NCBI GenBank assembly: GCA_963850305.1 | Contig: CAWKKR010000008.1 | Coordinates: 1,664,001-1,728,000, forward strand | Source: an uncultured delta proteobacterium | Lineage (GTDB): Bacteria; Myxococcota_A; Polyangia; Polyangiales; Polyangiaceae | Direction of reading: 5' to 3' | DNA length: 64,000 nt | Shown: positions 1-64,000 of the stretch, piece after piece | Layout: each line of letters starts with the position of its first letter | Numbering within the stretch: position 1 is the stretch's first letter | The notes under the pieces: generated by a model | Seen by the model: only the letters and a program-made list of their open reading frames with translations | Told to the model about the DNA's origin: nothing | The model's database searches: none | Position numbers and translations under genes: made by a program

Positions 1-427
1 CGAGGCGGATCCCGATCAAACTCACCGGAGACATGGCCCCGAGCCGTCGAACTTCCTCGATCGCGAACTTCAGGCTGTCTTGCCACGCCTGGACCCGCGC
101 GGGGGAGGCGTCGCCACCCGGGGAATCGCCCGTCCCATGGTAGTCGAATCTGAGGACGGCGAAGCCCGCCCTTGCGAGACGTTCGGCGAGCTCGCGACAG
201 GTTTCGTGCGCGCAATTTCCCTCGTAGCCAATGGGAGGGCAAATCACGACGCCGGCCCCCCGCGCCTGGGATGAGCTCGGGTGAAACCAGCCGACACACG
301 TCGTTTCTCTGGGTCCGAACGTGATCGGGATGGCTCCTCCGCCCCCACCGAGCGGCTGGGGCTTCGACGATGTGGCGGGCGGATCTCCGAAGGAATGATT
401 CGCGTCCGCCGTTCGGCTCGTCGTCAT
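1..427 (-). CDS. Alpha/beta-fold hydrolase, N-terminal part (runs off the left edge; not in the ORF track)
   Basis: Manual translation from ATG 427 (GGAGAG upstream): MTTSRT...GWFHP...GVVICPPIGYE...LAERLARAGFAVLRFDYHGTGDSPG...VSLIGIRL. The RFDYxGTGDS and GxRLG-type motifs are typical of alpha/beta hydrolases. Confidence 0.8.
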   Translation of the reverse strand, partial: MTTSRTADANHSFGDPPATSSKPQPLGGGGGAIPITFGPRETTCVGWFHPSSSQARGAGVVICPPIGYEGNCAHETCRELAERLARAGFAVLRFDYHGTGDSPGGDASPARVQAWQDSLKFAIEEVRRLGAMSPVSLIGIRL

Positions 428-672
428 CGAGGCTCTCCGTCCCCGCGGTCTCGAAGCGGCGTCGAATCGGTCGGTCGTGACGTACGTGCCACATGAGTCG
501 CTTCGAGTCGGCGCGCTCGTTCGACGTATCGCCGGTGCCGCGCGTTGCGCCGTTTCTCCGAATCGTTCACGCCGGGTGACGAAGCAATGTCCGGGCCGGG
601 GGGCGCGAGCGCCAACTCCCGCGATCGGTGCGTTCATCCAGCAGCCTGACGACGACCTATGGGTCGTTCGTT

Positions 673-981
673 TCAACAGTCGTCGAGAAGCGCCAGAAGC
701 TCATGCTTTGTTTTCGAGTCCCCCTTCTGGGTCGCAAGCTCGATGCCTGATTCGATCCACTCCCGCGCGTCCGCGGTGCGTCCCTCCTCGGACAGCAGCT
801 GGCCCGCCATCAGGTACATCGGCAAGTAGCCGGCGTCCGTACCGCGCAATCGGTCGAACACCGAGATAGCTTCGGCGGCTCGTCCTTCTTTTCGATATTC
901 CATTGCAAGCCCGTAGAGGGCGAACGAGTCGGCCTTCCCGGATGCGGCCAGCACTTCCAAAAACTCGAGGCGTTTTGACAT
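673..981 (-). CDS. Small TPR-repeat protein
   Basis: 102 aa with TPR-like helices (FALYGLAMEY...EAISVF; YLMAGQLL...AREW), 3 bp downstream of the helicase stop. Confidence 0.75.
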   Translation of the reverse strand: MSKRLEFLEVLAASGKADSFALYGLAMEYRKEGRAAEAISVFDRLRGTDAGYLPMYLMAGQLLSEEGRTADAREWIESGIELATQKGDSKTKHELLALLDDC

Positions 982-984
982 GTC

Positions 985-3207
985 TCACTCGAAGCTCAGA
1001 TAGTCGGCGCGCACCTTGCGTGGACCGAACCCGGGGAAATGCGCGACGACGGTCGGCGGCGCGCCCGCTTCCACGCTCTTCACGACCCCCTTGCCGAACC
1101 GCTTGTGAAAAACGCGAGCTCCCGGACGGACGCCTTGCGACCCCTCGTCGGAGCGCACGTCGTCGAAGGCGTCGTAGTCGACGACTCTGTCACCCGGGGC
1201 GAGAAGCGGCGTCGAATTTCCCGCATACGCGGTGATCGCGTCGGATTGCCTTCCGTATGCCGACGCGCGATTGCCCCACGAGACCTGGCCTTCTCGCACG
1301 ACGACCTCCTCCGGAAGGTCGGCAAGAAACCGACTGGGCACGAGGTACTGCGTCCGTCCGAAGAGGGAGCGCATCGAAGCATGTGTGATGAGGAGCTTCT
1401 CTCGCGCACGAGTGATCGCGACGTAAGCCAGGCGGCGCTCTTCATCGAGCTCTTCGGTGCGGTCGGAGTCCAGCCCCTTGTAAGGGAAAGTCTCCTCCTC
1501 CATGCCCGTCAGGATCACGGTCCGGAATTCGAGCCCCTTGGCGCCGTGTACCGTCATCAATGCGACGGAAGGCGCGTCCTTCAGCGCATCCACGTCACTC
1601 ACGAGGGACACGCGCTCCACATACCCGCTCAGCGTCGGCGTGTCGCCCGCTTGTTCGGCGTCTTCTTCGTATTCGCGGATGGACCCGAGGAGTTCCTCGA
1701 TGTTTTCGAGTCGCGCGTCCGCTTCCGCCGAGTCTTCTTTTCTGAGCTCCGTGCGATATCCCGTCTCTTCGAGAACTCGGTTCGCCAGGTCGTGCGGCGC
1801 GAGCCGTCGCGCCTCTTCACGCAGGTCGTCCACCAGCTTGCGAAATCCGGCAAGACTCTTCTGGGCCGCAGGCTTGAGTACTCCGTTGGATGAGACTCCT
1901 GGAATCGACTCGAACAGACTCGTGCCGCACCTGGTCGCTTCCCTCGTCAGGGCCTGAACCGTCTTGTCACCGATGCCACGCGCGGGGACGTTGACGATAC
2001 GCAGGAAGTCGGCGTCGCTTCGCGGGTTGTCGACGATTCTGAGATAAGCAATGACGTTCTTCACCTCGGCACGCTCGAAGAACTTCATGCCGCCGACGAC
2101 CTGGTAGGGAAGGTTCTCGGCGCGGAGAGCTTCCTCGAGGACGCGGGACTGAGCGTGCACACGATAGAAGACGGCGATCTCGCTGGCGGGGACGCCGGAC
2201 GCCACCTCTCGCTCGATCACGCGGACGACGTGCGCCGCTTCCTCGCGTTCGTCCCGGACCAATCGCACGTGGATCTTCTCCCCGCTCGGCGCGTCCGTGA
2301 AGAGGTTCTTCGGTTCGCGACCGGTCGCGCTCTTGATGATGCCTAGCGCCCCAGCGACGATGTTCCCGGTCGACCGGTAGTTTTGCTCCAACTTCACGAT
2401 CGTCGCGTCGGGGAAATCGTGGCGAAAACCGAGGATGTTGCGAATGTCCGCCCCTCTCCAGCTGTAGATCGACTGATCGTCATCCCCGACGACGCACAAG
2501 TTACGGTCCGCGAGGGACAGTGCGCGCACGAGACGATACTGGATGGCGTTGGTGTCTTGAAATTCGTCGACGAGAACGAATCGGAAGCGGCCGCGCAGTT
2601 CCTCTCCGGCCGCCGTTCGGCTCTCCGCGATGCGGAGGACATGCAAGATCAAGTCTTCGAAGTCGACCGCGTTGGAACGGAGCAGTGCACTCTGATATTC
2701 CCGGTAGGCGTCGCGCGTCGCCGCGTCGAACTCCCTCTCGACCTTGACGGACTCCGGTCCGATGCCCTCGCGCTTCTGTCGCTGTACGAGTGAGAGCACT
2801 AGCTTCGGCGGGTAAACGCGGTCACTCAAGTTCAGGTCGCGGAGCGCCCGCGTCATGAGCGCTTTCTGATCCGAGTCGTCGTAGATCACGAAGTCTTTTT
2901 CGAGTCCGACCTCCGCGTGATATCGGCGGAGCAAGCGTGCGCATACGGAGTGGAACGTACCGGCCCAGAGATCTCGCGTCATCGACTCGCCCGCGATGGA
3001 AGCGAGGCGCGCTCGCAGCTCTCCCGCCGCCTTGTTCGTGAATGTTACGGCGAGGATGCGGTAAGGTGGGACCCCCTGCTCTGCGAGCAGGTTACCGATC
3101 CGATACGTGATGACGCGCGTTTTGCCGCTGCCTGCACCAGCGAACACGAGCAGGGGTCCCCGTTCGTGGAGCACCGCTTTCCGCTGGGCGTCATTCAGCT
3201 CGGGCAT
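985..3207 (-). CDS. pcrA: UvrD/PcrA superfamily 1 DNA helicase
   Basis: LNDAQ Q-motif, AGAGSGKT Walker A, VDEFQDTN, VGDDDQSIYSWRGA, LEQNYRS, TVHGAKGLEF, EERRLAYVAITRA, C-terminal Tudor-like HKRFGKG. Start set at MPELN. Confidence 0.93.
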   Translation of the reverse strand: MPELNDAQRKAVLHERGPLLVFAGAGSGKTRVITYRIGNLLAEQGVPPYRILAVTFTNKAAGELRARLASIAGESMTRDLWAGTFHSVCARLLRRYHAEVGLEKDFVIYDDSDQKALMTRALRDLNLSDRVYPPKLVLSLVQRQKREGIGPESVKVEREFDAATRDAYREYQSALLRSNAVDFEDLILHVLRIAESRTAAGEELRGRFRFVLVDEFQDTNAIQYRLVRALSLADRNLCVVGDDDQSIYSWRGADIRNILGFRHDFPDATIVKLEQNYRSTGNIVAGALGIIKSATGREPKNLFTDAPSGEKIHVRLVRDEREEAAHVVRVIEREVASGVPASEIAVFYRVHAQSRVLEEALRAENLPYQVVGGMKFFERAEVKNVIAYLRIVDNPRSDADFLRIVNVPARGIGDKTVQALTREATRCGTSLFESIPGVSSNGVLKPAAQKSLAGFRKLVDDLREEARRLAPHDLANRVLEETGYRTELRKEDSAEADARLENIEELLGSIREYEEDAEQAGDTPTLSGYVERVSLVSDVDALKDAPSVALMTVHGAKGLEFRTVILTGMEEETFPYKGLDSDRTEELDEERRLAYVAITRAREKLLITHASMRSLFGRTQYLVPSRFLADLPEEVVVREGQVSWGNRASAYGRQSDAITAYAGNSTPLLAPGDRVVDYDAFDDVRSDEGSQGVRPGARVFHKRFGKGVVKSVEAGAPPTVVAHFPGFGPRKVRADYLSFE

Positions 3208-3293
3208 GAGTTCGTCTACCGCGAGACCGCCTTCGGCGCGAGCCTCCGGGCTCGCAAGGATTCGTTTTCGGTGAAAGGCCTGGCTCCATCGGA

Positions 3294-4367
3294 ATGAGTG
3301 ATGACGCGTGCGAGTCCGTTCCCGCCGCCGCGGCGCCGCCCCCGCGCGAGGCGCTCGTCCCGGACGCGCTCGCGGTCCGATTTTCGTCGGACCGCGCGGT
3401 CGTCCCGACGGAGTGCGCCTGCTGCGGCGATGTCGGATCGCGAACGGTCCGCGAAGCTCGTCTCCTCGACGGCGCGCTGATCCTCGTCCCGTATTGCGGG
3501 GAGTGCCACCGCCACGTCTCGAGGAGCGCCACACGCAGGATCGCCGTCGGACTGTCCGCCGTTCTTCTCACCTCGGCATTCGCCTTTGGCGCTCCGTTCG
3601 TCATCGTGCCGAGAGGATTCTTCTGGTTCTTCACTCTGGTCTGCGCCGGCGCCCTCTTCCCGCTCTTCGTGTCATGGCGCTTCCCGCAGCCCCGTGCCGG
3701 TGGTCACGCCGTGGCGGGTCGCGCCGTGTTCTTCCGTTACGACGGCGCTCTGGTCTGCGCGGTGCGCTCTTGGGGCGAGCGGCTCGCTCGTGAAAGCGGA
3801 CTGACGTCCTGCCCCGTCACCTTCCGCGAGCGCGTCTATCCGGCCTGGGCGGCGGCGTTTTCGACCGTCGTTTTGCTCGCGACACCGTTCGTTTATCGAT
3901 TCCATTTTCCGGCGATCCGGATCATCGACGTGGCGGACCGACCGCTGGTGATTCGTGTCGACGGCAGGATCGTTGCTCGCGTGGAGGCGACGAGCGGCGA
4001 AAGCCCGACGGCCGGCGCCAGCGTGCGGGTGCGCGCTGGACGGCGGACGTTCACGGCCACCGATCCCGAGGGACGTGTCCGGGACGTGCGCGCCGTCGAC
4101 GTTCACCCGGGGGGAGCGCATCTCTATGCGCCGGACAGCGACGGGACCTGCTTCTGGGTCGAGACAACGGGGTACGGACGACGTCTCGACGTGGGCACCG
4201 AGCGCGCTTCCCTTCCCGCCGACACGAATTTCTGGGAACTGCCGCTCGGCGTCGACTTCTGGTTCGCGCCCCCGCCACCTCCGGGCACCGACGGCTATTC
4301 GACCGGGGGGATCGTCCGGGCATTGCGTCAGTCGCGGTGCGACGAAGCTCCAGAAGGCGTGCGTTGA
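3294..4367 (+). CDS. Hypothetical membrane protein with N-terminal Cys-pair (Zn-ribbon-like) motif
   Basis: CACC...CGEC pairs, about 3 hydrophobic segments, beta-rich C-terminus; fills the gap between pcrA and grpE. Confidence 0.55.
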   Translation: MSDDACESVPAAAAPPPREALVPDALAVRFSSDRAVVPTECACCGDVGSRTVREARLLDGALILVPYCGECHRHVSRSATRRIAVGLSAVLLTSAFAFGAPFVIVPRGFFWFFTLVCAGALFPLFVSWRFPQPRAGGHAVAGRAVFFRYDGALVCAVRSWGERLARESGLTSCPVTFRERVYPAWAAAFSTVVLLATPFVYRFHFPAIRIIDVADRPLVIRVDGRIVARVEATSGESPTAGASVRVRAGRRTFTATDPEGRVRDVRAVDVHPGGAHLYAPDSDGTCFWVETTGYGRRLDVGTERASLPADTNFWELPLGVDFWFAPPPPPGTDGYSTGGIVRALRQSRCDEAPEGVR

Positions 4368-4397
4368 GTTGCGGCCGACGCAAAGTGATTATAGTAC

Positions 4398-4967
4398 GTG
4401 CGAACTGTGCAGGACGAAGAACGGAACGGAGACGGAGCCCCCCATATCGGGGCGGAGGTTACTGGAGACATCCCGCCGAGCGAGCCCGCTATGGCGGTGG
4501 CGTCGCCCGATGCGGTCGAGCTTCTGAAGCAAGAGGCCGCTCGATACAAGGACCAGCTACTGAGGACGGCCGCCGACTTCGATAATTTCAAGAAGCGAAC
4601 GCGCAAGGAATCGTCGGAAGCCGAAAAGAAGGGGCGGGAGGAGATTTTGCGTGACCTGCTGCCCGTCTTCGACAATCTCGAGCGCGCCATGACGCACGCG
4701 GAGAAGGCCACGGACGTTCAGTCTGTCTCGGACGGTATCCGCATGGTGCTGAGGCAGTTCATGGACACGCTGACCAGGCTGGGTATCGAGCGCGTCGCGA
4801 CCGTCGGGCTGCCCTTCGATCCGTCGGTGCATGAGGCGATCCAGCATCTGGAGAGTACCGAGCATCCGGCCGGGACCGTGGCTGTCGAGATCCAGGGCGG
4901 CTACCGGACTCCGGAGCGGCTGATCCGCCCGGCGATGGTCGTCGTCGCGAAGGCGCCTCAGGGGTGA
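4398..4967 (+). CDS. grpE: Nucleotide exchange factor GrpE
   Basis: LRTAADFDNFKKR, LLPVFDNLERA, FDPSVHEAI, GY...RLIRPAMVVV; directly upstream of dnaK. Start may be GTG 4407. Confidence 0.95.
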   Translation: MRTVQDEERNGDGAPHIGAEVTGDIPPSEPAMAVASPDAVELLKQEAARYKDQLLRTAADFDNFKKRTRKESSEAEKKGREEILRDLLPVFDNLERAMTHAEKATDVQSVSDGIRMVLRQFMDTLTRLGIERVATVGLPFDPSVHEAIQHLESTEHPAGTVAVEIQGGYRTPERLIRPAMVVVAKAPQG

Positions 4968-5078
4968 CTTCCGGCGTTGTGGCGGCGCGAAAATCGCGGC
5001 GCGAGTGCTTGCCTGGCAGACTTTGCTGTGTGGTCGACGCCGCGCCCGCCGCCGGGCTATCCTCGTTTCTCCGGGGCC

Positions 5079-6938
<1,860 letters not shown>

Positions 6939-6953
6939 CCGGGGCGCCCTTCC

Positions 6954-9900
6954 ATGACCGGCGTGGGGCAACGAAGAACTCTCGGCCGCTACGAGCTGCT
7001 CGAATTGATCGGCCGCGGAAGTGCCACCGAGGCGTTCCGCGCGAAGAGCTTCGGGGTCGAGGGGTTCGAGAAACGGCTGGTGGTCAAGCGAGTCCTCCCG
7101 AACCTTGCGGCGTCGGATGAGTTCCTGGGAAGGTTCCTCGAGCACGTTCAGCGCGCCATGCGGCTTTCGCACGCCAATCTCGCGCAGGTGTTCGACCTCG
7201 GACGAGACGAAGACGCCGCGACCTACTTTCTCGCTACCGAATACGTGTCGGGGCTCGACGCTGGGACATTGATCGAGCGCGCCGCTGCCATCGATACTCT
7301 GCTACCCCTCCCGATCGCCGCGTATCTCGCGCTCGAGGTGGGGAAGGCGCTCGATCACGCGCACCGTCGCAAGGACGAACAGCTCCAGCCGCTCGGCATC
7401 GTCCACGGCGCCGTCGCACCGCACAACGTGCTCGTCAGCTTCGACGGTGACGTCAAAGTCACGGACTTCGGCGTCATGCGGGCGCTCGTCGACCTCGAAC
7501 CTCGCAGGGAATCGCTCGGGCGAGCGTATGCGGTGATGGCGCCCGAGCAAGCGCGTGGCGAAAAGCCGACAGTGGCGAGTGACGTGTTCTCGCTGGGCGC
7601 GTTCTTCTACGCGGCGCTCGCCGGAGCCGCGCCGTTCGCCGCGCCGACCGCGGAGGGCGCGCTGACTCGCGCAGCTCGTCATCAAATGGTTCCCCTGCTC
7701 ACCATCAGGCCCGGGGTGCCGCCCCCCGTCGCGGCGGCCGTCACGCGCGCACTCGCGCCCGATCCCGCGGATCGCTTCCCGTCGGTGTCGTCGTTCTACG
7801 AAGAACTTCTCGCGTCGGTCCATGCTTGCGGACTTCGCTGCGGAGCGACGGACGTCGCGGCCTTCGTAGATCAGTACCGCGAGGCTCCGGAAACGCTGCC
7901 GACCGAGGGGGTCGACGCGCTGCTGTCGCGACCGATCACCATTCCGCCCGAAGCTCGGTCGATCGACCCCGGGCCGTCGACCGTCCCACCGCTTACCGGT
8001 TTCGACGAGACCCGGCATGTCTCCGCACTCGTGGCCACCTTTCGACAACGAGGTTTGCTGACCGACGTTCTGCGTGAGCGGATGCGCGCCGTCGTCGCTC
8101 GTTACGGCGGCACCGTGGTCGGCGAGACCGACGGCGAGCTGGCGGCGCTCTTCGGTCTCGAGGACTCCGACGGTCGCGATATGGAGGTGGCAGTACGTTG
8201 CGGACTCGTGCTCGTGCGAACGCTGGACGTCGCGGACGTGGGGCCCTCCGTGGGCATCAACGCCGGACGTCTTCGCCAGGGGGATGAAGACGTGCGCGGG
8301 AGCGGAAGCCGAACCGAGCGACTCCTTTCTTCCGCTCGAACCCTCGCGGCCGAGGCACCGCGTGTCGTCGGCATCCCTCGACGATTGGCGCCGGCGCTTC
8401 ATGGCCGATTTTCGTTCGAGCTCATGGGTTCCGCGATCCGCGTGACCGAATTTGCTCAGGACGGCTACGACGATGCATTCGTAGGCCGGCGCGAGGAGCT
8501 GCAATCTCTTGGCGAGACGCTCGTCACCGCGGCACGCGGTTCGCTCAGGCTGCTTCGAATCGTCGGCGAGCCCGGCGTCGGAAAGACCCGACTCGCCGTG
8601 GAGATGAAACGCCGACTCGCTCGCGGTTCGATCGATCTCCAGACGTTCATAGCGTCGTGTCCGCCGCGAGGAGGTGAGCTCTTGCACAGCGGCGTCGTCG
8701 CGATGCTACGGCGAATCTGCGGCGTTCGCGACGGAGAGCCGCCGTCGCGCATCGACGCACTCGAACCGAGATTGCGTGCGCTCGGTCTCGACGCGGACGA
8801 GACGCACGTCGTGCTGCGCGAGCTCGGAGCCGGGTCGTCCTCCCCTCGACTGGCCACTTCGAGCGTCCTCAGAAACGCCGTGCTCCGCATGATGCACAGC
8901 CTCGCGGAGGACAAGTTCACCGTCTTCATCTGGGACGACGCGCACGAGCTCGATCCCGTGAGCGCGGAAATCATCGTTCGCGCGACCACCCGCCTGGCCC
9001 ATTCGCGACTCGCGCTCGTCGTTTGTGCACGCGACATTCCGGGCGCGACGGTGCTCGATCAGTCGGTGCACGCGCAGCTTCGGCTGGAGGCAATGTCGTC
9101 GTCGGACGTGGAGAGGCTGGTCGCCGCAAGGCTCGGCGTCGATCGTCCCCCACCCGCGTTGCTGGAATTCCTCCGCGAACGGGCGTCAGGGTTGCCGATG
9201 TTCGTCGAGGAGCTTCTCTCGCAGCTCGGGGATCGCGGTGCGTTGCGCGTCGAGAACGGTGAAGTGGCCGTCCTATCGCTCGATGACGGCGTCGACGTTC
9301 CGCGCACGCTGCGTGCGCTCACCTTCGGGCGCCTTCAACGTCTGACCGATGACGAACGTCACTTGTTCGTCGCCGCCGCCGTACTCGAGCCACCGGTGGC
9401 CGTCGCGCTGCTCGCCCGCATGGTCAATCTCCCGCAAGACCACGTCGACGCGGTCGTCGAGGCCTTGATGTCCCGCGGCCTTCTGCGGCGTGAGGGCTCA
9501 CTTGCCTTCGGATTTCCATCACCGCTCGTCCGCGAGGTCGTTCTCGCAGAGCTCGATGCCGACGACCTCGCGAACCTCCACCGCCGGGCCGCGAGCGCCC
9601 ACGTGGCCATTCTGGGGCCGCGGCTCGACGAGGAGGCAGACCGCCCGGGCTACCACCTGGCGGCAGCGGGAGACCGTGACGCGGCGGCGGACTTCTACTC
9701 GCGAGGGGGCCTGCACGCGCTCGCTGTGCGGAAACTGGAACGTGCCACGCTCGACCTCGCGTACGCCCTCGAACTCACCGATCTCGAGCATCGCGCCGCC
9801 GCGCAGATCGGCAATTGGCTGAGTGCTCTGACGACGGCCGTCCGCTACGTTCGAACGGGCCCCAATCTCCCGGCGCTCATCGAGCGGCTCGTCGAACGAG

Positions 9901-10787
9901 CGCTCGGCCCCGGCGTGGACCCGTTGCTCCGAGCTCACATGCGGATCGACCTCGCCCGTATCCTGGGCAGCCTCGATCAGGAGCTCGCCGCAGAATCTCT
10001 GCTCGACCGTGGGGCGTCGGATATCACCGGCGACCCCGGCGTCATCACGGAATACCTCGTCACCCACGCGGAGCTCACGTCGAGCCGCGGCGAGCTCCGT
10101 CTCGCGCGGCGGTCGCTGGATCCTCTCGCTCGGTCGAAGATCGCAAGCCCGTCGCAGCTTCATCGCATCGCGCTCAGCATGTCCCGCACGCTCGGGGGGA
10201 GCGGCAAGATCGACGCCGCCCGGACTGCACTCGACGATGCCGCCAAGCTCGTCCCTCCGAACGATCCCTTGCTCGCATTCGACCGAGCCGCAGCGAGGAT
10301 CGCTCTCCACGAGAACGCTGGCGAATGGCGCGAGGCGGCCGAATCCAGCATGCTGGCGGCATCTCAGGCCGAGGAACTGGGGCTCGTGTACGAGGTCGCC
10401 TCCAGTCTCGTCGATCAGGCGGTGGCCCTCGCGCGGCTCGGCGACCTCGGCCGGGCCAGCGCCGCCAGCGCCTCGGCGCTCTCGGCGGCCGAGGAGGTTT
10501 CGGCCGAGCGGGTGCTCCTCCGTTGTCATCTCGTTCGGGGCTACGTGGACGCACTGGACGGCAAGGGCTCGCTCGAGTCCGGTCGCGCACAGGTCGCCGT
10601 CGCCGAAAGCCGCGGTTGGATTCGAGATGCGCTTCTCTGCCGCTACCTGCTCGGTCGCGTCGCCGTGGAGAAGGGCGCTCGTGACGAGGCCCGAGAGGAA
10701 TTACTTCTCGGCTCCCGGATCGCCGCTTCCACGGGCAATCACGCGTACGCCGACCAGTTTGCCCTGGAGCTCGACAAACTCGGGTAA
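6954..10787 (+). CDS. Multidomain Ser/Thr kinase-like / cyclase-like / P-loop ATPase / TPR signalling protein (kinase probably inactive)
   Basis: N-terminal kinase fold (VVKRV, DFG, MAPE) with HGAVAPHN in place of HRDxxPxN; degenerate class III cyclase-like segment; FVGRREEL, GEPGVGKT, WDDAH, GLPMFVEE; helical C-terminus. Confidence 0.85.
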   Translation: MTGVGQRRTLGRYELLELIGRGSATEAFRAKSFGVEGFEKRLVVKRVLPNLAASDEFLGRFLEHVQRAMRLSHANLAQVFDLGRDEDAATYFLATEYVSGLDAGTLIERAAAIDTLLPLPIAAYLALEVGKALDHAHRRKDEQLQPLGIVHGAVAPHNVLVSFDGDVKVTDFGVMRALVDLEPRRESLGRAYAVMAPEQARGEKPTVASDVFSLGAFFYAALAGAAPFAAPTAEGALTRAARHQMVPLLTIRPGVPPPVAAAVTRALAPDPADRFPSVSSFYEELLASVHACGLRCGATDVAAFVDQYREAPETLPTEGVDALLSRPITIPPEARSIDPGPSTVPPLTGFDETRHVSALVATFRQRGLLTDVLRERMRAVVARYGGTVVGETDGELAALFGLEDSDGRDMEVAVRCGLVLVRTLDVADVGPSVGINAGRLRQGDEDVRGSGSRTERLLSSARTLAAEAPRVVGIPRRLAPALHGRFSFELMGSAIRVTEFAQDGYDDAFVGRREELQSLGETLVTAARGSLRLLRIVGEPGVGKTRLAVEMKRRLARGSIDLQTFIASCPPRGGELLHSGVVAMLRRICGVRDGEPPSRIDALEPRLRALGLDADETHVVLRELGAGSSSPRLATSSVLRNAVLRMMHSLAEDKFTVFIWDDAHELDPVSAEIIVRATTRLAHSRLALVVCARDIPGATVLDQSVHAQLRLEAMSSSDVERLVAARLGVDRPPPALLEFLRERASGLPMFVEELLSQLGDRGALRVENGEVAVLSLDDGVDVPRTLRALTFGRLQRLTDDERHLFVAAAVLEPPVAVALLARMVNLPQDHVDAVVEALMSRGLLRREGSLAFGFPSPLVREVVLAELDADDLANLHRRAASAHVAILGPRLDEEADRPGYHLAAAGDRDAAADFYSRGGLHALAVRKLERATLDLAYALELTDLEHRAAAQIGNWLSALTTAVRYVRTGPNLPALIERLVERALGPGVDPLLRAHMRIDLARILGSLDQELAAESLLDRGASDITGDPGVITEYLVTHAELTSSRGELRLARRSLDPLARSKIASPSQLHRIALSMSRTLGGSGKIDAARTALDDAAKLVPPNDPLLAFDRAAARIALHENAGEWREAAESSMLAASQAEELGLVYEVASSLVDQAVALARLGDLGRASAASASALSAAEEVSAERVLLRCHLVRGYVDALDGKGSLESGRAQVAVAESRGWIRDALLCRYLLGRVAVEKGARDEAREELLLGSRIAASTGNHAYADQFALELDKLG

Positions 10788-10804
10788 CCGCGAGCCCAGC
10801 GGAG

Positions 10805-11200
10805 TCAGTTCCTGCCCGAGAGGGCAGGGTGGAATAGAAACTGAATCTGGTTGTCTTCCGGATCGAGCGCGTAGAAGGAGCGGCACCCGTCCCGATGTGT
10901 CTTCGGTGCGGCAGCGATCCGGGCTCCGAGGCGCGCCAGATGTTTTGCCCAAGCGTCGACGTCTTCCGGCGCGTCCACCAGCACGCCGATGTGATCGAGG
11001 CGAGTCTCGCGGCTCGGTTCGCCGGAGTCGACGTGCAAGGCCAGGCTGTCTTCGCCGTTCGTGAGATAGAGATTTTCGGGATCGGGCCGCCACTCTTCGC
11101 GATAGCCGAGCAGGCCCACGTAGAACCTTTCCATCGCAGCGAGGTCACGACACTTGAGCGCCACATGGCGCAGCCCGCGCGTTCGTCGAGGCTCGTTCAT
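10805..11200 (-). CDS. VOC/glyoxalase family protein
   Basis: GLRHVAL...FYVGLLG...LDHIG...SFYALDPEDNQIQ. Confidence 0.85.
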   Translation of the reverse strand: MNEPRRTRGLRHVALKCRDLAAMERFYVGLLGYREEWRPDPENLYLTNGEDSLALHVDSGEPSRETRLDHIGVLVDAPEDVDAWAKHLARLGARIAAAPKTHRDGCRSFYALDPEDNQIQFLFHPALSGRN

Positions 11201-11244
11201 GCGGCTTCACATAGCACCGCCGCAAAGGACCGCGCGAACCGGGC

Positions 11245-12663
11245 TCAGTCGCCCGCGAGTTTCTGCTCGATCGCGGCCAGGTGCGCGTTCACCTGCGGGT
11301 CTCGCTGGCGGAGTTGTTCGACGCGACGCACGGCGCTCATGACCGTCGTGTGGTCGCGATTTCCGAACGCGCGCCCGAGCTCCGGAAAACTACATCCGAG
11401 CCGTTGCCGGCAAAGATACATCGCGACGTGGCGCGCGAACGCAACGCTCTTGTGGCGATCTTTGCTGAGCAGCTCCGAGTTCGAGAGGCGGAAGTGGTTG
11501 CAAACAGCCCGCTGGATATCCTCGACGCTGGTCGTCTCGGCTCGTGCCGGTGAGATGGCGGCGATCTCGGCGTTCGCGAAATCGAAGTCGATGCTTCGGC
11601 CGGTGAGAGACGCCTTCGCAGCGAGACGAATGAGGGTTCCTTCGAGCTCTCGTACGTTGGTCTTGATTCGCTGAGCGAGGAGCACGGCGACGTCGTCGCC
11701 GAGCGAAATCCCTTCCAGATGCGCTTTCTTTCGGACGATCGCGACGCGAGTCTCGAGCTCCGGCACGTGGACGTCTGCGACGAGACCGGACGTGAAGCGG
11801 GAAATCAGGCGCTCCGGCATCCGAGCGAGCTCCTGCGGGTACTTGTCGCTCGAAACGATGATCGGCTTGTCCGCGTCGTGCAGGGCGTTGAACGTGTGGA
11901 AGAATTCTTCCTGAGTTTGCTCTCGCCCGGCGAGGAATTGAATGTCGTCGAGGAGGAGAACGTCGCAGCTCGAGCGATATCGGGCCCGAAACTCGTCCAT
12001 CTTGTGATGCTGCAGCGCTTCGATGAATTCGTTCGTGAACCGCTCGGCGGAGACGTACACGACTCGTGCGTCGGGCCTCTTCTCGAGTACCCGATGCGCG
12101 ATGGCGTGCATCAAGTGCGTCTTCCCGAGGCCCGTACCCCCGCACAAGAAGAGAGGGTTATAACGAGGACCGCCCTCGCCCGCGGACGCGCATGCTGCGG
12201 CATAGGCCAGCTCGTTCGACGGCCCGACGACGAAGTTCGGAAAGGTGTGCTTCGCGTTGAGGCTGTCGCCATGAAGGAACCTGCCGGGCGCGCGGGCAAC
12301 CGGAGCCATCGTAGAAGGAGGCCGAGAACGTGGGCCCGATCGTGGATCGCGCGCCGGACAGACCGGGTTGGATAGATCGCTCGAGATGCGCCATTCCACA
12401 CGAAGCGTGTCGGGGGTCTCGACCCCCGCGAGCTCGCGCATGCGTTTCAAGAGCGTCGGCTGGAAGTGCTTCGTCACCCACTCGCGGACGAATTCGTCCC
12501 GGGCGACCAGTGCGACCGTCCCACCGCTGAAGCCGTCGAACTGAACCCCGCAGAACCACTGCTCGAACGTTGCGGGCGACAGCGAGCGCGTATGCTCGAT
12601 CGCTTCCCGCCAGATGTGGAAAGCCTGTGAGGAGCTGTCCTGGGTGCTCAGCGACACGTTCAA
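11245..12663 (-). CDS. dnaA: Chromosomal replication initiator DnaA
   Basis: TFPNFVVGPSNELA, YNPLFLCGGTGLGKTHL, LLLDDIQFL, QEEFFHTFN, NVRELEG, domain IV FGNRDHTTVMSA; TTG start. Confidence 0.96.
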   Translation of the reverse strand: MNVSLSTQDSSSQAFHIWREAIEHTRSLSPATFEQWFCGVQFDGFSGGTVALVARDEFVREWVTKHFQPTLLKRMRELAGVETPDTLRVEWRISSDLSNPVCPARDPRSGPRSRPPSTMAPVARAPGRFLHGDSLNAKHTFPNFVVGPSNELAYAAACASAGEGGPRYNPLFLCGGTGLGKTHLMHAIAHRVLEKRPDARVVYVSAERFTNEFIEALQHHKMDEFRARYRSSCDVLLLDDIQFLAGREQTQEEFFHTFNALHDADKPIIVSSDKYPQELARMPERLISRFTSGLVADVHVPELETRVAIVRKKAHLEGISLGDDVAVLLAQRIKTNVRELEGTLIRLAAKASLTGRSIDFDFANAEIAAISPARAETTSVEDIQRAVCNHFRLSNSELLSKDRHKSVAFARHVAMYLCRQRLGCSFPELGRAFGNRDHTTVMSAVRRVEQLRQRDPQVNAHLAAIEQKLAGD

Positions 12664-12696
12664 ACGTCACGACTCCAAAGAAGAAATGGCTACGCC

Positions 12697-12726
12697 CACA
12701 GATTGTCCCCAAGTGGACAGTCTGTG
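12697..12726. promoter_or_regulatory. Inverted repeat containing two DnaA-box-like 9-mers upstream of dnaA
   Basis: CACAGATTGTCCCC-AA-GTGGACAGTCTGTG: 14-bp arms, 2 mismatches. Contains TTGTCCCCA (+) and CTGTCCACT (-), near-matches to TTATCCACA/TTGTCCACA. Confidence 0.55.
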
Positions 12727-13256
12727 ATCTACGTCCGTCCCCGGATCCAGCCCCGCCCTCGGACGTGCATCGATTCGTCGATCTGAAAAGGACTCGGCAT
12801 CGCGCTAGTTGGAGGAGGGAAGGGTTTCACGCTCGTCGTTCAACGGTCACACGTTCGCAACCTGAGCATGCCCGTCGAACCAACCATCGCCAGCTAGCAC
12901 CGCCTCGTGACGGAACTCAATGGGGTATTTTTTGCCTCGCACGATCTCGCGAAAAATCTCGGACTTCACGTTCCGCTCGTTCGCGCGCGCGACCGATTCG
13001 CGACGCCACGCGTTCTCTCGCGATCAGTAAGTCGTCAGACTTGGGAGAGAAATGGTCGATCGCTCGGAGTAGGCCGTCGCGTTCTCGCGTCAACTTCGGT
13101 GGTTTCCGTCGTCAAGGGGTAACGACCACGCTCGAACGAGGGGGCACATTTGCATGTGGCCGAACGTTTCGGCCCGCAGCTGCGAATTTGTTGCCCGCGT
13201 TTCGCCGTCGAGAGTATCGAGTGCGGGTCGCGGCGCGAGTTCGATCGCGCTCCCCC

Positions 13257-14270
13257 ATGCTGAGAGTTCTCGGAACGTCCAGCACGTCGCGGATCGTCGC
13301 GCGTGCAATCGCGACGACGGCCATCGCCGCCGCCGCGACGGTTGCCAGTGACGCCCGCGCGGACCCGAGTTCGCTCGCTCCCGAGGTGGGTTACAATTAC
13401 GGACAGACCGAGTCGCCCCGGATTGCCGCGATGGGCGGCGCGTTGCGGGCGTTCTCGAACTCGACGGAATCGCTCTTCGAGAATCCGGCGAACATGGCGG
13501 TGACGCGCGTCTACCACATTGCCGCGATCGCGCAGATCTGGCCCGAGGCGGCGCGCCAGAGCTACGGAGCCGCGATCGTCGATTCGATCGTGTCGTCGTC
13601 GCACCTCGCGGGCGGACTGAGCGCCACGTGGACGAGTCAGGATCCGGACGGCGTCGATCGGACGGCGCTCGACGTGCGCTTTGCCCTTGCGTACCCGTTC
13701 TCCGACCACGTGTTTCTCGGTGCGACGGCGCGTTACCTGTCGCTCAAGCAATCCGGCTCCCCCCTCGGTACCTATGATCTGAGTCCGAGCATCGCCGCCG
13801 GAGGGCTATCGGGGAAGCCGATCGTCCAGAATCTCAGCTTCGACGCAGGTCTGACCATCAAGCCCGTCCAAGAGGTCGCGCTATCCGTTGTCGGATACAA
13901 CCTGGGGGACAACGGCCAGGGGTTCATGCCGCTGATGCTCGGCGGCGGCGCCGGTTTCGGCACGCAGGATTTCACGATCGAAGCCGACCTGCTCGGAGAC
14001 TTCACCACCTACGGGACGACCAAGACGCGCGCCATGCTCGGGGGAGAGTACCTCCTGGCAGACCACTTCCCGATTCGCGCAGGCTATCGTTACGACCAGG
14101 GACAACAGAGCCACACGATCGCTGGTGGCCTCGGTTACATCGACAACGCCTACTCCGTCGAGGTCGGGTTCGAGCACAACGTCGTGGGCCCGGCGTCCAC
14201 CGCGATCATCCTCGGATTCAAATATCACGTCGAGAGCCTCGGCCTCGAACCCCAGGACACGGAGCAATGA
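13257..14270 (+). CDS. Outer-membrane beta-barrel protein (FadL/PorV-like)
   Basis: Signal peptide ending ARA|D; PRIAAMGGALRA...LFENPANM resembles the FadL/PorV N-terminal motif; alternating beta-strands; IRAGYRYD. Confidence 0.7.
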   Translation: MLRVLGTSSTSRIVARAIATTAIAAAATVASDARADPSSLAPEVGYNYGQTESPRIAAMGGALRAFSNSTESLFENPANMAVTRVYHIAAIAQIWPEAARQSYGAAIVDSIVSSSHLAGGLSATWTSQDPDGVDRTALDVRFALAYPFSDHVFLGATARYLSLKQSGSPLGTYDLSPSIAAGGLSGKPIVQNLSFDAGLTIKPVQEVALSVVGYNLGDNGQGFMPLMLGGGAGFGTQDFTIEADLLGDFTTYGTTKTRAMLGGEYLLADHFPIRAGYRYDQGQQSHTIAGGLGYIDNAYSVEVGFEHNVVGPASTAIILGFKYHVESLGLEPQDTEQ

Positions 14271-14303
14271 CGCGGCTCCCTTCGTCGTAGGTTCGAATCT
14301 CGC

Positions 14304-15644
14304 TCAACCCAGCGCGTGTGCAAGGTCGGCGTAGAGAGCATCTCCTGCTTCGATCAGCGCGGCGTCGCTCGTTTGCGATTCGGGAGGGAGGTGCGCCTCG
14401 TCGCGGAGTTGCTCGACCGCGCGCGGGTTCCGGTAGAAGTCCTCGTCGTGCGTGTCACGCAGCCTCCTGCCAAAGGACGACGACAGGAGCAAGCCCGCGA
14501 ACCGCTGCGGGTCGTCCGAATGAAGTCGGAACACCGCGCCCGCCACGTTCGGCGGTAACCTCACGCCGAACGCGCGGACCACGCCGTCCTCGAACGACTC
14601 CGCGAAGCTTCGTCGTCCCTCGAGTGCGGCCTTGCGCAGCAGGACGCGCAAGGCGGCCGCCCTCGATTCGATCAGAAGGGCCGTCGCGAACACGCGCACG
14701 TGGTCGCGGAGCTTCGCCGTGTCCACGGCGAGGGCTCGCCGGGCGAAGCTGGATTCCGCGGGTAATCGGCCGAGGAGCGCCCCGAACAAGCGACGCCGCA
14801 GGCCATAGGGATCGTGCGCGACGACGAACGGTTGATCGTGCGGCGCGGTCGCGTCCACCCAGGCCGCGCCGACGCGAGCGAGGGCGCGCGACAAACTCGT
14901 CGGGCCTCGCATCGCCGGAAGCTTGCCGGGATCCAGATCCACTCCGGAGAACAGGGCCGAATCGCGGAAGAGGTCGAGGAGCGTGCGCGGCAAGAGCCGG
15001 CTCGGCGAGCCCTCCTTTGCGGTCTCTGCTAGCGCGAGACCGATGAGCTCCGCGAGCGTTCGCTCGGCCGAGCCATCGAGCATGTCTTGCGTCCGGTCCA
15101 GCCAGCGCGAAGCTGCCGGGGCGACGTCCAGGCCCGGGCTCTCGATCGCGTCTGGACCTGGGAGAGCCATGCGCAGCGCGACTTCCTGACGCCGCTCCCA
15201 CAACAGCGCCACGGCTCGACCGGTATCACCGCTCATACGCACGAACGAACGAAGCCATTCGGCTCGTCGCCCCGGTTCGGCGAAGGCGAGGCCGAGCATC
15301 GACGATGTCGAGAGCCTCGCGTGTTCCGGTTCGGACACGACCCGTGCCCGGTGACGCTCGGATGCGATCTGCACCAGCGCCGCGCGATCGATCCGCTGCT
15401 CCGCCAGGCGATAGACCCAGCGCAGCAAGCGCGAGCGGAGAGGATCCGACTCCGGCATCCCGCGAATCGCGAGAAACGCAGAGCGCCCCGCGATGGTCCG
15501 CGCGGCCCAGAACGGATCCTCGTCCAGGCCGTCGCCATCGCGGAGTCGCCTTCTCCATCCACGCACGGCCCTCGCAGCGCTCGCGATCTCCCGGTCGAGC
15601 CTCAACGGATCCAGCTCTTCGAGATCGCGTTCGGTGAGCGCCAC
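14304..15644 (-). CDS. Hypothetical protein (possibly a degenerate M3-like peptidase fold)
   Basis: 446-aa ORF in a clean gene slot; C-terminal HDEDFYRNPRA; no HExxH visible. Family assignment is weak. Confidence 0.55.
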   Translation of the reverse strand: MALTERDLEELDPLRLDREIASAARAVRGWRRRLRDGDGLDEDPFWAARTIAGRSAFLAIRGMPESDPLRSRLLRWVYRLAEQRIDRAALVQIASERHRARVVSEPEHARLSTSSMLGLAFAEPGRRAEWLRSFVRMSGDTGRAVALLWERRQEVALRMALPGPDAIESPGLDVAPAASRWLDRTQDMLDGSAERTLAELIGLALAETAKEGSPSRLLPRTLLDLFRDSALFSGVDLDPGKLPAMRGPTSLSRALARVGAAWVDATAPHDQPFVVAHDPYGLRRRLFGALLGRLPAESSFARRALAVDTAKLRDHVRVFATALLIESRAAALRVLLRKAALEGRRSFAESFEDGVVRAFGVRLPPNVAGAVFRLHSDDPQRFAGLLLSSSFGRRLRDTHDEDFYRNPRAVEQLRDEAHLPPESQTSDAALIEAGDALYADLAHALG

Positions 15645-15688
15645 GGCGACGAGTGTATCCGACGTTCTGCCGTGGAATACTCCGTCCG

Positions 15689-16096
15689 GTGCGGAAGCTC
15701 CCGGTGCTCCAGGACGCGACGACCGACGACGCGCTCGCGGCGTCGCGACCCCCGTGGCAATGGGTGCTCATCGGCGCCGGGTTTGCGCTCACTCTCTGGG
15801 CGCCACTCGCCGCCATTGCCGTGCCACTGATTCCCAGACTCGGCGCGCTGCCGGTACTCCTGTCGTTCGGGATCGCGGCGGGTACGGCGGGTGGGTTCGT
15901 CGGGCGCTTCGGGGGGCGCGCTCGTCGTCGCGAGGCGGCCCTGTCGGGTCTCGTCGCCGCGGCCGCCGCGGCTGCTCTCGCGGTGCTCGGGGCGCGCTTT
16001 TCCTCGGTGGAAGCGCTCGCGGGGTTCGCGGTGCTCGGGGCGACCGGGGCCGTTTTTGCCGGGGCGGGCGCCCGATTCGGGCTCCGAAGACGCTGA
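15689..16096 (+). CDS. Small integral membrane protein
   Basis: About 4 hydrophobic helices (WQWVLIGAGF..., VLLSFGIAAG..., ALSGLVAAAAAA..., LAGFAVLG...); GTG start chosen at VRKLPVLQ. Confidence 0.6.
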   Translation: MRKLPVLQDATTDDALAASRPPWQWVLIGAGFALTLWAPLAAIAVPLIPRLGALPVLLSFGIAAGTAGGFVGRFGGRARRREAALSGLVAAAAAAALAVLGARFSSVEALAGFAVLGATGAVFAGAGARFGLRRR

Positions 16097-16146
16097 TCCT
16101 GACGGTCTCCCGGCGGGACCGCCGTGCTGATGCTAGATTCGACGCG

Positions 16147-16773
16147 ATGAAAGCAATCGACGACGAGCTGACCAAGGCCGTCGAGGACTCCGAGGCCGAC
16201 GAAGCGTCGCGCCCCGTCGTCATGCCGGAGTCGCCGCCGCCGCCGGGACGTCAGCCGCGACGGGAGCTCCCGTTGCTGATCGCGCTACTCGTCATCGCCG
16301 GCGCCATCGTCGCGCTCGTCATGACCAACCTGAACGACGCGGCGATCTACTCGAAGAGCGTCGATCAGGTCGTCGGTCACGAGGAAGCGCTCGGCAACCG
16401 GAACCTCCGCGTCCAGGGCACTCTCGTCAAAGGCACCCTCGTGCGCCGTGACTCTCCCTGCGAGTACCGGTTCCGGATGAAGAAGAACGGCGCGGAAATC
16501 GAGGTGCGGTATCCACAATGCGTCGTGCCGGACACGTTTCGCGATATTCCGACCATGGACGTGGACGTGACCGCGACCGGAAAGCTCGCCGCGGACGGGC
16601 ACTTTCAGGCGACCGAGATCATGGCGAAGTGTCCGTCCAAGTACGACATGAGGAAGCGCGAAGCGGCGGGGCAACAGATGCCGCACGGCATGCTGTCGTC
16701 CACGGGGCTCACGCCGGCTTCCGTGCCCGCGGCGCTGGCGCCGGCTTCCGCGCCCGCGGCGCCTTCCTACTAG
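16147..16773 (+). CDS. ccmE: Cytochrome c maturation heme chaperone CcmE, CxxxY variant
   Basis: TM anchor, LRVQGTLVKG, VPDTFR, V.ATGKL...F.ATEIMAKCPSKY. Confidence 0.85.
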   Translation: MKAIDDELTKAVEDSEADEASRPVVMPESPPPPGRQPRRELPLLIALLVIAGAIVALVMTNLNDAAIYSKSVDQVVGHEEALGNRNLRVQGTLVKGTLVRRDSPCEYRFRMKKNGAEIEVRYPQCVVPDTFRDIPTMDVDVTATGKLAADGHFQATEIMAKCPSKYDMRKREAAGQQMPHGMLSSTGLTPASVPAALAPASAPAAPSY

Positions 16774-16777
16774 TCTC

Positions 16778-17806
16778 ATGTGGGATCGATTCCTGCGCGC
16801 GTGTCGCCGCGAGCCTGTGGACGTGACGCCCGTGTGGTTCATGCGCCAGGCGGGACGCTACATGGCCGAGTACCGGGCGATCCGCGAGCGGCACACGCTG
16901 CTCGACATCTGCAAGCAGCCCGAGCTCGCGACGGAAGTGACGCTTCAGCCCGTCCGCGCTCTGGGCGTGGACGCGGCGATCCTCTTCGCGGACATCCTCT
17001 TGCCGCTCGAGCCTATGGGCGCTCCCTTCGAGTTCGCGGCAGGAGAAGGCCCGCGCTTCCTCGAACCCGTGCGCGATCGTGCCGCCGTCGACGGGCTCCG
17101 TCTCATCGATCCGGAGGAGAGTCTCGCCTATGTGCTCGCTGCGATCCGGATGATCCGCGCGGAGCTCGACGGCAAGACGCCGCTCATCGGGTTTGCCGGA
17201 GCGCCATTCACCCTCGCAAGCTATCTGATCGAGGGCGGGAAGAGTGCGAACTACGCGACGACGAAGCGGCTCATGTATCGAGAGCCCGAGACGTGGCACG
17301 CGCTCATGAAGAAGCTTTCGGAGGTCGTGCGCCGCTATCTCCGGGCGCAGGTCGTCGCGGGCGCGCAGGCGGTACAGCTCTTCGATTCCTGGGTGGGGGA
17401 GCTCTCGCCCGTGGACTACGAGGAATACATCCTGCCGCACGTGCGCCACATCCTGTCGGACGTGGAGCGACTCGGCGTTCCGGTCATTCACTTCGGCACG
17501 GGTACGGCCATGTTGCTCGAGCTCCAGAAGCGCGCGGGCGGCAGCGTCATCGGTATCGACACGTACACGCCCCTCGACTGGGCCCGCCAGCGTCTCGGAC
17601 CGGGGGTTGCCGTGCAGGGGAATCTCGAGCCGCTCCTGCTCGGCGCTCCGAAGGACCTACTCGCGCGTCGCGTCGATGACGTCCTTCGCTCCGCAGGTTC
17701 CGCGCCGGGACACGTCTTCAATCTCGGACACGGTATCTTGCCCGACACGTCGCCGGACTCCGTGAAGTACGTCGTGGAGCTCGTGCACACCCGCACCGCT
17801 CGCTGA
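16778..17806 (+). CDS. hemE: Uroporphyrinogen decarboxylase
   Basis: TPVWFMRQAGRYMAEY, DAAILFADIL, LIGFAGAPFTLASY, QLFDSW, QGNL, FNLGHG. Confidence 0.97.
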   Translation: MWDRFLRACRREPVDVTPVWFMRQAGRYMAEYRAIRERHTLLDICKQPELATEVTLQPVRALGVDAAILFADILLPLEPMGAPFEFAAGEGPRFLEPVRDRAAVDGLRLIDPEESLAYVLAAIRMIRAELDGKTPLIGFAGAPFTLASYLIEGGKSANYATTKRLMYREPETWHALMKKLSEVVRRYLRAQVVAGAQAVQLFDSWVGELSPVDYEEYILPHVRHILSDVERLGVPVIHFGTGTAMLLELQKRAGGSVIGIDTYTPLDWARQRLGPGVAVQGNLEPLLLGAPKDLLARRVDDVLRSAGSAPGHVFNLGHGILPDTSPDSVKYVVELVHTRTAR

Positions 17807-17835
17807 CCGGGACGATGCATTCCCTCTCACGACCC

Positions 17836-19296
17836 ATGACGAGCCGCGAGGGGCCTCGCGTCGTCGTGGTCGGAGGCGGCATCACGGGTCTCTCGGCCGC
17901 GTATGCCGTGCATCGTGCGCGGCCCGACGTCGCGCTCGAGCTATTCGAGGAACGCGAGAGCCTCGGCGGGAACATCCGTACCGAGCGACACGGGGACTAT
18001 CTCGTCGATGCCGGACCGGACTCGTTCATCCGGACCAAACCGGAGGCGCTCACCCTCTGTCGCGAGCTAGGCCTCGAGTCTCTACTCGTGCCCACCAAAC
18101 CTGAAGCTCGTCATGTCTACGTCGCCAGCGCCGGAAGGCTCGAGCTGATGCCCGGCGGAATGGCCCTCGCGGTGCCCACGCGTCTCGAGCCGCTGATGAA
18201 GACCCGGCTGCTCAGCTTGTCGGGCAAGCTCCGGATGCTGGCCGAGCCTTTCGTTCCGCGAGCGGACTTCGACTCCGATGAATCGATCGAGTCGTTCTTC
18301 ACGAGGCGCGTCGGCAAGGAGGGCGCGCGCCGGCTCGCCGGGCCGCTCCTCGGGGGGATCTACGCGGGGAACGTCGCGCAGCTCAGCATCCGTTCGACGT
18401 TTCCGCAGCTCGTCGAGCTCGAGCGCGAGCACGGTAGCTTGCTCCGTGGATTCTTCGCCGCGGAAATGGAACGCGCCGGCACACCGAAGAAGATCGGGCG
18501 TCGCGAGCTCCTCGAGTGGCTACGGCGAACCGGGGATGCGCGCGCGGCGAGCCCGTTCGCGTCGTTTCGCGGCGGCATGAGCACGCTCATCGACGCCCTT
18601 CGACGAACGCTACCGAGCGACGCCGTGCACGCCGCGTCGAAGGTCGATCACGTCCGCCGGTTGCCGAACGGGGCCTGGCAAGTCGAGATGCCGGAGCGGG
18701 CCGTCATCGCCGACGCCGTCATCGTGACCACCCCCGCTCACGTCGCATCGCGTCTGATCGCCGACGATGTCGTGTCCGCGGAGCTCGCGGGCATCCGATA
18801 CGTGTCGACCGCCACGGTGTTCTTCGGTCTTGAGCGCCGCCGCGTCGAGCATGGCCTCGATGGCTTCGGCTTCATCGTGCCGCCGGGAGAAGCGGAAATC
18901 CTCGCGAGCACGTGGGTCTCGAGCAAGTGGGACGATCGGGCGCCGAGCGACGGCGCGCTCGTCCGAGCCTTCGTCGGAGGGTCGCGCGATCCCGACCGCG
19001 TCGAGGCGTCGAGCGACGCGGAGCTCATCGACCTCGCGCGCTCCGAGCTCGAGCGATTCATGGGCCCCCTCGGTCCCGCGCGCTTCACGGCCGTGTTCCG
19101 TTACGCCGGCGCAAACCCACAGCCCGTCGTGGGCCACGGTGCGCTCCTCGGCCGTCTTCGCGAACGGCTCGAGGCGCTGCCCGGCCTTCACCTCGCTGGC
19201 GCCGCATACGAAGGAGTCGGCATTCCCGATTGCATCCGCCAGGCGCGCGTGGCGGCCGAGGCCGCCCTTCGACACGTTCCCGCACCTGCGGCGTGA
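17836..19296 (+). CDS. hemG: Protoporphyrinogen/coproporphyrinogen oxidase (HemY/HemG-type flavoprotein)
   Basis: VVGGGITGLSAA, DAGPDSF, PLLGGIYAG, GFGFIVP, YEGVGIPDCIRQA; follows hemE. Confidence 0.92.
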   Translation: MTSREGPRVVVVGGGITGLSAAYAVHRARPDVALELFEERESLGGNIRTERHGDYLVDAGPDSFIRTKPEALTLCRELGLESLLVPTKPEARHVYVASAGRLELMPGGMALAVPTRLEPLMKTRLLSLSGKLRMLAEPFVPRADFDSDESIESFFTRRVGKEGARRLAGPLLGGIYAGNVAQLSIRSTFPQLVELEREHGSLLRGFFAAEMERAGTPKKIGRRELLEWLRRTGDARAASPFASFRGGMSTLIDALRRTLPSDAVHAASKVDHVRRLPNGAWQVEMPERAVIADAVIVTTPAHVASRLIADDVVSAELAGIRYVSTATVFFGLERRRVEHGLDGFGFIVPPGEAEILASTWVSSKWDDRAPSDGALVRAFVGGSRDPDRVEASSDAELIDLARSELERFMGPLGPARFTAVFRYAGANPQPVVGHGALLGRLRERLEALPGLHLAGAAYEGVGIPDCIRQARVAAEAALRHVPAPAA

Positions 19297-19359
19297 AGTG
19301 CGAGCCGCAAAATCGCGGGCGAGACAGCCGGCGGTTTTGCTAAGCTCCGCGCCCGCTCC

Positions 19360-19430
19360 TCCGGTGTCGTTCAAGGGCAGGACAAGGGACTTTGAATCCC
19401 TGAATCGTGGTTCGATTCCACGCGCCGGAA
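19360..19430 (+). tRNA. tRNA-Gln(TTG)
   Basis: Acceptor TCCGGTG/CGCCGGA (U1-A72), anticodon arm AGGGA-CTTTGAA-TCCCT, T arm CGTGG-TTCGATT-CCACG. CCA not encoded (followed by CCG). TGCTAAGCT extended -10-like element just upstream. Confidence 0.93.
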
Positions 19431-19595
19431 CCGTCGATTCATGAACGATCGCCCTTCATTTCGGGTCTTCTCGAACGACGGCCACATGCTTCGCTGGCCC
19501 TGACGGCCTGCAGCGCCCTCGTCCTCCGCTACCATCCCCGCGTTTCAGCCGGGCTATCCTGCTCGCTCGTACCTACTCGTGTCTTCTCGTGGCCC

Positions 19596-20624
19596 TCACA
19601 TCTCGTCGCTCAGCGTGTCGAAGGCCCTCCGGCCCTTCTCCGTGGTCGGCGTGTAGCCGTCGGGATTGATCTTTGGCGTCGCGCCCTGCACGGGCTTCCC
19701 GGCGAGGAACGCGTCGAGATCGGCGAGCAGCGCCGTCATCGACGCGTAGCGATTGTCCGGGTGCTTGCGGGTCGCCGAGAGCACGATCGGATCGACGCGC
19801 GGGTCGAGATCGTCCACGAGCCACGAGGGAGGCGGCAGCGGGCTCATGAGATGGTGGGTGAGGATGCTCTGGTTGGCGCACGCATCGAAGGGGAGCTCTC
19901 CCGTGATGCACCGGAAGAGCACGACGCCGAGCGAGTAGACATCGGCGCGAAAATCCGTCGTCTCGGCGACCGCTTGCTCGGGTGCGATGTACTCGATGGT
20001 GCCGAGCACGTTGCGCTCTTCGGTGAGCGGCCCTTCGATGCGCTGGGAGAAGCCGAAGTCGATGACTTTCACGGCGACCCCGTGGCGATCGACGTCGCAC
20101 AGGAAGAGATTGTCGGGCTTCACGTCGCGATGGACGTAGCCCGCGCGATGGACGGCCGCGAGCCCCCGCGCGGCCTCCCTCACCAGGCCGAACGCTTCGA
20201 GGAAGGGGAGTCTCTTCACGTCGCGGAGCTTGTCTCCGAGCGTCTCGCCGACCAGCGCTTCCGTTGCCATGAATGGCTCTCCCCATGCGCTCGTGCCGGC
20301 GTCGAGGATGCGCGCCACGTTCGCGTGCGCGACGCCGCAGCCCACCGCGAGCTCCGCGTCGAAGCGCTCGCGGGTCGCGAACGGCGTGGTGCCATACGGC
20401 GGGATGACCTTGACTGCGACGTAGGCGTTCGTCCGCTCATCGCGCGCGAGAAACACACGGCTCGCCGACCCCTTGCCGAGCGGCTCGAGCAAGAGATAGC
20501 GGCTCACGAGGCGATCACCGAGAAAGGTGCGCTGAGGTGCGCCCTCCACGCTGGAGCTCGGCGCGAGGAACGCGCTCGGAGTCAGACTTCTCATGGAAGT
20601 CGAAAGCGTATCATCTCCGTCCAT
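19596..20624 (-). CDS. Ser/Thr protein kinase (Hanks type), cytoplasmic
   Basis: LGKGSASRV, VAVK, HRDVKPDN, DFG, GTIEYIAPE, DVYSLG; catalytic motifs intact. Confidence 0.92.
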   Translation of the reverse strand: MDGDDTLSTSMRSLTPSAFLAPSSSVEGAPQRTFLGDRLVSRYLLLEPLGKGSASRVFLARDERTNAYVAVKVIPPYGTTPFATRERFDAELAVGCGVAHANVARILDAGTSAWGEPFMATEALVGETLGDKLRDVKRLPFLEAFGLVREAARGLAAVHRAGYVHRDVKPDNLFLCDVDRHGVAVKVIDFGFSQRIEGPLTEERNVLGTIEYIAPEQAVAETTDFRADVYSLGVVLFRCITGELPFDACANQSILTHHLMSPLPPPSWLVDDLDPRVDPIVLSATRKHPDNRYASMTALLADLDAFLAGKPVQGATPKINPDGYTPTTEKGRRAFDTLSDEM

Positions 20625-20676
20625 TGCTTTCCAAAGAGGGCTCTCCCAGGCAGCAACGTGAGGCGAGAAGCGGGGC

Positions 20677-20712
20677 TCAGAGGCCGATCTTGTGGGACCT
20701 GAGTTGGTTCAT
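20677..20712 (-). CDS. Candidate 11-aa upstream ORF MNQLRSHKIGL
   Basis: GGAGG-7nt-ATG...TGA between a sigma54 motif and the kinase gene. Confidence 0.4.
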   Translation of the reverse strand: MNQLRSHKIGL

Positions 20713-20737
20713 GGCGAAACCTCCGTCGTGCCCTCAT

Positions 20738-20753
20738 CGCAAGCCGCGTGCCG
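20738..20753 (-). promoter_or_regulatory. sigma54 -24/-12 promoter
   Basis: Minus strand CGGCACGCGGCTTGCG matches GGCACG-N4-TTGC with GG-N10-GC spacing; intergenic, pointing at the uORF and kinase. Confidence 0.7.
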
Positions 20754-20949
20754 GGCATCGTCGGCGCGAAATCCTGCTGAATCCCGTCGAGGGAGGTTTC
20801 ATCGGGTGCAGCAAGGAACGTTCACTGCAGTCCCCTCACTGCACGGGCGCGCGGCGCCCTCAGAACGACTGACCCTTGCGATTCGATTCCCAGGGTTCGC
20901 GAACGCGGCAGCGCTGGGAGACGTCCGGCGTCCCCTCGCGAACAGTTCC

Positions 20950-21519
20950 TCACTTCGTGCAGATCAAGTTGGTGCACGCGGTGAAGCCGCAGGTTGCGGC
21001 GTTCGCGTGGTAGAGAAAACAGTCGAAGATATCGAAGCACGTCTCGTTGGCGCATTCGTCCGCGCCGCCGGCCCCCGCCGTGCCGCCAGCCTCTGCGCCG
21101 CCGCTCGAAATGGCCCCGCCGGCCGCCACGTAGCCGCCAGTTCCGTAGCCGCCAGTTCCGTAGCCGCCAGTTCCGTAGCCGCCAGTTCCGTAGCCGCCAG
21201 CGGCGCCACCGGAAGCAATGGAACCACCGACGCCGCTGTCACCGCCGCCGTTCTGCCCGCCACTCGAGTCGTAGCCGCCACTCGAGTCGTAGCCACCGCT
21301 CGAGTTGGTGTACCCACCGCTCGAGTCGTAGCCACCGCTCGAGTTGGTGTACCCGCCGCTCGAGCTGTAGCCGCCGCTCGAGCTGGTGTACCCGCCGCTC
21401 GTGAGATACGAGCTGTAACCCCCCGTATCGGACGTCTGCTCGCCGCTGTTGCCACCGCCGCAGCCGGCCAGAATCAGTAGAGCGAGGGAGCCCGTGAGCA
21501 CCGGACCTGGGAAGCGCAT
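20950..21519 (-). CDS. Lipoprotein with Gly-Gly-Tyr low-complexity repeats and a 6-Cys C-terminal domain
   Basis: Lipobox LAGC; (S/T)GGY repeats; C-terminal CANETCFDIFDC...C...C...C. Confidence 0.75.
   Translation of the reverse strand: MRFPGPVLTGSLALLILAGCGGGNSGEQTSDTGGYSSYLTSGGYTSSSGGYSSSGGYTNSSGGYDSSGGYTNSSGGYDSSGGYDSSGGQNGGGDSGVGGSIASGGAAGGYGTGGYGTGGYGTGGYGTGGYVAAGGAISSGGAEAGGTAGAGGADECANETCFDIFDCFLYHANAATCGFTACTNLICTK
21130..21200. repeat. Perfect 15-bp coding tandem repeat (about 4.7 copies, encodes GGYGT)
   Basis: GTAGCCGCCAGTTCC units starting at 21130, 21145, 21160, 21175 and a partial unit at 21190; further 18/21-bp imperfect repeats at about 21256-21400. Confidence 0.92.
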
Positions 21520-21684
21520 TGCCAGTGCTTTGTACGATAAGCGCAAGTCACGGTCCACCGGCGATGGGCCTTCTCGGGGCCAAACGGCGGACCTCGACGC
21601 GCCGAACCGCGAGGGTGCCGGCGAGGGCATCCTCGCGGCGATTCGAACTGACACTCCCCCCGCAGGGGCAGTGCCGTTAGACGA

Positions 21685-23091
21685 TTACTGGCAGTATTTC
21701 GTGCCGATCACGGTGGGCGAGGCGCCGCAGGTTTGACCGGCAGCGCAGTCGGCGGCGCTGCTGCAGAGCACGTACTTGCCCGTGCCCGTGCAGGTGTCGG
21801 CGCACGCGGTGTCGGTGAGCTGGGGGATGCCGCCGCCCGGGCCGCCACCTGTCGTCGTGGTGCCGCAGCACACCTGGCCGGGGCAGTCGCTCGCCGCCGT
21901 GCAGGCGACCGGGACGGCGCCCCCGGTGCACTGGGCGAGGCAAGAGTAGCTTGTGATGAAGCCGAAGCCGCCACCCGCGGTGACACCGCAGCACTTCTGG
22001 TTCGCGCCGCAGCTCGCGTCGTTCTGACAGCCGATGGTGACGGCGCCGTTGCCGCAGGCTGCTGACGAGCAAGTGTAGGTCGCAGCCGCGCCCTGTCCGA
22101 ATGCCGGCGTGTAGCAGCACGCTTGGCCGCTTCCGCACGTTTGACCGCCGCACGCCACGCCGCTCCCGTTGCAGCTGGCACCGACGCATGCCGCGCAGGT
22201 ATTGGTCGTCGTATCGCAATCCGGGCGACCGGTGACGTTCGCGCAATCGGCGTTGGCCTTGCATTGAACGCACGTGTTGGTCGTCGTGTTGCAGGCAGGG
22301 CGGCCGGTGACGTTCGCACAATCGCCGTCGGCCTCGCACTGGACGCAGGTGCCGGTTGCCGTGTCGCAGACGGCGCCGGCGGCGCCCGCGCCGCCGCAGT
22401 TCGCGTTGCCGAGGCACTGGACGCAGACCGCTCGGGTGGTGTCGCAGTAGGCCGTGGGTGCCCGGCACGTCGCGCTCGACGTGCACTTGTCCACACAAGC
22501 GTGCGTGGTCGTGTTGCAGATCTGTCCGCCGGTGCAGTCGCCGTCCCCGGTACATGCGACGCAGGTGTCCGTGGTGGTGTCGCAGTGCGTGCGTCCACCC
22601 GCTTGTCCCGTGCAGTCCGCTTCCGCCGTGCATTGAACGCAGGTGTGATTCTTGGTGTCGCAGGCGGGCGTTGCGCCCCTGCAATTCGCGTTGCCCGCGC
22701 ACTCGACGCAGGTGCCACCCACGCAGTATCCCGTCGGTGCACTGCAGTCCTGGTCGCCGCTGCAAGTGTTCGCCGCCGCGCCGCCCGCGCCCGCGTTCCC
22801 GGCGCCTCCGGTTCCGATGCCTCCGTCAGCACCTCCGGTTCCGCCGGTTGCCACGCCCCCGCCCGTCGAGCCGAGCGCTCCACCGGCGCCCACGGTGGTA
22901 CCCCCCTGTCCAGTGGCGCCGCCCAGCGAGCTCCCGCCGGAGCCGGGTACTGCACCGCCACCGTCCGTTCCGGCACCGCCGTTGTTGCCGCCGGCGGAGT
23001 TCGTACTCGAACCGCCGCACGCTGCGACCGCGCCGCCGAGAACCGCCATGCAGACCCAAGCCAGACGAATGGAGCCGTTGGAAAGCATCAT
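21685..23091 (-). CDS. Cys-rich repeat surface lipoprotein (myxobacterial type)
   Basis: Lipobox VAAC, Gly-rich linker, about 8 CVxCxxxxDC...CDTTTxT repeats, then CC-containing modules. Confidence 0.8.
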   Translation of the reverse strand: MMLSNGSIRLAWVCMAVLGGAVAACGGSSTNSAGGNNGGAGTDGGGAVPGSGGSSLGGATGQGGTTVGAGGALGSTGGGVATGGTGGADGGIGTGGAGNAGAGGAAANTCSGDQDCSAPTGYCVGGTCVECAGNANCRGATPACDTKNHTCVQCTAEADCTGQAGGRTHCDTTTDTCVACTGDGDCTGGQICNTTTHACVDKCTSSATCRAPTAYCDTTRAVCVQCLGNANCGGAGAAGAVCDTATGTCVQCEADGDCANVTGRPACNTTTNTCVQCKANADCANVTGRPDCDTTTNTCAACVGASCNGSGVACGGQTCGSGQACCYTPAFGQGAAATYTCSSAACGNGAVTIGCQNDASCGANQKCCGVTAGGGFGFITSYSCLAQCTGGAVPVACTAASDCPGQVCCGTTTTGGGPGGGIPQLTDTACADTCTGTGKYVLCSSAADCAAGQTCGASPTVIGTKYCQ

Positions 23092-23148
23092 CGGGACCTC
23101 GCTCGAAAAGAGAGATCCAGATTTCACCTCAATCTTCGGCCCGCGTCG

Positions 23149-23670
23149 CTACCCAATGGACTCGACCCCTCGGATCTGAAGCAAATTGAGCTCTGAAGCA
23201 CCCGCACGTTTTTTCCTACAACCGATTTTTCTAGGGAGCATGGACTCATATCTAGGGCGACCGCTGGCGAGCACCGCTTCCAGTGCGCCAACCATCGCGG
23301 GACCGACCGTCTTCAGCTGATCGCGATGGAGTGTGGATAGCCGGACGAGGAGTGTCATGCCTCGTGCGGTCAGCCGCAGGAGGACTTCGCGCCGGTCCGG
23401 AGACGTGCGGTCGCGCCGCAAGAGTCCCTGTGCCTCGAGCTTGTCCACGAGGGCGACGGTGGTGTGATGCTGCACGCAGAGTCGTTCGGCGACGGCGCCG
23501 ATCGTTGGCCGCTGGTTCGCGGGCAAGCCGCGGAGCGCGAGGAGCAATTGATGTTGCTGAGGTTCGATACCCGCCTCGCGCGCGGCGCGCTCGCTGAACG
23601 CCAGGAACTTGCGGATCTCGTAACGGAAGGTCGCGAGCGCCCGGTAGTCGGAGGTCGAGACTCTCGGCAT
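23149..23670 (-). CDS. MarR-family transcriptional regulator
   Basis: DYRALATFRYEIRKFL, QQHQLLL, AERL...LVDKLEAQGLLRR, DRREVLLRLT; TGATG overlap with the upstream gene. Confidence 0.88.
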   Translation of the reverse strand: MPRVSTSDYRALATFRYEIRKFLAFSERAAREAGIEPQQHQLLLALRGLPANQRPTIGAVAERLCVQHHTTVALVDKLEAQGLLRRDRTSPDRREVLLRLTARGMTLLVRLSTLHRDQLKTVGPAMVGALEAVLASGRPRYESMLPRKIGCRKKRAGASELNLLQIRGVESIG

Positions 23671-25100
23671 CAGCTGGCCGCCTCGAGAGCGACGGGTTTC
23701 TTCAGACTCGCGATGAGCTGGCCGAGCTCGCTCTTGCATGAGCCGCACCCGGTGCCCGCCCGGGTGACCTCGCCGAGCGCGGCGACCGAGTCCGCTCCGC
23801 GGTCGATGGCTTCGCGCAGCACGCTCTCACTGACTCGCTGGCAATTGCACACCACGCGATCGAGTCCGGACGCTCGATCCCGCACCTTGCAGAGCACGGC
23901 CAGCGGATCGTCGGGCAATAGATCCCCGCGATCGAAGATCTGCACGAGCTCCGCCGTCGCGGTGGTGTTGCCGACCAGCATGGCGCCGACGAGCTGCCCG
24001 TCGCGTACGATGAGTTTGCGGTACGCGCTGCGCCGATCTTCGATGATCTGGAACACCTCGTCGCTTTCGAGCTCGGCCTCGAGGCTGCCCATCGAGGCGA
24101 CGTCGACGCCCGCGACCTTCAGGCGCGTGTAGAGCTTGGTTCCGCCGTATCGGGACAGCGGCTTCATCCCGCTGAGCACGTCGGAAAGAACGCTCGCCTG
24201 CTCCCAGACGGGAGTCACGATGCCGTAAGTCCTGCCACGGTGTTCCGCGCATTCGCCGAACGCGTACACGGACGCGACGGGCGTCGCGAGCACGTCGTTC
24301 ACGACGATTCCCTTGTTGACGGGGAGCGCGGAGGCTTTCGCTACGTCGACGCGCGGTCGCACGCCGCACGCGAGCACGATCATGTCCGCCGATAGGGTCG
24401 TGCCATCGTCGAGGACGACGCCCTGGATGCGCTCCTCGCCGTACACGGCTTCGACAGTCCTGCCGATGCGCACGAATACGCCGGCTTTTTCGATCTGGCG
24501 CCGCAGCATCTCGCCGCCGATTCCATCGAGCTGGGTGTTCATGAGTGTCTGGGCGACGTGAACGACCGTGACGTGCAGACCGAGGTCGACGAGCACCTTG
24601 GCCGCTTCCAGTCCGAGCAGCCCCCCGCCGAGCACGACGGCCGCGTCACCCGGGCGTGCATGCGTGCGCATGCGGATGCAGTCGCCGATCGTTCGATAGA
24701 CGAATCCTCCGCGGCGCAGCTCACCGTCTTCGCCGAGCAGGCCTTCCAGCGGCGGGACCAGGGGTTGGCTACCCGTCGCCAGCACGGCGAGGTCATAGCG
24801 GCGAGTGAGTCCGTCTTCCGTCTCGACGTTCTTCCGCAGCGTGTCGAGTCGCTTCACACGCGTCGTCGCGAGGAGACGCATCCCGTGACGGTCGTACCAC
24901 TCCGGTGTCTTCGTCACGATCGAGCTCGGGTCGTCGCCGCCGAGCACCTTGCCGAGCTGGATGCGGTTGTATGCGCCGCCCCGCTCTTCTCCGTACACCG
25001 TGACGTCGTAGAGCTCGTGACCGCCGCGGGCGACGAGCTCGTCCAGGAGCCGGCACGTGCCCATGCCGTTTCCAATGATGGCCAACCGTTTCTTGGACAT
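23670..25100 (-). CDS. NAD(P)H/FAD oxidoreductase with BFD-like [2Fe-2S] domain; NasB-like electron-transfer subunit of assimilatory nitrate reductase
   Basis: IIGNGMG, YNRI, LATGS, GGGLLGLEAA, GECAEH, TRLKVAGVD, C-terminal CNC...TRAGTGCGSC; no siroheme domain. Confidence 0.85.
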   Translation of the reverse strand: MSKKRLAIIGNGMGTCRLLDELVARGGHELYDVTVYGEERGGAYNRIQLGKVLGGDDPSSIVTKTPEWYDRHGMRLLATTRVKRLDTLRKNVETEDGLTRRYDLAVLATGSQPLVPPLEGLLGEDGELRRGGFVYRTIGDCIRMRTHARPGDAAVVLGGGLLGLEAAKVLVDLGLHVTVVHVAQTLMNTQLDGIGGEMLRRQIEKAGVFVRIGRTVEAVYGEERIQGVVLDDGTTLSADMIVLACGVRPRVDVAKASALPVNKGIVVNDVLATPVASVYAFGECAEHRGRTYGIVTPVWEQASVLSDVLSGMKPLSRYGGTKLYTRLKVAGVDVASMGSLEAELESDEVFQIIEDRRSAYRKLIVRDGQLVGAMLVGNTTATAELVQIFDRGDLLPDDPLAVLCKVRDRASGLDRVVCNCQRVSESVLREAIDRGADSVAALGEVTRAGTGCGSCKSELGQLIASLKKPVALEAAS

Positions 25101-25106
25101 CGCCGT

Positions 25107-27236
25107 TCACCCCTGGCTCTCGAGACGAGGATTGAGGGCGCGGGCTCGCACCGCGCAGACTTTGAACTCGGGCATTCGACTCGTAGGGTCGAGCGCCGGG
25201 ATCGTGAGCACGTTCGCCGCTTGCTTTCCGCCCCAGTGAAATGGCGCGAACAGGGTGTCCCGGCGAATGTCGGGGGAGACCGTCGCGGAGAAGCGAACCT
25301 CGCCCCGACGGCTCTGAACCAGCACGGCATCGCCCTCTGCCACTCCGAGGTGTGTCGCGAGTTCGGGATTCATTTCCAGGCGCGGTTCGCCCTTCGCGGC
25401 GACGAGCTCGGGGACGCGACGCGTTTGCGCCCCGGAGTTGTAGTGTTCCTTGTATCGCCCCGTCGTGAAGTAGAGCGGGTACTCGTCGTCGGGCACTTCC
25501 GCGGCCGGGCGGTACCTCACCGGGTGAAAGCGCGCGAGCCCCGACGGATGCGCGAAGCGCTCCTCGAAGAGCCGCGGCGTCCCCGGGTGATCGAGCGCCG
25601 GACAGGGCCAAAAAACCCCATTCTGTTCCTTCAACTTCTCGTAAGTGATGCCGCTGTAGTCGGCGAGCCCGCCCGCGGTCGCGCGCCGGAACTCGTCGAA
25701 GACCTCTCGGGAGGATTCGAACGAAAACCCTCGGGTGCAGCCGAGTCGTGACGCGAGCGCACACAGCACCTCGATATCGGTCCTCACGGAAGGGGGCGGC
25801 GCTTGCACGCGCTGCCTCAGGAGGACGCGCCCCTCGAGGTTCGTCATGGTTCCCTCTTCCTCGGCCCAGGCCGTGGTCGGCAGCACGACGTGCGCGGCGG
25901 CGGAGGTTTCGTTCTCGAAGGCGTCCGCGACGACGAGTAGCTCCAGCGATTCCAGCCGCCGGATGACGTGCGACGCGTTCGGCGACGCCACGGCGACGTT
26001 CGAGCCGAAGACCAGGAGCGCTCGGACGCCACCTTCGGGACCGAGCGCGTCGAGCAACTCGTACGCGCTCTTCCCCTTGCGGGGGAGGTCATCGGGCAGG
26101 ATTGCCCACACTCGCGCGATCTGTTCGCGATGCGCCGAGTCTTCGATCAGACGATACCCGGGGAGCTGATCCGCTTTCTGTCCGTGCTCGCGTCCGCCTT
26201 GACCGTTGCCCTGACCGGTCAGACAGCCATAGCCGCTCGCGGGCTTCCCGACCTTGCCGAGGGCGAGCATCAGGTTGATGAGCGCGAGCACCGTATCCGT
26301 GCCCTTCGACTGCTGTTCTGCGCCGCGACCCGACAGCACCATGCTGGCTTCGGCGGCTGCGAGCATGCGGACGGCCGCGAGCTGATGCTCGATCGGAACG
26401 CCGGTGAGCCGCTCCACGAACGCCGGCTGGCTCGTGAGCACGCCGCGCCGCACGTCGTCGAAGCCCTCCGTCCGCCGCTCGATGTAATCGTGGTCGACGA
26501 GTTTTTCTTCGATTGCCAGATGAAGGAGACCGTTGGCGAGCGCGAGATCAGTCCCCGGCGTCAGCTGCAGGTGAAGCGTTGCGGCCCGCGCGGTGTCTGT
26601 GCGCCGTGGATCGACGACGATGAGGTCGCCGCCGCGGTTCTTCTGCTCGAAGATCCACTGCATGATTGGCGGCATCGTCTCGGCGCAGTTCGAGCCCCAG
26701 AGCATGAGCGCGCCCGTGCTCGCGATGTCTTCGACCGGGAACGGCAACCCGCGGTCGATGCCGAACGCGCGATTCTGCCCCGCCGCCGCGGAGGCCATGC
26801 AGTAGCGACCGTTGTAGTCGATGTTCGGTGACCGGAGCGCGACGCGCACGAACTTGCCGAGCAAGTAAGCCTTTTCGTTCGTCAGGGCGCCGCTACCGAA
26901 TGCGGCCAGGGCTTCGGGACCATGTCGATCGCGGAGCGTTTTCAGTTTCTCCGCGACGAAGTCGAGCGCGGTGTCCCAGTCGACGGGTTCGAGTGTGCCG
27001 CGCTTCGCCCTGAGGAGGGGACCGCGGAGCCTCGCTTCGTGTCCGGCGAGCGCGCCGGCCGTGAAGCCCTTGATGCACATCTGCCCGCGATTGACGGGGA
27101 ATTCGGGATCGGCGCGCACGTCGAGGGGGCGCCCGTCCGCTGGGGTCACCAGCATGCCGCACTGGAACGCGCAATACGGGCAGTGAGTTTTCGTCGTCGT
27201 CGAACGGGGGCTCGCTAGCGACGCGCTTCCAGCCAT
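25107..27236 (-). CDS. Assimilatory nitrate reductase catalytic subunit (Mo-bisPGD, NasC/NasA-like)
   Basis: THCPYCAFQCG...C [4Fe-4S] motif, NGRYCMASA, LTGQGNGQGGREHG, GTMTNLEGR, TTGRY, DPTSRMPEFK. Confidence 0.9.
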   Translation of the reverse strand: MAGSASLASPRSTTTKTHCPYCAFQCGMLVTPADGRPLDVRADPEFPVNRGQMCIKGFTAGALAGHEARLRGPLLRAKRGTLEPVDWDTALDFVAEKLKTLRDRHGPEALAAFGSGALTNEKAYLLGKFVRVALRSPNIDYNGRYCMASAAAGQNRAFGIDRGLPFPVEDIASTGALMLWGSNCAETMPPIMQWIFEQKNRGGDLIVVDPRRTDTARAATLHLQLTPGTDLALANGLLHLAIEEKLVDHDYIERRTEGFDDVRRGVLTSQPAFVERLTGVPIEHQLAAVRMLAAAEASMVLSGRGAEQQSKGTDTVLALINLMLALGKVGKPASGYGCLTGQGNGQGGREHGQKADQLPGYRLIEDSAHREQIARVWAILPDDLPRKGKSAYELLDALGPEGGVRALLVFGSNVAVASPNASHVIRRLESLELLVVADAFENETSAAAHVVLPTTAWAEEEGTMTNLEGRVLLRQRVQAPPPSVRTDIEVLCALASRLGCTRGFSFESSREVFDEFRRATAGGLADYSGITYEKLKEQNGVFWPCPALDHPGTPRLFEERFAHPSGLARFHPVRYRPAAEVPDDEYPLYFTTGRYKEHYNSGAQTRRVPELVAAKGEPRLEMNPELATHLGVAEGDAVLVQSRRGEVRFSATVSPDIRRDTLFAPFHWGGKQAANVLTIPALDPTSRMPEFKVCAVRARALNPRLESQG

Positions 27237-27295
27237 GCGTCGACGAATCTAGCCGCGGTCACGTTTCGCGCCGGTGTCCCCGACGATTAAATTTC

Positions 27296-27324
27296 ATCGA
27301 TCGTCGATACTATCGTCGATCGAT
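27296..27324. promoter_or_regulatory. 29-bp near-perfect palindrome, candidate repressor operator
   Basis: ATCGATCGTCGATA-C-TATCGTCGATCGAT (14-bp arms, 1 mismatch), 60 bp upstream of the nitrate reductase start. Confidence 0.55.
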
Positions 27325-27470
27325 ATCCGCGCGTTCGGCGAGCGCGACACGTCGAGACGTCGATGTCCGAACGTGCGCACATCGGTGACGAGGAGACCGA
27401 GATCACTCACGGTCACTTGGTGGAAACATTCACGCAAGCGAAGCGCGCGACAATCTTGTCACTCCCGCCA

Positions 27471-29039
27471 ATGAAGAGAGCCCTCGCTTTCGAGCCTCTG
27501 GAACGTTCCGGCCGCGCGTTGCTTCCGCCGACACCCGCCTCCGAACAGCTGCTCGCGGTTGCCGAGATCGGGCGGGAGCTCGCTCAAGCGGACGATCCGG
27601 AGTTCCGCCTTTCGCGCAGCCTGCGAGCGCTCGAGCGACGACTCGGTGCGACCCGGAGCGTGGTCTACCTCGTCGACCACGAACGACGGTCGCTCGTGGT
27701 CGAAGCCGCGCACGGCATCGAGACACAGCAATTTCGGCCTCGCTACGGGCGCGGTGTCGCGGGGCGGGTTGCCGCGGGTGGACAGCCCGTCATCGTACCG
27801 GTGGTCCGACACGACGCCATGGCGCTCTCCGAATTGTCCGACGTGACGCGCTGGTCCGAGGCAGGCTGGAACCTCGTGGCCGTGCCCGTCGCACCGGGCG
27901 GGCCGCGAACGGCGGTCCTCTGTGCCTATTTCCGCCATCGAGACTCGAGCGGCTTCGCCGGGCGAATCGGCGCGCTGGACGTCGCGGGCGCGCTCATCTG
28001 GAAAGCCGTCCTCGGAAAGGGAGGGCCCGCGCCGCGCGTGACGCCGCCGGTGAAAGAGGGGAGTCCGCGGGCCACGCCGGCAGCGTTCGAGTACGCCAAC
28101 ATGATCGGCGCCAGCCAGCCGATGCTGCAGCTGTACGAGCAGGTCGGCCAGGTGGCGCGCACCAACGCGACCGCGCTGTTACTCGGTGAGTCCGGCACGG
28201 GGAAAGAGCTCGTAGCCCAGGCGATCCACCGCAACTCACCGCGGGCCGCGATGCCGTTCGTGAAGGTCAACTGCGCGGCGCTCCCGGACACGCTCTTCGA
28301 GTCCGAGCTGTTCGGGCACGAAAAGGGAGCGTTCACGGGGGCCCTCACCCGCCGCAAGGGACGCTTCGAGCTTGCTCAGGGCGGCACGCTGTTCCTCGAC
28401 GAGATCGGAGAGCTGACGCTTCAAGCACAAGCCAAGCTGCTTCGGGCGTTGCAGTTCCGCGAGTTCGAGCGCCTCGGTGGGACCGAGACGCTCCGCACCG
28501 ACGTGCGCGTCGTGGCCGCGACGAACCTCGATCTGGAGCAGGCCGTGCGCCAGGGCAGGTTCCGGGAGGATCTCTTCTACCGGATCAACGTATTCACCCT
28601 GGCCTTGCCGCCCCTCCGGGAGAGAAAGGCCGACATCCCGGCGCTCTCGGAGTACTTCGTGGCGCGGCTGGCGGCGGAGCACAGCCGCCGGATCAGTCGA
28701 GTCTCGAGCGCCGCGCTCGACGTTCTCAAGGAGCACTCCTGGCCAGGCAACGTGCGCGAACTCGAGAACGTCATCGAACGGGCCGTGGTCGTCTGCGACG
28801 GGGAGGTGATTCAGGAGCGCCACCTACCGCTCCCGGTGCGGGCAAACGAGCAAGTAGCGGGGGACCGCGTGACGCTCGACGAAGCGGTCGAACGGCTCGA
28901 ACGCCGCCTGGTGGAGGCCGCGCTTCGTGACGAGAAGGGCAGCATAAGCGGCGCCGCGCGGCTGCTGGGGACGACGGAACGGATCCTTCGTTACAAGATC
29001 CGCAAGCTGAGGCTCGATGCCGCGCGCTTTCGCGCGTGA
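27471..29039 (+). CDS. NifA-type sigma54 enhancer-binding protein (GAF-AAA+-HTH)
   Basis: GAF-like N-terminus (GRGVAGRVA), GESGTGKE, ESELFGHEKGAFTGA, LFLDEIGE, FREDLFYR, WPGNVRELEN, C-terminal HTH. Start could be further upstream (27363). Confidence 0.9.
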   Translation: MKRALAFEPLERSGRALLPPTPASEQLLAVAEIGRELAQADDPEFRLSRSLRALERRLGATRSVVYLVDHERRSLVVEAAHGIETQQFRPRYGRGVAGRVAAGGQPVIVPVVRHDAMALSELSDVTRWSEAGWNLVAVPVAPGGPRTAVLCAYFRHRDSSGFAGRIGALDVAGALIWKAVLGKGGPAPRVTPPVKEGSPRATPAAFEYANMIGASQPMLQLYEQVGQVARTNATALLLGESGTGKELVAQAIHRNSPRAAMPFVKVNCAALPDTLFESELFGHEKGAFTGALTRRKGRFELAQGGTLFLDEIGELTLQAQAKLLRALQFREFERLGGTETLRTDVRVVAATNLDLEQAVRQGRFREDLFYRINVFTLALPPLRERKADIPALSEYFVARLAAEHSRRISRVSSAALDVLKEHSWPGNVRELENVIERAVVVCDGEVIQERHLPLPVRANEQVAGDRVTLDEAVERLERRLVEAALRDEKGSISGAARLLGTTERILRYKIRKLRLDAARFRA

Positions 29040-29146
29040 GCCGACGACCCGTACCACGCCTTCGATTCCAGGCGCGCAGACCGGGTGCGCCGGGATGGTC
29101 CTGCGCGATGTTTCATGCCGAAACACGAGCCGATCTATGGCCAGTT

Positions 29147-29190
29147 CACATTTTTGTCGGACCCCCCGGAAGCCCTCCGACGAAATTGTC
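29147..29190. promoter_or_regulatory. Paired candidate activator binding sites, consensus GAC(A/G)-N4-TGTC
   Basis: CACATTTTTGTC (29147) and GACGAAATTGTC (29179), 32 bp apart and 80-120 bp upstream of a sigma54 site; further copies at 27356 and 27449. Confidence 0.6.
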
Positions 29191-29267
29191 TCGAGCCCCA
29201 AAGCGGCAGTTTTCACCGGTGTTTCGCGGCTCTCGAAACGCCGGGCGATTCGAGAAAGCGCTGCGTG

Positions 29268-29283
29268 AGGCACGCTCGTTGCA
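29268..29283 (+). promoter_or_regulatory. sigma54 -24/-12 promoter of the hemD-like/nirBD/moeA/mobA operon
   Basis: AGGCACGCTCGTTGCA matches GGCACG-N4-TTGCA; directly downstream of a GAFTGA activator gene. Confidence 0.85.
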
Positions 29284-29331
29284 AATCGTCACCTTCAGGA
29301 TGGCCTTCCCAACACGTGCTCGTTTCCTTGA

Positions 29332-31128
29332 ATGGAGAGTGATGTCTTGATTGAAACAAATCGTCCGGTCGTCGCGCTTCTCGAGGCGCGGATGAAGAGC
29401 GAACTCTCGCGGCTCGTGGAGAAGCATGGCGGTACGCCGCTCTGCGTGCCTGCGGTGGGGGAGAAGCCGGTGCTCACCCTCGAAGCGATCGCGCGCTTCA
29501 TGGACGATCTCGAGGAAGGCGGACGCGACGTGGTCATCTTCATGACCGGCGTCGCCGTGTCGTTGCTCTTCGAAGCCGCGGACCAGCTCGGCCGTCGTGC
29601 AGAGCTGGTGACGGCGCTGAAGCGCGCCACGACGATCTGCAGGGGACCGAAACCCACGGCCGCGCTCCGCGGCTTCGGTGTGCCCCCGACGATCAGCGCT
29701 CGCGAACCGTTCACGGCGGCCGAGCTCATCGACGCGTTCGCGGATCTCGAGGTCGTCGGACGTCGCGTCGTGCTCTTCAACTATGGCGAGCGGAGCGAGA
29801 CGCTCTCCGAGACGCTCCTCGCGCGCCAGGCGGATCTTCGCGAGATCTGGCTTTACAAGTGGACGGTGCCGGCGGACTCGGCGCCACTCGAGGCACTGGT
29901 GCGCTCGATAATCGCGGGCGAGGTCACCGCTCTCGCCGTCACCTGTCAGATCCAGTTTCGGAACCTGTACCAGGTGGCCGAGCGCATCGACCTCGGACGC
30001 GAGCTGGTGCGCGCTCTGAACGACCGTGTCGTCGTCGGAGCGGTGGGTCCGACGTGCCGCGCGATCCTCGAGGCCTACGGCGTGGAGCCGAAAGTGACTC
30101 CGGAATATCCGAAGATGGGCCCGCTCGTGACGGCGCTCATGCGGTATCTGGATCTCAAGGCGCAACACGCGGGCGCCCGCCGCGACCGGATCGGCGTGAA
30201 GGGGGTGCTTCTGTGCTCGGTCCTGGCTCTGTCCACGTCCGTCACGCCGGCGATGGCGGACGAAGCCGCCGCGCCCGTGCCGGCACCAGCACCGGCTCCG
30301 TACTCGCTACCGTTCCAGCTCCGCCCCGCGCTGCCCGGGAACGCAGTCCGGCTCGATACGTCCCTGGCGTTCTACGAGGACCCGAAGACGCACGATGCCG
30401 GGACGACCACCACCCCGTTCCTGCTTTTCTCGTACAAGGTGACCGACTCGTTCGCTCCTCTGATCCGGATCGGCGCGGTGCAAAACTCGCCTCCGGCGGG
30501 CGATGGCAGCAGCGCGTTCGGTCTCTTGAATCCTGCGGTCGGTGGCACGTACGGGTTCAAGCCGATACCGAGCTTGCGCATCGGTCTTTTTCTCGGAGTC
30601 ACCATCCCGGTGGGGTTGGGAGGTGGCGATCATCCCAATGCCGCCTCGGCTCTCGCGCGCAGCGTCGGCCTCTACGCTCGCTCGGCGATGGATAACGCCA
30701 TGTTTGCGGTCAACGATCTCACGATCTTCCCCGGGGTCGACGTTGCCTATGTCGCCGGCGGCTTCACGGCACAGGCCGAAGCAACGTTGCTCCAGCTCAC
30801 GCGGGTGCGCGGCGCGGACAGCCAGCCCGATGCACACCGGACGAACTTCACCGCCGGGGTTCACGTCGGATATTTCATCATCCCGATGCTGTCGCTCGGA
30901 GCGGAGCTCCGGCACCAGCGCTGGCTCTCCACGCCGAAGGCGGTAGCCGCGGACAAGACGGGCACGCTGCGCGACAACACGACGGTCGCCTTCGGTCCGC
31001 GGATGCACTTCGAGGTCGCACCGGGAAAGTGGCTGCACCCTGGCATCTCGCTGACGCTCCCGCTCGACGATCCGATGAAGAAGAACAGCTACAAGATCGT
31101 CCAGCTCGACATTCCGTTTTCGTTCTGA
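29332..31128 (+). CDS. Uroporphyrinogen-III synthase (HemD)-like domain fused in frame to a putative outer-membrane beta-barrel
   Basis: About aa 1-280: LLEARM..EL..LVEKHGG.P, IFMTGV, CRGPKP..AL, YKW, AVGPTC...L...GV, P.MG. Then a signal-peptide-like stretch, a Pro/Ala linker and beta-strands ending in aromatic LDIPFSF. Confidence 0.75.
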   Translation: MESDVLIETNRPVVALLEARMKSELSRLVEKHGGTPLCVPAVGEKPVLTLEAIARFMDDLEEGGRDVVIFMTGVAVSLLFEAADQLGRRAELVTALKRATTICRGPKPTAALRGFGVPPTISAREPFTAAELIDAFADLEVVGRRVVLFNYGERSETLSETLLARQADLREIWLYKWTVPADSAPLEALVRSIIAGEVTALAVTCQIQFRNLYQVAERIDLGRELVRALNDRVVVGAVGPTCRAILEAYGVEPKVTPEYPKMGPLVTALMRYLDLKAQHAGARRDRIGVKGVLLCSVLALSTSVTPAMADEAAAPVPAPAPAPYSLPFQLRPALPGNAVRLDTSLAFYEDPKTHDAGTTTTPFLLFSYKVTDSFAPLIRIGAVQNSPPAGDGSSAFGLLNPAVGGTYGFKPIPSLRIGLFLGVTIPVGLGGGDHPNAASALARSVGLYARSAMDNAMFAVNDLTIFPGVDVAYVAGGFTAQAEATLLQLTRVRGADSQPDAHRTNFTAGVHVGYFIIPMLSLGAELRHQRWLSTPKAVAADKTGTLRDNTTVAFGPRMHFEVAPGKWLHPGISLTLPLDDPMKKNSYKIVQLDIPFSF

Positions 31129-31233
31129 GCCCGCCTTTCGAGTCTGCCAGAGCCCTCGAGGACCTCATGAGCCAGCACGGTGAACATTGGATTGATGAGC
31201 TCGCGACGGGCGTCCCGAGCGCTGGAGGCTGAA

Positions 31234-33849
31234 ATGGAAACGGAAGTGTTGCCGGTCCAGGGCTCCGGCGAGCATGCAGGGCCCCTCGGCTCGAGGCCAT
31301 CGCTCGTCGTCGTCGGTCACGGGATGGTCGGGCATCGCCTCGTCGAAGCACTCGCCGAGCGCGGTCTGACCGGCACCTTCGACGTCACGGTGCTCGCGGA
31401 AGAGCCGCGCCGCGCGTACGATCGGGTGAACCTATCCGCCTGGTTCGACGGACGTCACGAGGACGAGCTGACGCTCGCCTCCGCGACGCAATACGCCGAA
31501 TGGGGCGTCGAGGTACTACTCGGCGAATCCGCGTCGGAGCTCGATCGCGCTCGCCGCACGCTCCGGACGAATCGCGGCCGTGAGCTTCACTATGACAAGC
31601 TCGTGCTCGCGACGGGGTCGTATCCCTTCGTGCCGTCGATCGCCGGCAAGGATCTCCGCGGGTGCTTCGTTTACCGCACTCTCGACGATCTCGCGGCGAT
31701 TCGAGACGCCTCTGCAACCGCGAAGAGCGGCGTCGTCATCGGCGGCGGATTGCTCGGCCTGGAGGCGGCCAAGGCGCTTCATTCTCTCGGACTCCTAACG
31801 CACGTCATCGAGTTCGCACCTCGGTTGATGCCGCTTCAGGTGGACGACGTGGGCGCCGCGGTGCTCCGGAGCCGCATCGAGGCGCTCGGCATCGTCGTTC
31901 ACACGAGCGCGAAGACCCAATCGATCCTGGCGGACGACGAGGGGCGAGTCTCCGCCGTTCGGTTCGAGGACGAGGGCGAGCTCCCGGCGGACATCGTCGT
32001 ATTCTCGGCGGGGATCCGTGCGCGCGACGAGCTCGCGCGCCATTCCGGACTCGCGCTCGGCGACCGCGGCGGCATCGCGATCGACGAGAGTTGCCGGACC
32101 ACGGACCCCGACGTGTTCGCCATCGGTGAATGCGCGGCGCTCGCCAACCGGACGTATGGTCTGGTGGCCCCCGGATACCGCATGGCCGAGGTCGTCGCGG
32201 CCCAGCTCGCCAGCGACGCCGGGGCGTTCACCGGGTTCGACATGAGCACGAAGCTCAAGCTCCTCGGCGTGGACGTCGCGAGCTTCGGAGACGCGTTCGG
32301 CGTGACCGCGGGCTCGAAAGTCGTCAGTCTCTTCGACGGCGCCACCGGCATCTACAAGAAGCTCGTCCTCAGCGACGACCGGAAGAAGGTCCTCGGCGGC
32401 ATTCTGGTGGGCGATGCGTCCTCCTACGCCGAGCTCTCCAGTCATGCCAAGAGCGGGACCGAGATCACCCAACGCCCCGAGCATCTGCTCGTTCCGCCGC
32501 CCGATGGCCCCGTCAAGACGCGCGGCGTCCTGGCGCTGTCGGATTCGGCGATCATCTGCTCGTGTCACAACATCGAAAAGCGCGCCATCTGCGGCGCGAT
32601 CCGCGAAAGGAATCTCACCGACGTCGGCGCCATCAAGGCTTGCACGAAGGCAGGTTCGGGCTGCGGTTCGTGCGTGACGCTGGTCAGCGAGCTCCTGAAG
32701 CACGAGCTCACCCGTGCCGGCGTGGCGGTGAAGAACCATCTCTGCGAGCACTTCGAATACTCCCGCGCCGAGCTCCATCATCTCGTGCGCGTCGAGAAGA
32801 TTCACTCGTTCGACGAGCTCGTCCGCAGGCGCGGGAAGGGAGCAGGGTGCGAGATCTGCAAGCCTGCCGTCGCCTCCATCCTCGCATCGACGTGGAACGA
32901 GCACGTGCTCGAAAAGGACCGCGTCGGCCTCCAGGACACGAACGATCGCTTTCTCGCGAACATTCAGCGCGACGGCACCTACTCGGTCGTTCCGAGGTTG
33001 GCGGGAGGAGAAGTGACGCCGGATCAGCTCATCGCAATCGGGCGCGTCGCGAAGAAGTACGGCCTTTACACCAAGATCACCGGCGGCCAGCGCGTCGACC
33101 TCTTCGGCGCGCGGCTCGAGCAGCTACCGCTCATCTGGGCTGAGCTCGGCGCCGCGGGGCTCGAGTCCGGGCACGCATACGGCAAGGCGCTCCGGACGGT
33201 GAAGTCCTGCGTCGGAAGCACCTGGTGCCGCTTTGGCGTGCAGGACTCGGTCGGGTTCGCGGTTCGGATCGAGAATCGATACAAGGGGCTCAGGAGTCCG
33301 CACAAGCTGAAGGGCGCGGTGTCGGGCTGCGCCCGAGAGTGCGCCGAAGCACAGGGCAAGGACTTCGGCATCATCGCGACGGACAAGGGCTACAACCTCT
33401 ACGTGTGCGGCAACGGCGGAATGAAGCCGCAGCACGCCGTGCTGCTCGCTGCGGATCTGGACGAGGAAACGACGCTCCGTTATCTGGACCGGTTCCTGAT
33501 GTTCTACGTTCGCACGGCGGACAGGCTCCAGCGCACCGCCTCGTGGTTCAACAGCCTCGAAGGGGGGATCGAGTATCTGAAGCACGTCGTCATAGAGGAT
33601 TCCCTCGGCATTGCCGTCGAGCTGGAGGCGGACATGCAGCACATCGTCGACACGTACGAGTGCGAGTGGAAGGCAACGCTCTCCGACCCCGACAAGCGTA
33701 AGTTCTTCCGTGCATTCGTGAACTCGGACGCCCCCGATCCCAGCGTCGTCATGGTAAAAGAACGCGCTCAACATCGGCCGGCCCAATGGAAAGAAAAAGA
33801 GGCGTTCGCGAGCCCGACTCGGTTCCGGTTGCCGGTTCTCCCGGCGTGA
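31234..33849 (+). CDS. nirB: NADH-dependent nitrite reductase large subunit
   Basis: VVGHGMVG, GGGLLGLEAA, CSCHN...AGSGCGSC, CEHF, GCEICKP, KITGGQR, siroheme ligands CVGSTWC and GCARECA; GGAGG RBS. Confidence 0.95.
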   Translation: METEVLPVQGSGEHAGPLGSRPSLVVVGHGMVGHRLVEALAERGLTGTFDVTVLAEEPRRAYDRVNLSAWFDGRHEDELTLASATQYAEWGVEVLLGESASELDRARRTLRTNRGRELHYDKLVLATGSYPFVPSIAGKDLRGCFVYRTLDDLAAIRDASATAKSGVVIGGGLLGLEAAKALHSLGLLTHVIEFAPRLMPLQVDDVGAAVLRSRIEALGIVVHTSAKTQSILADDEGRVSAVRFEDEGELPADIVVFSAGIRARDELARHSGLALGDRGGIAIDESCRTTDPDVFAIGECAALANRTYGLVAPGYRMAEVVAAQLASDAGAFTGFDMSTKLKLLGVDVASFGDAFGVTAGSKVVSLFDGATGIYKKLVLSDDRKKVLGGILVGDASSYAELSSHAKSGTEITQRPEHLLVPPPDGPVKTRGVLALSDSAIICSCHNIEKRAICGAIRERNLTDVGAIKACTKAGSGCGSCVTLVSELLKHELTRAGVAVKNHLCEHFEYSRAELHHLVRVEKIHSFDELVRRRGKGAGCEICKPAVASILASTWNEHVLEKDRVGLQDTNDRFLANIQRDGTYSVVPRLAGGEVTPDQLIAIGRVAKKYGLYTKITGGQRVDLFGARLEQLPLIWAELGAAGLESGHAYGKALRTVKSCVGSTWCRFGVQDSVGFAVRIENRYKGLRSPHKLKGAVSGCARECAEAQGKDFGIIATDKGYNLYVCGNGGMKPQHAVLLAADLDEETTLRYLDRFLMFYVRTADRLQRTASWFNSLEGGIEYLKHVVIEDSLGIAVELEADMQHIVDTYECEWKATLSDPDKRKFFRAFVNSDAPDPSVVMVKERAQHRPAQWKEKEAFASPTRFRLPVLPA

Positions 33850-34250
33850 CCGACATGGATCCGGAGGCACGCGCGTCGGCTGAAGAGCGGAGTCGGACTC
33901 CCGTCGACAACCTGGCGTGGGTCGACGTCTGCGCGCTCGAGGACATCGTTCCGGGGACGGGCGTGGCCGCGCTGATTTACGGCGTGCAAGTGGCCGTCAT
34001 CCGCCCACGAGAAGGGGAACGCGTTTACGCGCTTTCCAACTTCGACCCGTTCAGTCGTGCGTTCGTGATCGCGAGGGGCATCGTCGGGGATCGCGGGGGC
34101 GTGGCCAAGATTGCGTCGCCGATCTACAAGCAGAATTTCGAGCTCGAGACCGGGCAATGTCTCGACGACCCTTCCGTGCGGCTGGACGTCTACGCTACGC
34201 AGGTCGTCGGTGGCCGAGTGCAGGTGGGGGTCGGCGTTTGGATGGAATGA
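33846..34250 (+). CDS. nirD: Nitrite reductase small subunit
   Basis: WVDVC.LEDI.PGTGVAAL, YALSNFDPFS.A.VIARGIVGD, ASPIYKQNF.L.TGQC; GTGA overlap with nirB. Confidence 0.93.
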   Translation: MTDMDPEARASAEERSRTPVDNLAWVDVCALEDIVPGTGVAALIYGVQVAVIRPREGERVYALSNFDPFSRAFVIARGIVGDRGGVAKIASPIYKQNFELETGQCLDDPSVRLDVYATQVVGGRVQVGVGVWME

Positions 34251-35443
34251 CGATCTCGTACGACGACGCGCTGACGCGCGTTCTTGCGAAGGCGCCTGCC
34301 CTGGGTACGGAGAGCGTCGGGCTCGAAGAAGCGCTCGGCCGGGTCCTCGCCGAGAACGTGTGCGCGGCGAGCCCGCTGCCTGCGTTCGATCATGGAGCGA
34401 TGGACGGTTACGCGGTCGATACCGGATCGTTCGGCGGTAGCGCGCCTTTCGAGTTTCGTGTCTCCGGGGAGAGCCGCACGGGCAAGGTGCCGCCGGCGCT
34501 CTTGCCGGGCACCGCCTGTCGGATCTTCACCGGGGCACCGATGCCCGCGGGCGCCGATGCCGTCATTCCGCAGGAAGACGCCGAACGCAGCGGGGATGTC
34601 GTCTCGTTCGCAAGTCGACCGATGAGCTTTGCTCACGTGCGTCGTCGAGGTGAGGACCTCGAACGGGGCGTCATCGCACTCGAATCGGGGACGCGCCTCG
34701 GGGCGTATCAGCTCGGACTACTCGCGGCCGTCGACCGGGCCAGCGTCGTCGTGGCTCGACGACCGCGTGTGACGCTTCTATCGACGGGGGACGAGCTGCG
34801 TCCGTCCGGCGCACCCGGGCACCCCGCCAGTATTCCGGAGTCGAACGGCATCGTCGTTCGGGCCCTGGCGTCGGAGGCCGGCGCCGCGATCGTCGGACGA
34901 GTCTTCGCGCACGATGAGCTCGCGGGGACGCTGCGCGCGGTGACGGATTCGCTCGACGCGTGCGATTTGTTGGTCACTATCGGCGGCGTGAGCGCCGGTG
35001 ACTACGACGTGGTGCGACCCGCGCTCGAGGTCGCGGGCGTCGTCCTCGACTTTTGCAGGGTCGCGATCAAACCAGGAAAGCCGCTGACCTTCGGGAACCG
35101 CGGCGACACGGTCGTGCTCGGGTTGCCCGGTAATCCCATGTCGGCGCAAGTGACTTTCTCCCTGTTCGGAGTGCCGTTGCTCCGTCGTATGCAAGGTGAG
35201 AACCGAGTGATGCCTTCCCCATGGCGTTTGCGTCTCGGCGCGCCCATCCGGCAAAAGCACGGTCGTCGCGGTTACTACGCCGCGACCGTCTCGGGCGAAG
35301 TCGCGACGCCTCTTGCCGGAAATCAATCGTCGGGTTCCGCGGTGAGTCTCGCGCGAGCCGAAGCGCTCGTCATCGTTCCGGAAGACAGCGACGGCATCGC
35401 AGAAGGCGAGTGGGTGGATGCACTGTCACTCCGTTGCTCATGA
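34247..35443 (+). CDS. moeA: Molybdopterin molybdenumtransferase
   Basis: ALGRVLAE, AMDGYAV, RIFTGAPMPAGADAV, STGDEL, GGVSAGDYD, KPGKP, LPGNP; ATGA overlap with nirD. Confidence 0.95.
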   Translation: MTISYDDALTRVLAKAPALGTESVGLEEALGRVLAENVCAASPLPAFDHGAMDGYAVDTGSFGGSAPFEFRVSGESRTGKVPPALLPGTACRIFTGAPMPAGADAVIPQEDAERSGDVVSFASRPMSFAHVRRRGEDLERGVIALESGTRLGAYQLGLLAAVDRASVVVARRPRVTLLSTGDELRPSGAPGHPASIPESNGIVVRALASEAGAAIVGRVFAHDELAGTLRAVTDSLDACDLLVTIGGVSAGDYDVVRPALEVAGVVLDFCRVAIKPGKPLTFGNRGDTVVLGLPGNPMSAQVTFSLFGVPLLRRMQGENRVMPSPWRLRLGAPIRQKHGRRGYYAATVSGEVATPLAGNQSSGSAVSLARAEALVIVPEDSDGIAEGEWVDALSLRCS

Positions 35444-36066
35444 GCCGCGGACTATTTTCTGGGGGGCGGGAGCCCGTGACCGACGCCCTCGTCGTGGGGA
35501 TCTTCGTCGGAGGTCGCGCGGCGAGAATGGGCGGCGTGGACAAGTGGCTGCTTCCTGTGCCGGACACGGGCGAGCCCATCGCCGGACGGCTGGCGCGACT
35601 CTGTCGTGAGGCGTTGCCGAGCGCGTCCATCGTGCTGGTCGGAACCTCACGAGTACCCGCCCCGTTCGAAGCCGAATGCGTCGAGGACGAGCCGCCCGGC
35701 GTCGGGCCGCTCGGTGGTCTCGCCGCATTGCTCGCCTGCGCCGAACGTCGTGCATCGTGTGCGCTCGCGTTCGGTGGCGACATGCCCTACGTCTCGCCTC
35801 GCTTGCTCACGCATCTCGCCGGATCTGCACCCGCAGCCTCCGCACTCGCACCGAAGCTCGACGACCGCTGGCATCCGCTATTCGCCCGTTACGAGCCGTC
35901 CGTCTGTCTCCCCATCGTCCGAAGCCTGATCGCGCAACGACGTCACGCCCTTCACGGCGTCTTCGATGCGCTCGGCGAGCGCGCGTCGGTCCTTCCACTG
36001 GACGCGGACGCCGCGAAAGAGCTCCGCGACTGGGACACCCCAGCGGATCGACTGGCGACGCGATGA
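35440..36066 (+). CDS. mobA: Molybdenum cofactor guanylyltransferase
   Basis: GGRAARMGGVDK, GPLGGL, GDMP, HPLFARY, DWDTP; ATGA overlap with moeA. Confidence 0.8.
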   Translation: MSRGLFSGGREPVTDALVVGIFVGGRAARMGGVDKWLLPVPDTGEPIAGRLARLCREALPSASIVLVGTSRVPAPFEAECVEDEPPGVGPLGGLAALLACAERRASCALAFGGDMPYVSPRLLTHLAGSAPAASALAPKLDDRWHPLFARYEPSVCLPIVRSLIAQRRHALHGVFDALGERASVLPLDADAAKELRDWDTPADRLATR

Positions 36067-36144
36067 ACCGTACCCTTCGCGTCCCTCGGGCGTCCCTCGT
36101 CGTACGAGCGCTTCGCGGCAGCGCCGATGGCGCTCTTGCTATCG

Positions 36145-36204
36145 TGCTGGGTCGGGCAGGTACCCTCGGTGGGTGAAGCAGGACACCCCGGTGGGTGAAG
36201 CAGG
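36145..36204. repeat. Intergenic direct repeats with a 22-bp period
   Basis: CGGTGGGTGAAGCAGG at 36167 and 36189 (identical), plus a degenerate copy TGCTGGGTCGGGCAGG at 36145. Confidence 0.7.
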
Positions 36205-36342
36205 TGACGCCGAACTCGGCCCGCGCGCGAGAGTGGGCGTTACTCCGACGCGCTTGCGCGGCTGCGGCTCGCCCCTTGCGATGAATCCTGACCCACCGGC
36301 GTCGTGGGTCTCATGCCGCGCTCGTCCCCGCGGTGCGGCCCA

Positions 36343-37332
36343 TCACTCGGAGACGTTGCCGTCGGTCCACGCAGTTCCATTGAAGTGGAGGATCGTGCCG
36401 TGCGCTCCGACGGCCCAGGCGTCACCGGGCGCGGTGGCCCAGACGCCCCTCAGGTTTTCCGTCGTCCCGCTCGGCGACGCGGACCACGATTTGCCGTCGA
36501 AGTGTTCGACCGTGCCGCTCAGGCCGACGGCCCATACGTCGTCAGAGCCCGTTCCGGACACGGCCATCAATGCGCCCTTTCTTGCGTCGTCAGCCGTCAT
36601 CCATCGTCGGCCATCCCAATGCTGGAACGAGCCCTCGAACGGCGCGACCCACACGCTGGTGGCGGAATCACCCCAGAGTCCCCGGATTGAAGCGCCCTGA
36701 TAGCCGACGACATCGAAGGGAATTTCCGGCCCTCCGCGAACGAGTAGTCCACTTCCGCTCGAGTCCGTCCCGGCGATCCAGACATCCGCGGGCGCGCTTC
36801 CCCACACCGCCCAGAACGTCGTTTGCAGGTTGTACTCCGCGAGGTCCCAGCGCGAGCCATCCCAGCGCATCAGTATACCGGCGGCGTCGAGATCCGAGAA
36901 ACCGACTGCCCACACATCATCCGGAGCGCTGCTCCACACGCCGAGCAAGAGCGAATCCGGCTCGGTGTACGAGCGGCTGAAGCTCGCTCCATCCCATTTC
37001 AGGACCACGCCCTCGCCGACCACCCAGACGTCCGCGGGCCCGGTACCGAAGACACCGTGAAGGAGGGTGTCCGTGCCGCTCGGGACGCTCGACCAAGCGG
37101 CGCCATCGCCGTGAAGGATCACTCCGTCTTCACCGACGATCCAGAGGTCGTCGGGTCCGCTGGCCCAGATCGCGGAGAGATCATTGCTGGTGACGCGTGT
37201 ATGCGGTGAATCGTTTCCGGCGGAGCCGCCCGTTCCCTCGACCTTTCCGCCGCACGCGCCGACGCCAGTCATCAATAGCAGCGCGATCGATGGCACGAGC
37301 GCGTTCCGACGGGAGCTTCGCCCGCGCTTCAC
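36343..37332 (-). CDS. Beta-propeller-like repeat lipoprotein
   Basis: Lipobox VGAC; about 7 repeats of L..(I/V)W(G/A)S.P.DVW.VG...H(W/F)DG..W. Start inferred at GTG 37332. Confidence 0.78.
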   Translation of the reverse strand: MKRGRSSRRNALVPSIALLLMTGVGACGGKVEGTGGSAGNDSPHTRVTSNDLSAIWASGPDDLWIVGEDGVILHGDGAAWSSVPSGTDTLLHGVFGTGPADVWVVGEGVVLKWDGASFSRSYTEPDSLLLGVWSSAPDDVWAVGFSDLDAAGILMRWDGSRWDLAEYNLQTTFWAVWGSAPADVWIAGTDSSGSGLLVRGGPEIPFDVVGYQGASIRGLWGDSATSVWVAPFEGSFQHWDGRRWMTADDARKGALMAVSGTGSDDVWAVGLSGTVEHFDGKSWSASPSGTTENLRGVWATAPGDAWAVGAHGTILHFNGTAWTDGNVSE

Positions 37333-37555
37333 TGTCGACGGGGCCCGACGGGCAGGTGAGCCCGGCGCTTCTGGCCATCCAAGATGGGTTTCATGGTCTC
37401 GAGCATGAATCTTGGCCGAGTCCCGCACCGTGACCTCGTGCCCCTGGCGTCCATCGGAGCAGTGGATGTAGCACCGTCTGGAACGCGGCGATTCGAAATC
37501 CGGAATATCGAACGGTTCGCACCGTTTGGCCCGCCGTTGTAGAGTCGCCACGCCG

Positions 37556-38662
37556 ATGAAACCTCGGATTGGATTCGTGCTCGAACAGGCGCTGGGCCAT
37601 GTCGCTTACGGGATGAGCCTGCGCAAAGCGCTCGCTGAACGCACGGATATGGAGACGGTTTGGATCGAAATCCCGTTCGGTGAAGGGCGAATCGGGAGGA
37701 TCCCCACGTTCGGAAAGAACTGGACCGTGCGCGGCAGCTTACGCGCGAGAAGAGCGATCGGGGATGCTCACCGCGCGCGGCCCTTCGATGCGCTGTTCGT
37801 GCACACACAGACGATCGGACTGTTCTCGGGCGATTACATGGCCAAGGTGCCGACGCTCATGTCACTCGACGCGACGCCGCTGAACTACGATGAGCTGGCG
37901 TCGTGGTATGGCGACCGGGTTCACGTCGCTCCGATCGAGCGGCTGAAGCTCATGGCTCACCGGGCGGTCATGCGCCGCGCGAAGAAGTTCACGGTCTGGT
38001 CGGACTGGGCGAAGCGTTCGCTCGTGCGCGACTATGGGGTCGACGGACGCGGCGTCACCGTTCTTCATCCCGGGACGACGCTATCGAATTTTCCCGACCC
38101 CGAAGCACGCGGGGACCGCCGACCTGGTCCGATCCGCATCCTGTTCGTCGGGGGCGACTTCGTCCGGAAGGGCGGGGATCTCCTGCTCGACGTGTACTTT
38201 CGGCACCTGCGAAGATCCTGCGAGCTCCATCTCGTGACGGGCGCGGACGTGACCACCGGAGACGGAGTTCACGTTTACAAGGGGGTCAAGCCGCACTCCG
38301 AGGTTCTCCTGAAGCTCTATGCGGACGCGGACGTGTTCGTGCTCCCGACGCGCGGCGATTGTCTGGCCGTCGTCCTTGGCGAAGCCATGGCGTCCAGTCT
38401 GCCGATCATCACGACCCGGGTCGGGGCGCACGCGGAAGCCGTGGACGAAGGACAGAGCGGCTTCGTCATCGATCCGGACGACGGCGAGGCGCTTCGAGAC
38501 AGGCTCGAGCGACTCGTGCAGGATCCGTCGCTCGCCGGCCGGATGGGCCGCCGTTCGCGCGAGATCGGCGAGGCCCGCTTCGACATGCAAAAGAACGCGA
38601 ATCACATCGCCGACATGCTGCTCGAGCTGAGCGGGTTCGGTGCATCGCCTGCCAGGAGCTGA
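37556..38662 (+). CDS. GT4-family glycosyltransferase
   Basis: ILFVGGDFVRKGG, ADVFVLPT, EAMASSLPIITT.VG..EAV. Confidence 0.9.
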   Translation: MKPRIGFVLEQALGHVAYGMSLRKALAERTDMETVWIEIPFGEGRIGRIPTFGKNWTVRGSLRARRAIGDAHRARPFDALFVHTQTIGLFSGDYMAKVPTLMSLDATPLNYDELASWYGDRVHVAPIERLKLMAHRAVMRRAKKFTVWSDWAKRSLVRDYGVDGRGVTVLHPGTTLSNFPDPEARGDRRPGPIRILFVGGDFVRKGGDLLLDVYFRHLRRSCELHLVTGADVTTGDGVHVYKGVKPHSEVLLKLYADADVFVLPTRGDCLAVVLGEAMASSLPIITTRVGAHAEAVDEGQSGFVIDPDDGEALRDRLERLVQDPSLAGRMGRRSREIGEARFDMQKNANHIADMLLELSGFGASPARS

Positions 38663-38663
38663 G

Positions 38664-39581
38664 ATGACCAACGTGCTCGTTACCGGCGGCGCCGGGTTCA
38701 TCGGCCTGCACCTCGTCGCGCGGCTCATCGAGCGCGGCGCGAGCGTCGTCATCCTGGACAACATGAAGCGGGCATCCAGAGCGAGCGTCGCGCCCCACGA
38801 GCGGAGCGGTCGTGTTCGCGTGATCGAAGGCGATATCCGCAGCTTCGAGGCCGTGGCGATCGCGGTGAGAGGATGCGACACGGTCTTTCACCTCGCCGCG
38901 CAGTCCAACGTGATGGGTGCGATCGACGATCCCGACTACAGCATCACGACGAACGTTCTCGGGACGTTCAACGTGCTTCGTGCCGCGGCGGACGCCGGGG
39001 TTCGGAAGGTCGTATTCACGTCGTCGCGGGAGGTGTACGGCGATCCGACGTCGCTGCCGGTCGACGAGAGCGCTCCGCTCCTGGCAAAGAACCCTTACGG
39101 CGCGAGCAAGGTCGCCGGGGAGGCCTACTGCCGCACGTTTGCGAATACGCGAGGGCTTTCGGTACATGTCGTCCGCCTCGCGAACGTTTACGGCCCCGGA
39201 GACAGCGGTCGGGTGATTCCGCTCTGGATAATGGCGGCGCGGAGCGGCGCGAATCTTCAGGTCTACGGCGGCGAGCAGGTCATCGATTTCCTGTGGGTCG
39301 GAACGGCGGTGGACGCCCTACTGTTCGCGGCAAAGGCGGGTCTCCCCGGTCCCGTGAACATCGGAAGCGGCGTCGGGACGAAGATCCTGGATCTCGCAGA
39401 GCGCGTGCTCGCGGCGACGGGTTCGAAGAGCAACGTCGTCAGGACGCCTGCTCGCGAGATCGAGGTGGCAAAGTTCATCGCGGACGTTCGGCTCATGCGG
39501 TCGCTGGGCCTTTCGCCGGAAACCGATCCGCTCGAGCATCTCACGGAGATCGTTCCCGCGTATCCACCCTCCGTGGGGTGA
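38664..39581 (+). CDS. NAD-dependent sugar epimerase/dehydratase
   Basis: VTGGAGFIG, HLAA, SSREVYG, YGASK, NVYGP. Confidence 0.92.
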   Translation: MTNVLVTGGAGFIGLHLVARLIERGASVVILDNMKRASRASVAPHERSGRVRVIEGDIRSFEAVAIAVRGCDTVFHLAAQSNVMGAIDDPDYSITTNVLGTFNVLRAAADAGVRKVVFTSSREVYGDPTSLPVDESAPLLAKNPYGASKVAGEAYCRTFANTRGLSVHVVRLANVYGPGDSGRVIPLWIMAARSGANLQVYGGEQVIDFLWVGTAVDALLFAAKAGLPGPVNIGSGVGTKILDLAERVLAATGSKSNVVRTPAREIEVAKFIADVRLMRSLGLSPETDPLEHLTEIVPAYPPSVG

Positions 39582-39600
39582 GCCCAGATCCCTCGGAGTG

Positions 39601-41103
39601 CTAAGCGTTCTGACGTCGCGCTTTGCGGGAGACGATCGCGCGGATCGCGTTCATTTGTTCCGAGTCGAGCCCCCCGATGGCCCAGAGAACGCCGGCATAC
39701 GCGGCGACCGCGACGGGTGCGGCCAGGAACGAGTTCACCCCGGAGAGAACGCGAGCGACGACCACCATGCCGACCCCTGCGACGAGGGCTTTCCCGATTC
39801 CGCGAAGCAGCGGCGGGGTGACGATCCCGCGTGGCGCGACGACGAGTCCGGCGATCACGGTCAGAAATTCACTGAATACGGTCGCGACGCAAACGCCGAG
39901 GCTGCCGTTCCCGGAGTGCCTCGCAAACCACGGGATGAGCACGGGATCGATGACCGCACTGATCACCACGCCACCGAGTTGCACGAGGGCCCACCGCTTC
40001 TGCAGGCCGGCCGCAGCCACCGCGGTACCGAGCGTCATCGAAAAATAAACCAGAAGCACGAAGACGGAGAGCACGCGAAGATCGTCCCCGGCCGGTCCGA
40101 ATGCGGAGTGGCCGAAAATGTCGATACCGATGTCCGCATAGAGTCCGCACCCCAGGGCGATCGGAACGACGAGGATCGTCGCCGTGCAGAGCGCGCCGCT
40201 GGTGCTGCGCCGGAATGCGTCGGCGTCCTCGGCGTGGAGCCGGCAGAGGGTCGGGTACAGCGCACTCACGAGCGAGGCTGCTGGAAACACCAGCACGCCG
40301 ACCAGCTTTCGTGCCGCAGCGAGCCATCCCATGGCTTCGGGGGTGGACAGTCTTGCGAGGAAAATGACGTCGACGTTCGGCTGAAGAGCCACCGCGAGGG
40401 CCGTGAACAGGAACGGCGCTCCGTCCTTCAACAGACGTTCGAGGCTATCGCGGCGCACTCTCAGCGCGGTGACCCCGACGGAACGCGCCGAAAGCACCAC
40501 CGGGACGCAGACGAGGAGGCTTGCGAGTGCCAGGACGCCGAGCGTCGCGCGGAGCTGTCCGCCGAGCAGCAACGTCGGTATCACGAGCAGCGCGGTGACG
40601 AGTTGCAGGCCCACGACCGAGTACGCGCGCACGTCCGCCCGCTCGAAGCCCATGACGGTGTCGGTGACGGCCGCGGTGACGGTGTAGATCGTGTTGGCGA
40701 GCACGACCAACGCGAGCGCCCACTGGAGGTCCGAGCCGTAGCCGAGCATCCGCCCAGCGAGGGCGAGGATCATATAAACGAACGGTGTCGCGAAAGCGCG
40801 CCACGCGAGCCCGCTACCGAGGAGCTCACCGGATTGCCTCCGATCTCGAGCGACCATCGAGGGCAAAGTTCCGGACTGGCCGCCTTCGACGACGAGGGAG
40901 CCGAGCCCGGCCATCATGCCGGCAAGGTAGATGAATCCGAAGTCACGCACGCCGAGGTGCCGCGCCATCACCGCGTTTACGAGGATGGAGAGCGGCATTC
41001 CGAGCGCCTGGGCCACGATCAAGAACAACGTGTTCTTGAGGACGATGCTGTGCGAAGTGGGCCGCGCCGCGTCGTCGGGGGGGCGAATCTCGACGTCGTT
41101 CAT
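39601..41103 (-). CDS. wzx: Wzx-type oligosaccharide flippase
   Basis: More than 10 TM helices; KNTLFL...ARHLGVRDFG; DVIFLARL...MGW...ARKL...LYPTL (MOP/PST pattern). Confidence 0.85.
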   Translation of the reverse strand: MNDVEIRPPDDAARPTSHSIVLKNTLFLIVAQALGMPLSILVNAVMARHLGVRDFGFIYLAGMMAGLGSLVVEGGQSGTLPSMVARDRRQSGELLGSGLAWRAFATPFVYMILALAGRMLGYGSDLQWALALVVLANTIYTVTAAVTDTVMGFERADVRAYSVVGLQLVTALLVIPTLLLGGQLRATLGVLALASLLVCVPVVLSARSVGVTALRVRRDSLERLLKDGAPFLFTALAVALQPNVDVIFLARLSTPEAMGWLAAARKLVGVLVFPAASLVSALYPTLCRLHAEDADAFRRSTSGALCTATILVVPIALGCGLYADIGIDIFGHSAFGPAGDDLRVLSVFVLLVYFSMTLGTAVAAAGLQKRWALVQLGGVVISAVIDPVLIPWFARHSGNGSLGVCVATVFSEFLTVIAGLVVAPRGIVTPPLLRGIGKALVAGVGMVVVARVLSGVNSFLAAPVAVAAYAGVLWAIGGLDSEQMNAIRAIVSRKARRQNA

Positions 41104-41235
41104 GGATTTCGTCGCCCGCGCTCCCTCGCTATAGACGATCGCAAGCGAACAATCATACCCAGGCGAAGGTGTCGCGCGCGAGCCCGCCCTCCCTCTTGAC
41201 AGCCAGGTATCCGATGATACCGCCCGGTAACGCGA

Positions 41236-42249
41236 ATGCTCGAGTCAGTCGGTCTTTCCGTCGTCATTCCGACCTTCAACCGCAAAGAGCGCCTTTCGCG
41301 AGTACTCGCCGCGCTGGAACGGCAATCCGAGACCGCGGGTAGTTTCGAGGTAGTCGTCGTCGACGACGGGTCGACTGACGGCACCGCGGAATCCCTCCAG
41401 GCGCCGAGGTCCCGCTTCTCTCTGCAGATCTGCCGGCAACAGAACCACGGTCCCGCAAGGGCTCGAAACCATGGCGTAGAAAAAGCCCGCGGCCAGTTCG
41501 TCTTGTTTCTGGACGATGACGTGGAGCCGTTACCCGAGCTCATCATGGAACACCTTCGGGTGCATCGCAGCGAGGGAGCGCCGGTGGTCGTGATGGGGCC
41601 GCTCTCGTCTTTGCCTCACTATGCGCAGCCATGGGTGGCCTGGGAGCAGGCCAAGCTCGAGGCCCAATACGACGCGATGAGCCGCGGCGTCTACGCTCCC
41701 ACGTTCAGGCAATTTTGGACTGGAAACGCTTCGGTGGCGCGCGAGCACATCGTCGCCAGCGGCGGGTTCAATCCCGAATTCCTTCGCGGAGAGGACGTGG
41801 AGCTCGGCGTTCGTCTCCATGCACGAGGGCTCGGGTTCAGATTCAACCCCCGAGCGATCGGGTTCCACCACGCGGAACGATCGCTCGACTCGTGGTTGAA
41901 GGCGCACGCGAGCTATGGCCGGCTCGAGGTCGAGATTTTCGGTCATCTGGGGGAGCGTGAGCTCGTCGCTGCGCTGGCCGACAATTTCAGTCGTCTGCAT
42001 CGCGTTACACGGACGACACTCTATAGTTGCGTCGGGCGGCCGAAGCTTCACGCGACCGTCGTCGACTTCTTTCGGGCGTGGCTCCTTTCCCCCGCAGCGG
42101 CGCGCGCGCCGGTCGTGTCTCAGCGCGTCTGTAGCGTTCTCGCGAATCTCCTCTACTGGCACGCGTCTGCTGCGGCGCTCGGTCCGGCTCGTTTCCACGA
42201 GGTGCTGCACGCCGCGAGCGAGAGGACTCCGCCGCGAGTGCGACGCTGA
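41236..42249 (+). CDS. GT2-family glycosyltransferase
   Basis: SVVIPTFNR, VVDDGSTDGT, GPARARN, FLDDD, TGNAS, GEDVELG.R. Confidence 0.92.
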   Translation: MLESVGLSVVIPTFNRKERLSRVLAALERQSETAGSFEVVVVDDGSTDGTAESLQAPRSRFSLQICRQQNHGPARARNHGVEKARGQFVLFLDDDVEPLPELIMEHLRVHRSEGAPVVVMGPLSSLPHYAQPWVAWEQAKLEAQYDAMSRGVYAPTFRQFWTGNASVAREHIVASGGFNPEFLRGEDVELGVRLHARGLGFRFNPRAIGFHHAERSLDSWLKAHASYGRLEVEIFGHLGERELVAALADNFSRLHRVTRTTLYSCVGRPKLHATVVDFFRAWLLSPAAARAPVVSQRVCSVLANLLYWHASAAALGPARFHEVLHAASERTPPRVRR

Positions 42250-42334
42250 GTGTGCAAGATTTGCACAACACCGGCGATCGCGTGACGTTTCCGGTGATCC
42301 ATCCGGTCCTGCCGTCGTGGTAAGAGCCTGCCCG

Positions 42335-43705
42335 ATGGGTCAACTCCACGTCGCCGTCATAGGCACCGGATATGTCGGTCTGACCAATGCGGTCGCGCTC
42401 GCTCATTTGGGATGTCACGTGACGTGCGTCGATGTCGACGAGCGGAAGATCGCGCAGATCAACACAGGCAAGCTTCCGATCTACGAGCCGTATCTCGAGG
42501 AGCTCTCGAAGATGTCGCGGAGCCGGCTCGTCTTCACGACGGATTACGCGGTTGCAGTTCCTTCGGCGGACGTCGTGTTCATCGCCGTCGGAACCCCGCC
42601 GGGCCGCGAAGGAGCGCCGGATCTGAAGTACCTCGAGAGCGCCGCAAGAGCGGTCGGGGCACACCTGGGCGAAAAATTCACCGTCGTCGTGAACAAGTCG
42701 ACCGTGCCGATCGGAAGCGGAAACTGGGTCGAATCCATCGTGCGCGAAGCGTTCATCGGGCGCCGCGGATCGAAAGCAGAGCGTCGCTTCGCCGTCGCGT
42801 CAAACCCGGAGTTCTTGCGCGAAGGATCGGCCCTTCTGGATACGCTGTATCCGGACCGCACCGTCATCGGCGCCGACGACATTCGCGCCGTTCACGCTCT
42901 CGCCGATCTCTACCGGCCTATCACGGAACAAACGTTCGTCGCGCCAACTTTTCTCCCGCGGCCGGATGGTCTCGCCACCGTGCCGCTGATCACGACGGAC
43001 CTCGCGTCGGCCGAGCTCATCAAGTATTCGGCGAACGCGTTTCTGTCCCTCAAACTGAGCTTCATCAACGAGATCGCGGAGCTCGCGGAGAAGGTCGGCG
43101 CGGACGTCACGCAAGTTGCCAGGGGCATCGGGAGCGACGCACGGATCGGGAATCGATTTCTACTGGCGGGGATCGGTTGGGGCGGCTCCTGCTTCGGCAA
43201 GGACACTGCCGCTCTGGTGGCAACAGGGCGCGAATATGGGCTCTCGATGCCCATCGTCGCTGCGGCGCGCGAAGTGAATGCGCGTCAACGCGAACGGGTG
43301 ATAGAGAAGCTTCTCGGTGAGCTCAAGATCTTGAAAGGCCGGACCGTCGGGCTCCTTGGGCTTGCGTTCAAGCCGCTCACGGATGATCTTCGCGACGCGC
43401 CGGCACTCGACATCGCGCGGAGGCTCATCGAGCGCGGCGCCAAGGTTCGAGCACACGATCCCATCGCTCTCGAGCGAGCGCGTGCAGAAGCGGGCCTGCC
43501 GATCGAATACTGCGAAACGGCGGCTGCCGTGGCCGAAGAGGCGGATGCAATCGTCCTCGCGACGGAGTGGTCCGAATACGTCGACCTGCCCTGGACGGAA
43601 ATGGCAAAGGCCATGCGCGCGCCCTTGATCCTGGATGGGCGAAACGCATTGCCCCGTCTCGTCCTGGAACAGGCTGGTTTCCGTTACATCGGAATGGGAA
43701 GGTAA
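42335..43705 (+). CDS. ugd: UDP-glucose 6-dehydrogenase
   Basis: VIGTGYVGL, FIAVGTP, NKSTVPIG, SNPEFLREG, AELIKY.AN, GWGGSCFGKD, GLAFKP.TDDLR. Confidence 0.95.
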   Translation: MGQLHVAVIGTGYVGLTNAVALAHLGCHVTCVDVDERKIAQINTGKLPIYEPYLEELSKMSRSRLVFTTDYAVAVPSADVVFIAVGTPPGREGAPDLKYLESAARAVGAHLGEKFTVVVNKSTVPIGSGNWVESIVREAFIGRRGSKAERRFAVASNPEFLREGSALLDTLYPDRTVIGADDIRAVHALADLYRPITEQTFVAPTFLPRPDGLATVPLITTDLASAELIKYSANAFLSLKLSFINEIAELAEKVGADVTQVARGIGSDARIGNRFLLAGIGWGGSCFGKDTAALVATGREYGLSMPIVAAAREVNARQRERVIEKLLGELKILKGRTVGLLGLAFKPLTDDLRDAPALDIARRLIERGAKVRAHDPIALERARAEAGLPIEYCETAAAVAEEADAIVLATEWSEYVDLPWTEMAKAMRAPLILDGRNALPRLVLEQAGFRYIGMGR

Positions 43706-43708
43706 AAC

Positions 43709-44638
43709 GTGCGAATATTGATCACGGGGGCAGCCGGCTTCGTCGGGAGTCATCTCGCGGCGAGGCTTCTTCGAGATGGCCATCGCGTCATCGGCGTAGA
43801 CAACTTCGTCACCGGAAGCCGGGACAACCTCGCCGACAAGATCGAAGACCCGAGCTTCGAATTCGTCGAAGCTGACGCCATCAATCCGCTCACCGTGGAG
43901 GGCGAACTCGATTGGGTGATGCATTTTGCCTGTCCGGCCTCGCCGCCGAAGTATCTCGCACGCCCGATCGAAACGCTCCGCGTCAGCGGGGAAGGCACGT
44001 ACCATTTGCTCGAACTCGCCGAGCGAAAGAAGGCGCAATTTTTCCTGGCGAGCACGAGCGAGGTTTACGGCGATCCACTGGTGCACCCGCAGCCCGAAAG
44101 TTACTGGGGTCACGTGAACCCGGTCGGCGAGCGGAGCGTTTACGATGAGGGAAAGCGCTACGCCGAGGCGATGACCGCTGCGTATCACCGCGGTCGGGGG
44201 TTGCCCATTCGCATCATCCGCATCTTCAACACCTATGGTCCGAAGATGGCGGCCGAAGACGGTCGCGTCGTCACGAACTTCGTCGTGCGCGCTCTCAAGG
44301 GACAATCGCTGGTTCTGTACGGTGAGGGCACCCAGACGCGAAGCTTCCAGTACGTCGACGATCTGGTGGAGGGCGTCGTTCGATTGATGGCAAAGCCATT
44401 CTTCCATCCCGTGAACCTCGGGAACCCGGATGAATACACGATCAGGATGTTCGCCGAGGTCATACGGGAACTGATTCCGACCGCGGGGCCTCTGGTTTTC
44501 GGGCCTCTTCCGTCGGATGATCCGAAGCAGCGCAAGCCTGACATCGCTGTGGCAAAGAAGCTGCTCGACTGGCAGCCGACCGTTCCACTTCGCGCCGGCA
44601 TCCGCGCGACGATCGACTACTTCCGCCCTCGGATCTGA
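43709..44638 (+). CDS. UDP-glucuronate decarboxylase (UDP-xylose synthase)
   Basis: ITGAAGFVG, HFACPASP, ASTSEVYGDP, YWGHVNPVG.RSVYDEGKR, RIFNTYGP, DGRVV.NF, DDPKQRKPDI. Confidence 0.9.
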   Translation: MRILITGAAGFVGSHLAARLLRDGHRVIGVDNFVTGSRDNLADKIEDPSFEFVEADAINPLTVEGELDWVMHFACPASPPKYLARPIETLRVSGEGTYHLLELAERKKAQFFLASTSEVYGDPLVHPQPESYWGHVNPVGERSVYDEGKRYAEAMTAAYHRGRGLPIRIIRIFNTYGPKMAAEDGRVVTNFVVRALKGQSLVLYGEGTQTRSFQYVDDLVEGVVRLMAKPFFHPVNLGNPDEYTIRMFAEVIRELIPTAGPLVFGPLPSDDPKQRKPDIAVAKKLLDWQPTVPLRAGIRATIDYFRPRI

Positions 44639-44785
44639 AGACACCGAGGGCCCCTTGCTCCGAGCGCGCGCCAATCTCTCGGCGCTCTCGCTCCTCGGCG
44701 TGCGTTCGCACGCCTGCGGGGGCTCACCCCCTGCGCGCCTTGCTCCGACGTTCACCCCACGCTACAGCACGCGAACAAGTCGCGC

Positions 44786-45959
44786 ATGAAGCGTCTCGTG
44801 CTGCTTGCTTCGTTGGTCGCCCTTCCGCTGTCCGCGGGGTGCATCGTTGCACCCTGTCCGCGTGGGCTCGTTTGCGGCGTGGTGGGGGCGGGAGGCGCGG
44901 GCGGCTCCGCGGGCGAGAGCGACGGTGACGTGCCCCTCAGGGAAGCAGGCGCCGACGGCACAGTCAATGCTCCGACTGGAACCTGGACCAACGTGACCGG
45001 CAGCCTTGCCGGTATGGATTCCGAATGCGGCAACATGTCGTTCGTGTCGGCCAAGCCGGACGAGGATTCTGCTCATCGCTGGCGTCGCCCTGAGGGGGCT
45101 GTGGGCGAGCACGGACGGAGGGGCGACGTGGCACGCCTTTGGGACGGGTGATGCCAGCTCGGGACCCATCACCAATCGGACGAGCTCCATCGTCTACGAT
45201 CCGGATCATCCCGAACGGTTCTGGGAAAGCGGGATCTACGACGGGGGCGGTGTTTACATCACGTCGGACGACGGAGAGACGTTCTCGGTCCTGGGCGATT
45301 CGCACCACGTGGACCTGGTGAGTATCGACTTCGAGGATCCCGACCGAAAGACGCTGGTTGCGGGTGGCCACGAGCAGTCTCGGACGCTCTACCAATCTTC
45401 GGACCGAGGCGCGACGTGGGCGAACATAGGGCTCAACTTCCGGAACGCGACCGACGTCTGCACGCGTCCTCTCGTGCTTACTCCAAGCAGCTATCTGGTC
45501 GGTTGTTCGACGTACGATGGCGGCGTCGACGGCATCCAGCGAACGACCGACTCCGGCAAGACCTGGTCACGAGTGACCAACTCCGTTGGCGGCGCGTCGG
45601 AGCCCCTGACTGCTTCCGACGGCGCGATCTACTGGACGACGGCCGGCGGCGGGATGGCGAAGAGCGTCGACGGTGGTCGAACCTTCACACAAATCGAGGG
45701 CTCCGAGGCGATCACGTCGCAATCGCCTCGGGAACTTCCGGGCGGGAGCATCGTTGCCCTCGGTCGCGATTACGTCATGCTGTCCAGGGATCACGGAGCG
45801 ACCTGGGACGCCGTGAGTTCGAAGCTTCCATACCAGGACGCTGTCGGAGTCGCGTACTCGAGGCAAGAGCGGGCGTTCTTCATCTGGCACTTCACTTGCG
45901 CGGACACGGTGCCGGCGGACGCGATCATGCGTTACGACTTCGACTACGAGAAAGACTGA
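44786..45959 (+). pseudogene. BNR/Asp-box beta-propeller lipoprotein split by a frameshift (pseudogene or sequencing error)
   Basis: ORF 44786 (lipobox SAGC...KPDED) continues into frame +1 LLIAGVALRGLWASTDGGATW if one base at about 45068 is removed; multiple SxDxGxTW Asp-boxes. Confidence 0.75.
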
Positions 45960-45969
45960 CGCGCCACCG

Positions 45970-47139
45970 ATGGATTCTGCAGCAACGACCCAGTCAGCGA
46001 GTCCCGGGCGGCGCTACCTCGGTCACGTGGAAGGGCTTCGCGCTCTGGCGGCGCTGATGGTCTTCCTGAACCACGCTTACGCGCAAAGCTACCGCGGGGG
46101 TCTGGACCACGCGACCGGGCTGCTGGCACCATTCAGCCTGTCGATGATTGGCGGTCATCTGGCCGTCAGCGTCTTCATCGTCATCTCGGGGTTTTGCCTG
46201 ACGCTGCCCGTCGTCGACGCGAAGGGTGAGCTCCGCGGTGGCACACGCGCCTTCTTCAAACGACGCGCACGGCGCATCTTGCCGCCTTACTACGGGGCAC
46301 TCGGGCTCTCCTTGCTACTGATCCTGACGCTCATCGGGAACAAGACAGGGACCTTGTGGGACGTCTCGAATCAGATCGACTGGAAAGCGTTTGTCGCGCA
46401 CGTGGCACTGGTCCAGGACCTATTTCGTACCGGACGCATCAACTACGTGTTCTGGTCGATCGCGGTCGAATGGCACATCTATTTTCTGTTTCCCCTGCTG
46501 CTGTGGGGCGTCCGTCGCGTCGGCGTCGTCCGGGTCACCATGGCTGCGTTGCTCTTAGGCTACGCGATCCGCTTCGGGTTCGACGGTGACCGAATCGAGC
46601 GCGCCAATCCACAGTATCTCGGCCTGTTCGCGCTCGGCATGCTCGCGGCTTACGTCACATCATCCCCGGAAACGAGGTTCGTGCGGCTCCGCGGGAGCCG
46701 GTGGTGGAGCGTGCTCGCCGCGTGTCTTCTTCTTCTCACGACCTCGCTCGCCGCCAGGTGGGGCGTCGCCGTCGGCGTCACGCGATTCCACTACCTCGAC
46801 GGTCTCGTCGGGGCGATGGCGATGGCGACGCTGATCCACGCGTCGTCGTGGCCGAAGTCGCGGCTCACGCGCTTTCTCTCCCGGAGGTCGCTCGTCTTCG
46901 TCGGCACGTTCTCGTATAGCTTGTATCTGGTGCACGCCCCCTTGCTCCAGCTGCTGTGGCAGTACGTGCTCCATCCGTTGAACCTCACGGCTTCGGAGAT
47001 GTTCCTCGCGCTCGTCACCTTCGGCCTGGTAACGGTGCTCCTCTCGGCCTACCTGTTCTTCCGGGTATTCGAGGAACCGTTCATGCGGTCATCCTCGCGT
47101 TCGACGGTGCGGAGTCCGGGCGCGCAACCGGCGATCTGA
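45970..47139 (+). CDS. Acyltransferase-3 (OafA-like) membrane O-acyltransferase
   Basis: EGLRALAAL.V...H, AVSVFIVISGF, FFKRRARRILPPY, WSIAVEWHIY, SYSLYLVH, FEEPF. Confidence 0.92.
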   Translation: MDSAATTQSASPGRRYLGHVEGLRALAALMVFLNHAYAQSYRGGLDHATGLLAPFSLSMIGGHLAVSVFIVISGFCLTLPVVDAKGELRGGTRAFFKRRARRILPPYYGALGLSLLLILTLIGNKTGTLWDVSNQIDWKAFVAHVALVQDLFRTGRINYVFWSIAVEWHIYFLFPLLLWGVRRVGVVRVTMAALLLGYAIRFGFDGDRIERANPQYLGLFALGMLAAYVTSSPETRFVRLRGSRWWSVLAACLLLLTTSLAARWGVAVGVTRFHYLDGLVGAMAMATLIHASSWPKSRLTRFLSRRSLVFVGTFSYSLYLVHAPLLQLLWQYVLHPLNLTASEMFLALVTFGLVTVLLSAYLFFRVFEEPFMRSSSRSTVRSPGAQPAI

Positions 47140-47143
47140 GCCG

Positions 47144-48268
47144 ATGACGAGCGTAGCGTTGCGCGCGGCCGCGAGCTCGACGGTGGTGTCGCCCCCCTCA
47201 CCCTCGTTGCCGCGCGACCGCGCCCTCGACGCGCTTCGCGGGTGGGCCATCGTGCTCATGATTCTGAGTCACGTGGGCAGCCACACGCCGCTCTGCACGC
47301 TCGCGCATCTTCCTCTGTGGGTTTCTGCCGCCGATCCGTTCATCGTCTTGTCGGGTATCGTTCTAGGAATGCGCGCACGGCGGGGGCCAGTGCGCGGACT
47401 CGGCCGACGTACGTTCCAGATCTATCGCGCCCACGTCGTCATGATGGTCGCGATCATTGTCGTTCATCAGTGGACCGGGCGGCTCCGGGTTCCGTCGGTA
47501 CAGGAGGCGGGGGGCTATCTCTCGATGCTGTGGATGGTGCCGACGCTCCGTCTACAGTCCCTCGACTTCGCGAACATCTTGCCCCTGTTCATCGTGTTCT
47601 TCGTCGCATCGCCGGCGTTCATCGCGGCGATGCGTGCCGGTTCGACCGGCGCAGGGCTCGCGCTTTCGATCGGGCTCTGGGCCGTAGCGCAACGATGTCC
47701 TGAATTTCTCCGGTTCACCGATCCCGTTTCCGGGCCTCAGGTATTCGTGTTGCTGGGGTGGCAGCTCGCGTTCATCGTTGGTCTTACGGTCGGTTTCCAC
47801 CGACTCAAGCTCGCCGAACTCTGGCATCGACATCGTCGCGTCTCGTTCTCTTGCACTGTGGCGCTGGTGGGCACGGTGTTCGTCCTCGCGCAGCTTCAGC
47901 GCGGGATCCTCGAACGATTCGGCGCGCACCTCCCTCAAGCTGCCGACTGGCTATTCGCGAAAGAGACCTGGGGCCCCGTCCGGGCCGTCTACGTTTCAGG
48001 ATTGATGCTGCTCGCGTATCTGGGGTTGTCGCGATTCCGGTCCAGACTCCGGGTGGCTCCGCTCCGGTTCACGTTCGATTCGTTGGAACTGATCGGAAAG
48101 AACAGTCTCTATTGTTTCTTCGCGCACCTGCCGTTCGCACTCGTCGCGTCGGCGGTTCACTTCGACGACCTACCAATGGTCATCCAGCAGCCCGCGAGCA
48201 TCGGCGTCATCGCGGCCGTGTTCCTGATGGCGAAGCACCGAATATTGTGGCGCTATATCCCCAGCTAG
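47144..48268 (+). CDS. OpgC-domain membrane protein (putative glycan acyl/succinyl transferase)
   Basis: RDRALDALRG..I..M..SH, SAAD.FI.LSG, NILPLF, WQLAF, K...GP.R, IGKNSLYCF..H. Confidence 0.75.
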   Translation: MTSVALRAAASSTVVSPPSPSLPRDRALDALRGWAIVLMILSHVGSHTPLCTLAHLPLWVSAADPFIVLSGIVLGMRARRGPVRGLGRRTFQIYRAHVVMMVAIIVVHQWTGRLRVPSVQEAGGYLSMLWMVPTLRLQSLDFANILPLFIVFFVASPAFIAAMRAGSTGAGLALSIGLWAVAQRCPEFLRFTDPVSGPQVFVLLGWQLAFIVGLTVGFHRLKLAELWHRHRRVSFSCTVALVGTVFVLAQLQRGILERFGAHLPQAADWLFAKETWGPVRAVYVSGLMLLAYLGLSRFRSRLRVAPLRFTFDSLELIGKNSLYCFFAHLPFALVASAVHFDDLPMVIQQPASIGVIAAVFLMAKHRILWRYIPS

Positions 48269-48407
48269 CTCCACGCCCGAGCAGAAGCCGCGCGAGCCGA
48301 GTTCGTGCCGGTGCACACGGGAGCGGAAGGCCGAGCAGTCGACAGGAAGTTGACGACGGAATGGCGATCGACATCGCGTGAGTCTATGCTTTCGCGAGAA
48401 GGTCTTC

Positions 48408-49241
48408 ATGCTCGAGAACATCGCGAAATCGCCTCGAACGGCTCCGGGTCCGACGGGTCGCATCCGCCGCGAGGACGCAAGGGTGGCGCTTTTCGGAATG
48501 AAGCTCGACGCCGTCACGATGAGCGAAGCGGTGGAGGCGGTGCTGTCGATGGCGCGGACCGCGGGGAAGTGCAGATTCGTGGTGACGCCGAACGTCGATC
48601 ACGTGCTCATTTTCCAACGCACCGAGGCGCTCCGGCGCGCGTACGCCGCCGCGTCCCTCATCGTCGCAGACGGCTTGCCCATAGTGCTGTCGTCTTCGCT
48701 CTTTGGCCCCGCATTGCCGGAGAGAGTTGCCGGGAGCGATCTCGTCCCCGCGGTGTTCGCCGCCGCGACGGCCTCCGCCCCGCTCCATGTCTTCCTGCTT
48801 GGGGCCGGGGCCGGTGTAGCGGAGCGAGCGGCCCGGCGGATCGAAGCCCGGTGGAATGCCGTGAGCGTCGTTGGAACTTACAGTCCGCCTCTTGGATTCG
48901 AGCGCGACCCGCGGGAAAGCGAGAAAATATTGGAACACCTCCGGCGCGTGAGGCCCGAAGTTCTCTTGATCGGCCTCGGCGCACCGAAACAGGAGATGTG
49001 GGTGCACACTCATCTCGACGAGATTGCGGCAAACGTCGCGTTGTGCGTCGGCGCTACGATAGATTTTCTCGCCGGAGAAAAGTCGCGTGCCCCGGACTGG
49101 ATGCGGCGCTCGGGACTCGAATGGGTTCACCGCATGGCGACAGAACCACGCCGCTTGGTCCCTCGCTATGCGGCAAATGCACTCGGGTTCCCTGTGCTCC
49201 TTCTACGCGAATGGCGCGCGGCGCGGTTCTCGCAGCTCTGA
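48408..49241 (+). CDS. WecB/TagA/CpsF (GT26) glycosyltransferase
   Basis: VVTPNVDH, ADG.PI, PERVAGSDL, SPP.GF, GLGAPKQE, GATIDF.AG...RAP.WM...GLEW..R...EPRRL..RY. Confidence 0.94.
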   Translation: MLENIAKSPRTAPGPTGRIRREDARVALFGMKLDAVTMSEAVEAVLSMARTAGKCRFVVTPNVDHVLIFQRTEALRRAYAAASLIVADGLPIVLSSSLFGPALPERVAGSDLVPAVFAAATASAPLHVFLLGAGAGVAERAARRIEARWNAVSVVGTYSPPLGFERDPRESEKILEHLRRVRPEVLLIGLGAPKQEMWVHTHLDEIAANVALCVGATIDFLAGEKSRAPDWMRRSGLEWVHRMATEPRRLVPRYAANALGFPVLLLREWRAARFSQL

Positions 49242-49257
49242 CCGCGGTCACCGTGGC

Positions 49258-52200
49258 TCATGGAGCGAGTGCCGAGCTCCGAGGGGCGTCGGTGGCGCCC
49301 GGTTGCGCCCGAAGCGCTGCGTCCGCACGATCGAGCGCTTCTGCCAATCTCTGCGCTAGCACGCGCACATGGGGTTCCTCGCACATCGACTCATGATCGC
49401 CCGGGCATATCACGACATCGACGCCCCCTTGCAGGTAGCGCTCCCAGCCGTGCGCCTCGCTGACTTCGACCGCGGTCCACAGGGATAACGCTACCTCTGC
49501 CTGTGCGCGGAAGAGCGTAGCGCGGCCCGACCATGGCTCCGGGCGGTAGCGCCTTTCGGCGATGACCCATGAGTCCTTGAGCGCGTCATAGCGGTAGCGC
49601 TCCGAGAACATTTTCTCGAGCTGCCGACTGAGTTTGAGTCTCAATGCCTGCGTCTCGCTGGCAAGCCGTCGCCCGAACGTACCGACGACGTAGGAAGCTC
49701 CCTGAAGGCGTGCACGCCGCGCATGGATCCTGACGCGCTCGACGAGAGGGCGTATCGGCAGCGCCGGGCTGAAGGAATCCAGAAACCCCAGAAACGCTAC
49801 CTTCTCGCCTTCGCGCTCCAGCTGGCGAGCCATCTCGTACGCGGCGACGCCGCCGCCCGAATAACCACCGACGAAATAGGGACCCGACGGCTGGACGCGT
49901 CGGATCTCACCGACGTAATGCGCCGCCAGCGCCTCCACTTCGTAAAGTCGCCCGCCATCGCCGGCCGCGCCGGGCGGCTGGAGTCCGTAGATGCGTCGCG
50001 TCTTGCCCATGAGTACGGAAAGCTTCCGGAGGTTGTTGAGCGTCCCGCCCATTCCAGCTACGCAAAAGAAGGGACGTCCGTCGCCTTCGCCTTGCATCGT
50101 GACCAGGGACGTCCACCGCGAGTTTTGTGCGGCCCCTCCATTCGCGTTCCGCGCGCGCACGGCGCTACTCTCGGGCTCCGCGCCGTCCGCATGCGTCTCG
50201 CGGAGGGGTCCAGCGGGCGTGGACTCGGCCCGCAGCGGAGCGAGTCCGCCCTCTTCGCGTACGATCACCGCCGTTTGGGCAATCGTGGGCGCGTCGAAGA
50301 GCGTCGAGATCGGGAGGTCGGTGCCATACTTCTTGCGGATCTTGTTGAAGAGGCGAACCGCGATGAGAGATTGCCCGCCGAGTTCGAAAAAGTCGTCGTG
50401 GACTCCCACCTCTTTCACGCCGAGGAGATCGCGCCAGATGACGGCAAGCTCGCGTTCCACGTCGTCTCTTGGCGCGACATAATTGGTGCTCAAGTTGGGT
50501 CGCTCGTACGTCGTCGCGCTCTTCGTCGCGCCTTCCCGGGGTACGACGTGTGCCTGCGACTCGGCATCCGTCGTCGCGAGCCAATCGTCGAGATCGATCG
50601 ACGAAACGACAATCTGTCGTTTCACTTTCGACCGCAGGATGCGACCGAGCGCGTCAATCCCTTCGTGCGGCAAGATCCCCTGGGAGATCGCGGTCCCGAC
50701 GCGTGTCACCTTCGATGTCGGGGGCTCGGCTCGAGCGGTCTCGGCGCGCATCGCGGCCGCCAGATCTACGCGCTTCATCACGAAGTCGGTGACGTGCGCC
50801 ACTCCGCCGCCGTGCTCGTCGTAGATCACGACGTCGAACGTGATGAAGTCCTGCGTGCCTTTCTTGAAACGCACATGGCTAGACAGTTTCTCCGGGAGCG
50901 AGCGAAGCAAGATCACGCGGCCATACGAAAACGGAACGTAGAAGTCCCGTTCTTGATCGAACCCCGGGACGATCGTCTGTGCCGCGCCGGTAGCCATGTC
51001 GAGCAGCGCGGGATGCAGCCTGAGCTGTTTCAGGTCTTCGCGACATGCCGCCGGTAACTCGAGCCCGAGCAGGGCTTCCCGGTGCCCGATCGCTCGGGTC
51101 CTGACGTTTCCCCACCGAGGGCCGAAATCCACGAACGGCTGATCGAGGAAGCCGTCGATGGCTTGTCTGGAGATCGTGCACCGTGCGAGAACCTCCCCGA
51201 TGTTCTCGCGAGGGAGCATGGCGGCGTCGACGTATGCGATCCGGCCCGTCACGTGAAGCGCGTCGGGTGCTTCGCTCGTGAACCAGAACTCTGCGGCGCT
51301 CGGACTCGTTCGGCGAAGGCGTAAGCGGAGCTCTCGCGTCTCCCCGAGCCGTACCGAGAACGGTGCCAGAAAGAACACGTCACGAAGCTCCACCGCGCGA
51401 GACTCGGGGCGCAGTTCGAGCGCGGCCCTCGCCATCTCGAGGTAAGCGGTTCCGGGGATCAACGCCTCGCCGCCGTGAATGACGTGTTCGGCAAGGAGCC
51501 AGTGCGTCCGCCGGCTGAACGCGGTCGAAAGGACGGTTTCCACGGGCGAATCGCTCTCCACCCTGGAGAGCATCGGGTGCTCGCTCCATCGTTGCGATTT
51601 CTGCACCACCGATTGAGGTGGCGTCCTGTCCGCCAGCGTGACGGCCATGCCGATCTCGCGCCAAGCGTTCCAGTTGATCGCCAGCGCCCGCGTTCCTCGA
51701 TCTGCCAGGTCCTCGGCGAATGCATCCAGGAACGCGTTCGCGGCCGTGTAATCCACTTGACCCTCGAGGCCCAGGATCGAGCTCACGGACGAAAAGACCA
51801 TGAAGAAATCCAGAGTCTGGGGCGTGAGCAGTCCACCGAGGATCAGTGCTCCTTTTACTTTGGGTCCGATGACGGCGGCCGCAGCCTCCTTCGTCTTCAG
51901 CGCAATTAGCCCGTCGTCGATGACACCGGCCGCATGAATGAGGCCATGAATCTCGCCGAAGCGGGCGCGGGCCGCGCGCAGCACGCCTTCCATCTGAGTC
52001 CGATCCGCGACATCGGCTGCGAGCGTGAGCACCTCGCTGCCCAGCGCGCGTATCGCCTCGAGCTTCCGGATCCGATGGCTGGTCCGATCGCCATCCCCGT
52101 GGCTGGCGAGCCACGCGCCCCATTCGGACTCCGGCGGCAGGGGCGATCGCCCGACGAGTACGAGCCGCACTTCCGCGACCCGCGCGAAATGCTCTGCGAT

Positions 52201-55200
52201 TTCGAGCCCGATGCCGCCGATGCCGCCGGTGACGAGATAGACGCCGCGCCGCCGAACGATCGGAGGCGCGTTCGTCGACTCTTCGAGCCGGACGCGGTCG
52301 TAGCTTCGGGTCCATCGCTCCGAGCCGCGGCGTATCACGACGCGATCATCCGTCATGGTGGCGGCTTCGCCGATGATCACGCGAGCGGCGGCGCGACGGG
52401 CGGCTTGCCCGTGGCCGAAATGGATGTCCACGTGTCGCGTCCGGACGTGCGGCATCTCGCGCGGAATGACCCGGACCGGGCCGGTGAGGACTGCACGTCC
52501 GGGCTCGCGAATCGGTTCATTGCCGAGCGACAGGAGGTCGTTCGACACGACGGTCAATGACGTCGGATTTTCGCGTTCGTCCAAGATCTTCGCCAGGAAG
52601 AGGAGGCTGTCGAAACAGAGTTCGCGCACGTCGTCGAACCGGGACAGCTCCGCCCAAGCGTCCCGCTTTTCGGCGAAACGAGGCGGCTTCGTGACTCCCC
52701 ATAGATGGATGACGTGGGTAGGGACGCGATTCGATTGTTCGAGCGCGTCGAGCAGGGACACGTAATCCGCAGCGTGACCCGGGCGCACGGTGTAACGGTC
52801 TGGCGCGTTCTTCGCGTACGTCCACCCCGGTGAAACCAGGGCGAGCGTTCGTCCCTCGAGAGCCTTCGCGAGCGCTCCGCCGAGACCCACGTCGTCCGTG
52901 AACACGAGCCACGGACCGTCCGGGATCATCTCCTCGGCAAGGACGGATCGCGTCCACGACGGCAGGTAGAACCAATCTGCGATGTCGGGCTTCTTGCGCC
53001 GAGCTCTCGATAGATCGCTCGGGTCCGTCGAGGCGACGGGATTGCCTCGTTCGATCCAGTAGCGCTGGCGTTCGAAGGGATAGGTGGGTAGCGCGACTCT
53101 GTGACGTCGCTCTCGCTCGTAGAATCTCGTAAAGTTCGGGATCGTTCCGTGCGCCCACAATTTGCCGAGCGTGTGGAGAAGAAACGAGTCGTCGGGAATC
53201 GCCTCGTCCGGGTGGCGGAGCGTCGGCATGACGACGGCGCGCTGTCCCGCCTGTAAGCGCGCGAGGCTCGAGAGGGTCCGGCCCGGACCGACCTCGAGTA
53301 AAATGCGTTCACCGCCCCGCATTACTTCCGCGATGCCGTCGCCGAATCGGACGGTGTGTCTCAGATGGCGCAGCCAGTAGAGAGGATCGGTTGCCTCGTC
53401 AGGCCGGATCCAGCGGCCCGTCAGGTTGGACATGAACGGTGTCCTGGGCGACGACAGCGACGTCTTTCGCAGGAATCGTTCGAATTCACCGAGAAACGGA
53501 TCGAGCATCGCCGAGTGGGCCGCCACGGCGATGCGAACTCTGCTGCATTCGAGTTCGCGCGCCCTCAGCGTCTCTTCGAGGGCGCCGATCGCTCCGGAGG
53601 GACCCGACACGACGCACAGTTCGGGCGCATTGACTGCCGCGATCGACAACGTCGCATCGAGCAGCGGCGATATCTGAGACTCGGACAGCGGAACGACGAG
53701 CATCGCACCCGGCGCGAGCGACTCGAAGAGACGTCCGCGAAGCTCGAGCAACGCGAGGGCGTCGTTCAGCGACAGTACTTGCGCCAGGCAAGCCGCGACG
53801 TACTCGCCCATGCTGTGGCCGATCATCGCGGCGGGCTCGACTCCCCACGACTCGAGGAGCTTCGCCATCGAGTAACTAGTCGCGAAAACGGAGCAGAGAG
53901 ACAGCGTCGGTCGCTCCAGCTCCGTGCTCGCCGCGTCGCGATCGAGAGGGTCATCGAGCACCAGGCGTCGGAGGGTGGCGGCTACCGCCGGACCGAGGGC
54001 TGCCAAACATTCGTCGAACGCCGTCCGGTACGCCGGTTCGGTCCAATACAGATGGGTGCCGACGCCCGGGTACTGTGCGCCGCCGCCGGGGAACATGAAC
54101 ACGACGGAGGGGGTCGTTCGACGCGAGGCGTACGTGTACGCGCGCTTGGGATCCGGTGTTTCGAGAGCCGCGATGGCGTCCGCGCAGTCCGACGCCACGA
54201 AGGCCCTTCGATGCGCAAATTGCTTTCGCCCGACGTTCAGCGTGAACGCCACGTCGGCCAGCACCGCGTACGGGTTTCGTCTGAGGTGATCGGCGAGCCG
54301 CGCCGCGGCCCGATCGAGTGCCGCTTCACTCCGGGCACTGAGAGTGACGAGCTGGCACGCGCGCGAGCCCCCCGAGGGTTCGAGCGAGGGCGCCTCCTCG
54401 AGCACCACGTGTGCGTTCGTGCCTCCTGCGCCCAGCGACGTCATCCCCGCGCGCCGCGGCCCCTTCGCTTCCCAGGGAACGAGCCGCGTGTTCACGTAGA
54501 CCGGGGACGACGCGAAGTCGATTTCGGGATTTGGTTTCTCGTAATTGATGGAAGGCGGGATCTGGCGATGTTCGAAGGCCAGCAGCGTCTTCAGGAGCCC
54601 CGCCATGCCAGCCGCTTCGCCCAGGTGACCGATGTTCGCTTTGACGGAGCCGATCGCGCAAAATTGCCGCCGCCTCGTTTGCTTGGAGAACGCGTTGGTG
54701 AGCGCGGCGATCTCGATCGGATCTCCCATCGCGGTGCCCGTACCGTGACTCTCGATGTAAGTGATCGTCTCGGCATCGATCCCGGAAAGTGAGAGCGCAT
54801 CCGTGATGACGGCTGCCTGACCCTGCACGCTCGGAGCGAGGTATCCAACCTTCAACGAGCCGTCGTTGTTGACGGCGGAGCCGCGGACCAATCCCAGTAC
54901 GCGATCGCCGTCGCGGAGCGCGTCCTCGAGGCGTTTCAACACCACGCACCCGGTGCCGCTACCGAATAGGGTCCCCGATGACGCAGCGTCGAATGGCCTG
55001 CAATGCCCGTCGCGCGAGAGGATCTCGCCCGGCTTGAACAGATAGCCGCGGTCCTGCGGCAAGACCAGGGTCGACGCACCCGCGAGCGCCATGTCGCATT
55101 CTCCGCTCTGCAAACTCTGACAAGCGAGATGGACGGCTGTGAGCGAGGAGGAACAGGCCGTCTGCACGTTCATGCTCGGCCCTCTCAGGTTCATCTGGTA

Positions 55201-55707
55201 AGAGACGCGCGTGGCCAAAAAATTCATGTCGTTGCCCGTGTGGCGGGCAAGCCACTCGCCCACCGTGTTCATCACCTCCGCGTTCCTGACGAGGTGATGC
55301 ATCATGTACGTATTCATGCCGCACGCCGCGAACACGCCCACGGGCCCCGCCGTCCTTTCGGGATCGTAGCCTGCGTCCTCCATCGCTTCCCACGCGGTCT
55401 CGAGGAAAAGACGATGTTGTGGATCCATCATCGCCGCGTCGCGAGGACTCATGCCGAAGAATCCCGCGTCGAACAGTTCGATGTCATCGAGAACGGGGCA
55501 TGCTCTGACGTAGCTCGGATCGCCGAGCATCTCCGGGGTCTCTCCCGCGGCGGCGAGTTCCTCGTCGGTGAACGTCCGCACCGACTCTCGCCCGTTGCTC
55601 AAGTTGTTCCAGAATTCACGCAGCCCGGGCGCGCCAGGAAATCGTCCGGCAGCACCGATGATCGCCACCGTGGAGACGTCGAAGTCGCGGTCGTTGCCCT
55701 CTCCCAT
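49258..55707 (-). CDS. Single-module type I polyketide synthase KS-AT-KR-DH-ACP-TE
   Basis: KS: QTACSSSL, HGTGT, NIGHL. AT: GHSMGEY, AAHS. KR: GGIGGIG, HAAGVIDD, DYTAAN. DH: EHVIHGGEALIPGT, HPALLD. ACP: FFELGGQSL. TE: GYSGG, GDH. Confidence 0.93.
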   Translation of the reverse strand: MGEGNDRDFDVSTVAIIGAAGRFPGAPGLREFWNNLSNGRESVRTFTDEELAAAGETPEMLGDPSYVRACPVLDDIELFDAGFFGMSPRDAAMMDPQHRLFLETAWEAMEDAGYDPERTAGPVGVFAACGMNTYMMHHLVRNAEVMNTVGEWLARHTGNDMNFLATRVSYQMNLRGPSMNVQTACSSSLTAVHLACQSLQSGECDMALAGASTLVLPQDRGYLFKPGEILSRDGHCRPFDAASSGTLFGSGTGCVVLKRLEDALRDGDRVLGLVRGSAVNNDGSLKVGYLAPSVQGQAAVITDALSLSGIDAETITYIESHGTGTAMGDPIEIAALTNAFSKQTRRRQFCAIGSVKANIGHLGEAAGMAGLLKTLLAFEHRQIPPSINYEKPNPEIDFASSPVYVNTRLVPWEAKGPRRAGMTSLGAGGTNAHVVLEEAPSLEPSGGSRACQLVTLSARSEAALDRAAARLADHLRRNPYAVLADVAFTLNVGRKQFAHRRAFVASDCADAIAALETPDPKRAYTYASRRTTPSVVFMFPGGGAQYPGVGTHLYWTEPAYRTAFDECLAALGPAVAATLRRLVLDDPLDRDAASTELERPTLSLCSVFATSYSMAKLLESWGVEPAAMIGHSMGEYVAACLAQVLSLNDALALLELRGRLFESLAPGAMLVVPLSESQISPLLDATLSIAAVNAPELCVVSGPSGAIGALEETLRARELECSRVRIAVAAHSAMLDPFLGEFERFLRKTSLSSPRTPFMSNLTGRWIRPDEATDPLYWLRHLRHTVRFGDGIAEVMRGGERILLEVGPGRTLSSLARLQAGQRAVVMPTLRHPDEAIPDDSFLLHTLGKLWAHGTIPNFTRFYERERRHRVALPTYPFERQRYWIERGNPVASTDPSDLSRARRKKPDIADWFYLPSWTRSVLAEEMIPDGPWLVFTDDVGLGGALAKALEGRTLALVSPGWTYAKNAPDRYTVRPGHAADYVSLLDALEQSNRVPTHVIHLWGVTKPPRFAEKRDAWAELSRFDDVRELCFDSLLFLAKILDERENPTSLTVVSNDLLSLGNEPIREPGRAVLTGPVRVIPREMPHVRTRHVDIHFGHGQAARRAAARVIIGEAATMTDDRVVIRRGSERWTRSYDRVRLEESTNAPPIVRRRGVYLVTGGIGGIGLEIAEHFARVAEVRLVLVGRSPLPPESEWGAWLASHGDGDRTSHRIRKLEAIRALGSEVLTLAADVADRTQMEGVLRAARARFGEIHGLIHAAGVIDDGLIALKTKEAAAAVIGPKVKGALILGGLLTPQTLDFFMVFSSVSSILGLEGQVDYTAANAFLDAFAEDLADRGTRALAINWNAWREIGMAVTLADRTPPQSVVQKSQRWSEHPMLSRVESDSPVETVLSTAFSRRTHWLLAEHVIHGGEALIPGTAYLEMARAALELRPESRAVELRDVFFLAPFSVRLGETRELRLRLRRTSPSAAEFWFTSEAPDALHVTGRIAYVDAAMLPRENIGEVLARCTISRQAIDGFLDQPFVDFGPRWGNVRTRAIGHREALLGLELPAACREDLKQLRLHPALLDMATGAAQTIVPGFDQERDFYVPFSYGRVILLRSLPEKLSSHVRFKKGTQDFITFDVVIYDEHGGGVAHVTDFVMKRVDLAAAMRAETARAEPPTSKVTRVGTAISQGILPHEGIDALGRILRSKVKRQIVVSSIDLDDWLATTDAESQAHVVPREGATKSATTYERPNLSTNYVAPRDDVERELAVIWRDLLGVKEVGVHDDFFELGGQSLIAVRLFNKIRKKYGTDLPISTLFDAPTIAQTAVIVREEGGLAPLRAESTPAGPLRETHADGAEPESSAVRARNANGGAAQNSRWTSLVTMQGEGDGRPFFCVAGMGGTLNNLRKLSVLMGKTRRIYGLQPPGAAGDGGRLYEVEALAAHYVGEIRRVQPSGPYFVGGYSGGGVAAYEMARQLEREGEKVAFLGFLDSFSPALPIRPLVERVRIHARRARLQGASYVVGTFGRRLASETQALRLKLSRQLEKMFSERYRYDALKDSWVIAERRYRPEPWSGRATLFRAQAEVALSLWTAVEVSEAHGWERYLQGGVDVVICPGDHESMCEEPHVRVLAQRLAEALDRADAALRAQPGATDAPRSSALAP

Positions 55708-55908
55708 GAACGTCCTCAATGACACCACGCGGATCGGGTCGGTTCAACCGACCGGCTCCCGCGTCAGCGGTGTCGACCGCGCGTCACGATATGACGTCTC
55801 ACACGGCGAGCGCGTAAAGCTTGCGTCTCGGTTACTTCACCCGTTCCGAAGGTTCGCTCCCGGTCAGGTGATGGGGCCCGTCCCACTGGACCGCCCGCTT
55901 TGGCGTCT

Positions 55909-56997
55909 TCACCGTGAGTGCCGCTCGAGGTCCGCGACGACGCAGAGATGGTCGGAAGCGCCTGGGCACCCGACGGAGAACCCGGAGAAGCGCAGTTCGC
56001 GGGTGGCGAAGATCCTATCGATGCGCATCCAGGGGTGTCGTGCGGGAAACGTGTATCCAAATCCGAAGCCGGCCATCGAAAAGCCATCCTGGTATCGCCC
56101 GAGGTACCGCCGGACCAGAGGACTGACCGTGGGTAAATTCGTGTCGCCCGCGATGACTACCGGCTCCGTCTCCCGGTCTGCGTCGGCCGCGAAGGCCCGG
56201 ACTTGTTGCTCGCGCAGCCCCGAGCTTTCGCGCAACGCCTCGGCGTTGGCGGCGGCGAAGAACCTGCCCGACAGGATTTCCCTCCGCAGACCGTGACCGC
56301 GGAGCGCGTAGAAGCCGCCGCGGGGCGAAAGCGGATGAACGACGTAGAGTACGATGCGCCCAAGCGGAGTCCGCAAAACGTGCCGGAGGTAGCGCGGCGA
56401 ATGACTCCGCCCATAAAACGGAATGCGCGGAGGAGTCTGCGTTTCCGCGATCGGAAACCGCGACGCAATGACGAACTGATTGGACGCCTCCACGACGGGA
56501 TAGTGGGTCCGGAGCAGAGCGACGAGCGTTGATGAATTGGCGAGGACCTCCTGAAACACAGCGACGTCCGGATGGAATTTCAGCACTTGACCAACGACTT
56601 TGTCGAACCCCTCTCGACCAGAGTCCACGTTGAAACTCAAGAGCCGGAACTTCGGTGCGTCCCTTGATGGGAACATGGGCCACGGGACGGAGAAGCCCAT
56701 CATGGGAAAAAGTACGAGCCACGCGGCGGCAAGCTGCGTGTAGAGCAAACGCCTGAAACCGAACGCGAAGAGGGTGAGCGCAAAGAAAGGGATCGGCGCG
56801 AGGAAGATGCCGAATGGAAGGTAAAGTGCGGTGGCCGTTGCCCACCAGTGTTCTCCCACGGTGCGAATCCAGACCGTCAGGACGCCGACACCGACGAGAT
56901 ACGCGGTCGCGGCGGCGGCGACGGCTCGGCCGAACCACGTGGCTATGGCCCCGCGGGCCGTTCTCGTTCCGCGCGCTCCCGAGCCGTTCGTACCCAT
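55909..56997 (-). CDS. Membrane-anchored endonuclease/exonuclease/phosphatase (EEP) family protein
   Basis: 3 N-terminal TM segments; LLSFNV, PDVAVFQE, SRFPI, AGDTNLP, GYTFP, RIDRIF, SDH. Confidence 0.85.
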   Translation of the reverse strand: MGTNGSGARGTRTARGAIATWFGRAVAAAATAYLVGVGVLTVWIRTVGEHWWATATALYLPFGIFLAPIPFFALTLFAFGFRRLLYTQLAAAWLVLFPMMGFSVPWPMFPSRDAPKFRLLSFNVDSGREGFDKVVGQVLKFHPDVAVFQEVLANSSTLVALLRTHYPVVEASNQFVIASRFPIAETQTPPRIPFYGRSHSPRYLRHVLRTPLGRIVLYVVHPLSPRGGFYALRGHGLRREILSGRFFAAANAEALRESSGLREQQVRAFAADADRETEPVVIAGDTNLPTVSPLVRRYLGRYQDGFSMAGFGFGYTFPARHPWMRIDRIFATRELRFSGFSVGCPGASDHLCVVADLERHSR

Positions 56998-58160
56998 TCG
57001 GCGTCCGAGCGTGCCGGCCGTCCGGCAAGCGTCGCCTTCCATACGATGTACGCTGGTGCCAGCGCAAGGTCGACCAAGCCGCGAGCGCCGGTCCCTGAAA
57101 CCGCCCATCCGCGAAGAACGTAGGCGATGACGGAGAAGACGCTCGTGCCATATACGGCCCGGCTCAATGGCAGACGGACTCCCAGCAGATTCGCAGCGGC
57201 AACGACAGAAAGTCCGACGGACGCGAGCACCGCGACACGGGACAGAGGCGGCACCAGCACATCCAGCGCGAGGTCGAAGCAAAGCTTGTCGCCCGAGAGG
57301 GCCTTTCGGAGAAGTCTCGCCGCATACTTCCTCGTGAGCGCGGCCCGGCCGCCCTCCCACCTCTCGCGCTGCGATCGCGCCGCCCTCGCGTTCGAGACCA
57401 TCTCTCCGTAGACGTGTGCTTCGTCGGCGTAGAAGACACGGAATCCGGCCTCGGCGAGTCGAATTCCGTACTCGACATCCTCGACCACCGAGAAGGCCTC
57501 GTGCGGAACTTGGCGTAGCACCGACGCGCTGAAGCACATGCCGTTTCCCCGCAACCCCGCGGAAACGCCCATACGCTCACGGCCTCGCGATCGGACGATG
57601 TGGAACGCGCCGAAAGCGATGGCGATGAGCCGCGTCCGCCAACCCGCGTTCGGGTTTCTGACCGCGTAATCCGCTTGCACGGCATGGGCGCCCGCGAGCA
57701 AGCGGGCTTCGAACGCCCTGAGTAGGTTCGGCGAAACGAGGGTGTCCGCGTCGATCACCGCCACGGCATCGACGTTTTCCGGAAGTCGCTCGAACGCGTG
57801 GTGGAGCGCGTAGCCTTTACCGCGCTCCGTCTCGCTTCGCCGCTCGAGCACGACGGCACCCGCGCGCCGCGCCTGGTCTGCCGTGTCGTCCGAGCAATTG
57901 TCCGCGATCACCAGCACGTCGAACAACTCGCGCGGATAGTCGATCGCGAGGAGACTCTCGACGGTCGCACCGATACCGGCCGATTCGTCGTGGGCAGGAA
58001 CGCAAATCCGGAACCGCGTCTTGGGCGCGCGAATCCCGGGGACTGGTAGCCGCTCCGGCTCGGGTCTCGACGAAAGCGCCGTGAGAAGCAACAAGTAGCC
58101 CGCCCACATGAGCACGGGCGTCCCGAAGAGGGCGAAGATGAGGTCCCAAACGAGGGTCAC
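56943..58160 (-). CDS. Membrane GT2 glycosyltransferase
   Basis: VPAHDES, IADNCSDDT, GKGYAL, IDADT, GNGM, VED, QRERW; N- and C-terminal TM helices. Confidence 0.92.
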   Translation of the reverse strand: MTLVWDLIFALFGTPVLMWAGYLLLLTALSSRPEPERLPVPGIRAPKTRFRICVPAHDESAGIGATVESLLAIDYPRELFDVLVIADNCSDDTADQARRAGAVVLERRSETERGKGYALHHAFERLPENVDAVAVIDADTLVSPNLLRAFEARLLAGAHAVQADYAVRNPNAGWRTRLIAIAFGAFHIVRSRGRERMGVSAGLRGNGMCFSASVLRQVPHEAFSVVEDVEYGIRLAEAGFRVFYADEAHVYGEMVSNARAARSQRERWEGGRAALTRKYAARLLRKALSGDKLCFDLALDVLVPPLSRVAVLASVGLSVVAAANLLGVRLPLSRAVYGTSVFSVIAYVLRGWAVSGTGARGLVDLALAPAYIVWKATLAGRPARSDAEWVRTARERAERERPAGP

Positions 58161-59716
58161 GCCGCTTGCTCCGCGCGGGGCATCGACGCCGTAGGACGCG
58201 CTTCACGCGACTTCTTCTTGCCCCATTGCCCCGTGTAGACGGCAAGCTTCCCGGCAACCGCAATGGACGGAGCGACCATGTAAACACCGGTCCAGGAACC
58301 GAGGCCCATGTCGCCCCAGCACTGGATCATGTAGATCACGACCGCGCCGAAGCTGACGATCGCGGCGGCGCGATGAGCGGGCTTCGTCGCCCCGTGATAG
58401 GCGCGAATGCCGAAATACACGCCGACGGTCCAGAGGAGCGTCATGGCCGTGTACCCGAAGTATCCGCAATAGCACCACAGGCCGAGGATGCTGTTATGGG
58501 GAACGAAGCGTTCGAGCGGGTAATCGATCACCGGAAGTTGAACGACCTCGTGATAGCCGTGTCCGTACCCGGTTCCGAAGATCGGATTCTCGCGGACCGT
58601 TGCGATGAGGTCGTAGTTCTCCATCTCGCGCCACATCGTCGAGGCGTCGGCCTGCGCGTCCACGACGGATCGGATGGTCTCGACAGGCTTGAAGAACGAC
58701 GATTTGGAGTTCCATCCTGCGAGACAGTAGGCGACGAGGATCGGGCTCAATGCGTAGATGGTGCGTCGAAGCTTTCTCTTAACCGGATTGTCGGGTGTCA
58801 CGAAGTAAACAGTCAGAAACACAACTGCAACCTGAACCCAGGCCATCCGACGGTTGTTCGAGACGATGCCGAGGGCGAGGACCGGGATGAGCAGGAGAGC
58901 AAGCCTCCGCGTCGAGCGCCCCACACGCTCCATCACGGTCGCGAGCAGCAAGACGAACGCGCATGCGAAGAGCATCGAGTCGTGATGAGTCGTGGCGTAG
59001 GGGAGGCGAGTGCTGCCGGTGTCCGGATCCATCGGGCCGACCACGGTATTGATGACGTAGGTTGCGAGGAGAGCCTTGTACGTCGCTGCGACCAGCACGA
59101 CGCGTGCTAGCGCCGCGTGGTCCCTTGGTCCGCGAAGCCCGAGTTGGAACAGGAGAAATACGATCGGCAGATACATGACGCGGTTCATCTGCCAGAGGGA
59201 CATGCTGAAATCCCCGCCTCGCGCCATGCCACTCACGAACACGTACGCCGTCCCGCCGAGCGACAGGTACGCGAGCGTGATGAGCGGCTTTGGGGTCGAG
59301 ACCCGCCCCAGCCGATCGATGTTCGACGCGGTCAGTCGCCTCGAAAGTGCGATGAACCCGAGCGAGAGGAGACAGATGTCCATGCCCGAGAACGACATCC
59401 ACGACGTCGCGCCGATGCTGCGATCGACGGCGTTCAGATGTGTGAGCATGATCGCGCCAACCGTGAAGAACGGAGTCCTGAACACGTTGTAACCCGGGGC
59501 TTCCGCCGGATTTTCGAGCGTGAACGCCAGAAACATCAGTGCCATCATCGAAGTTCGAAGCGGCACGCGGCTCATCGCGTAGATACCGAGGACGAAGACG
59601 AGCGGTGTGAGCACGAGCCCCAGCGTCGTGTCACCGATTGCCAAACCGCCGAGGGTGAGGAGCAGGCCGAGAGTCAGGGCAACCTTGACATCTCCGCCAA
59701 TCTTCGCGTCGGCCAT
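58157..59716 (-). CDS. wzy: Wzy-like polysaccharide polymerase (O-antigen ligase-like fold)
   Basis: Multi-TM; NNRR.AW, STMWREMEN, NPIFGTGYG, PHNSILGLW (Wzy_C pattern); next to the co-polymerase. Confidence 0.8.
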   Translation of the reverse strand: MADAKIGGDVKVALTLGLLLTLGGLAIGDTTLGLVLTPLVFVLGIYAMSRVPLRTSMMALMFLAFTLENPAEAPGYNVFRTPFFTVGAIMLTHLNAVDRSIGATSWMSFSGMDICLLSLGFIALSRRLTASNIDRLGRVSTPKPLITLAYLSLGGTAYVFVSGMARGGDFSMSLWQMNRVMYLPIVFLLFQLGLRGPRDHAALARVVLVAATYKALLATYVINTVVGPMDPDTGSTRLPYATTHHDSMLFACAFVLLLATVMERVGRSTRRLALLLIPVLALGIVSNNRRMAWVQVAVVFLTVYFVTPDNPVKRKLRRTIYALSPILVAYCLAGWNSKSSFFKPVETIRSVVDAQADASTMWREMENYDLIATVRENPIFGTGYGHGYHEVVQLPVIDYPLERFVPHNSILGLWCYCGYFGYTAMTLLWTVGVYFGIRAYHGATKPAHRAAAIVSFGAVVIYMIQCWGDMGLGSWTGVYMVAPSIAVAGKLAVYTGQWGKKKSREARPTASMPRAEQAA

Positions 59717-59726
59717 CGACGGCGTC

Positions 59727-61250
59727 TCAATCCGAGGAGCGCGGCGGGAACCGTAGCTCTCCGAGCACGGGAAGCGAAATCTGTTCGACCTGCCAGCGCG
59801 CCACGATTTTATTTCGGAGGAGTTCCGCTGCGATCGCCGAGAGGAGCGAGAAGAATACGGCCGCGAAGATCCCGGCGCCGACGAGAAGCCGAATCTTCGG
59901 CTTGACGGCCTTCAGGGGAACCTGCGGCGGAACGACGATCTTGTACCGGTGGTTGAACGCCGCCTGAGCGGTATCGAGATCGATCCGAGCGGAGCTGATC
60001 TGTCCGCGAAGCGTCGTGTACTTCTCGACTGCGTACCGTAGCTGCGCGGCCACCGCCGGATCGGGTGCGTCCGCATCTTCTGCCATGAGATTCATGATCT
60101 CTTCCGGCAACGGTCCCGCGCCTGCGGATGCCGCGCTGTTTGCCGGCGAAGTCATCGCGATCGTCCCGCCCCCTGCCTCCGGGGTACCGGTCGTGGAGTC
60201 CGAGCGGCTCTTGATCTGCGCTTCGAGGTCCTTGACGTCGGCCCGCAGAGTCGTCACCTGCGGTGACGGCTGGCTGACCGCGAGGAGCGCCTGCTGGGCA
60301 TCGACGACCGCGGGATGCGCCGGGGTGTACTTCGCTCGCAGATCGACTAGCTTCGCCTGGAGGTCGAGCAGCCGGCGGTTTCTGTAATCTTCGAGTTCGG
60401 CTATCGTTCGCTGCTTGGTTTCGAGCGTGGCCTTCAGCGTTGCCAGCTCGTCTTCGTCCGCTTGAGAAGGCGGGCGCGGTGCGGACGGTCGCCGCACCGT
60501 CGTGGTGGTGACGGCCGCGCCGGGCGCGCTTTCCGCTGGTATCTTGGCCTTTCCGCGTGCCGCCGCGATCTTGGCTTCCCGCATCCTCTTCAGCTGTCCC
60601 GCGATGTCCTCGACCTCGCCCCGCAGCGTCGTCGCGTGCCCCTCGAGGATGGAAATGTACTCGGCGAGAGTGGAGATCTCGGCAACGTGCCGTGCTTCGA
60701 GGAAATTCTCCTCCGCCACCTCGAGGATCCTCGCCGAGGTCTCGGCGTCGGGCCAGTCCACCATGAACGTCAACGTCGAATCCGTTGCCGCGACCGAGAG
60801 ATGGTCTCCGAGTGTGAAGAGAAGGGCGCTCTCGCGATCCTTCTCGCTGAGCGGTCCGCGGATCTTGTCCATCACCGCGTCCTTGAGCTTCAGGATGAAC
60901 GGTCTCTTCGCCTCCCACGCGTGCACCAGATCTGCCTGCTTCACGATCGCTTCCAGATTGTCCTGGCGCATGACGAGATCGTAGGCATTCCTGAGCGGGT
61001 AATTGTTCCCGTCGCCGCGCAGGGCGAAGACCTCGTTGGTCTGTGCCATCAGGCGCGATTCGCAATAGTAAGTCCGTGGCCAGAGGGTGACGAGCGCGAC
61101 GGTGACTCCGATGATCCCCAGGAAGACCCCTCCGACGAGGAATGGGCGACGAAGGACGGCTCGCACCCCGAAAGCGAGGTAGCTCTTCAGGACGTCGCGC
61201 GATACCCCGCCGGAGGTCTCTTCCCCGTCCTCCTCCTCATCGTCTTTCAT
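59727..61250 (-). CDS. Polysaccharide co-polymerase (Wzz/Wzc-type, no fused tyrosine kinase)
   Basis: TM1 + PRTY, long coiled coil with YTPAHPAV, Pro-rich PPQVP..KP + TM2, LPVLG tail. Confidence 0.85.
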   Translation of the reverse strand: MKDDEEEDGEETSGGVSRDVLKSYLAFGVRAVLRRPFLVGGVFLGIIGVTVALVTLWPRTYYCESRLMAQTNEVFALRGDGNNYPLRNAYDLVMRQDNLEAIVKQADLVHAWEAKRPFILKLKDAVMDKIRGPLSEKDRESALLFTLGDHLSVAATDSTLTFMVDWPDAETSARILEVAEENFLEARHVAEISTLAEYISILEGHATTLRGEVEDIAGQLKRMREAKIAAARGKAKIPAESAPGAAVTTTTVRRPSAPRPPSQADEDELATLKATLETKQRTIAELEDYRNRRLLDLQAKLVDLRAKYTPAHPAVVDAQQALLAVSQPSPQVTTLRADVKDLEAQIKSRSDSTTGTPEAGGGTIAMTSPANSAASAGAGPLPEEIMNLMAEDADAPDPAVAAQLRYAVEKYTTLRGQISSARIDLDTAQAAFNHRYKIVVPPQVPLKAVKPKIRLLVGAGIFAAVFFSLLSAIAAELLRNKIVARWQVEQISLPVLGELRFPPRSSD

Positions 61251-61278
61251 TTCGCGTTACCTACCCGCGCTACCGTTC

Positions 61279-61446
61279 TCAAAGCCGACCGTAAATGAAC
61301 AGCAATCCGAACAGGTAGAGCGCGTTGAAGACGGCGATCTGAACGACGACCTTTCGCAAACCCCGTTTCGGGCTCTTCTGGCGGGCCGCCCGAGCCGGAA
61401 GGGCCACGGTCGCGATCATGATGGAGAGCAGGACAAGCTTCGACAT
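61279..61446 (-). CDS. 55-aa membrane protein heading the co-polymerase/wzy operon
   Basis: MSKLVLLSIMIATVALPARAARQKSPKRGLRKVVVQIAVFNALYLFGLLFIYGRL; GGAG RBS; two hydrophobic segments around a basic loop. Confidence 0.7.
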   Translation of the reverse strand: MSKLVLLSIMIATVALPARAARQKSPKRGLRKVVVQIAVFNALYLFGLLFIYGRL

Positions 61447-61623
61447 GGGTGAAACTCCGGCTGAACCGGCGTTCTCCTCGGAAACGATTCCCCATCCTGA
61501 CAATTAGGCCGCACCGGCGCAAGAACGTCCGTCGGCGGGGGCCGGTTCCCGTTGCCCGGCCAGCTCTCGGGGGCGAGAATTGCCAGGGAACTGCCGACCG
61601 ATGATAAGAAGCCCCGAGCCCAC

Positions 61624-62685
61624 ATGCGCACGCTGATTCTCGCCGCCGGTCGGTTCGGCGACGCCATGCGCGAGGCGGTTCGCGCCGGTCGCGAGCCACG
61701 ACTGGACGTATTCGAGATCGCCGCCCGGCTCGGAGCTGATGTGATCGACTACCGCGACGCCGATGCGTCCAGCCTGCAAGGGGTGCGCCTCGTCGCGCGC
61801 GCGCTCGGGGCATCGGCCGCGGTGGCCTTTCTCGGTTACCTCGAGCGGGCGCGCTACGACGCCATCCTGACCACCGGTGAAGACATCGGCTTGCCGCTCG
61901 CGTCGCTGCTCAAGACCACCAGCGCGAGGTGCTCCCACACCATGATCGCGCACACGCTCGCTCCGACGAAGAAGAGGGTGTTCTTTCAGTATTTGCGCGT
62001 GGAAGACAGGATCGATCGGATTCTCGCGTACTCGACGTCGGAGGAATCGAACATGATCGGCCGCCTCGGCATTCCGAGACGCAAGGTGGAGCGGATCTAC
62101 TTTCACGCAGACCAGCAATTTTTCAATCCCAGCGCGGAGGTTGTCGAGCCGGATTTGATCTGTGCCGCGGGGCAGTTGCTCCGCGACTATGACTGTCTCA
62201 TCGACGCCGTGCGCGGTCTTCCCGTCAAGGTTCAGATCGCGGCCGGCAGTCCGTGGATCGCGCGACCGCTGAAGCCGCGCGCGGCACTGCCTTCGAACGT
62301 CAACTGGGGCCGCCTCGGGCGCTCGGACCTCCGAAAGCTATACGGTCGGTCCGCGCTCGCCGTGGTGCCCATTCTCGAGAACGACTACCAGACGGGCATC
62401 GCGACCATCCTCGAGATGATGTCCATGGGTAAGTGCGTCATCGCCACCCGTACGCGCGGTCAGACCGACACGATCATCGACGGCCAGACGGGCGTGTACG
62501 TGCCGCCCAGTGATCCCGTTGCTCTCCGCTCGGCCATCACGCGGATGCTTGCGGCGCCGGCGGATGCCGCGCGGTTAGGAGCGGCCGCGCGACGCTTCGT
62601 GGAAGAACATGCCAGCCTGGACCGCTTCGTCGAACGGATCGTCGCTGCGGTCCGCGAAGGTCATGCCACCCGATTCGCCGCCTGA
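61624..62685 (+). CDS. GT-B fold (GT4-like) glycosyltransferase
   Basis: CAAG...RDY..L, LY.RS...VVP, GIATILEMMSMGKCVIAT, GVYVPPSDP. Confidence 0.85.
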   Translation: MRTLILAAGRFGDAMREAVRAGREPRLDVFEIAARLGADVIDYRDADASSLQGVRLVARALGASAAVAFLGYLERARYDAILTTGEDIGLPLASLLKTTSARCSHTMIAHTLAPTKKRVFFQYLRVEDRIDRILAYSTSEESNMIGRLGIPRRKVERIYFHADQQFFNPSAEVVEPDLICAAGQLLRDYDCLIDAVRGLPVKVQIAAGSPWIARPLKPRAALPSNVNWGRLGRSDLRKLYGRSALAVVPILENDYQTGIATILEMMSMGKCVIATRTRGQTDTIIDGQTGVYVPPSDPVALRSAITRMLAAPADAARLGAAARRFVEEHASLDRFVERIVAAVREGHATRFAA

Positions 62686-62704
62686 GTTTTTCGCCGCGGC
62701 CCGC

Positions 62705-64000
62705 TTGCTTCGAGCGCGGGACCATCTCGGTGCTCTCGGATTACGCGCCTCGCTGCTGTCCGGCGTGGCGCTGGCGTGCACGGTATTCGGTTGTCGGCGG
62801 ACGGCGGCGCCTCCGCCTGTCTCCGTCGTGCCGATGCACCGGGTTCGCACTCGCGTCACGATCGCGAATGTCGTCTACGATGGGAACCTCGGCGACGGTT
62901 GGTCCGATTGGGGTTGGGGGCCGCACGACCTGAAACAGGGAGCACCAGCGCGAGTGTCGTTCGACGGTTTCGGTGGCATCATCCTGCATCATGACGAACT
63001 CCCCTCGCAGTTCGGGGGCTTGTCGTTTCGATTCCGCGCGCCTCCTGGCTACGGAGACTTCCTTCAGGTCTCTCTTCAGTACAAGCAGGTCGATGAGGAG
63101 AAGCTACCGCTCGTGCCGATCGAGCCGCGACACATCGCGCTGCTCGATGGTGGTTGGAGTGAAGTGCTCGTCCCCTGGGCGGCGCTGGACCCAGATGGTT
63201 CCCCGTTCGACCGCATCCAGATCAGCGCGCGACTCAGCACGCCGCCGGGCATGGTCGAACTCGATCACATCGTGCTGACGAAGGCAGACGCGACCTCCTC
63301 CGTTCCCACGACGAGCCTTTCGCCCGCGACTCCCGTCCACCTTTACGTCGACTGCGGCAAGCCGGTAACGCGCATAAGCCCTCTCGTCTACGGGGTCGCG
63401 GGCGGCTCCTGGGCACTGGGTTCACCAGCGCGGCGCTTGGGCGGAAACCCGATGACCCGCCTGAACTGGGACATCGGAAACGCATGGAACACCGGGAGCG
63501 ACTGGTTTTTCGAGAACGTGCAAGGTTCCACCACGACGCTGTCGCAATGGATCGACGACGACGTGGCGCACGGAGTGAAGACAGCGCTGGTCGTTCCTAT
63601 GATCGGGTGGGTAGCGAAGGATACGACGTCGGTCGGGTTCCCCGTGTCGGAGCTTCCACCGCAGCAGAAGCACGACCAATACAGACCCGAAGCCGGCGAC
63701 GGCATCCGCGCCGACGGCTCGCCGATGTCCCCGCTCCCGCCCACCCAGACGAGCGTTGCGGTTCCGCCGGAAGTCGTACGCCGGTGGATCGAGACGGTTC
63801 GAGATCACGACCGCGCGCGGGGCAAGCGCGGCGTCGACGAGTACATCCTCGACAACGAGCCGAATCTCTGGAGTACGACTCACCGCGACGTTCACCCCTC
63901 GCCGCTCACGTACGACGAGCTTCTCGATCGCACCATTCAATACGGGAGTGCCATCAGAAAAGCCGACCCCGATGCCGTCATCGCCGGGCCCGCGGCGTGG
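62705..64000 (+). CDS. Glycoside hydrolase family 44 lipoprotein, partial (runs off the right edge; not in the ORF track)
   Basis: Manual translation: lipobox VFGC, YDGNLGDGWSDWGW, ISPLVYG, RRLGGNPMTRLNW, NTGSDWFFEN, PMIGWVAKD, YILDNEPNLWSTTHRDVHP, IAGPAAW. TTG start inferred. Confidence 0.85.
   Translation, partial: MLRARDHLGALGLRASLLSGVALACTVFGCRRTAAPPPVSVVPMHRVRTRVTIANVVYDGNLGDGWSDWGWGPHDLKQGAPARVSFDGFGGIILHHDELPSQFGGLSFRFRAPPGYGDFLQVSLQYKQVDEEKLPLVPIEPRHIALLDGGWSEVLVPWAALDPDGSPFDRIQISARLSTPPGMVELDHIVLTKADATSSVPTTSLSPATPVHLYVDCGKPVTRISPLVYGVAGGSWALGSPARRLGGNPMTRLNWDIGNAWNTGSDWFFENVQGSTTTLSQWIDDDVAHGVKTALVVPMIGWVAKDTTSVGFPVSELPPQQKHDQYRPEAGDGIRADGSPMSPLPPTQTSVAVPPEVVRRWIETVRDHDRARGKRGVDEYILDNEPNLWSTTHRDVHPSPLTYDELLDRTIQYGSAIRKADPDAVIAGPAAW

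Follow-up and report, generated by a model that had tools for sequence, protein, structure and literature searches.

The systems that come closest to the locus described here are the actinobacterial regulator NnaR, in which a HemD domain, reported to be inactive in Streptomyces, is joined to a domain that binds DNA (excerpts of PMC11162112 and PMC6277429), and the COG4313 channel Pput2725, which has a hydrophobe-binding lumen and has been proposed to take up hydrophobic molecules (excerpt of PMC4493636). The signal sensed by the HemD domain of NnaR is listed as open in the excerpt of PMC11162112. Errors inside GATC motifs have been described for nanopore assemblies, in which most methylated motifs caused no errors (excerpt of PMC12392509).

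In the present work, a frame that combines a HemD-like part with a predicted outer-membrane barrel was analysed within a stretch of 64,000 nucleotides from the genome of a soil myxobacterium of the Polyangiaceae (the window), to which all positions given without a contig refer. The fusion is probably not biological; it is likely to consist of two adjacent genes that overlap by four bases and that a single surplus base of the assembly has run together. The genes as such are real and have received little study.

The HemD-barrel frame and its junction

The region 29332-31128 (+ strand) is present in the assembly as one frame of 598 codons without a stop, as read from the translation of the assembled sequence. 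The 598-residue translation thus agrees with the preliminary description, according to which no stop separates a HemD-like part from an internal signal-like stretch. Residues 23-266 match Pfam HEM4 with 117.7 bits (cut-off 27.5; model positions 1-230 of 231), which confirms the HemD-like nature of the first half. The product of GTG 30196 begins VKGVLLCSVLALSTSVTPAMA|DEAAAPVPAPAP and proceeds from Met-Lys through a hydrophobic stretch, Ala-Met-Ala and an Ala/Pro linker to a domain ending in Phe. The signal-like stretch at this codon has the highest 19-residue hydropathy (1.7) and the joint-highest 11-residue hydropathy (2.35) of the whole frame. By inspection and hydropathy, it corresponds to a predicted Sec signal peptide of 21 residues (30196-30258, +), followed by the short linker (30259-30300, +), which has low pLDDT in the model and is longer and variable in relatives, and by a conserved N-terminal segment (YSLPFQLRP) and a 12-strand outer-membrane beta-barrel of COG4313/FapF-like fold with a terminal Phe (30301-31128, +). 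The C-terminal half had been described as a signal-bearing barrel ending in Phe, and this description held for the 12 strands in the AlphaFold model and, by inspection and hydropathy, for the signal.

In the +1 frame, a TGA (30197-30199) shares bases with GTG 30196; the resulting GTGA at 30196-30199 is absent from the preliminary description. This TGA is likely to be the true stop of the HemD-like gene (29347-30199, +; start and stop both predicted), whose likely start is TTG 29347 behind a GGAG at 29334-29337, the listed ORF beginning at ATG 29332. It would end the protein 15 residues past L273, and the HemD-like proteins of 43 of 49 relatives end 16-19 residues past this position (range 13-33). 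Because a GTG followed by a Lys codon creates a TGA automatically, only the position of the TGA is informative. An NTGA overlap is possible in 20 of the 80 neighbouring pairs tested in the source genome. The extra base would lie within the last 15 HemD-like codons (30151-30195, +), a segment with GATC at 30151-30154 and 30189-30192, and would best be placed at or just after the second of these. A codon model was near-neutral, with a slight preference for no shift (4.16, versus 4.04 for a shift at 30193), and disfavoured a shift at the first GATC (30151-30157; -2.5 to 0.2). Since 30193 scores well and 30151-30157 does not, the likeliest site of a shift is near the second GATC. A priori, a +1 error would fall in this particular 45-base stretch with a chance of only about 0.5%, as estimated from the measured error rate, which counts against an assembly error. 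No read or contig with an identical piece over 30116-30356 was found in three public DNA runs of one study; the same runs contained identical short pieces elsewhere in the region, at a depth of 2-5.

Searches for a second fusion were performed with the whole protein, its barrel half and a barrel HMM. The best 120 of 253 matches to the whole protein (328-1047 residues) cover at most 54% of it, the window's own protein excepted. With the barrel half, only the window's own protein was found among 8000 scored candidates of the 544-2000-residue class, a blank that is weak evidence. The HMM scan gave 560 cluster representatives, the best 150 of which span 180-515 residues, and five long representatives, inspected by eye, begin like exported proteins with a signal and contain nothing that resembles HemD. 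When the loci of relatives were pooled (HemD matches of at least 45% identity reaching residue 270), the HemD-like gene and the barrel gene were separate in all 27 distinct adjacent pairs. The barrel ATG lies 12-123 bases past the HemD-like stop in 26 of these, and only one pair has a stop/start overlap (L293, ATGA). A distant pair excluded by the identity filter (L148, 32%) likewise consists of separate genes. Of the six genomes of the same genus, half carry the two genes side by side but unfused, and in the other half they lie on different contigs; a DNA search of these six gave no alignment across the junction, and the nearest relatives share only about 71-74% protein identity. Stand-alone barrel homologues carry their own signal peptides. 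None of 80 syntenic neighbouring pairs in the source genome contained another fusion, nor did any of 42 pairs in a further comparison, a result that speaks against the error reading.

These comparisons bear on the first proposal of the preliminary description, a polyprotein split by signal peptidase. Such an evolved polyprotein would be cut at a signal-anchor after AMA, leaving the HemD part tethered to the inner membrane and sending the barrel to the outer membrane. It would be in keeping with the open frame, with two halves that look intact, with a cleavage-like site (AMA|DE) and with the co-transcription of the two neighbouring genes in relatives. We nevertheless consider it very unlikely, given that neither the protein searches nor the 27 adjacent pairs provided a second example and that the hydrophobic run measures only about 12 residues (19-residue hydropathy as given above). 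At this length it resembles a cleavable signal rather than an anchor. Moreover, the HemD-like gene accompanies a sigma-54 activator gene more than it does the barrel gene, from which it is separated in the three same-genus genomes with different contigs.

The second proposal, two in-frame starts, reduces to an ordinary two-gene layout. In its stricter form, the sequence is real and GTG 30196 is an internal start yielding a normal barrel in addition to a long read-through product. The GTG would indeed give a complete, compact signal peptide, and equally short signals occur in two homologues (P0129, P0133), but no GGAG or AGGA lies upstream of 30196 and the arrangement is unique to the source assembly. 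Without an overlapping stop, there would be no translational coupling at this codon. The probability left to this form is very small, and a functional fusion of any kind is very unlikely.

Error load of the assembly

A one-base assembly error accords with the error load found in the source genome (6.26 Mb, 11 contigs, 94.8% complete). Frameshifts were surveyed by comparison with two genomes of the same genus, from which 80 pieces of 20 kb each were taken; these contained 320 ORFs with an orthologue in the source genome. In 386,944 coding bases, 27 distinct frameshifts were detected, or about one per 14 kb, 20 of them +1; as antisense shadow ORFs were included in small number among the queries and the break positions are approximate, the split into +1 and -1 is rough. 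Within the first 40 stretches, 21 of 231 ORFs of the relatives were broken against the source genome, and in the reverse control 2 of 155 source-genome ORFs were broken against the relatives, one of them inside a gene already broken in the source. The genome's only rpoA is interrupted by one extra base near the C-terminal end (G000:C8:683288, L332), and a living cell is unlikely to carry a split single rpoA. Frameshifts were also present in orthologues of recD2, transhydrogenase, pmbA and thiolase.

GATC was found in the 22-base context of 13 of the 27 breaks, compared with 14.3% of random positions (p 3e-5), an enrichment that hints at methylation of a GATC/CGATCG motif. The segment 30854-32495 and its nearly identical copy (see below) differ in three places, two of which are C/T changes inside CGATCG. 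The small number of contigs for 6.26 Mb and the error pattern suggest that the assembly was built from long reads, and the one-base frameshifts that hit essential genes, with their enrichment near GATC, resemble the known indel and methylation-motif errors of such reads. Application of the +1 rate to 223 overlapping pairs (among 3688 filtered ORFs) gave a rough expectation of about 3.3 false fusions genome-wide. With about one gene in twelve broken (27 breaks in 320 orthologues), odd fusions and pseudogenes of this genome are suspect, and a scan for odd fusions would single out such false joins.

The third proposal of the preliminary description, a recently lost stop codon, was nearest to the mark; the cause regarded as likeliest, however, is an assembly error of one base at the GTGA stop/start overlap and not a biological loss. 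A join that is real, recent and unselected, brought about in the source strain by a natural +1 mutation or an in-frame deletion of ~60-120 bases, is regarded as unlikely. In such a deletion, the spacer would have been lost along with the HemD stop and the barrel ATG. After either event, the barrel would be made poorly or only from GTG 30196. A deletion is conceivable because HemD L273 and the barrel core are 151 bases apart, compared with 211-453 in relatives and thus at least 60 bases closer than in any of them, and because narK is also missing from the cluster. A real join is likewise compatible with the codon model, which tolerates the absence of a shift, and with the residues before the h-region, which by eye resemble the signal n-region of one relative (L253). 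Against it, the relatives' own frameshift rate is low and that of the source assembly is high, with rpoA itself broken; after a deletion, moreover, the MK-type start and the +1 TGA at the usual HemD end would have to remain by chance. The barrel also retains all 37 invariant residues of an alignment of 124 sequences. On a rough weighing, one extra base in the assembly is the likely reading.

A separate observation concerns the 1642 bp from the 3' end of the barrel gene to mid-nirB (30854-32495), which are copied at 99.8% on contig C9 (G000:C9:95343-96984; L004, L330); the copy stops short of the HemD-barrel junction. It is flanked by direct copies of a GC-rich repeat of roughly 100 bp, and the adjoining segment, C9:94926-95240, duplicates C8:1185989-1186303 with 100% identity. 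C5:5666-6676, which is 97% identical to a segment of contig C3, also adjoins this repeat. The repeat has 25 matches genome-wide, often among IS elements; it gave no match in Rfam and a z-score of 0.37 when folded as DNA. The arrangement looks like a cassette-like system capturing chromosome fragments between att-like repeats; a misassembly is a possible alternative.

Gene order and the sigma-54 operon

The frame directly precedes nirB (31234-33849, +; TIGR02374, 1039 bits, cut-off 578; GGAG at 31224-31227) and nirD (33786-34250, +; TIGR02378, 99 bits, cut-off 75), encoding the large and small subunits of nitrite reductase, and its placement at the head of the nitrite reductase operon was thereby verified. 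The assimilatory context proposed earlier was likewise borne out by nirBD downstream and by nitrate-reductase-like genes on the other strand. These encode a NasA-like molybdopterin oxidoreductase, likely the assimilatory nitrate reductase (25107-27236, -; Pfam Molybdop_Fe4S4, Molybdopterin, Molydop_binding), and a NirB-like FAD oxidoreductase with one BFD domain, its likely partner (23670-25100, -; Pfam Pyr_redox_2, Rubredoxin_C, Fer2_BFD). Upstream of the HemD-like gene lies a gene for a sigma-54 activator of GAF-AAA+-HTH organization (27363-29039, +), which has a NifA-like architecture, scores below the NifA cut-off and is a conserved neighbour of the HemD-like gene. Between the two genes, a promoter-like sigma-54 (-24/-12) site, AGGCAC-N5-TTGCA, is located at 29268-29283 (+), in the same place as TGGCAC-N5-TTGC in relatives, most of which have such a site; no sigma-70 site was found in a sigma-70 scan. 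Two GAC-N6-GTC palindromes 32 bp apart (29147-29190, +), one perfect (29179-29190) and one with a single mismatch (29147-29158), recur in relatives and are predicted to be activator-binding sites. Most relatives carry the motif upstream of the HemD-like gene, in many cases as a pair with a spacing of 30-32 bp, and it is likely to be a binding motif of this GAF activator family. The paired palindromes, with a spacing of about 31 bp, lie about 90 bp upstream of the sigma-54 promoter, an arrangement conserved across Polyangiaceae.

Polyangiaceae are the source of the closest named homologues. Three genomes of the same genus have activator, HemD-like gene, barrel, narK, nirB and nirD in this order; elsewhere, the barrel is followed by an NMT1_2-type ABC binding protein and permease. 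The conserved sigma-54 nitrate-assimilation operon of Polyangiaceae (activator, HemD-like gene, barrel, nitrate transporter, nirBD) is real. No description of it was found in a search of the open-access literature. The narK gene that lies between barrel and nirB in the same-genus genomes is missing at 31128-31234 of the window, and neither a NarK orthologue nor an NMT1_2 protein was found in the 94.8% complete source genome. This genome does contain a weaker NarK-family match (C7:174421, below the cut-off) and a formate/nitrite channel (C11:268389). At three loci of relatives (L082, L087, L088), the barrel's neighbours are a distant molybdopterin oxidoreductase and apparent respiratory-type membrane and iron-sulfur subunits, not assimilatory genes.

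Read as two genes, the locus would work as follows. The upstream GAF activator would drive the sigma-54 promoter, and transcription would run from there through the HemD-like and barrel genes into nirBD. The HemD-like protein of roughly 283 residues would stay in the cytoplasm, and ribosomes would re-initiate at GTG 30196. The resulting barrel precursor of 310 residues would be exported by the Sec pathway and inserted into the outer membrane, where it would most likely serve as a small-anion (nitrate/nitrite) channel.

The barrel, the HemD-like protein and their known counterparts

The AlphaFold model of the barrel, built from 124 homologues, has 12 strands (pLDDT 93.8, pTM 0.86). Its best structural matches are 4RL8 (Pput2725; Z 22.1, rmsd 3.0, 244 residues aligned) and 5O65 (FapF; Z 21.9, rmsd 2.7, 243 aligned); KdgM and NanC score about 4 Z units lower, and Foldseek gave E-values of 2e-8 and 7e-8 to the same two structures. 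Sequence-based assignment gave less: PF13557 scores 16.2 bits, below its 22-bit cut-off, although some homologues carry a precomputed PF13557 label; the family profile has no sequence match in the PDB; and in the ESM Atlas only unnamed, mostly Myxococcota clusters match, one of them with PF13557 in 21% of its members. A C-terminal Phe is present in 115 of the 124 aligned barrel sequences. Residues 41-49, which include the near-invariant R43 of the N-terminal segment, are near-invariant in the alignment columns and align structurally with the start of 4RL8. Near-invariant residues predicted from strand alternation to face the lumen are R91, Q193, E195, T197, N217, H223, E237, R239, Q241, R269, H271 and D305. 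One homologue (P0279) has about 170 extra residues after the signal peptide, a region that by eye resembles what we take to be a FecR-type domain.

Some nitrate-pathway gene lies near the barrel in 44 of 80 loci, and in 38 of the 80 a gene for NarK or an NrtA/NMT1_2-type ABC transporter is found within 5 kb, often after the barrel. At the other 36 loci, including those of five complete Sorangium genomes, nitrate genes are absent from the 5 kb around the barrel. Small anions other than nitrate are bound by NMT1_2 proteins as well. On account of these 36 loci and of the breadth of NMT1_2 proteins, nitrate specificity is inferential; from the polar and basic character of the predicted lumen, a function as small-anion channel is proposed tentatively.

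For the HemD-like half, the best sequence match in the PDB is 3D8N (E 1e-14, residues 15-273). The protein is below every NCBIfam equivalog cut-off (165.8/233, 125.4/273 and 60.4/246 bits); PRK07239, a model of 381 residues, matches over its N-terminal part with 125 bits (cut-off 273). Two other HEM4 loci occur in the source genome, one of them much stronger (210.6 bits). Mean column identity among 47 sequences is 75%, and an invariant Tyr (Y170, alignment A2) aligns with a Tyr of 3D8N, presumably the catalytic one. In 37 of 49 distinct loci, the activator gene and the HemD-like gene are no more than 1.5 kb apart, in either order; nine of the remaining 12 have flanks too short to tell and three have no activator. 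Two rows in the locus counts stem from one genome flagged as unpublished (G470), and no conclusion rests on them. In at least one relative (L058:302-2325), two tandem HemD-like paralogues directly follow a sigma-54 activator.

When compared with uroporphyrinogen-III synthase HemD (3D8N, 1WCW), the HemD-like protein has the same HEM4 fold, above the cut-off, but it misses the equivalog cut-offs, and a stronger HEM4 locus exists elsewhere in the genome. It may be predicted to provide an extra supply of uroporphyrinogen for siroheme. By analogy to NnaR, it may instead be regulatory and act together with the activator, a role made plausible by the NnaR precedent, with its HemD domain reported to be inactive in Streptomyces, and by the conserved activator neighbour. 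NnaR had already been brought in as a parallel in the preliminary description; the analogy is a good lead for a stand-alone HemD-like protein with a sigma-54 activator, but not for a fusion. In both cases, a HemD-fold protein is associated with nitrate/nitrite assimilation genes and other HemD-domain genes are present in the genome. NnaR, however, has an OmpR-type DNA-binding domain, whereas the HemD-like protein has none (HEM4 being its only domain above a Pfam cut-off), and its relatives stop 13-33 residues after the HemD domain. In place of the NnaR motif (excerpt of PMC6277429), the present locus has a separate GAF-AAA+ sigma-54 activator with GAC-N6-GTC sites.

The barrel, for its part, resembles the COG4313/SphA channel Pput2725 and FapF in its 12 strands and in the conserved N-terminal segment before strand 1, but differs from the members of these groups in that sequence identity is only 11-13% and PF13557 stays below the cut-off. 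The lumen of Pput2725 is hydrophobe-binding according to the excerpt of PMC4493636, whereas that predicted for the barrel is more polar and basic (Arg/His-rich). The barrel is thus a candidate nitrate channel in a fold so far tied to hydrophobic uptake and amyloid export. Taken together, the locus could represent an undescribed myxobacterial module, a speculative reading that we hold with considerable doubt, in which a split sigma-54 counterpart of NnaR (a HemD-fold sensor of a tetrapyrrole or nitrogen-oxide signal, controlling the GAF activator) would be combined with a basic-lumen, COG4313-fold nitrate/nitrite channel feeding NarK or NrtABC. As a protein that stands alone, the HemD-like component could reveal the signal that NnaR perceives through its HemD domain.

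Follow-up and report, generated by a model that had tools for sequence, protein, structure and literature searches.

An orphan cluster of NRPS, PKS, glycosyltransferase and PPTase genes is known from the Roseobacter group, and its original description is reportedly that of Martens et al. 2007. The cluster is present in 28/57 genomes, and its product is termed uncharacterised in the available passages of PMC4337385 and not identified in those of PMC5014874. The available passages of PMC4359443 and PMC9769649 likewise give no product for a line of this type. A literature search returned no product, expression or mutant data for the NRPS-PKS pair, no paper joining KS-AT-KR-DH-ACP with polysaccharide and none joining MupA with Atu3671.

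The window analysed here, i.e., a stretch of 64,000 nucleotides from an uncultured delta proteobacterium of the Polyangiaceae (genome G000, contig C8), carries a full-length ortholog of the cassette PKS, and G000 also has a full-length orthologous loader and members of the GT2, Wzy-like and PPTase families. However the four genes are contiguous in the Roseobacter cassette, whereas in G000 they are split over three loci on C8. The G000 loader has an extra methyltransferase, and the PKS is found in a Myxococcus-type eps locus.

As the earlier note had proposed, that locus resembles Myxococcus xanthus eps (passages of PMC7484181 and PMC12004946): it has Wzx, Wzy, a kinase-less PCP, EpsA/D/U-like GTs and GH44, and the best NCBIfam matches are EpsA, EpsB, EpsD, EpsU, EpsV, Wzy_EPS and Wzx_EPS, although all scores are below the equivalog cut-offs. 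It differs in that the EpsZ priming transferase and EpsY exporter are not in the window cluster, and in the addition of ugd, a uxs-like gene, AT3, OpgC, EEP and the PKS. The word "polyketide" does not occur in PMC7484181.

The OzmO, CongA and PtxE F-A(Gly)-PCP oxazole-polyketide loaders offer a parallel to the loader, in that a formyltransferase-A-PCP starter feeds a malonyl-adding PKS (passages of PMC5764310 and PMC4504003). However in G000 a methyltransferase and a luciferase-like oxygenase are built into the A domain, and what follows is a single TE-bearing cis-AT module.

The capsule PKSs RkpA and WcbR have the domain order KS-AT-DH-ER-KR-ACP and are fully reducing, with an ER and no TE. 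Like the G000 PKS, they are single-module type I PKSs adjoining polysaccharide genes (passages of PMC3908369). Unlike them, the G000 PKS lacks an ER, has its DH after the KR, ends in a TE, is NRPS-primed from a cognate loader 112 kb away and lies in a Wzx/Wzy context, and the RkpA/WcbR precedent and lipid anchor put forward in the earlier note are not supported in view of these features. By its domain content the PKS is not classed as RkpA/WcbR-like; by its sequence it is an ortholog of the Roseobacter orphan-cluster PKS.

Gene content of the Eps-type locus

The genes of the locus are listed in Table 1. All those named in the earlier note for the minus- and plus-strand runs were confirmed, with their strands, from Pfam and translations, as were the flanking flippase, two GT4, epimerase and GH44 genes. 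The 16-bp gap in which the PKS and TagA converge and the 201 bp between EEP and the PKS ATG were also found as described.

Table 1. Genes of the Eps-type locus, with window positions, strand and basis of assignment.
Feature	Position	Strand	Basis
GT4	37556..38662	+	PF00534
NAD-dependent epimerase/dehydratase	38664..39581	+	PF01370
Wzx flippase	39601..41103	-	PF01943; NF041871
GT2, EpsD-like	41236..42249	+	NF041875 304 bits, cut-off 370
UDP-glucose 6-dehydrogenase (ugd)	42335..43705	+	PF03721/PF00984/PF03720
SDR, UDP-glucuronate decarboxylase-like (uxs-like)	43709..44638	+	PF01370
BNR-repeat lipoprotein-like gene, frameshifted in assembly	44786..45959	+	Pfam and sequence
AT3 acyltransferase (Acyl_transf_3) of eps island	45970..47139	+	PF01757
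OpgC-like membrane acyltransferase, accessory	47144..48268	+	PF10129 (OpgC_C)
WecG/TagA glycosyltransferase, EpsA-like	48378..49241	+	PF03808; NF041872
PKS, type I, 2149 aa	49258..55707	-	Pfam and translated sequence
EEP-family protein, hydrophobic N-terminus	55909..56997	-	PF03372; part of eps island
GT2, EpsU-like	56943..58160	-	NF041865 496 bits, cut-off 700
Wzy polymerase, Wzy_EPS-like	58157..59716	-	PF04932 (Wzy_C); NF041870 376 bits, cut-off 670
Polysaccharide co-polymerase, EpsV-like	59727..61250	-	No Pfam match; NF041864 245 bits, cut-off 800
Hydrophobic 55-aa protein	61279..61446	-	No Pfam match; 60% in G072, 34% in G166
GT4	61624..62685	+	Pfam; orthologs 68-74% in related eps loci
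GH44 hydrolase, EpsB-like	62663..64000, continues to window-equivalent 64831	+	PF12891; NF041873

The decarboxylase label of the SDR is presumed from sequence likeness. In the BNR gene the frameshift divides the 44786 frame from the 45006 frame. The 55-aa protein is conserved in some eps loci only, and EEP has orthologs (46-52%) in the eps loci of G145, G103 and G198, where this PKS is missing. Just outside of the window a conserved 174-aa gene, with no Pfam or NCBIfam match, is a candidate for the EcpK pseudokinase. A scan of the EEP-PKS gap for promoters and terminators found none, a type of scan that is uninformative for this group. No RNA run carrying this genome is listed, and the short contigs of a single DNA run, to which the genome contributes a minor share, do not bridge the PKS junctions.

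A priming transferase and OPX exporter are absent from the window, and both are found elsewhere in the genome. The only PF02397 gene of G000, a WcaJ-type priming glycosyltransferase at C8:524915, is 1.2 Mb from the window locus, and EpsY-like exporter genes are at C1:611 kb and C8:530 kb. Directly behind the PF02397 gene is a long Sfp-type PPTase (C8:526367-527065). This second polysaccharide locus (C8:525-537 kb) has the usual GT2/Wzy-like/Wzx/PPTase companions of the PKS family, including a cassette-type GT2 (C8:529499-530491) with 41-42% identity to the Ruegeria and Parasedimentitalea GT2; G000 also has a cassette-type Wzy-like protein (32-36%). This class of GT2 was considered as a strictly PKS-specific partner and was rejected, because 12/18 genomes that carry it have no PKS and their copies lie in polysaccharide loci; the overlap is only 5/17.

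The PKS and its distant loader

The PKS displays the Pfam domain order KS-AT-psiKR-KR-DH-ACP-TE, with no ER. Its 6.4-kb reading frame is unbroken and every catalytic motif is present: VQTACSSS/HGTGT/GHL in the KS, GHSMG in the AT, GGIGGIG/YTAAN in the KR, HxxxGxxxxP and HPALLD in the DH, GGQSL in the ACP and GYSGG/GDH in the TE. We take VQTACS to be a hybrid-KS motif, for which a literature search gave no matching paper. Identity to the Ruegeria cassette PKS is 41% over 2203 aa. A PDB search gave single-domain matches only, none covering KR through DH.

A cognate loader is found 112 kb from the PKS, at G000:C8:1595353-1601161. It has the domains formyltransferase-A(luciferase-like LLM, methyltransferase)-PCP, shows 42% identity to the Ruegeria loader over 1332 aa, and matches TIGR04020 (MupA/Atu3671 LLM domain) with 493 bits against a cut-off of 244. 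The A-domain pocket, read by motif, is D-I-L-Q-L-G-M-V-W-K, presumably a glycine code; a PDB search covered only the N-terminal half of this domain and is silent on specificity.

In a KR-DH tree of 114 sequences, the PKS is one of the 35 members of a clade with support 0.997. The loader LLM was recovered for 18 members of this clade, and in an LLM tree of 62 sequences these 18, including the distant G000 loader, form exactly one clade (0.945). The PKS and loader trees agree exactly in this clade. The methyltransferase insert is found in all 18 and in 0/44 LLM sequences outside. TIGR04020 is present in 22/26 genomes of the organism's family that have the full KR-DH segment, and in 24/251 genomes of that family overall. 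In the two closest PKS homologs with downstream context, L177 (66%) and G090 (57%), the loader is the neighbouring gene, and no core eps gene came into view on their contigs of 9 and 5 kb. The PKS is best read as the half that extends and releases the chain in a two-protein NRPS-PKS line, with the loader as its cognate partner.

Genomic neighbourhoods of the PKS family

Among the candidates scored, the KR-DH segment falls into no fewer than 1905 clusters at 90% identity. A scan of genome contigs with the full-length PKS was overwhelmed by generic cyanobacterial KS matches, and 72/74 of the loci were reused as a control. Two or more core polysaccharide genes are found near the PKS in 14/40 Myxococcota and 6/39 metagenome loci, an enrichment that is overstated since some seeds came from the same loci and six plasmid loci were hand-chosen. 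The background is 6/149 (40-kb) and 7/293 (21-kb) windows of G000; the generic-KS control, restricted to loci no shorter than 15 kb and dominated by long assembly lines from cyanobacteria, gives 0/62. The same enrichment is seen in Alphaproteobacteria, in Deinococcus and in several families of Myxococcota, and annotated plasmid copies of the PKS family sit among polysaccharide genes.

The linkage of PKS orthologs to polysaccharide genes, on which the earlier note depended, stands as far as this enrichment goes. It does not extend to the PKS family as a whole, where most loci are not beside such genes (26/40 Myxococcota, 33/39 metagenome). The refuting condition set by the earlier note, PKS orthologs mostly unlinked to EPS genes, holds in part: the overlap of PKS and wzy among genomes of the organism's family (6/87) is not above the 8.7 expected by chance, and 14/15 related wzy loci have no PKS. 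One other genome, G068, joins all the pieces in an eps-type locus. One of its contigs has PKS, loader, wzy, EpsU-like GT2, GH44, Wza, Wzx and WcaJ, and a second contig has TagA-OpgC-co-polymerase-PPTase; its PKS belongs to a different subclade from that of G000.

Five of six congeners lack both PKS and loader, yet retain wzy, TagA and mostly AT3. Scored by presence in the genome, TagA (EpsA-like) orthologs of 60-62% are found in 5/5 of these PKS-less congeners and AT3 orthologs of 65% in 3/5. Of the loci fetched, a single one has AT3 close to the PKS. AT3 is independent of the PKS, and its role as acyl transfer enzyme, proposed in the earlier note, is rejected on account of the orthologs kept without a PKS. 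The OpgC-like protein is a candidate for acyl transfer to the polymer. OpgC is present in 8/251 genomes of the organism's family and in none of the 5 congeners; 3/7 other OpgC-bearing genomes carry the PKS against 0.7 expected, and these three hold the best matches (42-46%), most OpgC matches being viewed with a neighbourhood within 1.5 kb. However 22/26 PKS genomes have no OpgC match.

Proposed product, target polymer and alternatives

We tentatively favour, at slightly less than even confidence, a reading in which the PKS and distant loader build a short acyl group from glycine and malonate, destined for a surface polysaccharide. The Sfp-type PPTase would prime both carriers, and the A domain would load glycine, as the motif-read pocket suggests. 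The formyltransferase would N-formylate the glycine, the inserted methyltransferase would methylate it and the luciferase-like domain would oxidise it. The KS may then add one extender, assumed to be malonyl, and the KR and DH would turn the product into a 4-amino-but-2-enoyl skeleton that stays unsaturated for lack of an ER and that the TE would release or transfer to a sugar. As target, the Eps-type polymer of the window, to which the position of the PKS, OpgC and the G068 precedent point, and the polymer of the second locus, where the usual companions of the family are found, have about equal chances.

The same NRPS-PKS pair could instead make a small molecule that is free or carries a single sugar, with the PKS in the eps island because the island is a hot spot for shuffling and insertion. 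This is possible, though rather unlikely. The complete TE, a majority of family loci without polysaccharide genes and the lack of PKS-wzy co-occurrence are in its favour, as is the island itself, whose gene order differs in every congener examined and which houses other NRPS/PKS lines in G198 and G068; the enrichment recurring across distant groups and the PPTase directly behind the only priming transferase argue against it. That the line is a decaying relic, its pair separated by rearrangement, the loader a true pseudogene and the PKS without a current role, is improbable. The partners are indeed far apart, the pair is absent from most congeners, and the loader carries one frameshift near C8:1599.3 kb, left unbridged by the short contigs of the same low-share DNA run. 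However the homolog-covered part of this assembly, 147 kb, shows about 14 candidate frameshift sites, a rate at which noise in the assembly would be expected to put one into a gene of 5.8 kb; the PKS frame and motifs are intact, and in G056 the pair is likewise separated, by 39 kb.

Slightly less probable again is an iterating loader-primed PKS, giving a glycine-primed polyene that would anchor the glycan or render it amphiphilic. A KR before DH without ER resembles iterative polyene-forming PKSs, and a single module with TE would fit, but none of the conserved neighbours looked like a polyene tailoring gene. The stand-alone RkpA/WcbR-like PKS of the earlier note, its fatty acyl chain moved to the polymer by AT3/OpgC or serving as lipid anchor, is very improbable: its physical position and the OpgC matches in PKS-bearing genomes agree with it, whereas the missing ER, the TE, the cognate loader, the retention of AT3 where the PKS is absent, the many PKS genomes without OpgC and an export of Wzx/Wzy rather than capsule ABC type all speak against it.

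A wider form of the favoured polysaccharide reading is unlikely as a whole. In it a widespread line would make an unsaturated, oxidised acyl group that derives from glycine and bears N-formyl and N-methyl, and would hang it on Wzx/Wzy polysaccharides, and in some Polyangiaceae would have been recruited at least twice (G000, G068) to a Myxococcus-type motility exopolysaccharide with an OpgC-like transferase, acting in trans from distant loci.

The two-gene line known as a Roseobacter orphan (passages of PMC4337385 and PMC5014874) is widespread and its product was not found; new here is a myxobacterial, methyltransferase-bearing, split version. The locus also carries a warning, in that cluster-based mining would misread its PKS as stand-alone. 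The source genome is a poor test system, and cultured Roseobacter-group carriers are better suited. If the line does decorate a polysaccharide, this would be a case of assembly-line chemistry acting on a surface glycan of bacteria, and it would explain why extract-based screens have yielded no molecule.

The PKS and its eps-type surroundings

The genes named in the earlier note between positions 37556 and 64000, with their strands, are borne out by Pfam searches and translations, as are the gaps of 16 bp between the TagA and PKS genes and 201 bp between the EEP and PKS genes. In the PKS, the DH is placed after the KR, Pfam detects no ER, and all six domains carry catalytic motifs as read from the sequence. 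Its nearest named relatives are Polyangiaceae/Polyangia records, and the family assignment rests on these. The contig (1.99 Mb) belongs to a genome of 6.26 Mb that is 94.8% complete.

Features of the window (bare coordinates), of contigs C1 and C8 of the source genome, and of fetched loci (L numbers)
Feature	Position	Strand	Description
PKS	49258-55707	minus	2149 aa; KS-AT-psiKR-KR-DH-ACP-TE (Pfam, translation)
Loader (probable NRPS partner of the PKS)	C8:1595353-1601161		formyltransferase (FT)-A with luciferase-like monooxygenase (LLM)-methyltransferase (MT)-PCP; 112 kb from PKS
Nitrate/nitrite assimilation run	25107-36066		HemD-domain protein, NirB-type nitrite reductase, MoeA, MobA (Pfam); molybdopterin oxidoreductase-like gene (judged by N-terminus) upstream
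Lipoprotein gene	36343-37551	minus	repeat-rich, probably beta-propeller; no Pfam match
174-aa gene	C8:1728902-1729423 (L150:4899-5423)	minus (in L150)	just beyond window end; no Pfam/NCBIfam match; 35-60% conservation in many related eps loci
Second polysaccharide locus	C8:524915-551942 (L146, L147)		WcaJ, PPTase, Wzy-like, GT2s, EpsY-like, beta-barrel-like gene, Wzx; joined to a further NRPS/PKS line (A-PCP-KS-AT; ACP-aminotransferase; C-A-PCP-C-A-PCP-TE)
Ketosynthase matches	C1:382273-386114		several, weak; two adjacent frames of ~760 aa
PKS variant	L002:496-8565		2689 aa; additional psiKR-KR block after the ACP and before the TE
LPG_synthase_TM (flippase-like) gene	L177:654-1796		directly upstream of closest PKS homolog
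LPG_synthase_TM gene	L337:10324-11361		near TagA-OpgC-co-polymerase of relative G068

The top NCBIfam matches are to eps models of Myxococcus xanthus, namely EpsA, EpsB, EpsD, EpsU, EpsV, Wzy_EPS and Wzx_EPS, every score being below the equivalog cut-off. That pathway is defined in PMC7484181, in the available text of which the word "polyketide" occurs 0 times. The window Wzy is matched in 88 of the 251 family genomes. Neither a priming transferase nor an OPX gene was found within the window; the sole PF02397 gene of the source genome is of WcaJ type (C8:524915), and EpsY-like genes are at C1:611 kb and C8:530 kb. As a guess, the 174-aa gene is a candidate EcpK-like pseudokinase. The second polysaccharide locus has orthologs (43-48%) within eps-type loci of the relatives G068 and G198.

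The Roseobacter cassette and the distant loader

Among the 7998 candidates scored with the KR-DH segment of the PKS, at least 1905 protein clusters reach E<=1e-40; full-length matches are found in 26/251 family genomes and any match in 47. Beside these PKSs lie mostly NRPS loaders, built as [FT or C]-A(inserted LLM)-[MT]-PCP. Annotated plasmid copies are found among polysaccharide genes in Ruegeria, Parasedimentitalea, Aminobacter, Paracoccus and Deinococcus, with the loader annotated MupA/Atu3671 in three of these loci; the Shinella plasmid record is without annotation. The Ruegeria PKS and loader are 41% (over 2203 aa) and 42% (over 1332 aa) identical to those of the source genome. A four-gene NRPS, PKS, glycosyltransferase and PPTase cluster is conserved in roseobacters, its product being not known according to the available parts of PMC4337385 and PMC5014874. 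Since the Ruegeria locus has the same four-gene make-up, we infer that the two are the same cluster. No product of this cassette was found in print in the open-access literature.

Other PKS homologs have an ER-type insert or are missing the TE. A carbamoyltransferase flanks one subgroup (L197, L199, L219, L222, L223, L225, L229, L235, L237, L246) and TauD dioxygenases another (L221, L224, L226, L227, L232, L233, L241), some of the latter also with penicillin amidase; the KR-DH module therefore is reused in other pathways. The source genome has an LPG_synthase_TM homolog (45%) at C1:418 kb.

Only one such loader is present in the source genome, surrounded by housekeeping genes and scoring 493 bits against TIGR04020. 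This model is matched in 24/251 family genomes; of the 26 genomes that bear the PKS, 22 have it. Related genomes in this count are not independent, and in G239 the PKS and TIGR04020 gene lie far from each other and possibly have no connection. In 15 of the 22 PKS loci from the family, the sequence fetched includes the loader LLM. A FastTree phylogeny of 114 KR-DH segments places the window PKS in a clade of 35 (support 0.997), and the 18 members with a recovered LLM, the source genome included, are exactly one LLM clade (0.945; 62 LLM sequences). All 18 carry the MT insert, as against 0/44 outside the clade. Because the two clades coincide and the MT insert is clade-restricted, the distant loader is very probably the cognate partner of the window PKS, the strongest result of the analysis.

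The loader has a frameshift just past its LYRTGD motif, and the BNR gene of the window has another. Over 147 kb of homolog-covered DNA the assembly has ~14 candidate sites of this kind, roughly one for every 10 kb of conserved coding sequence, so the loader frameshift is compatible with sequencing error. Split genes of this assembly should not be taken as pseudogenes without reads.

Linkage to polysaccharide genes

One seed set of core polysaccharide genes was used throughout, and a locus was counted if at least two were found. The count was 14/40 for Myxococcota PKS loci of at least 12 kb (43 examined; 4/22 in the family, 10/21 outside), and most loci of this PKS family fall below two genes. 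It was 6/39 for metagenome PKS loci that reach 15 kb, out of 80 examined, and 6/6 for plasmid loci picked by hand, with controls at 0/62 generic-KS loci (72 examined) and 6/149 or 7/293 source-genome windows; the enrichment ratio is inflated because several seeds derive from the tested loci.

Favouring a link, one contig of G068 carries the PKS, loader, wzy (34%), EpsU-like GT2 (51%), GH44, Wza, Wzx, WcaJ (60%) and a second NRPS/PKS line, and another contig carries TagA-OpgC-co-polymerase with a PPTase. G068 is a joined version of parts that the source genome spreads across three loci. In the source genome the long PPTase directly follows the sole priming transferase; its second PPTase frame is short and of AcpS size. 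OpgC homologs occur in 8/251 genomes, the top three in PKS-bearing G068, G002 and G090, an overlap of 3/7 against 0.7 expected in which two of the three share one genus.

Against a link, five of six congeners are without the PKS (profile search) and TIGR04020, and these retain wzy (four at 55-62%), TagA (60-62%, 5/5) and AT3 (65%, 3/5). PKS and wzy overlap in 6/87 genomes, fewer than the 8.7 expected, and among 15 related wzy loci read (11 plus G099, G162, G166 and G068; 7-90 kb each) a PKS is present in G068 alone. AT3 is near a PKS in one fetched locus, which itself served as seed; the OpgC gene of G002 neighbours amidase, CBM96, GST and GH43 genes. The usual cassette companions, a particular GT2 (GT2c) and a Wzy-like protein, lie in the second polysaccharide locus (C8:525-537 kb), at 41-42% and 32-36% to Roseobacter-group copies, respectively; GT2c, found in 18/251 genomes (6 PKS-bearing), is present in PKS-free polysaccharide loci too. 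Position alone is weak as evidence, since eps-island gene order differs in each congener read.

Proposed chemistry and overall reading

The loader A-domain motifs FDIHVLE, THLQCTPS, VLLGGE and NMYGPTETTVW, near-constant across the loaders compared, give by motif the pocket residues D-I-L-Q-L-G-M-V-W-K, which we take to be a glycine code; the A domain would thus load glycine. The formyltransferase N-H-D triad and SAM motif are both present. In MtaG an A-embedded monooxygenase oxidises carrier-bound glycine, and by analogy the loader monooxygenase would do the same. The loader and PKS resemble an arrangement proposed, in the available parts of PMC5764310 and PMC4504003, for phthoxazolin and conglobatin, in which an F-A(Gly)-PCP starter unit is extended with malonyl. 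One extension with a putative malonyl extender (AT motif GHSMG...AAHS), processed by KR and DH but left unsaturated for lack of an ER, would yield a 4-amino-but-2-enoyl skeleton, assuming single rather than iterative use of the module. Its glycine end would be formylated, methylated and oxidised, and the TE would free the unit or hand it to a sugar, with GT2c or OpgC as candidates for the glycan step.

The gene layout described in the earlier note stands, and its interpretation holds in part. The window PKS does not represent a new lipid-anchor system; it belongs to a split, methyltransferase-bearing myxobacterial version of a known orphan NRPS-PKS cassette, in an eps-type island. That its product is attached to a surface glycan is possible, at slightly less than an even chance, the weight being shared by the window polymer and the second locus.
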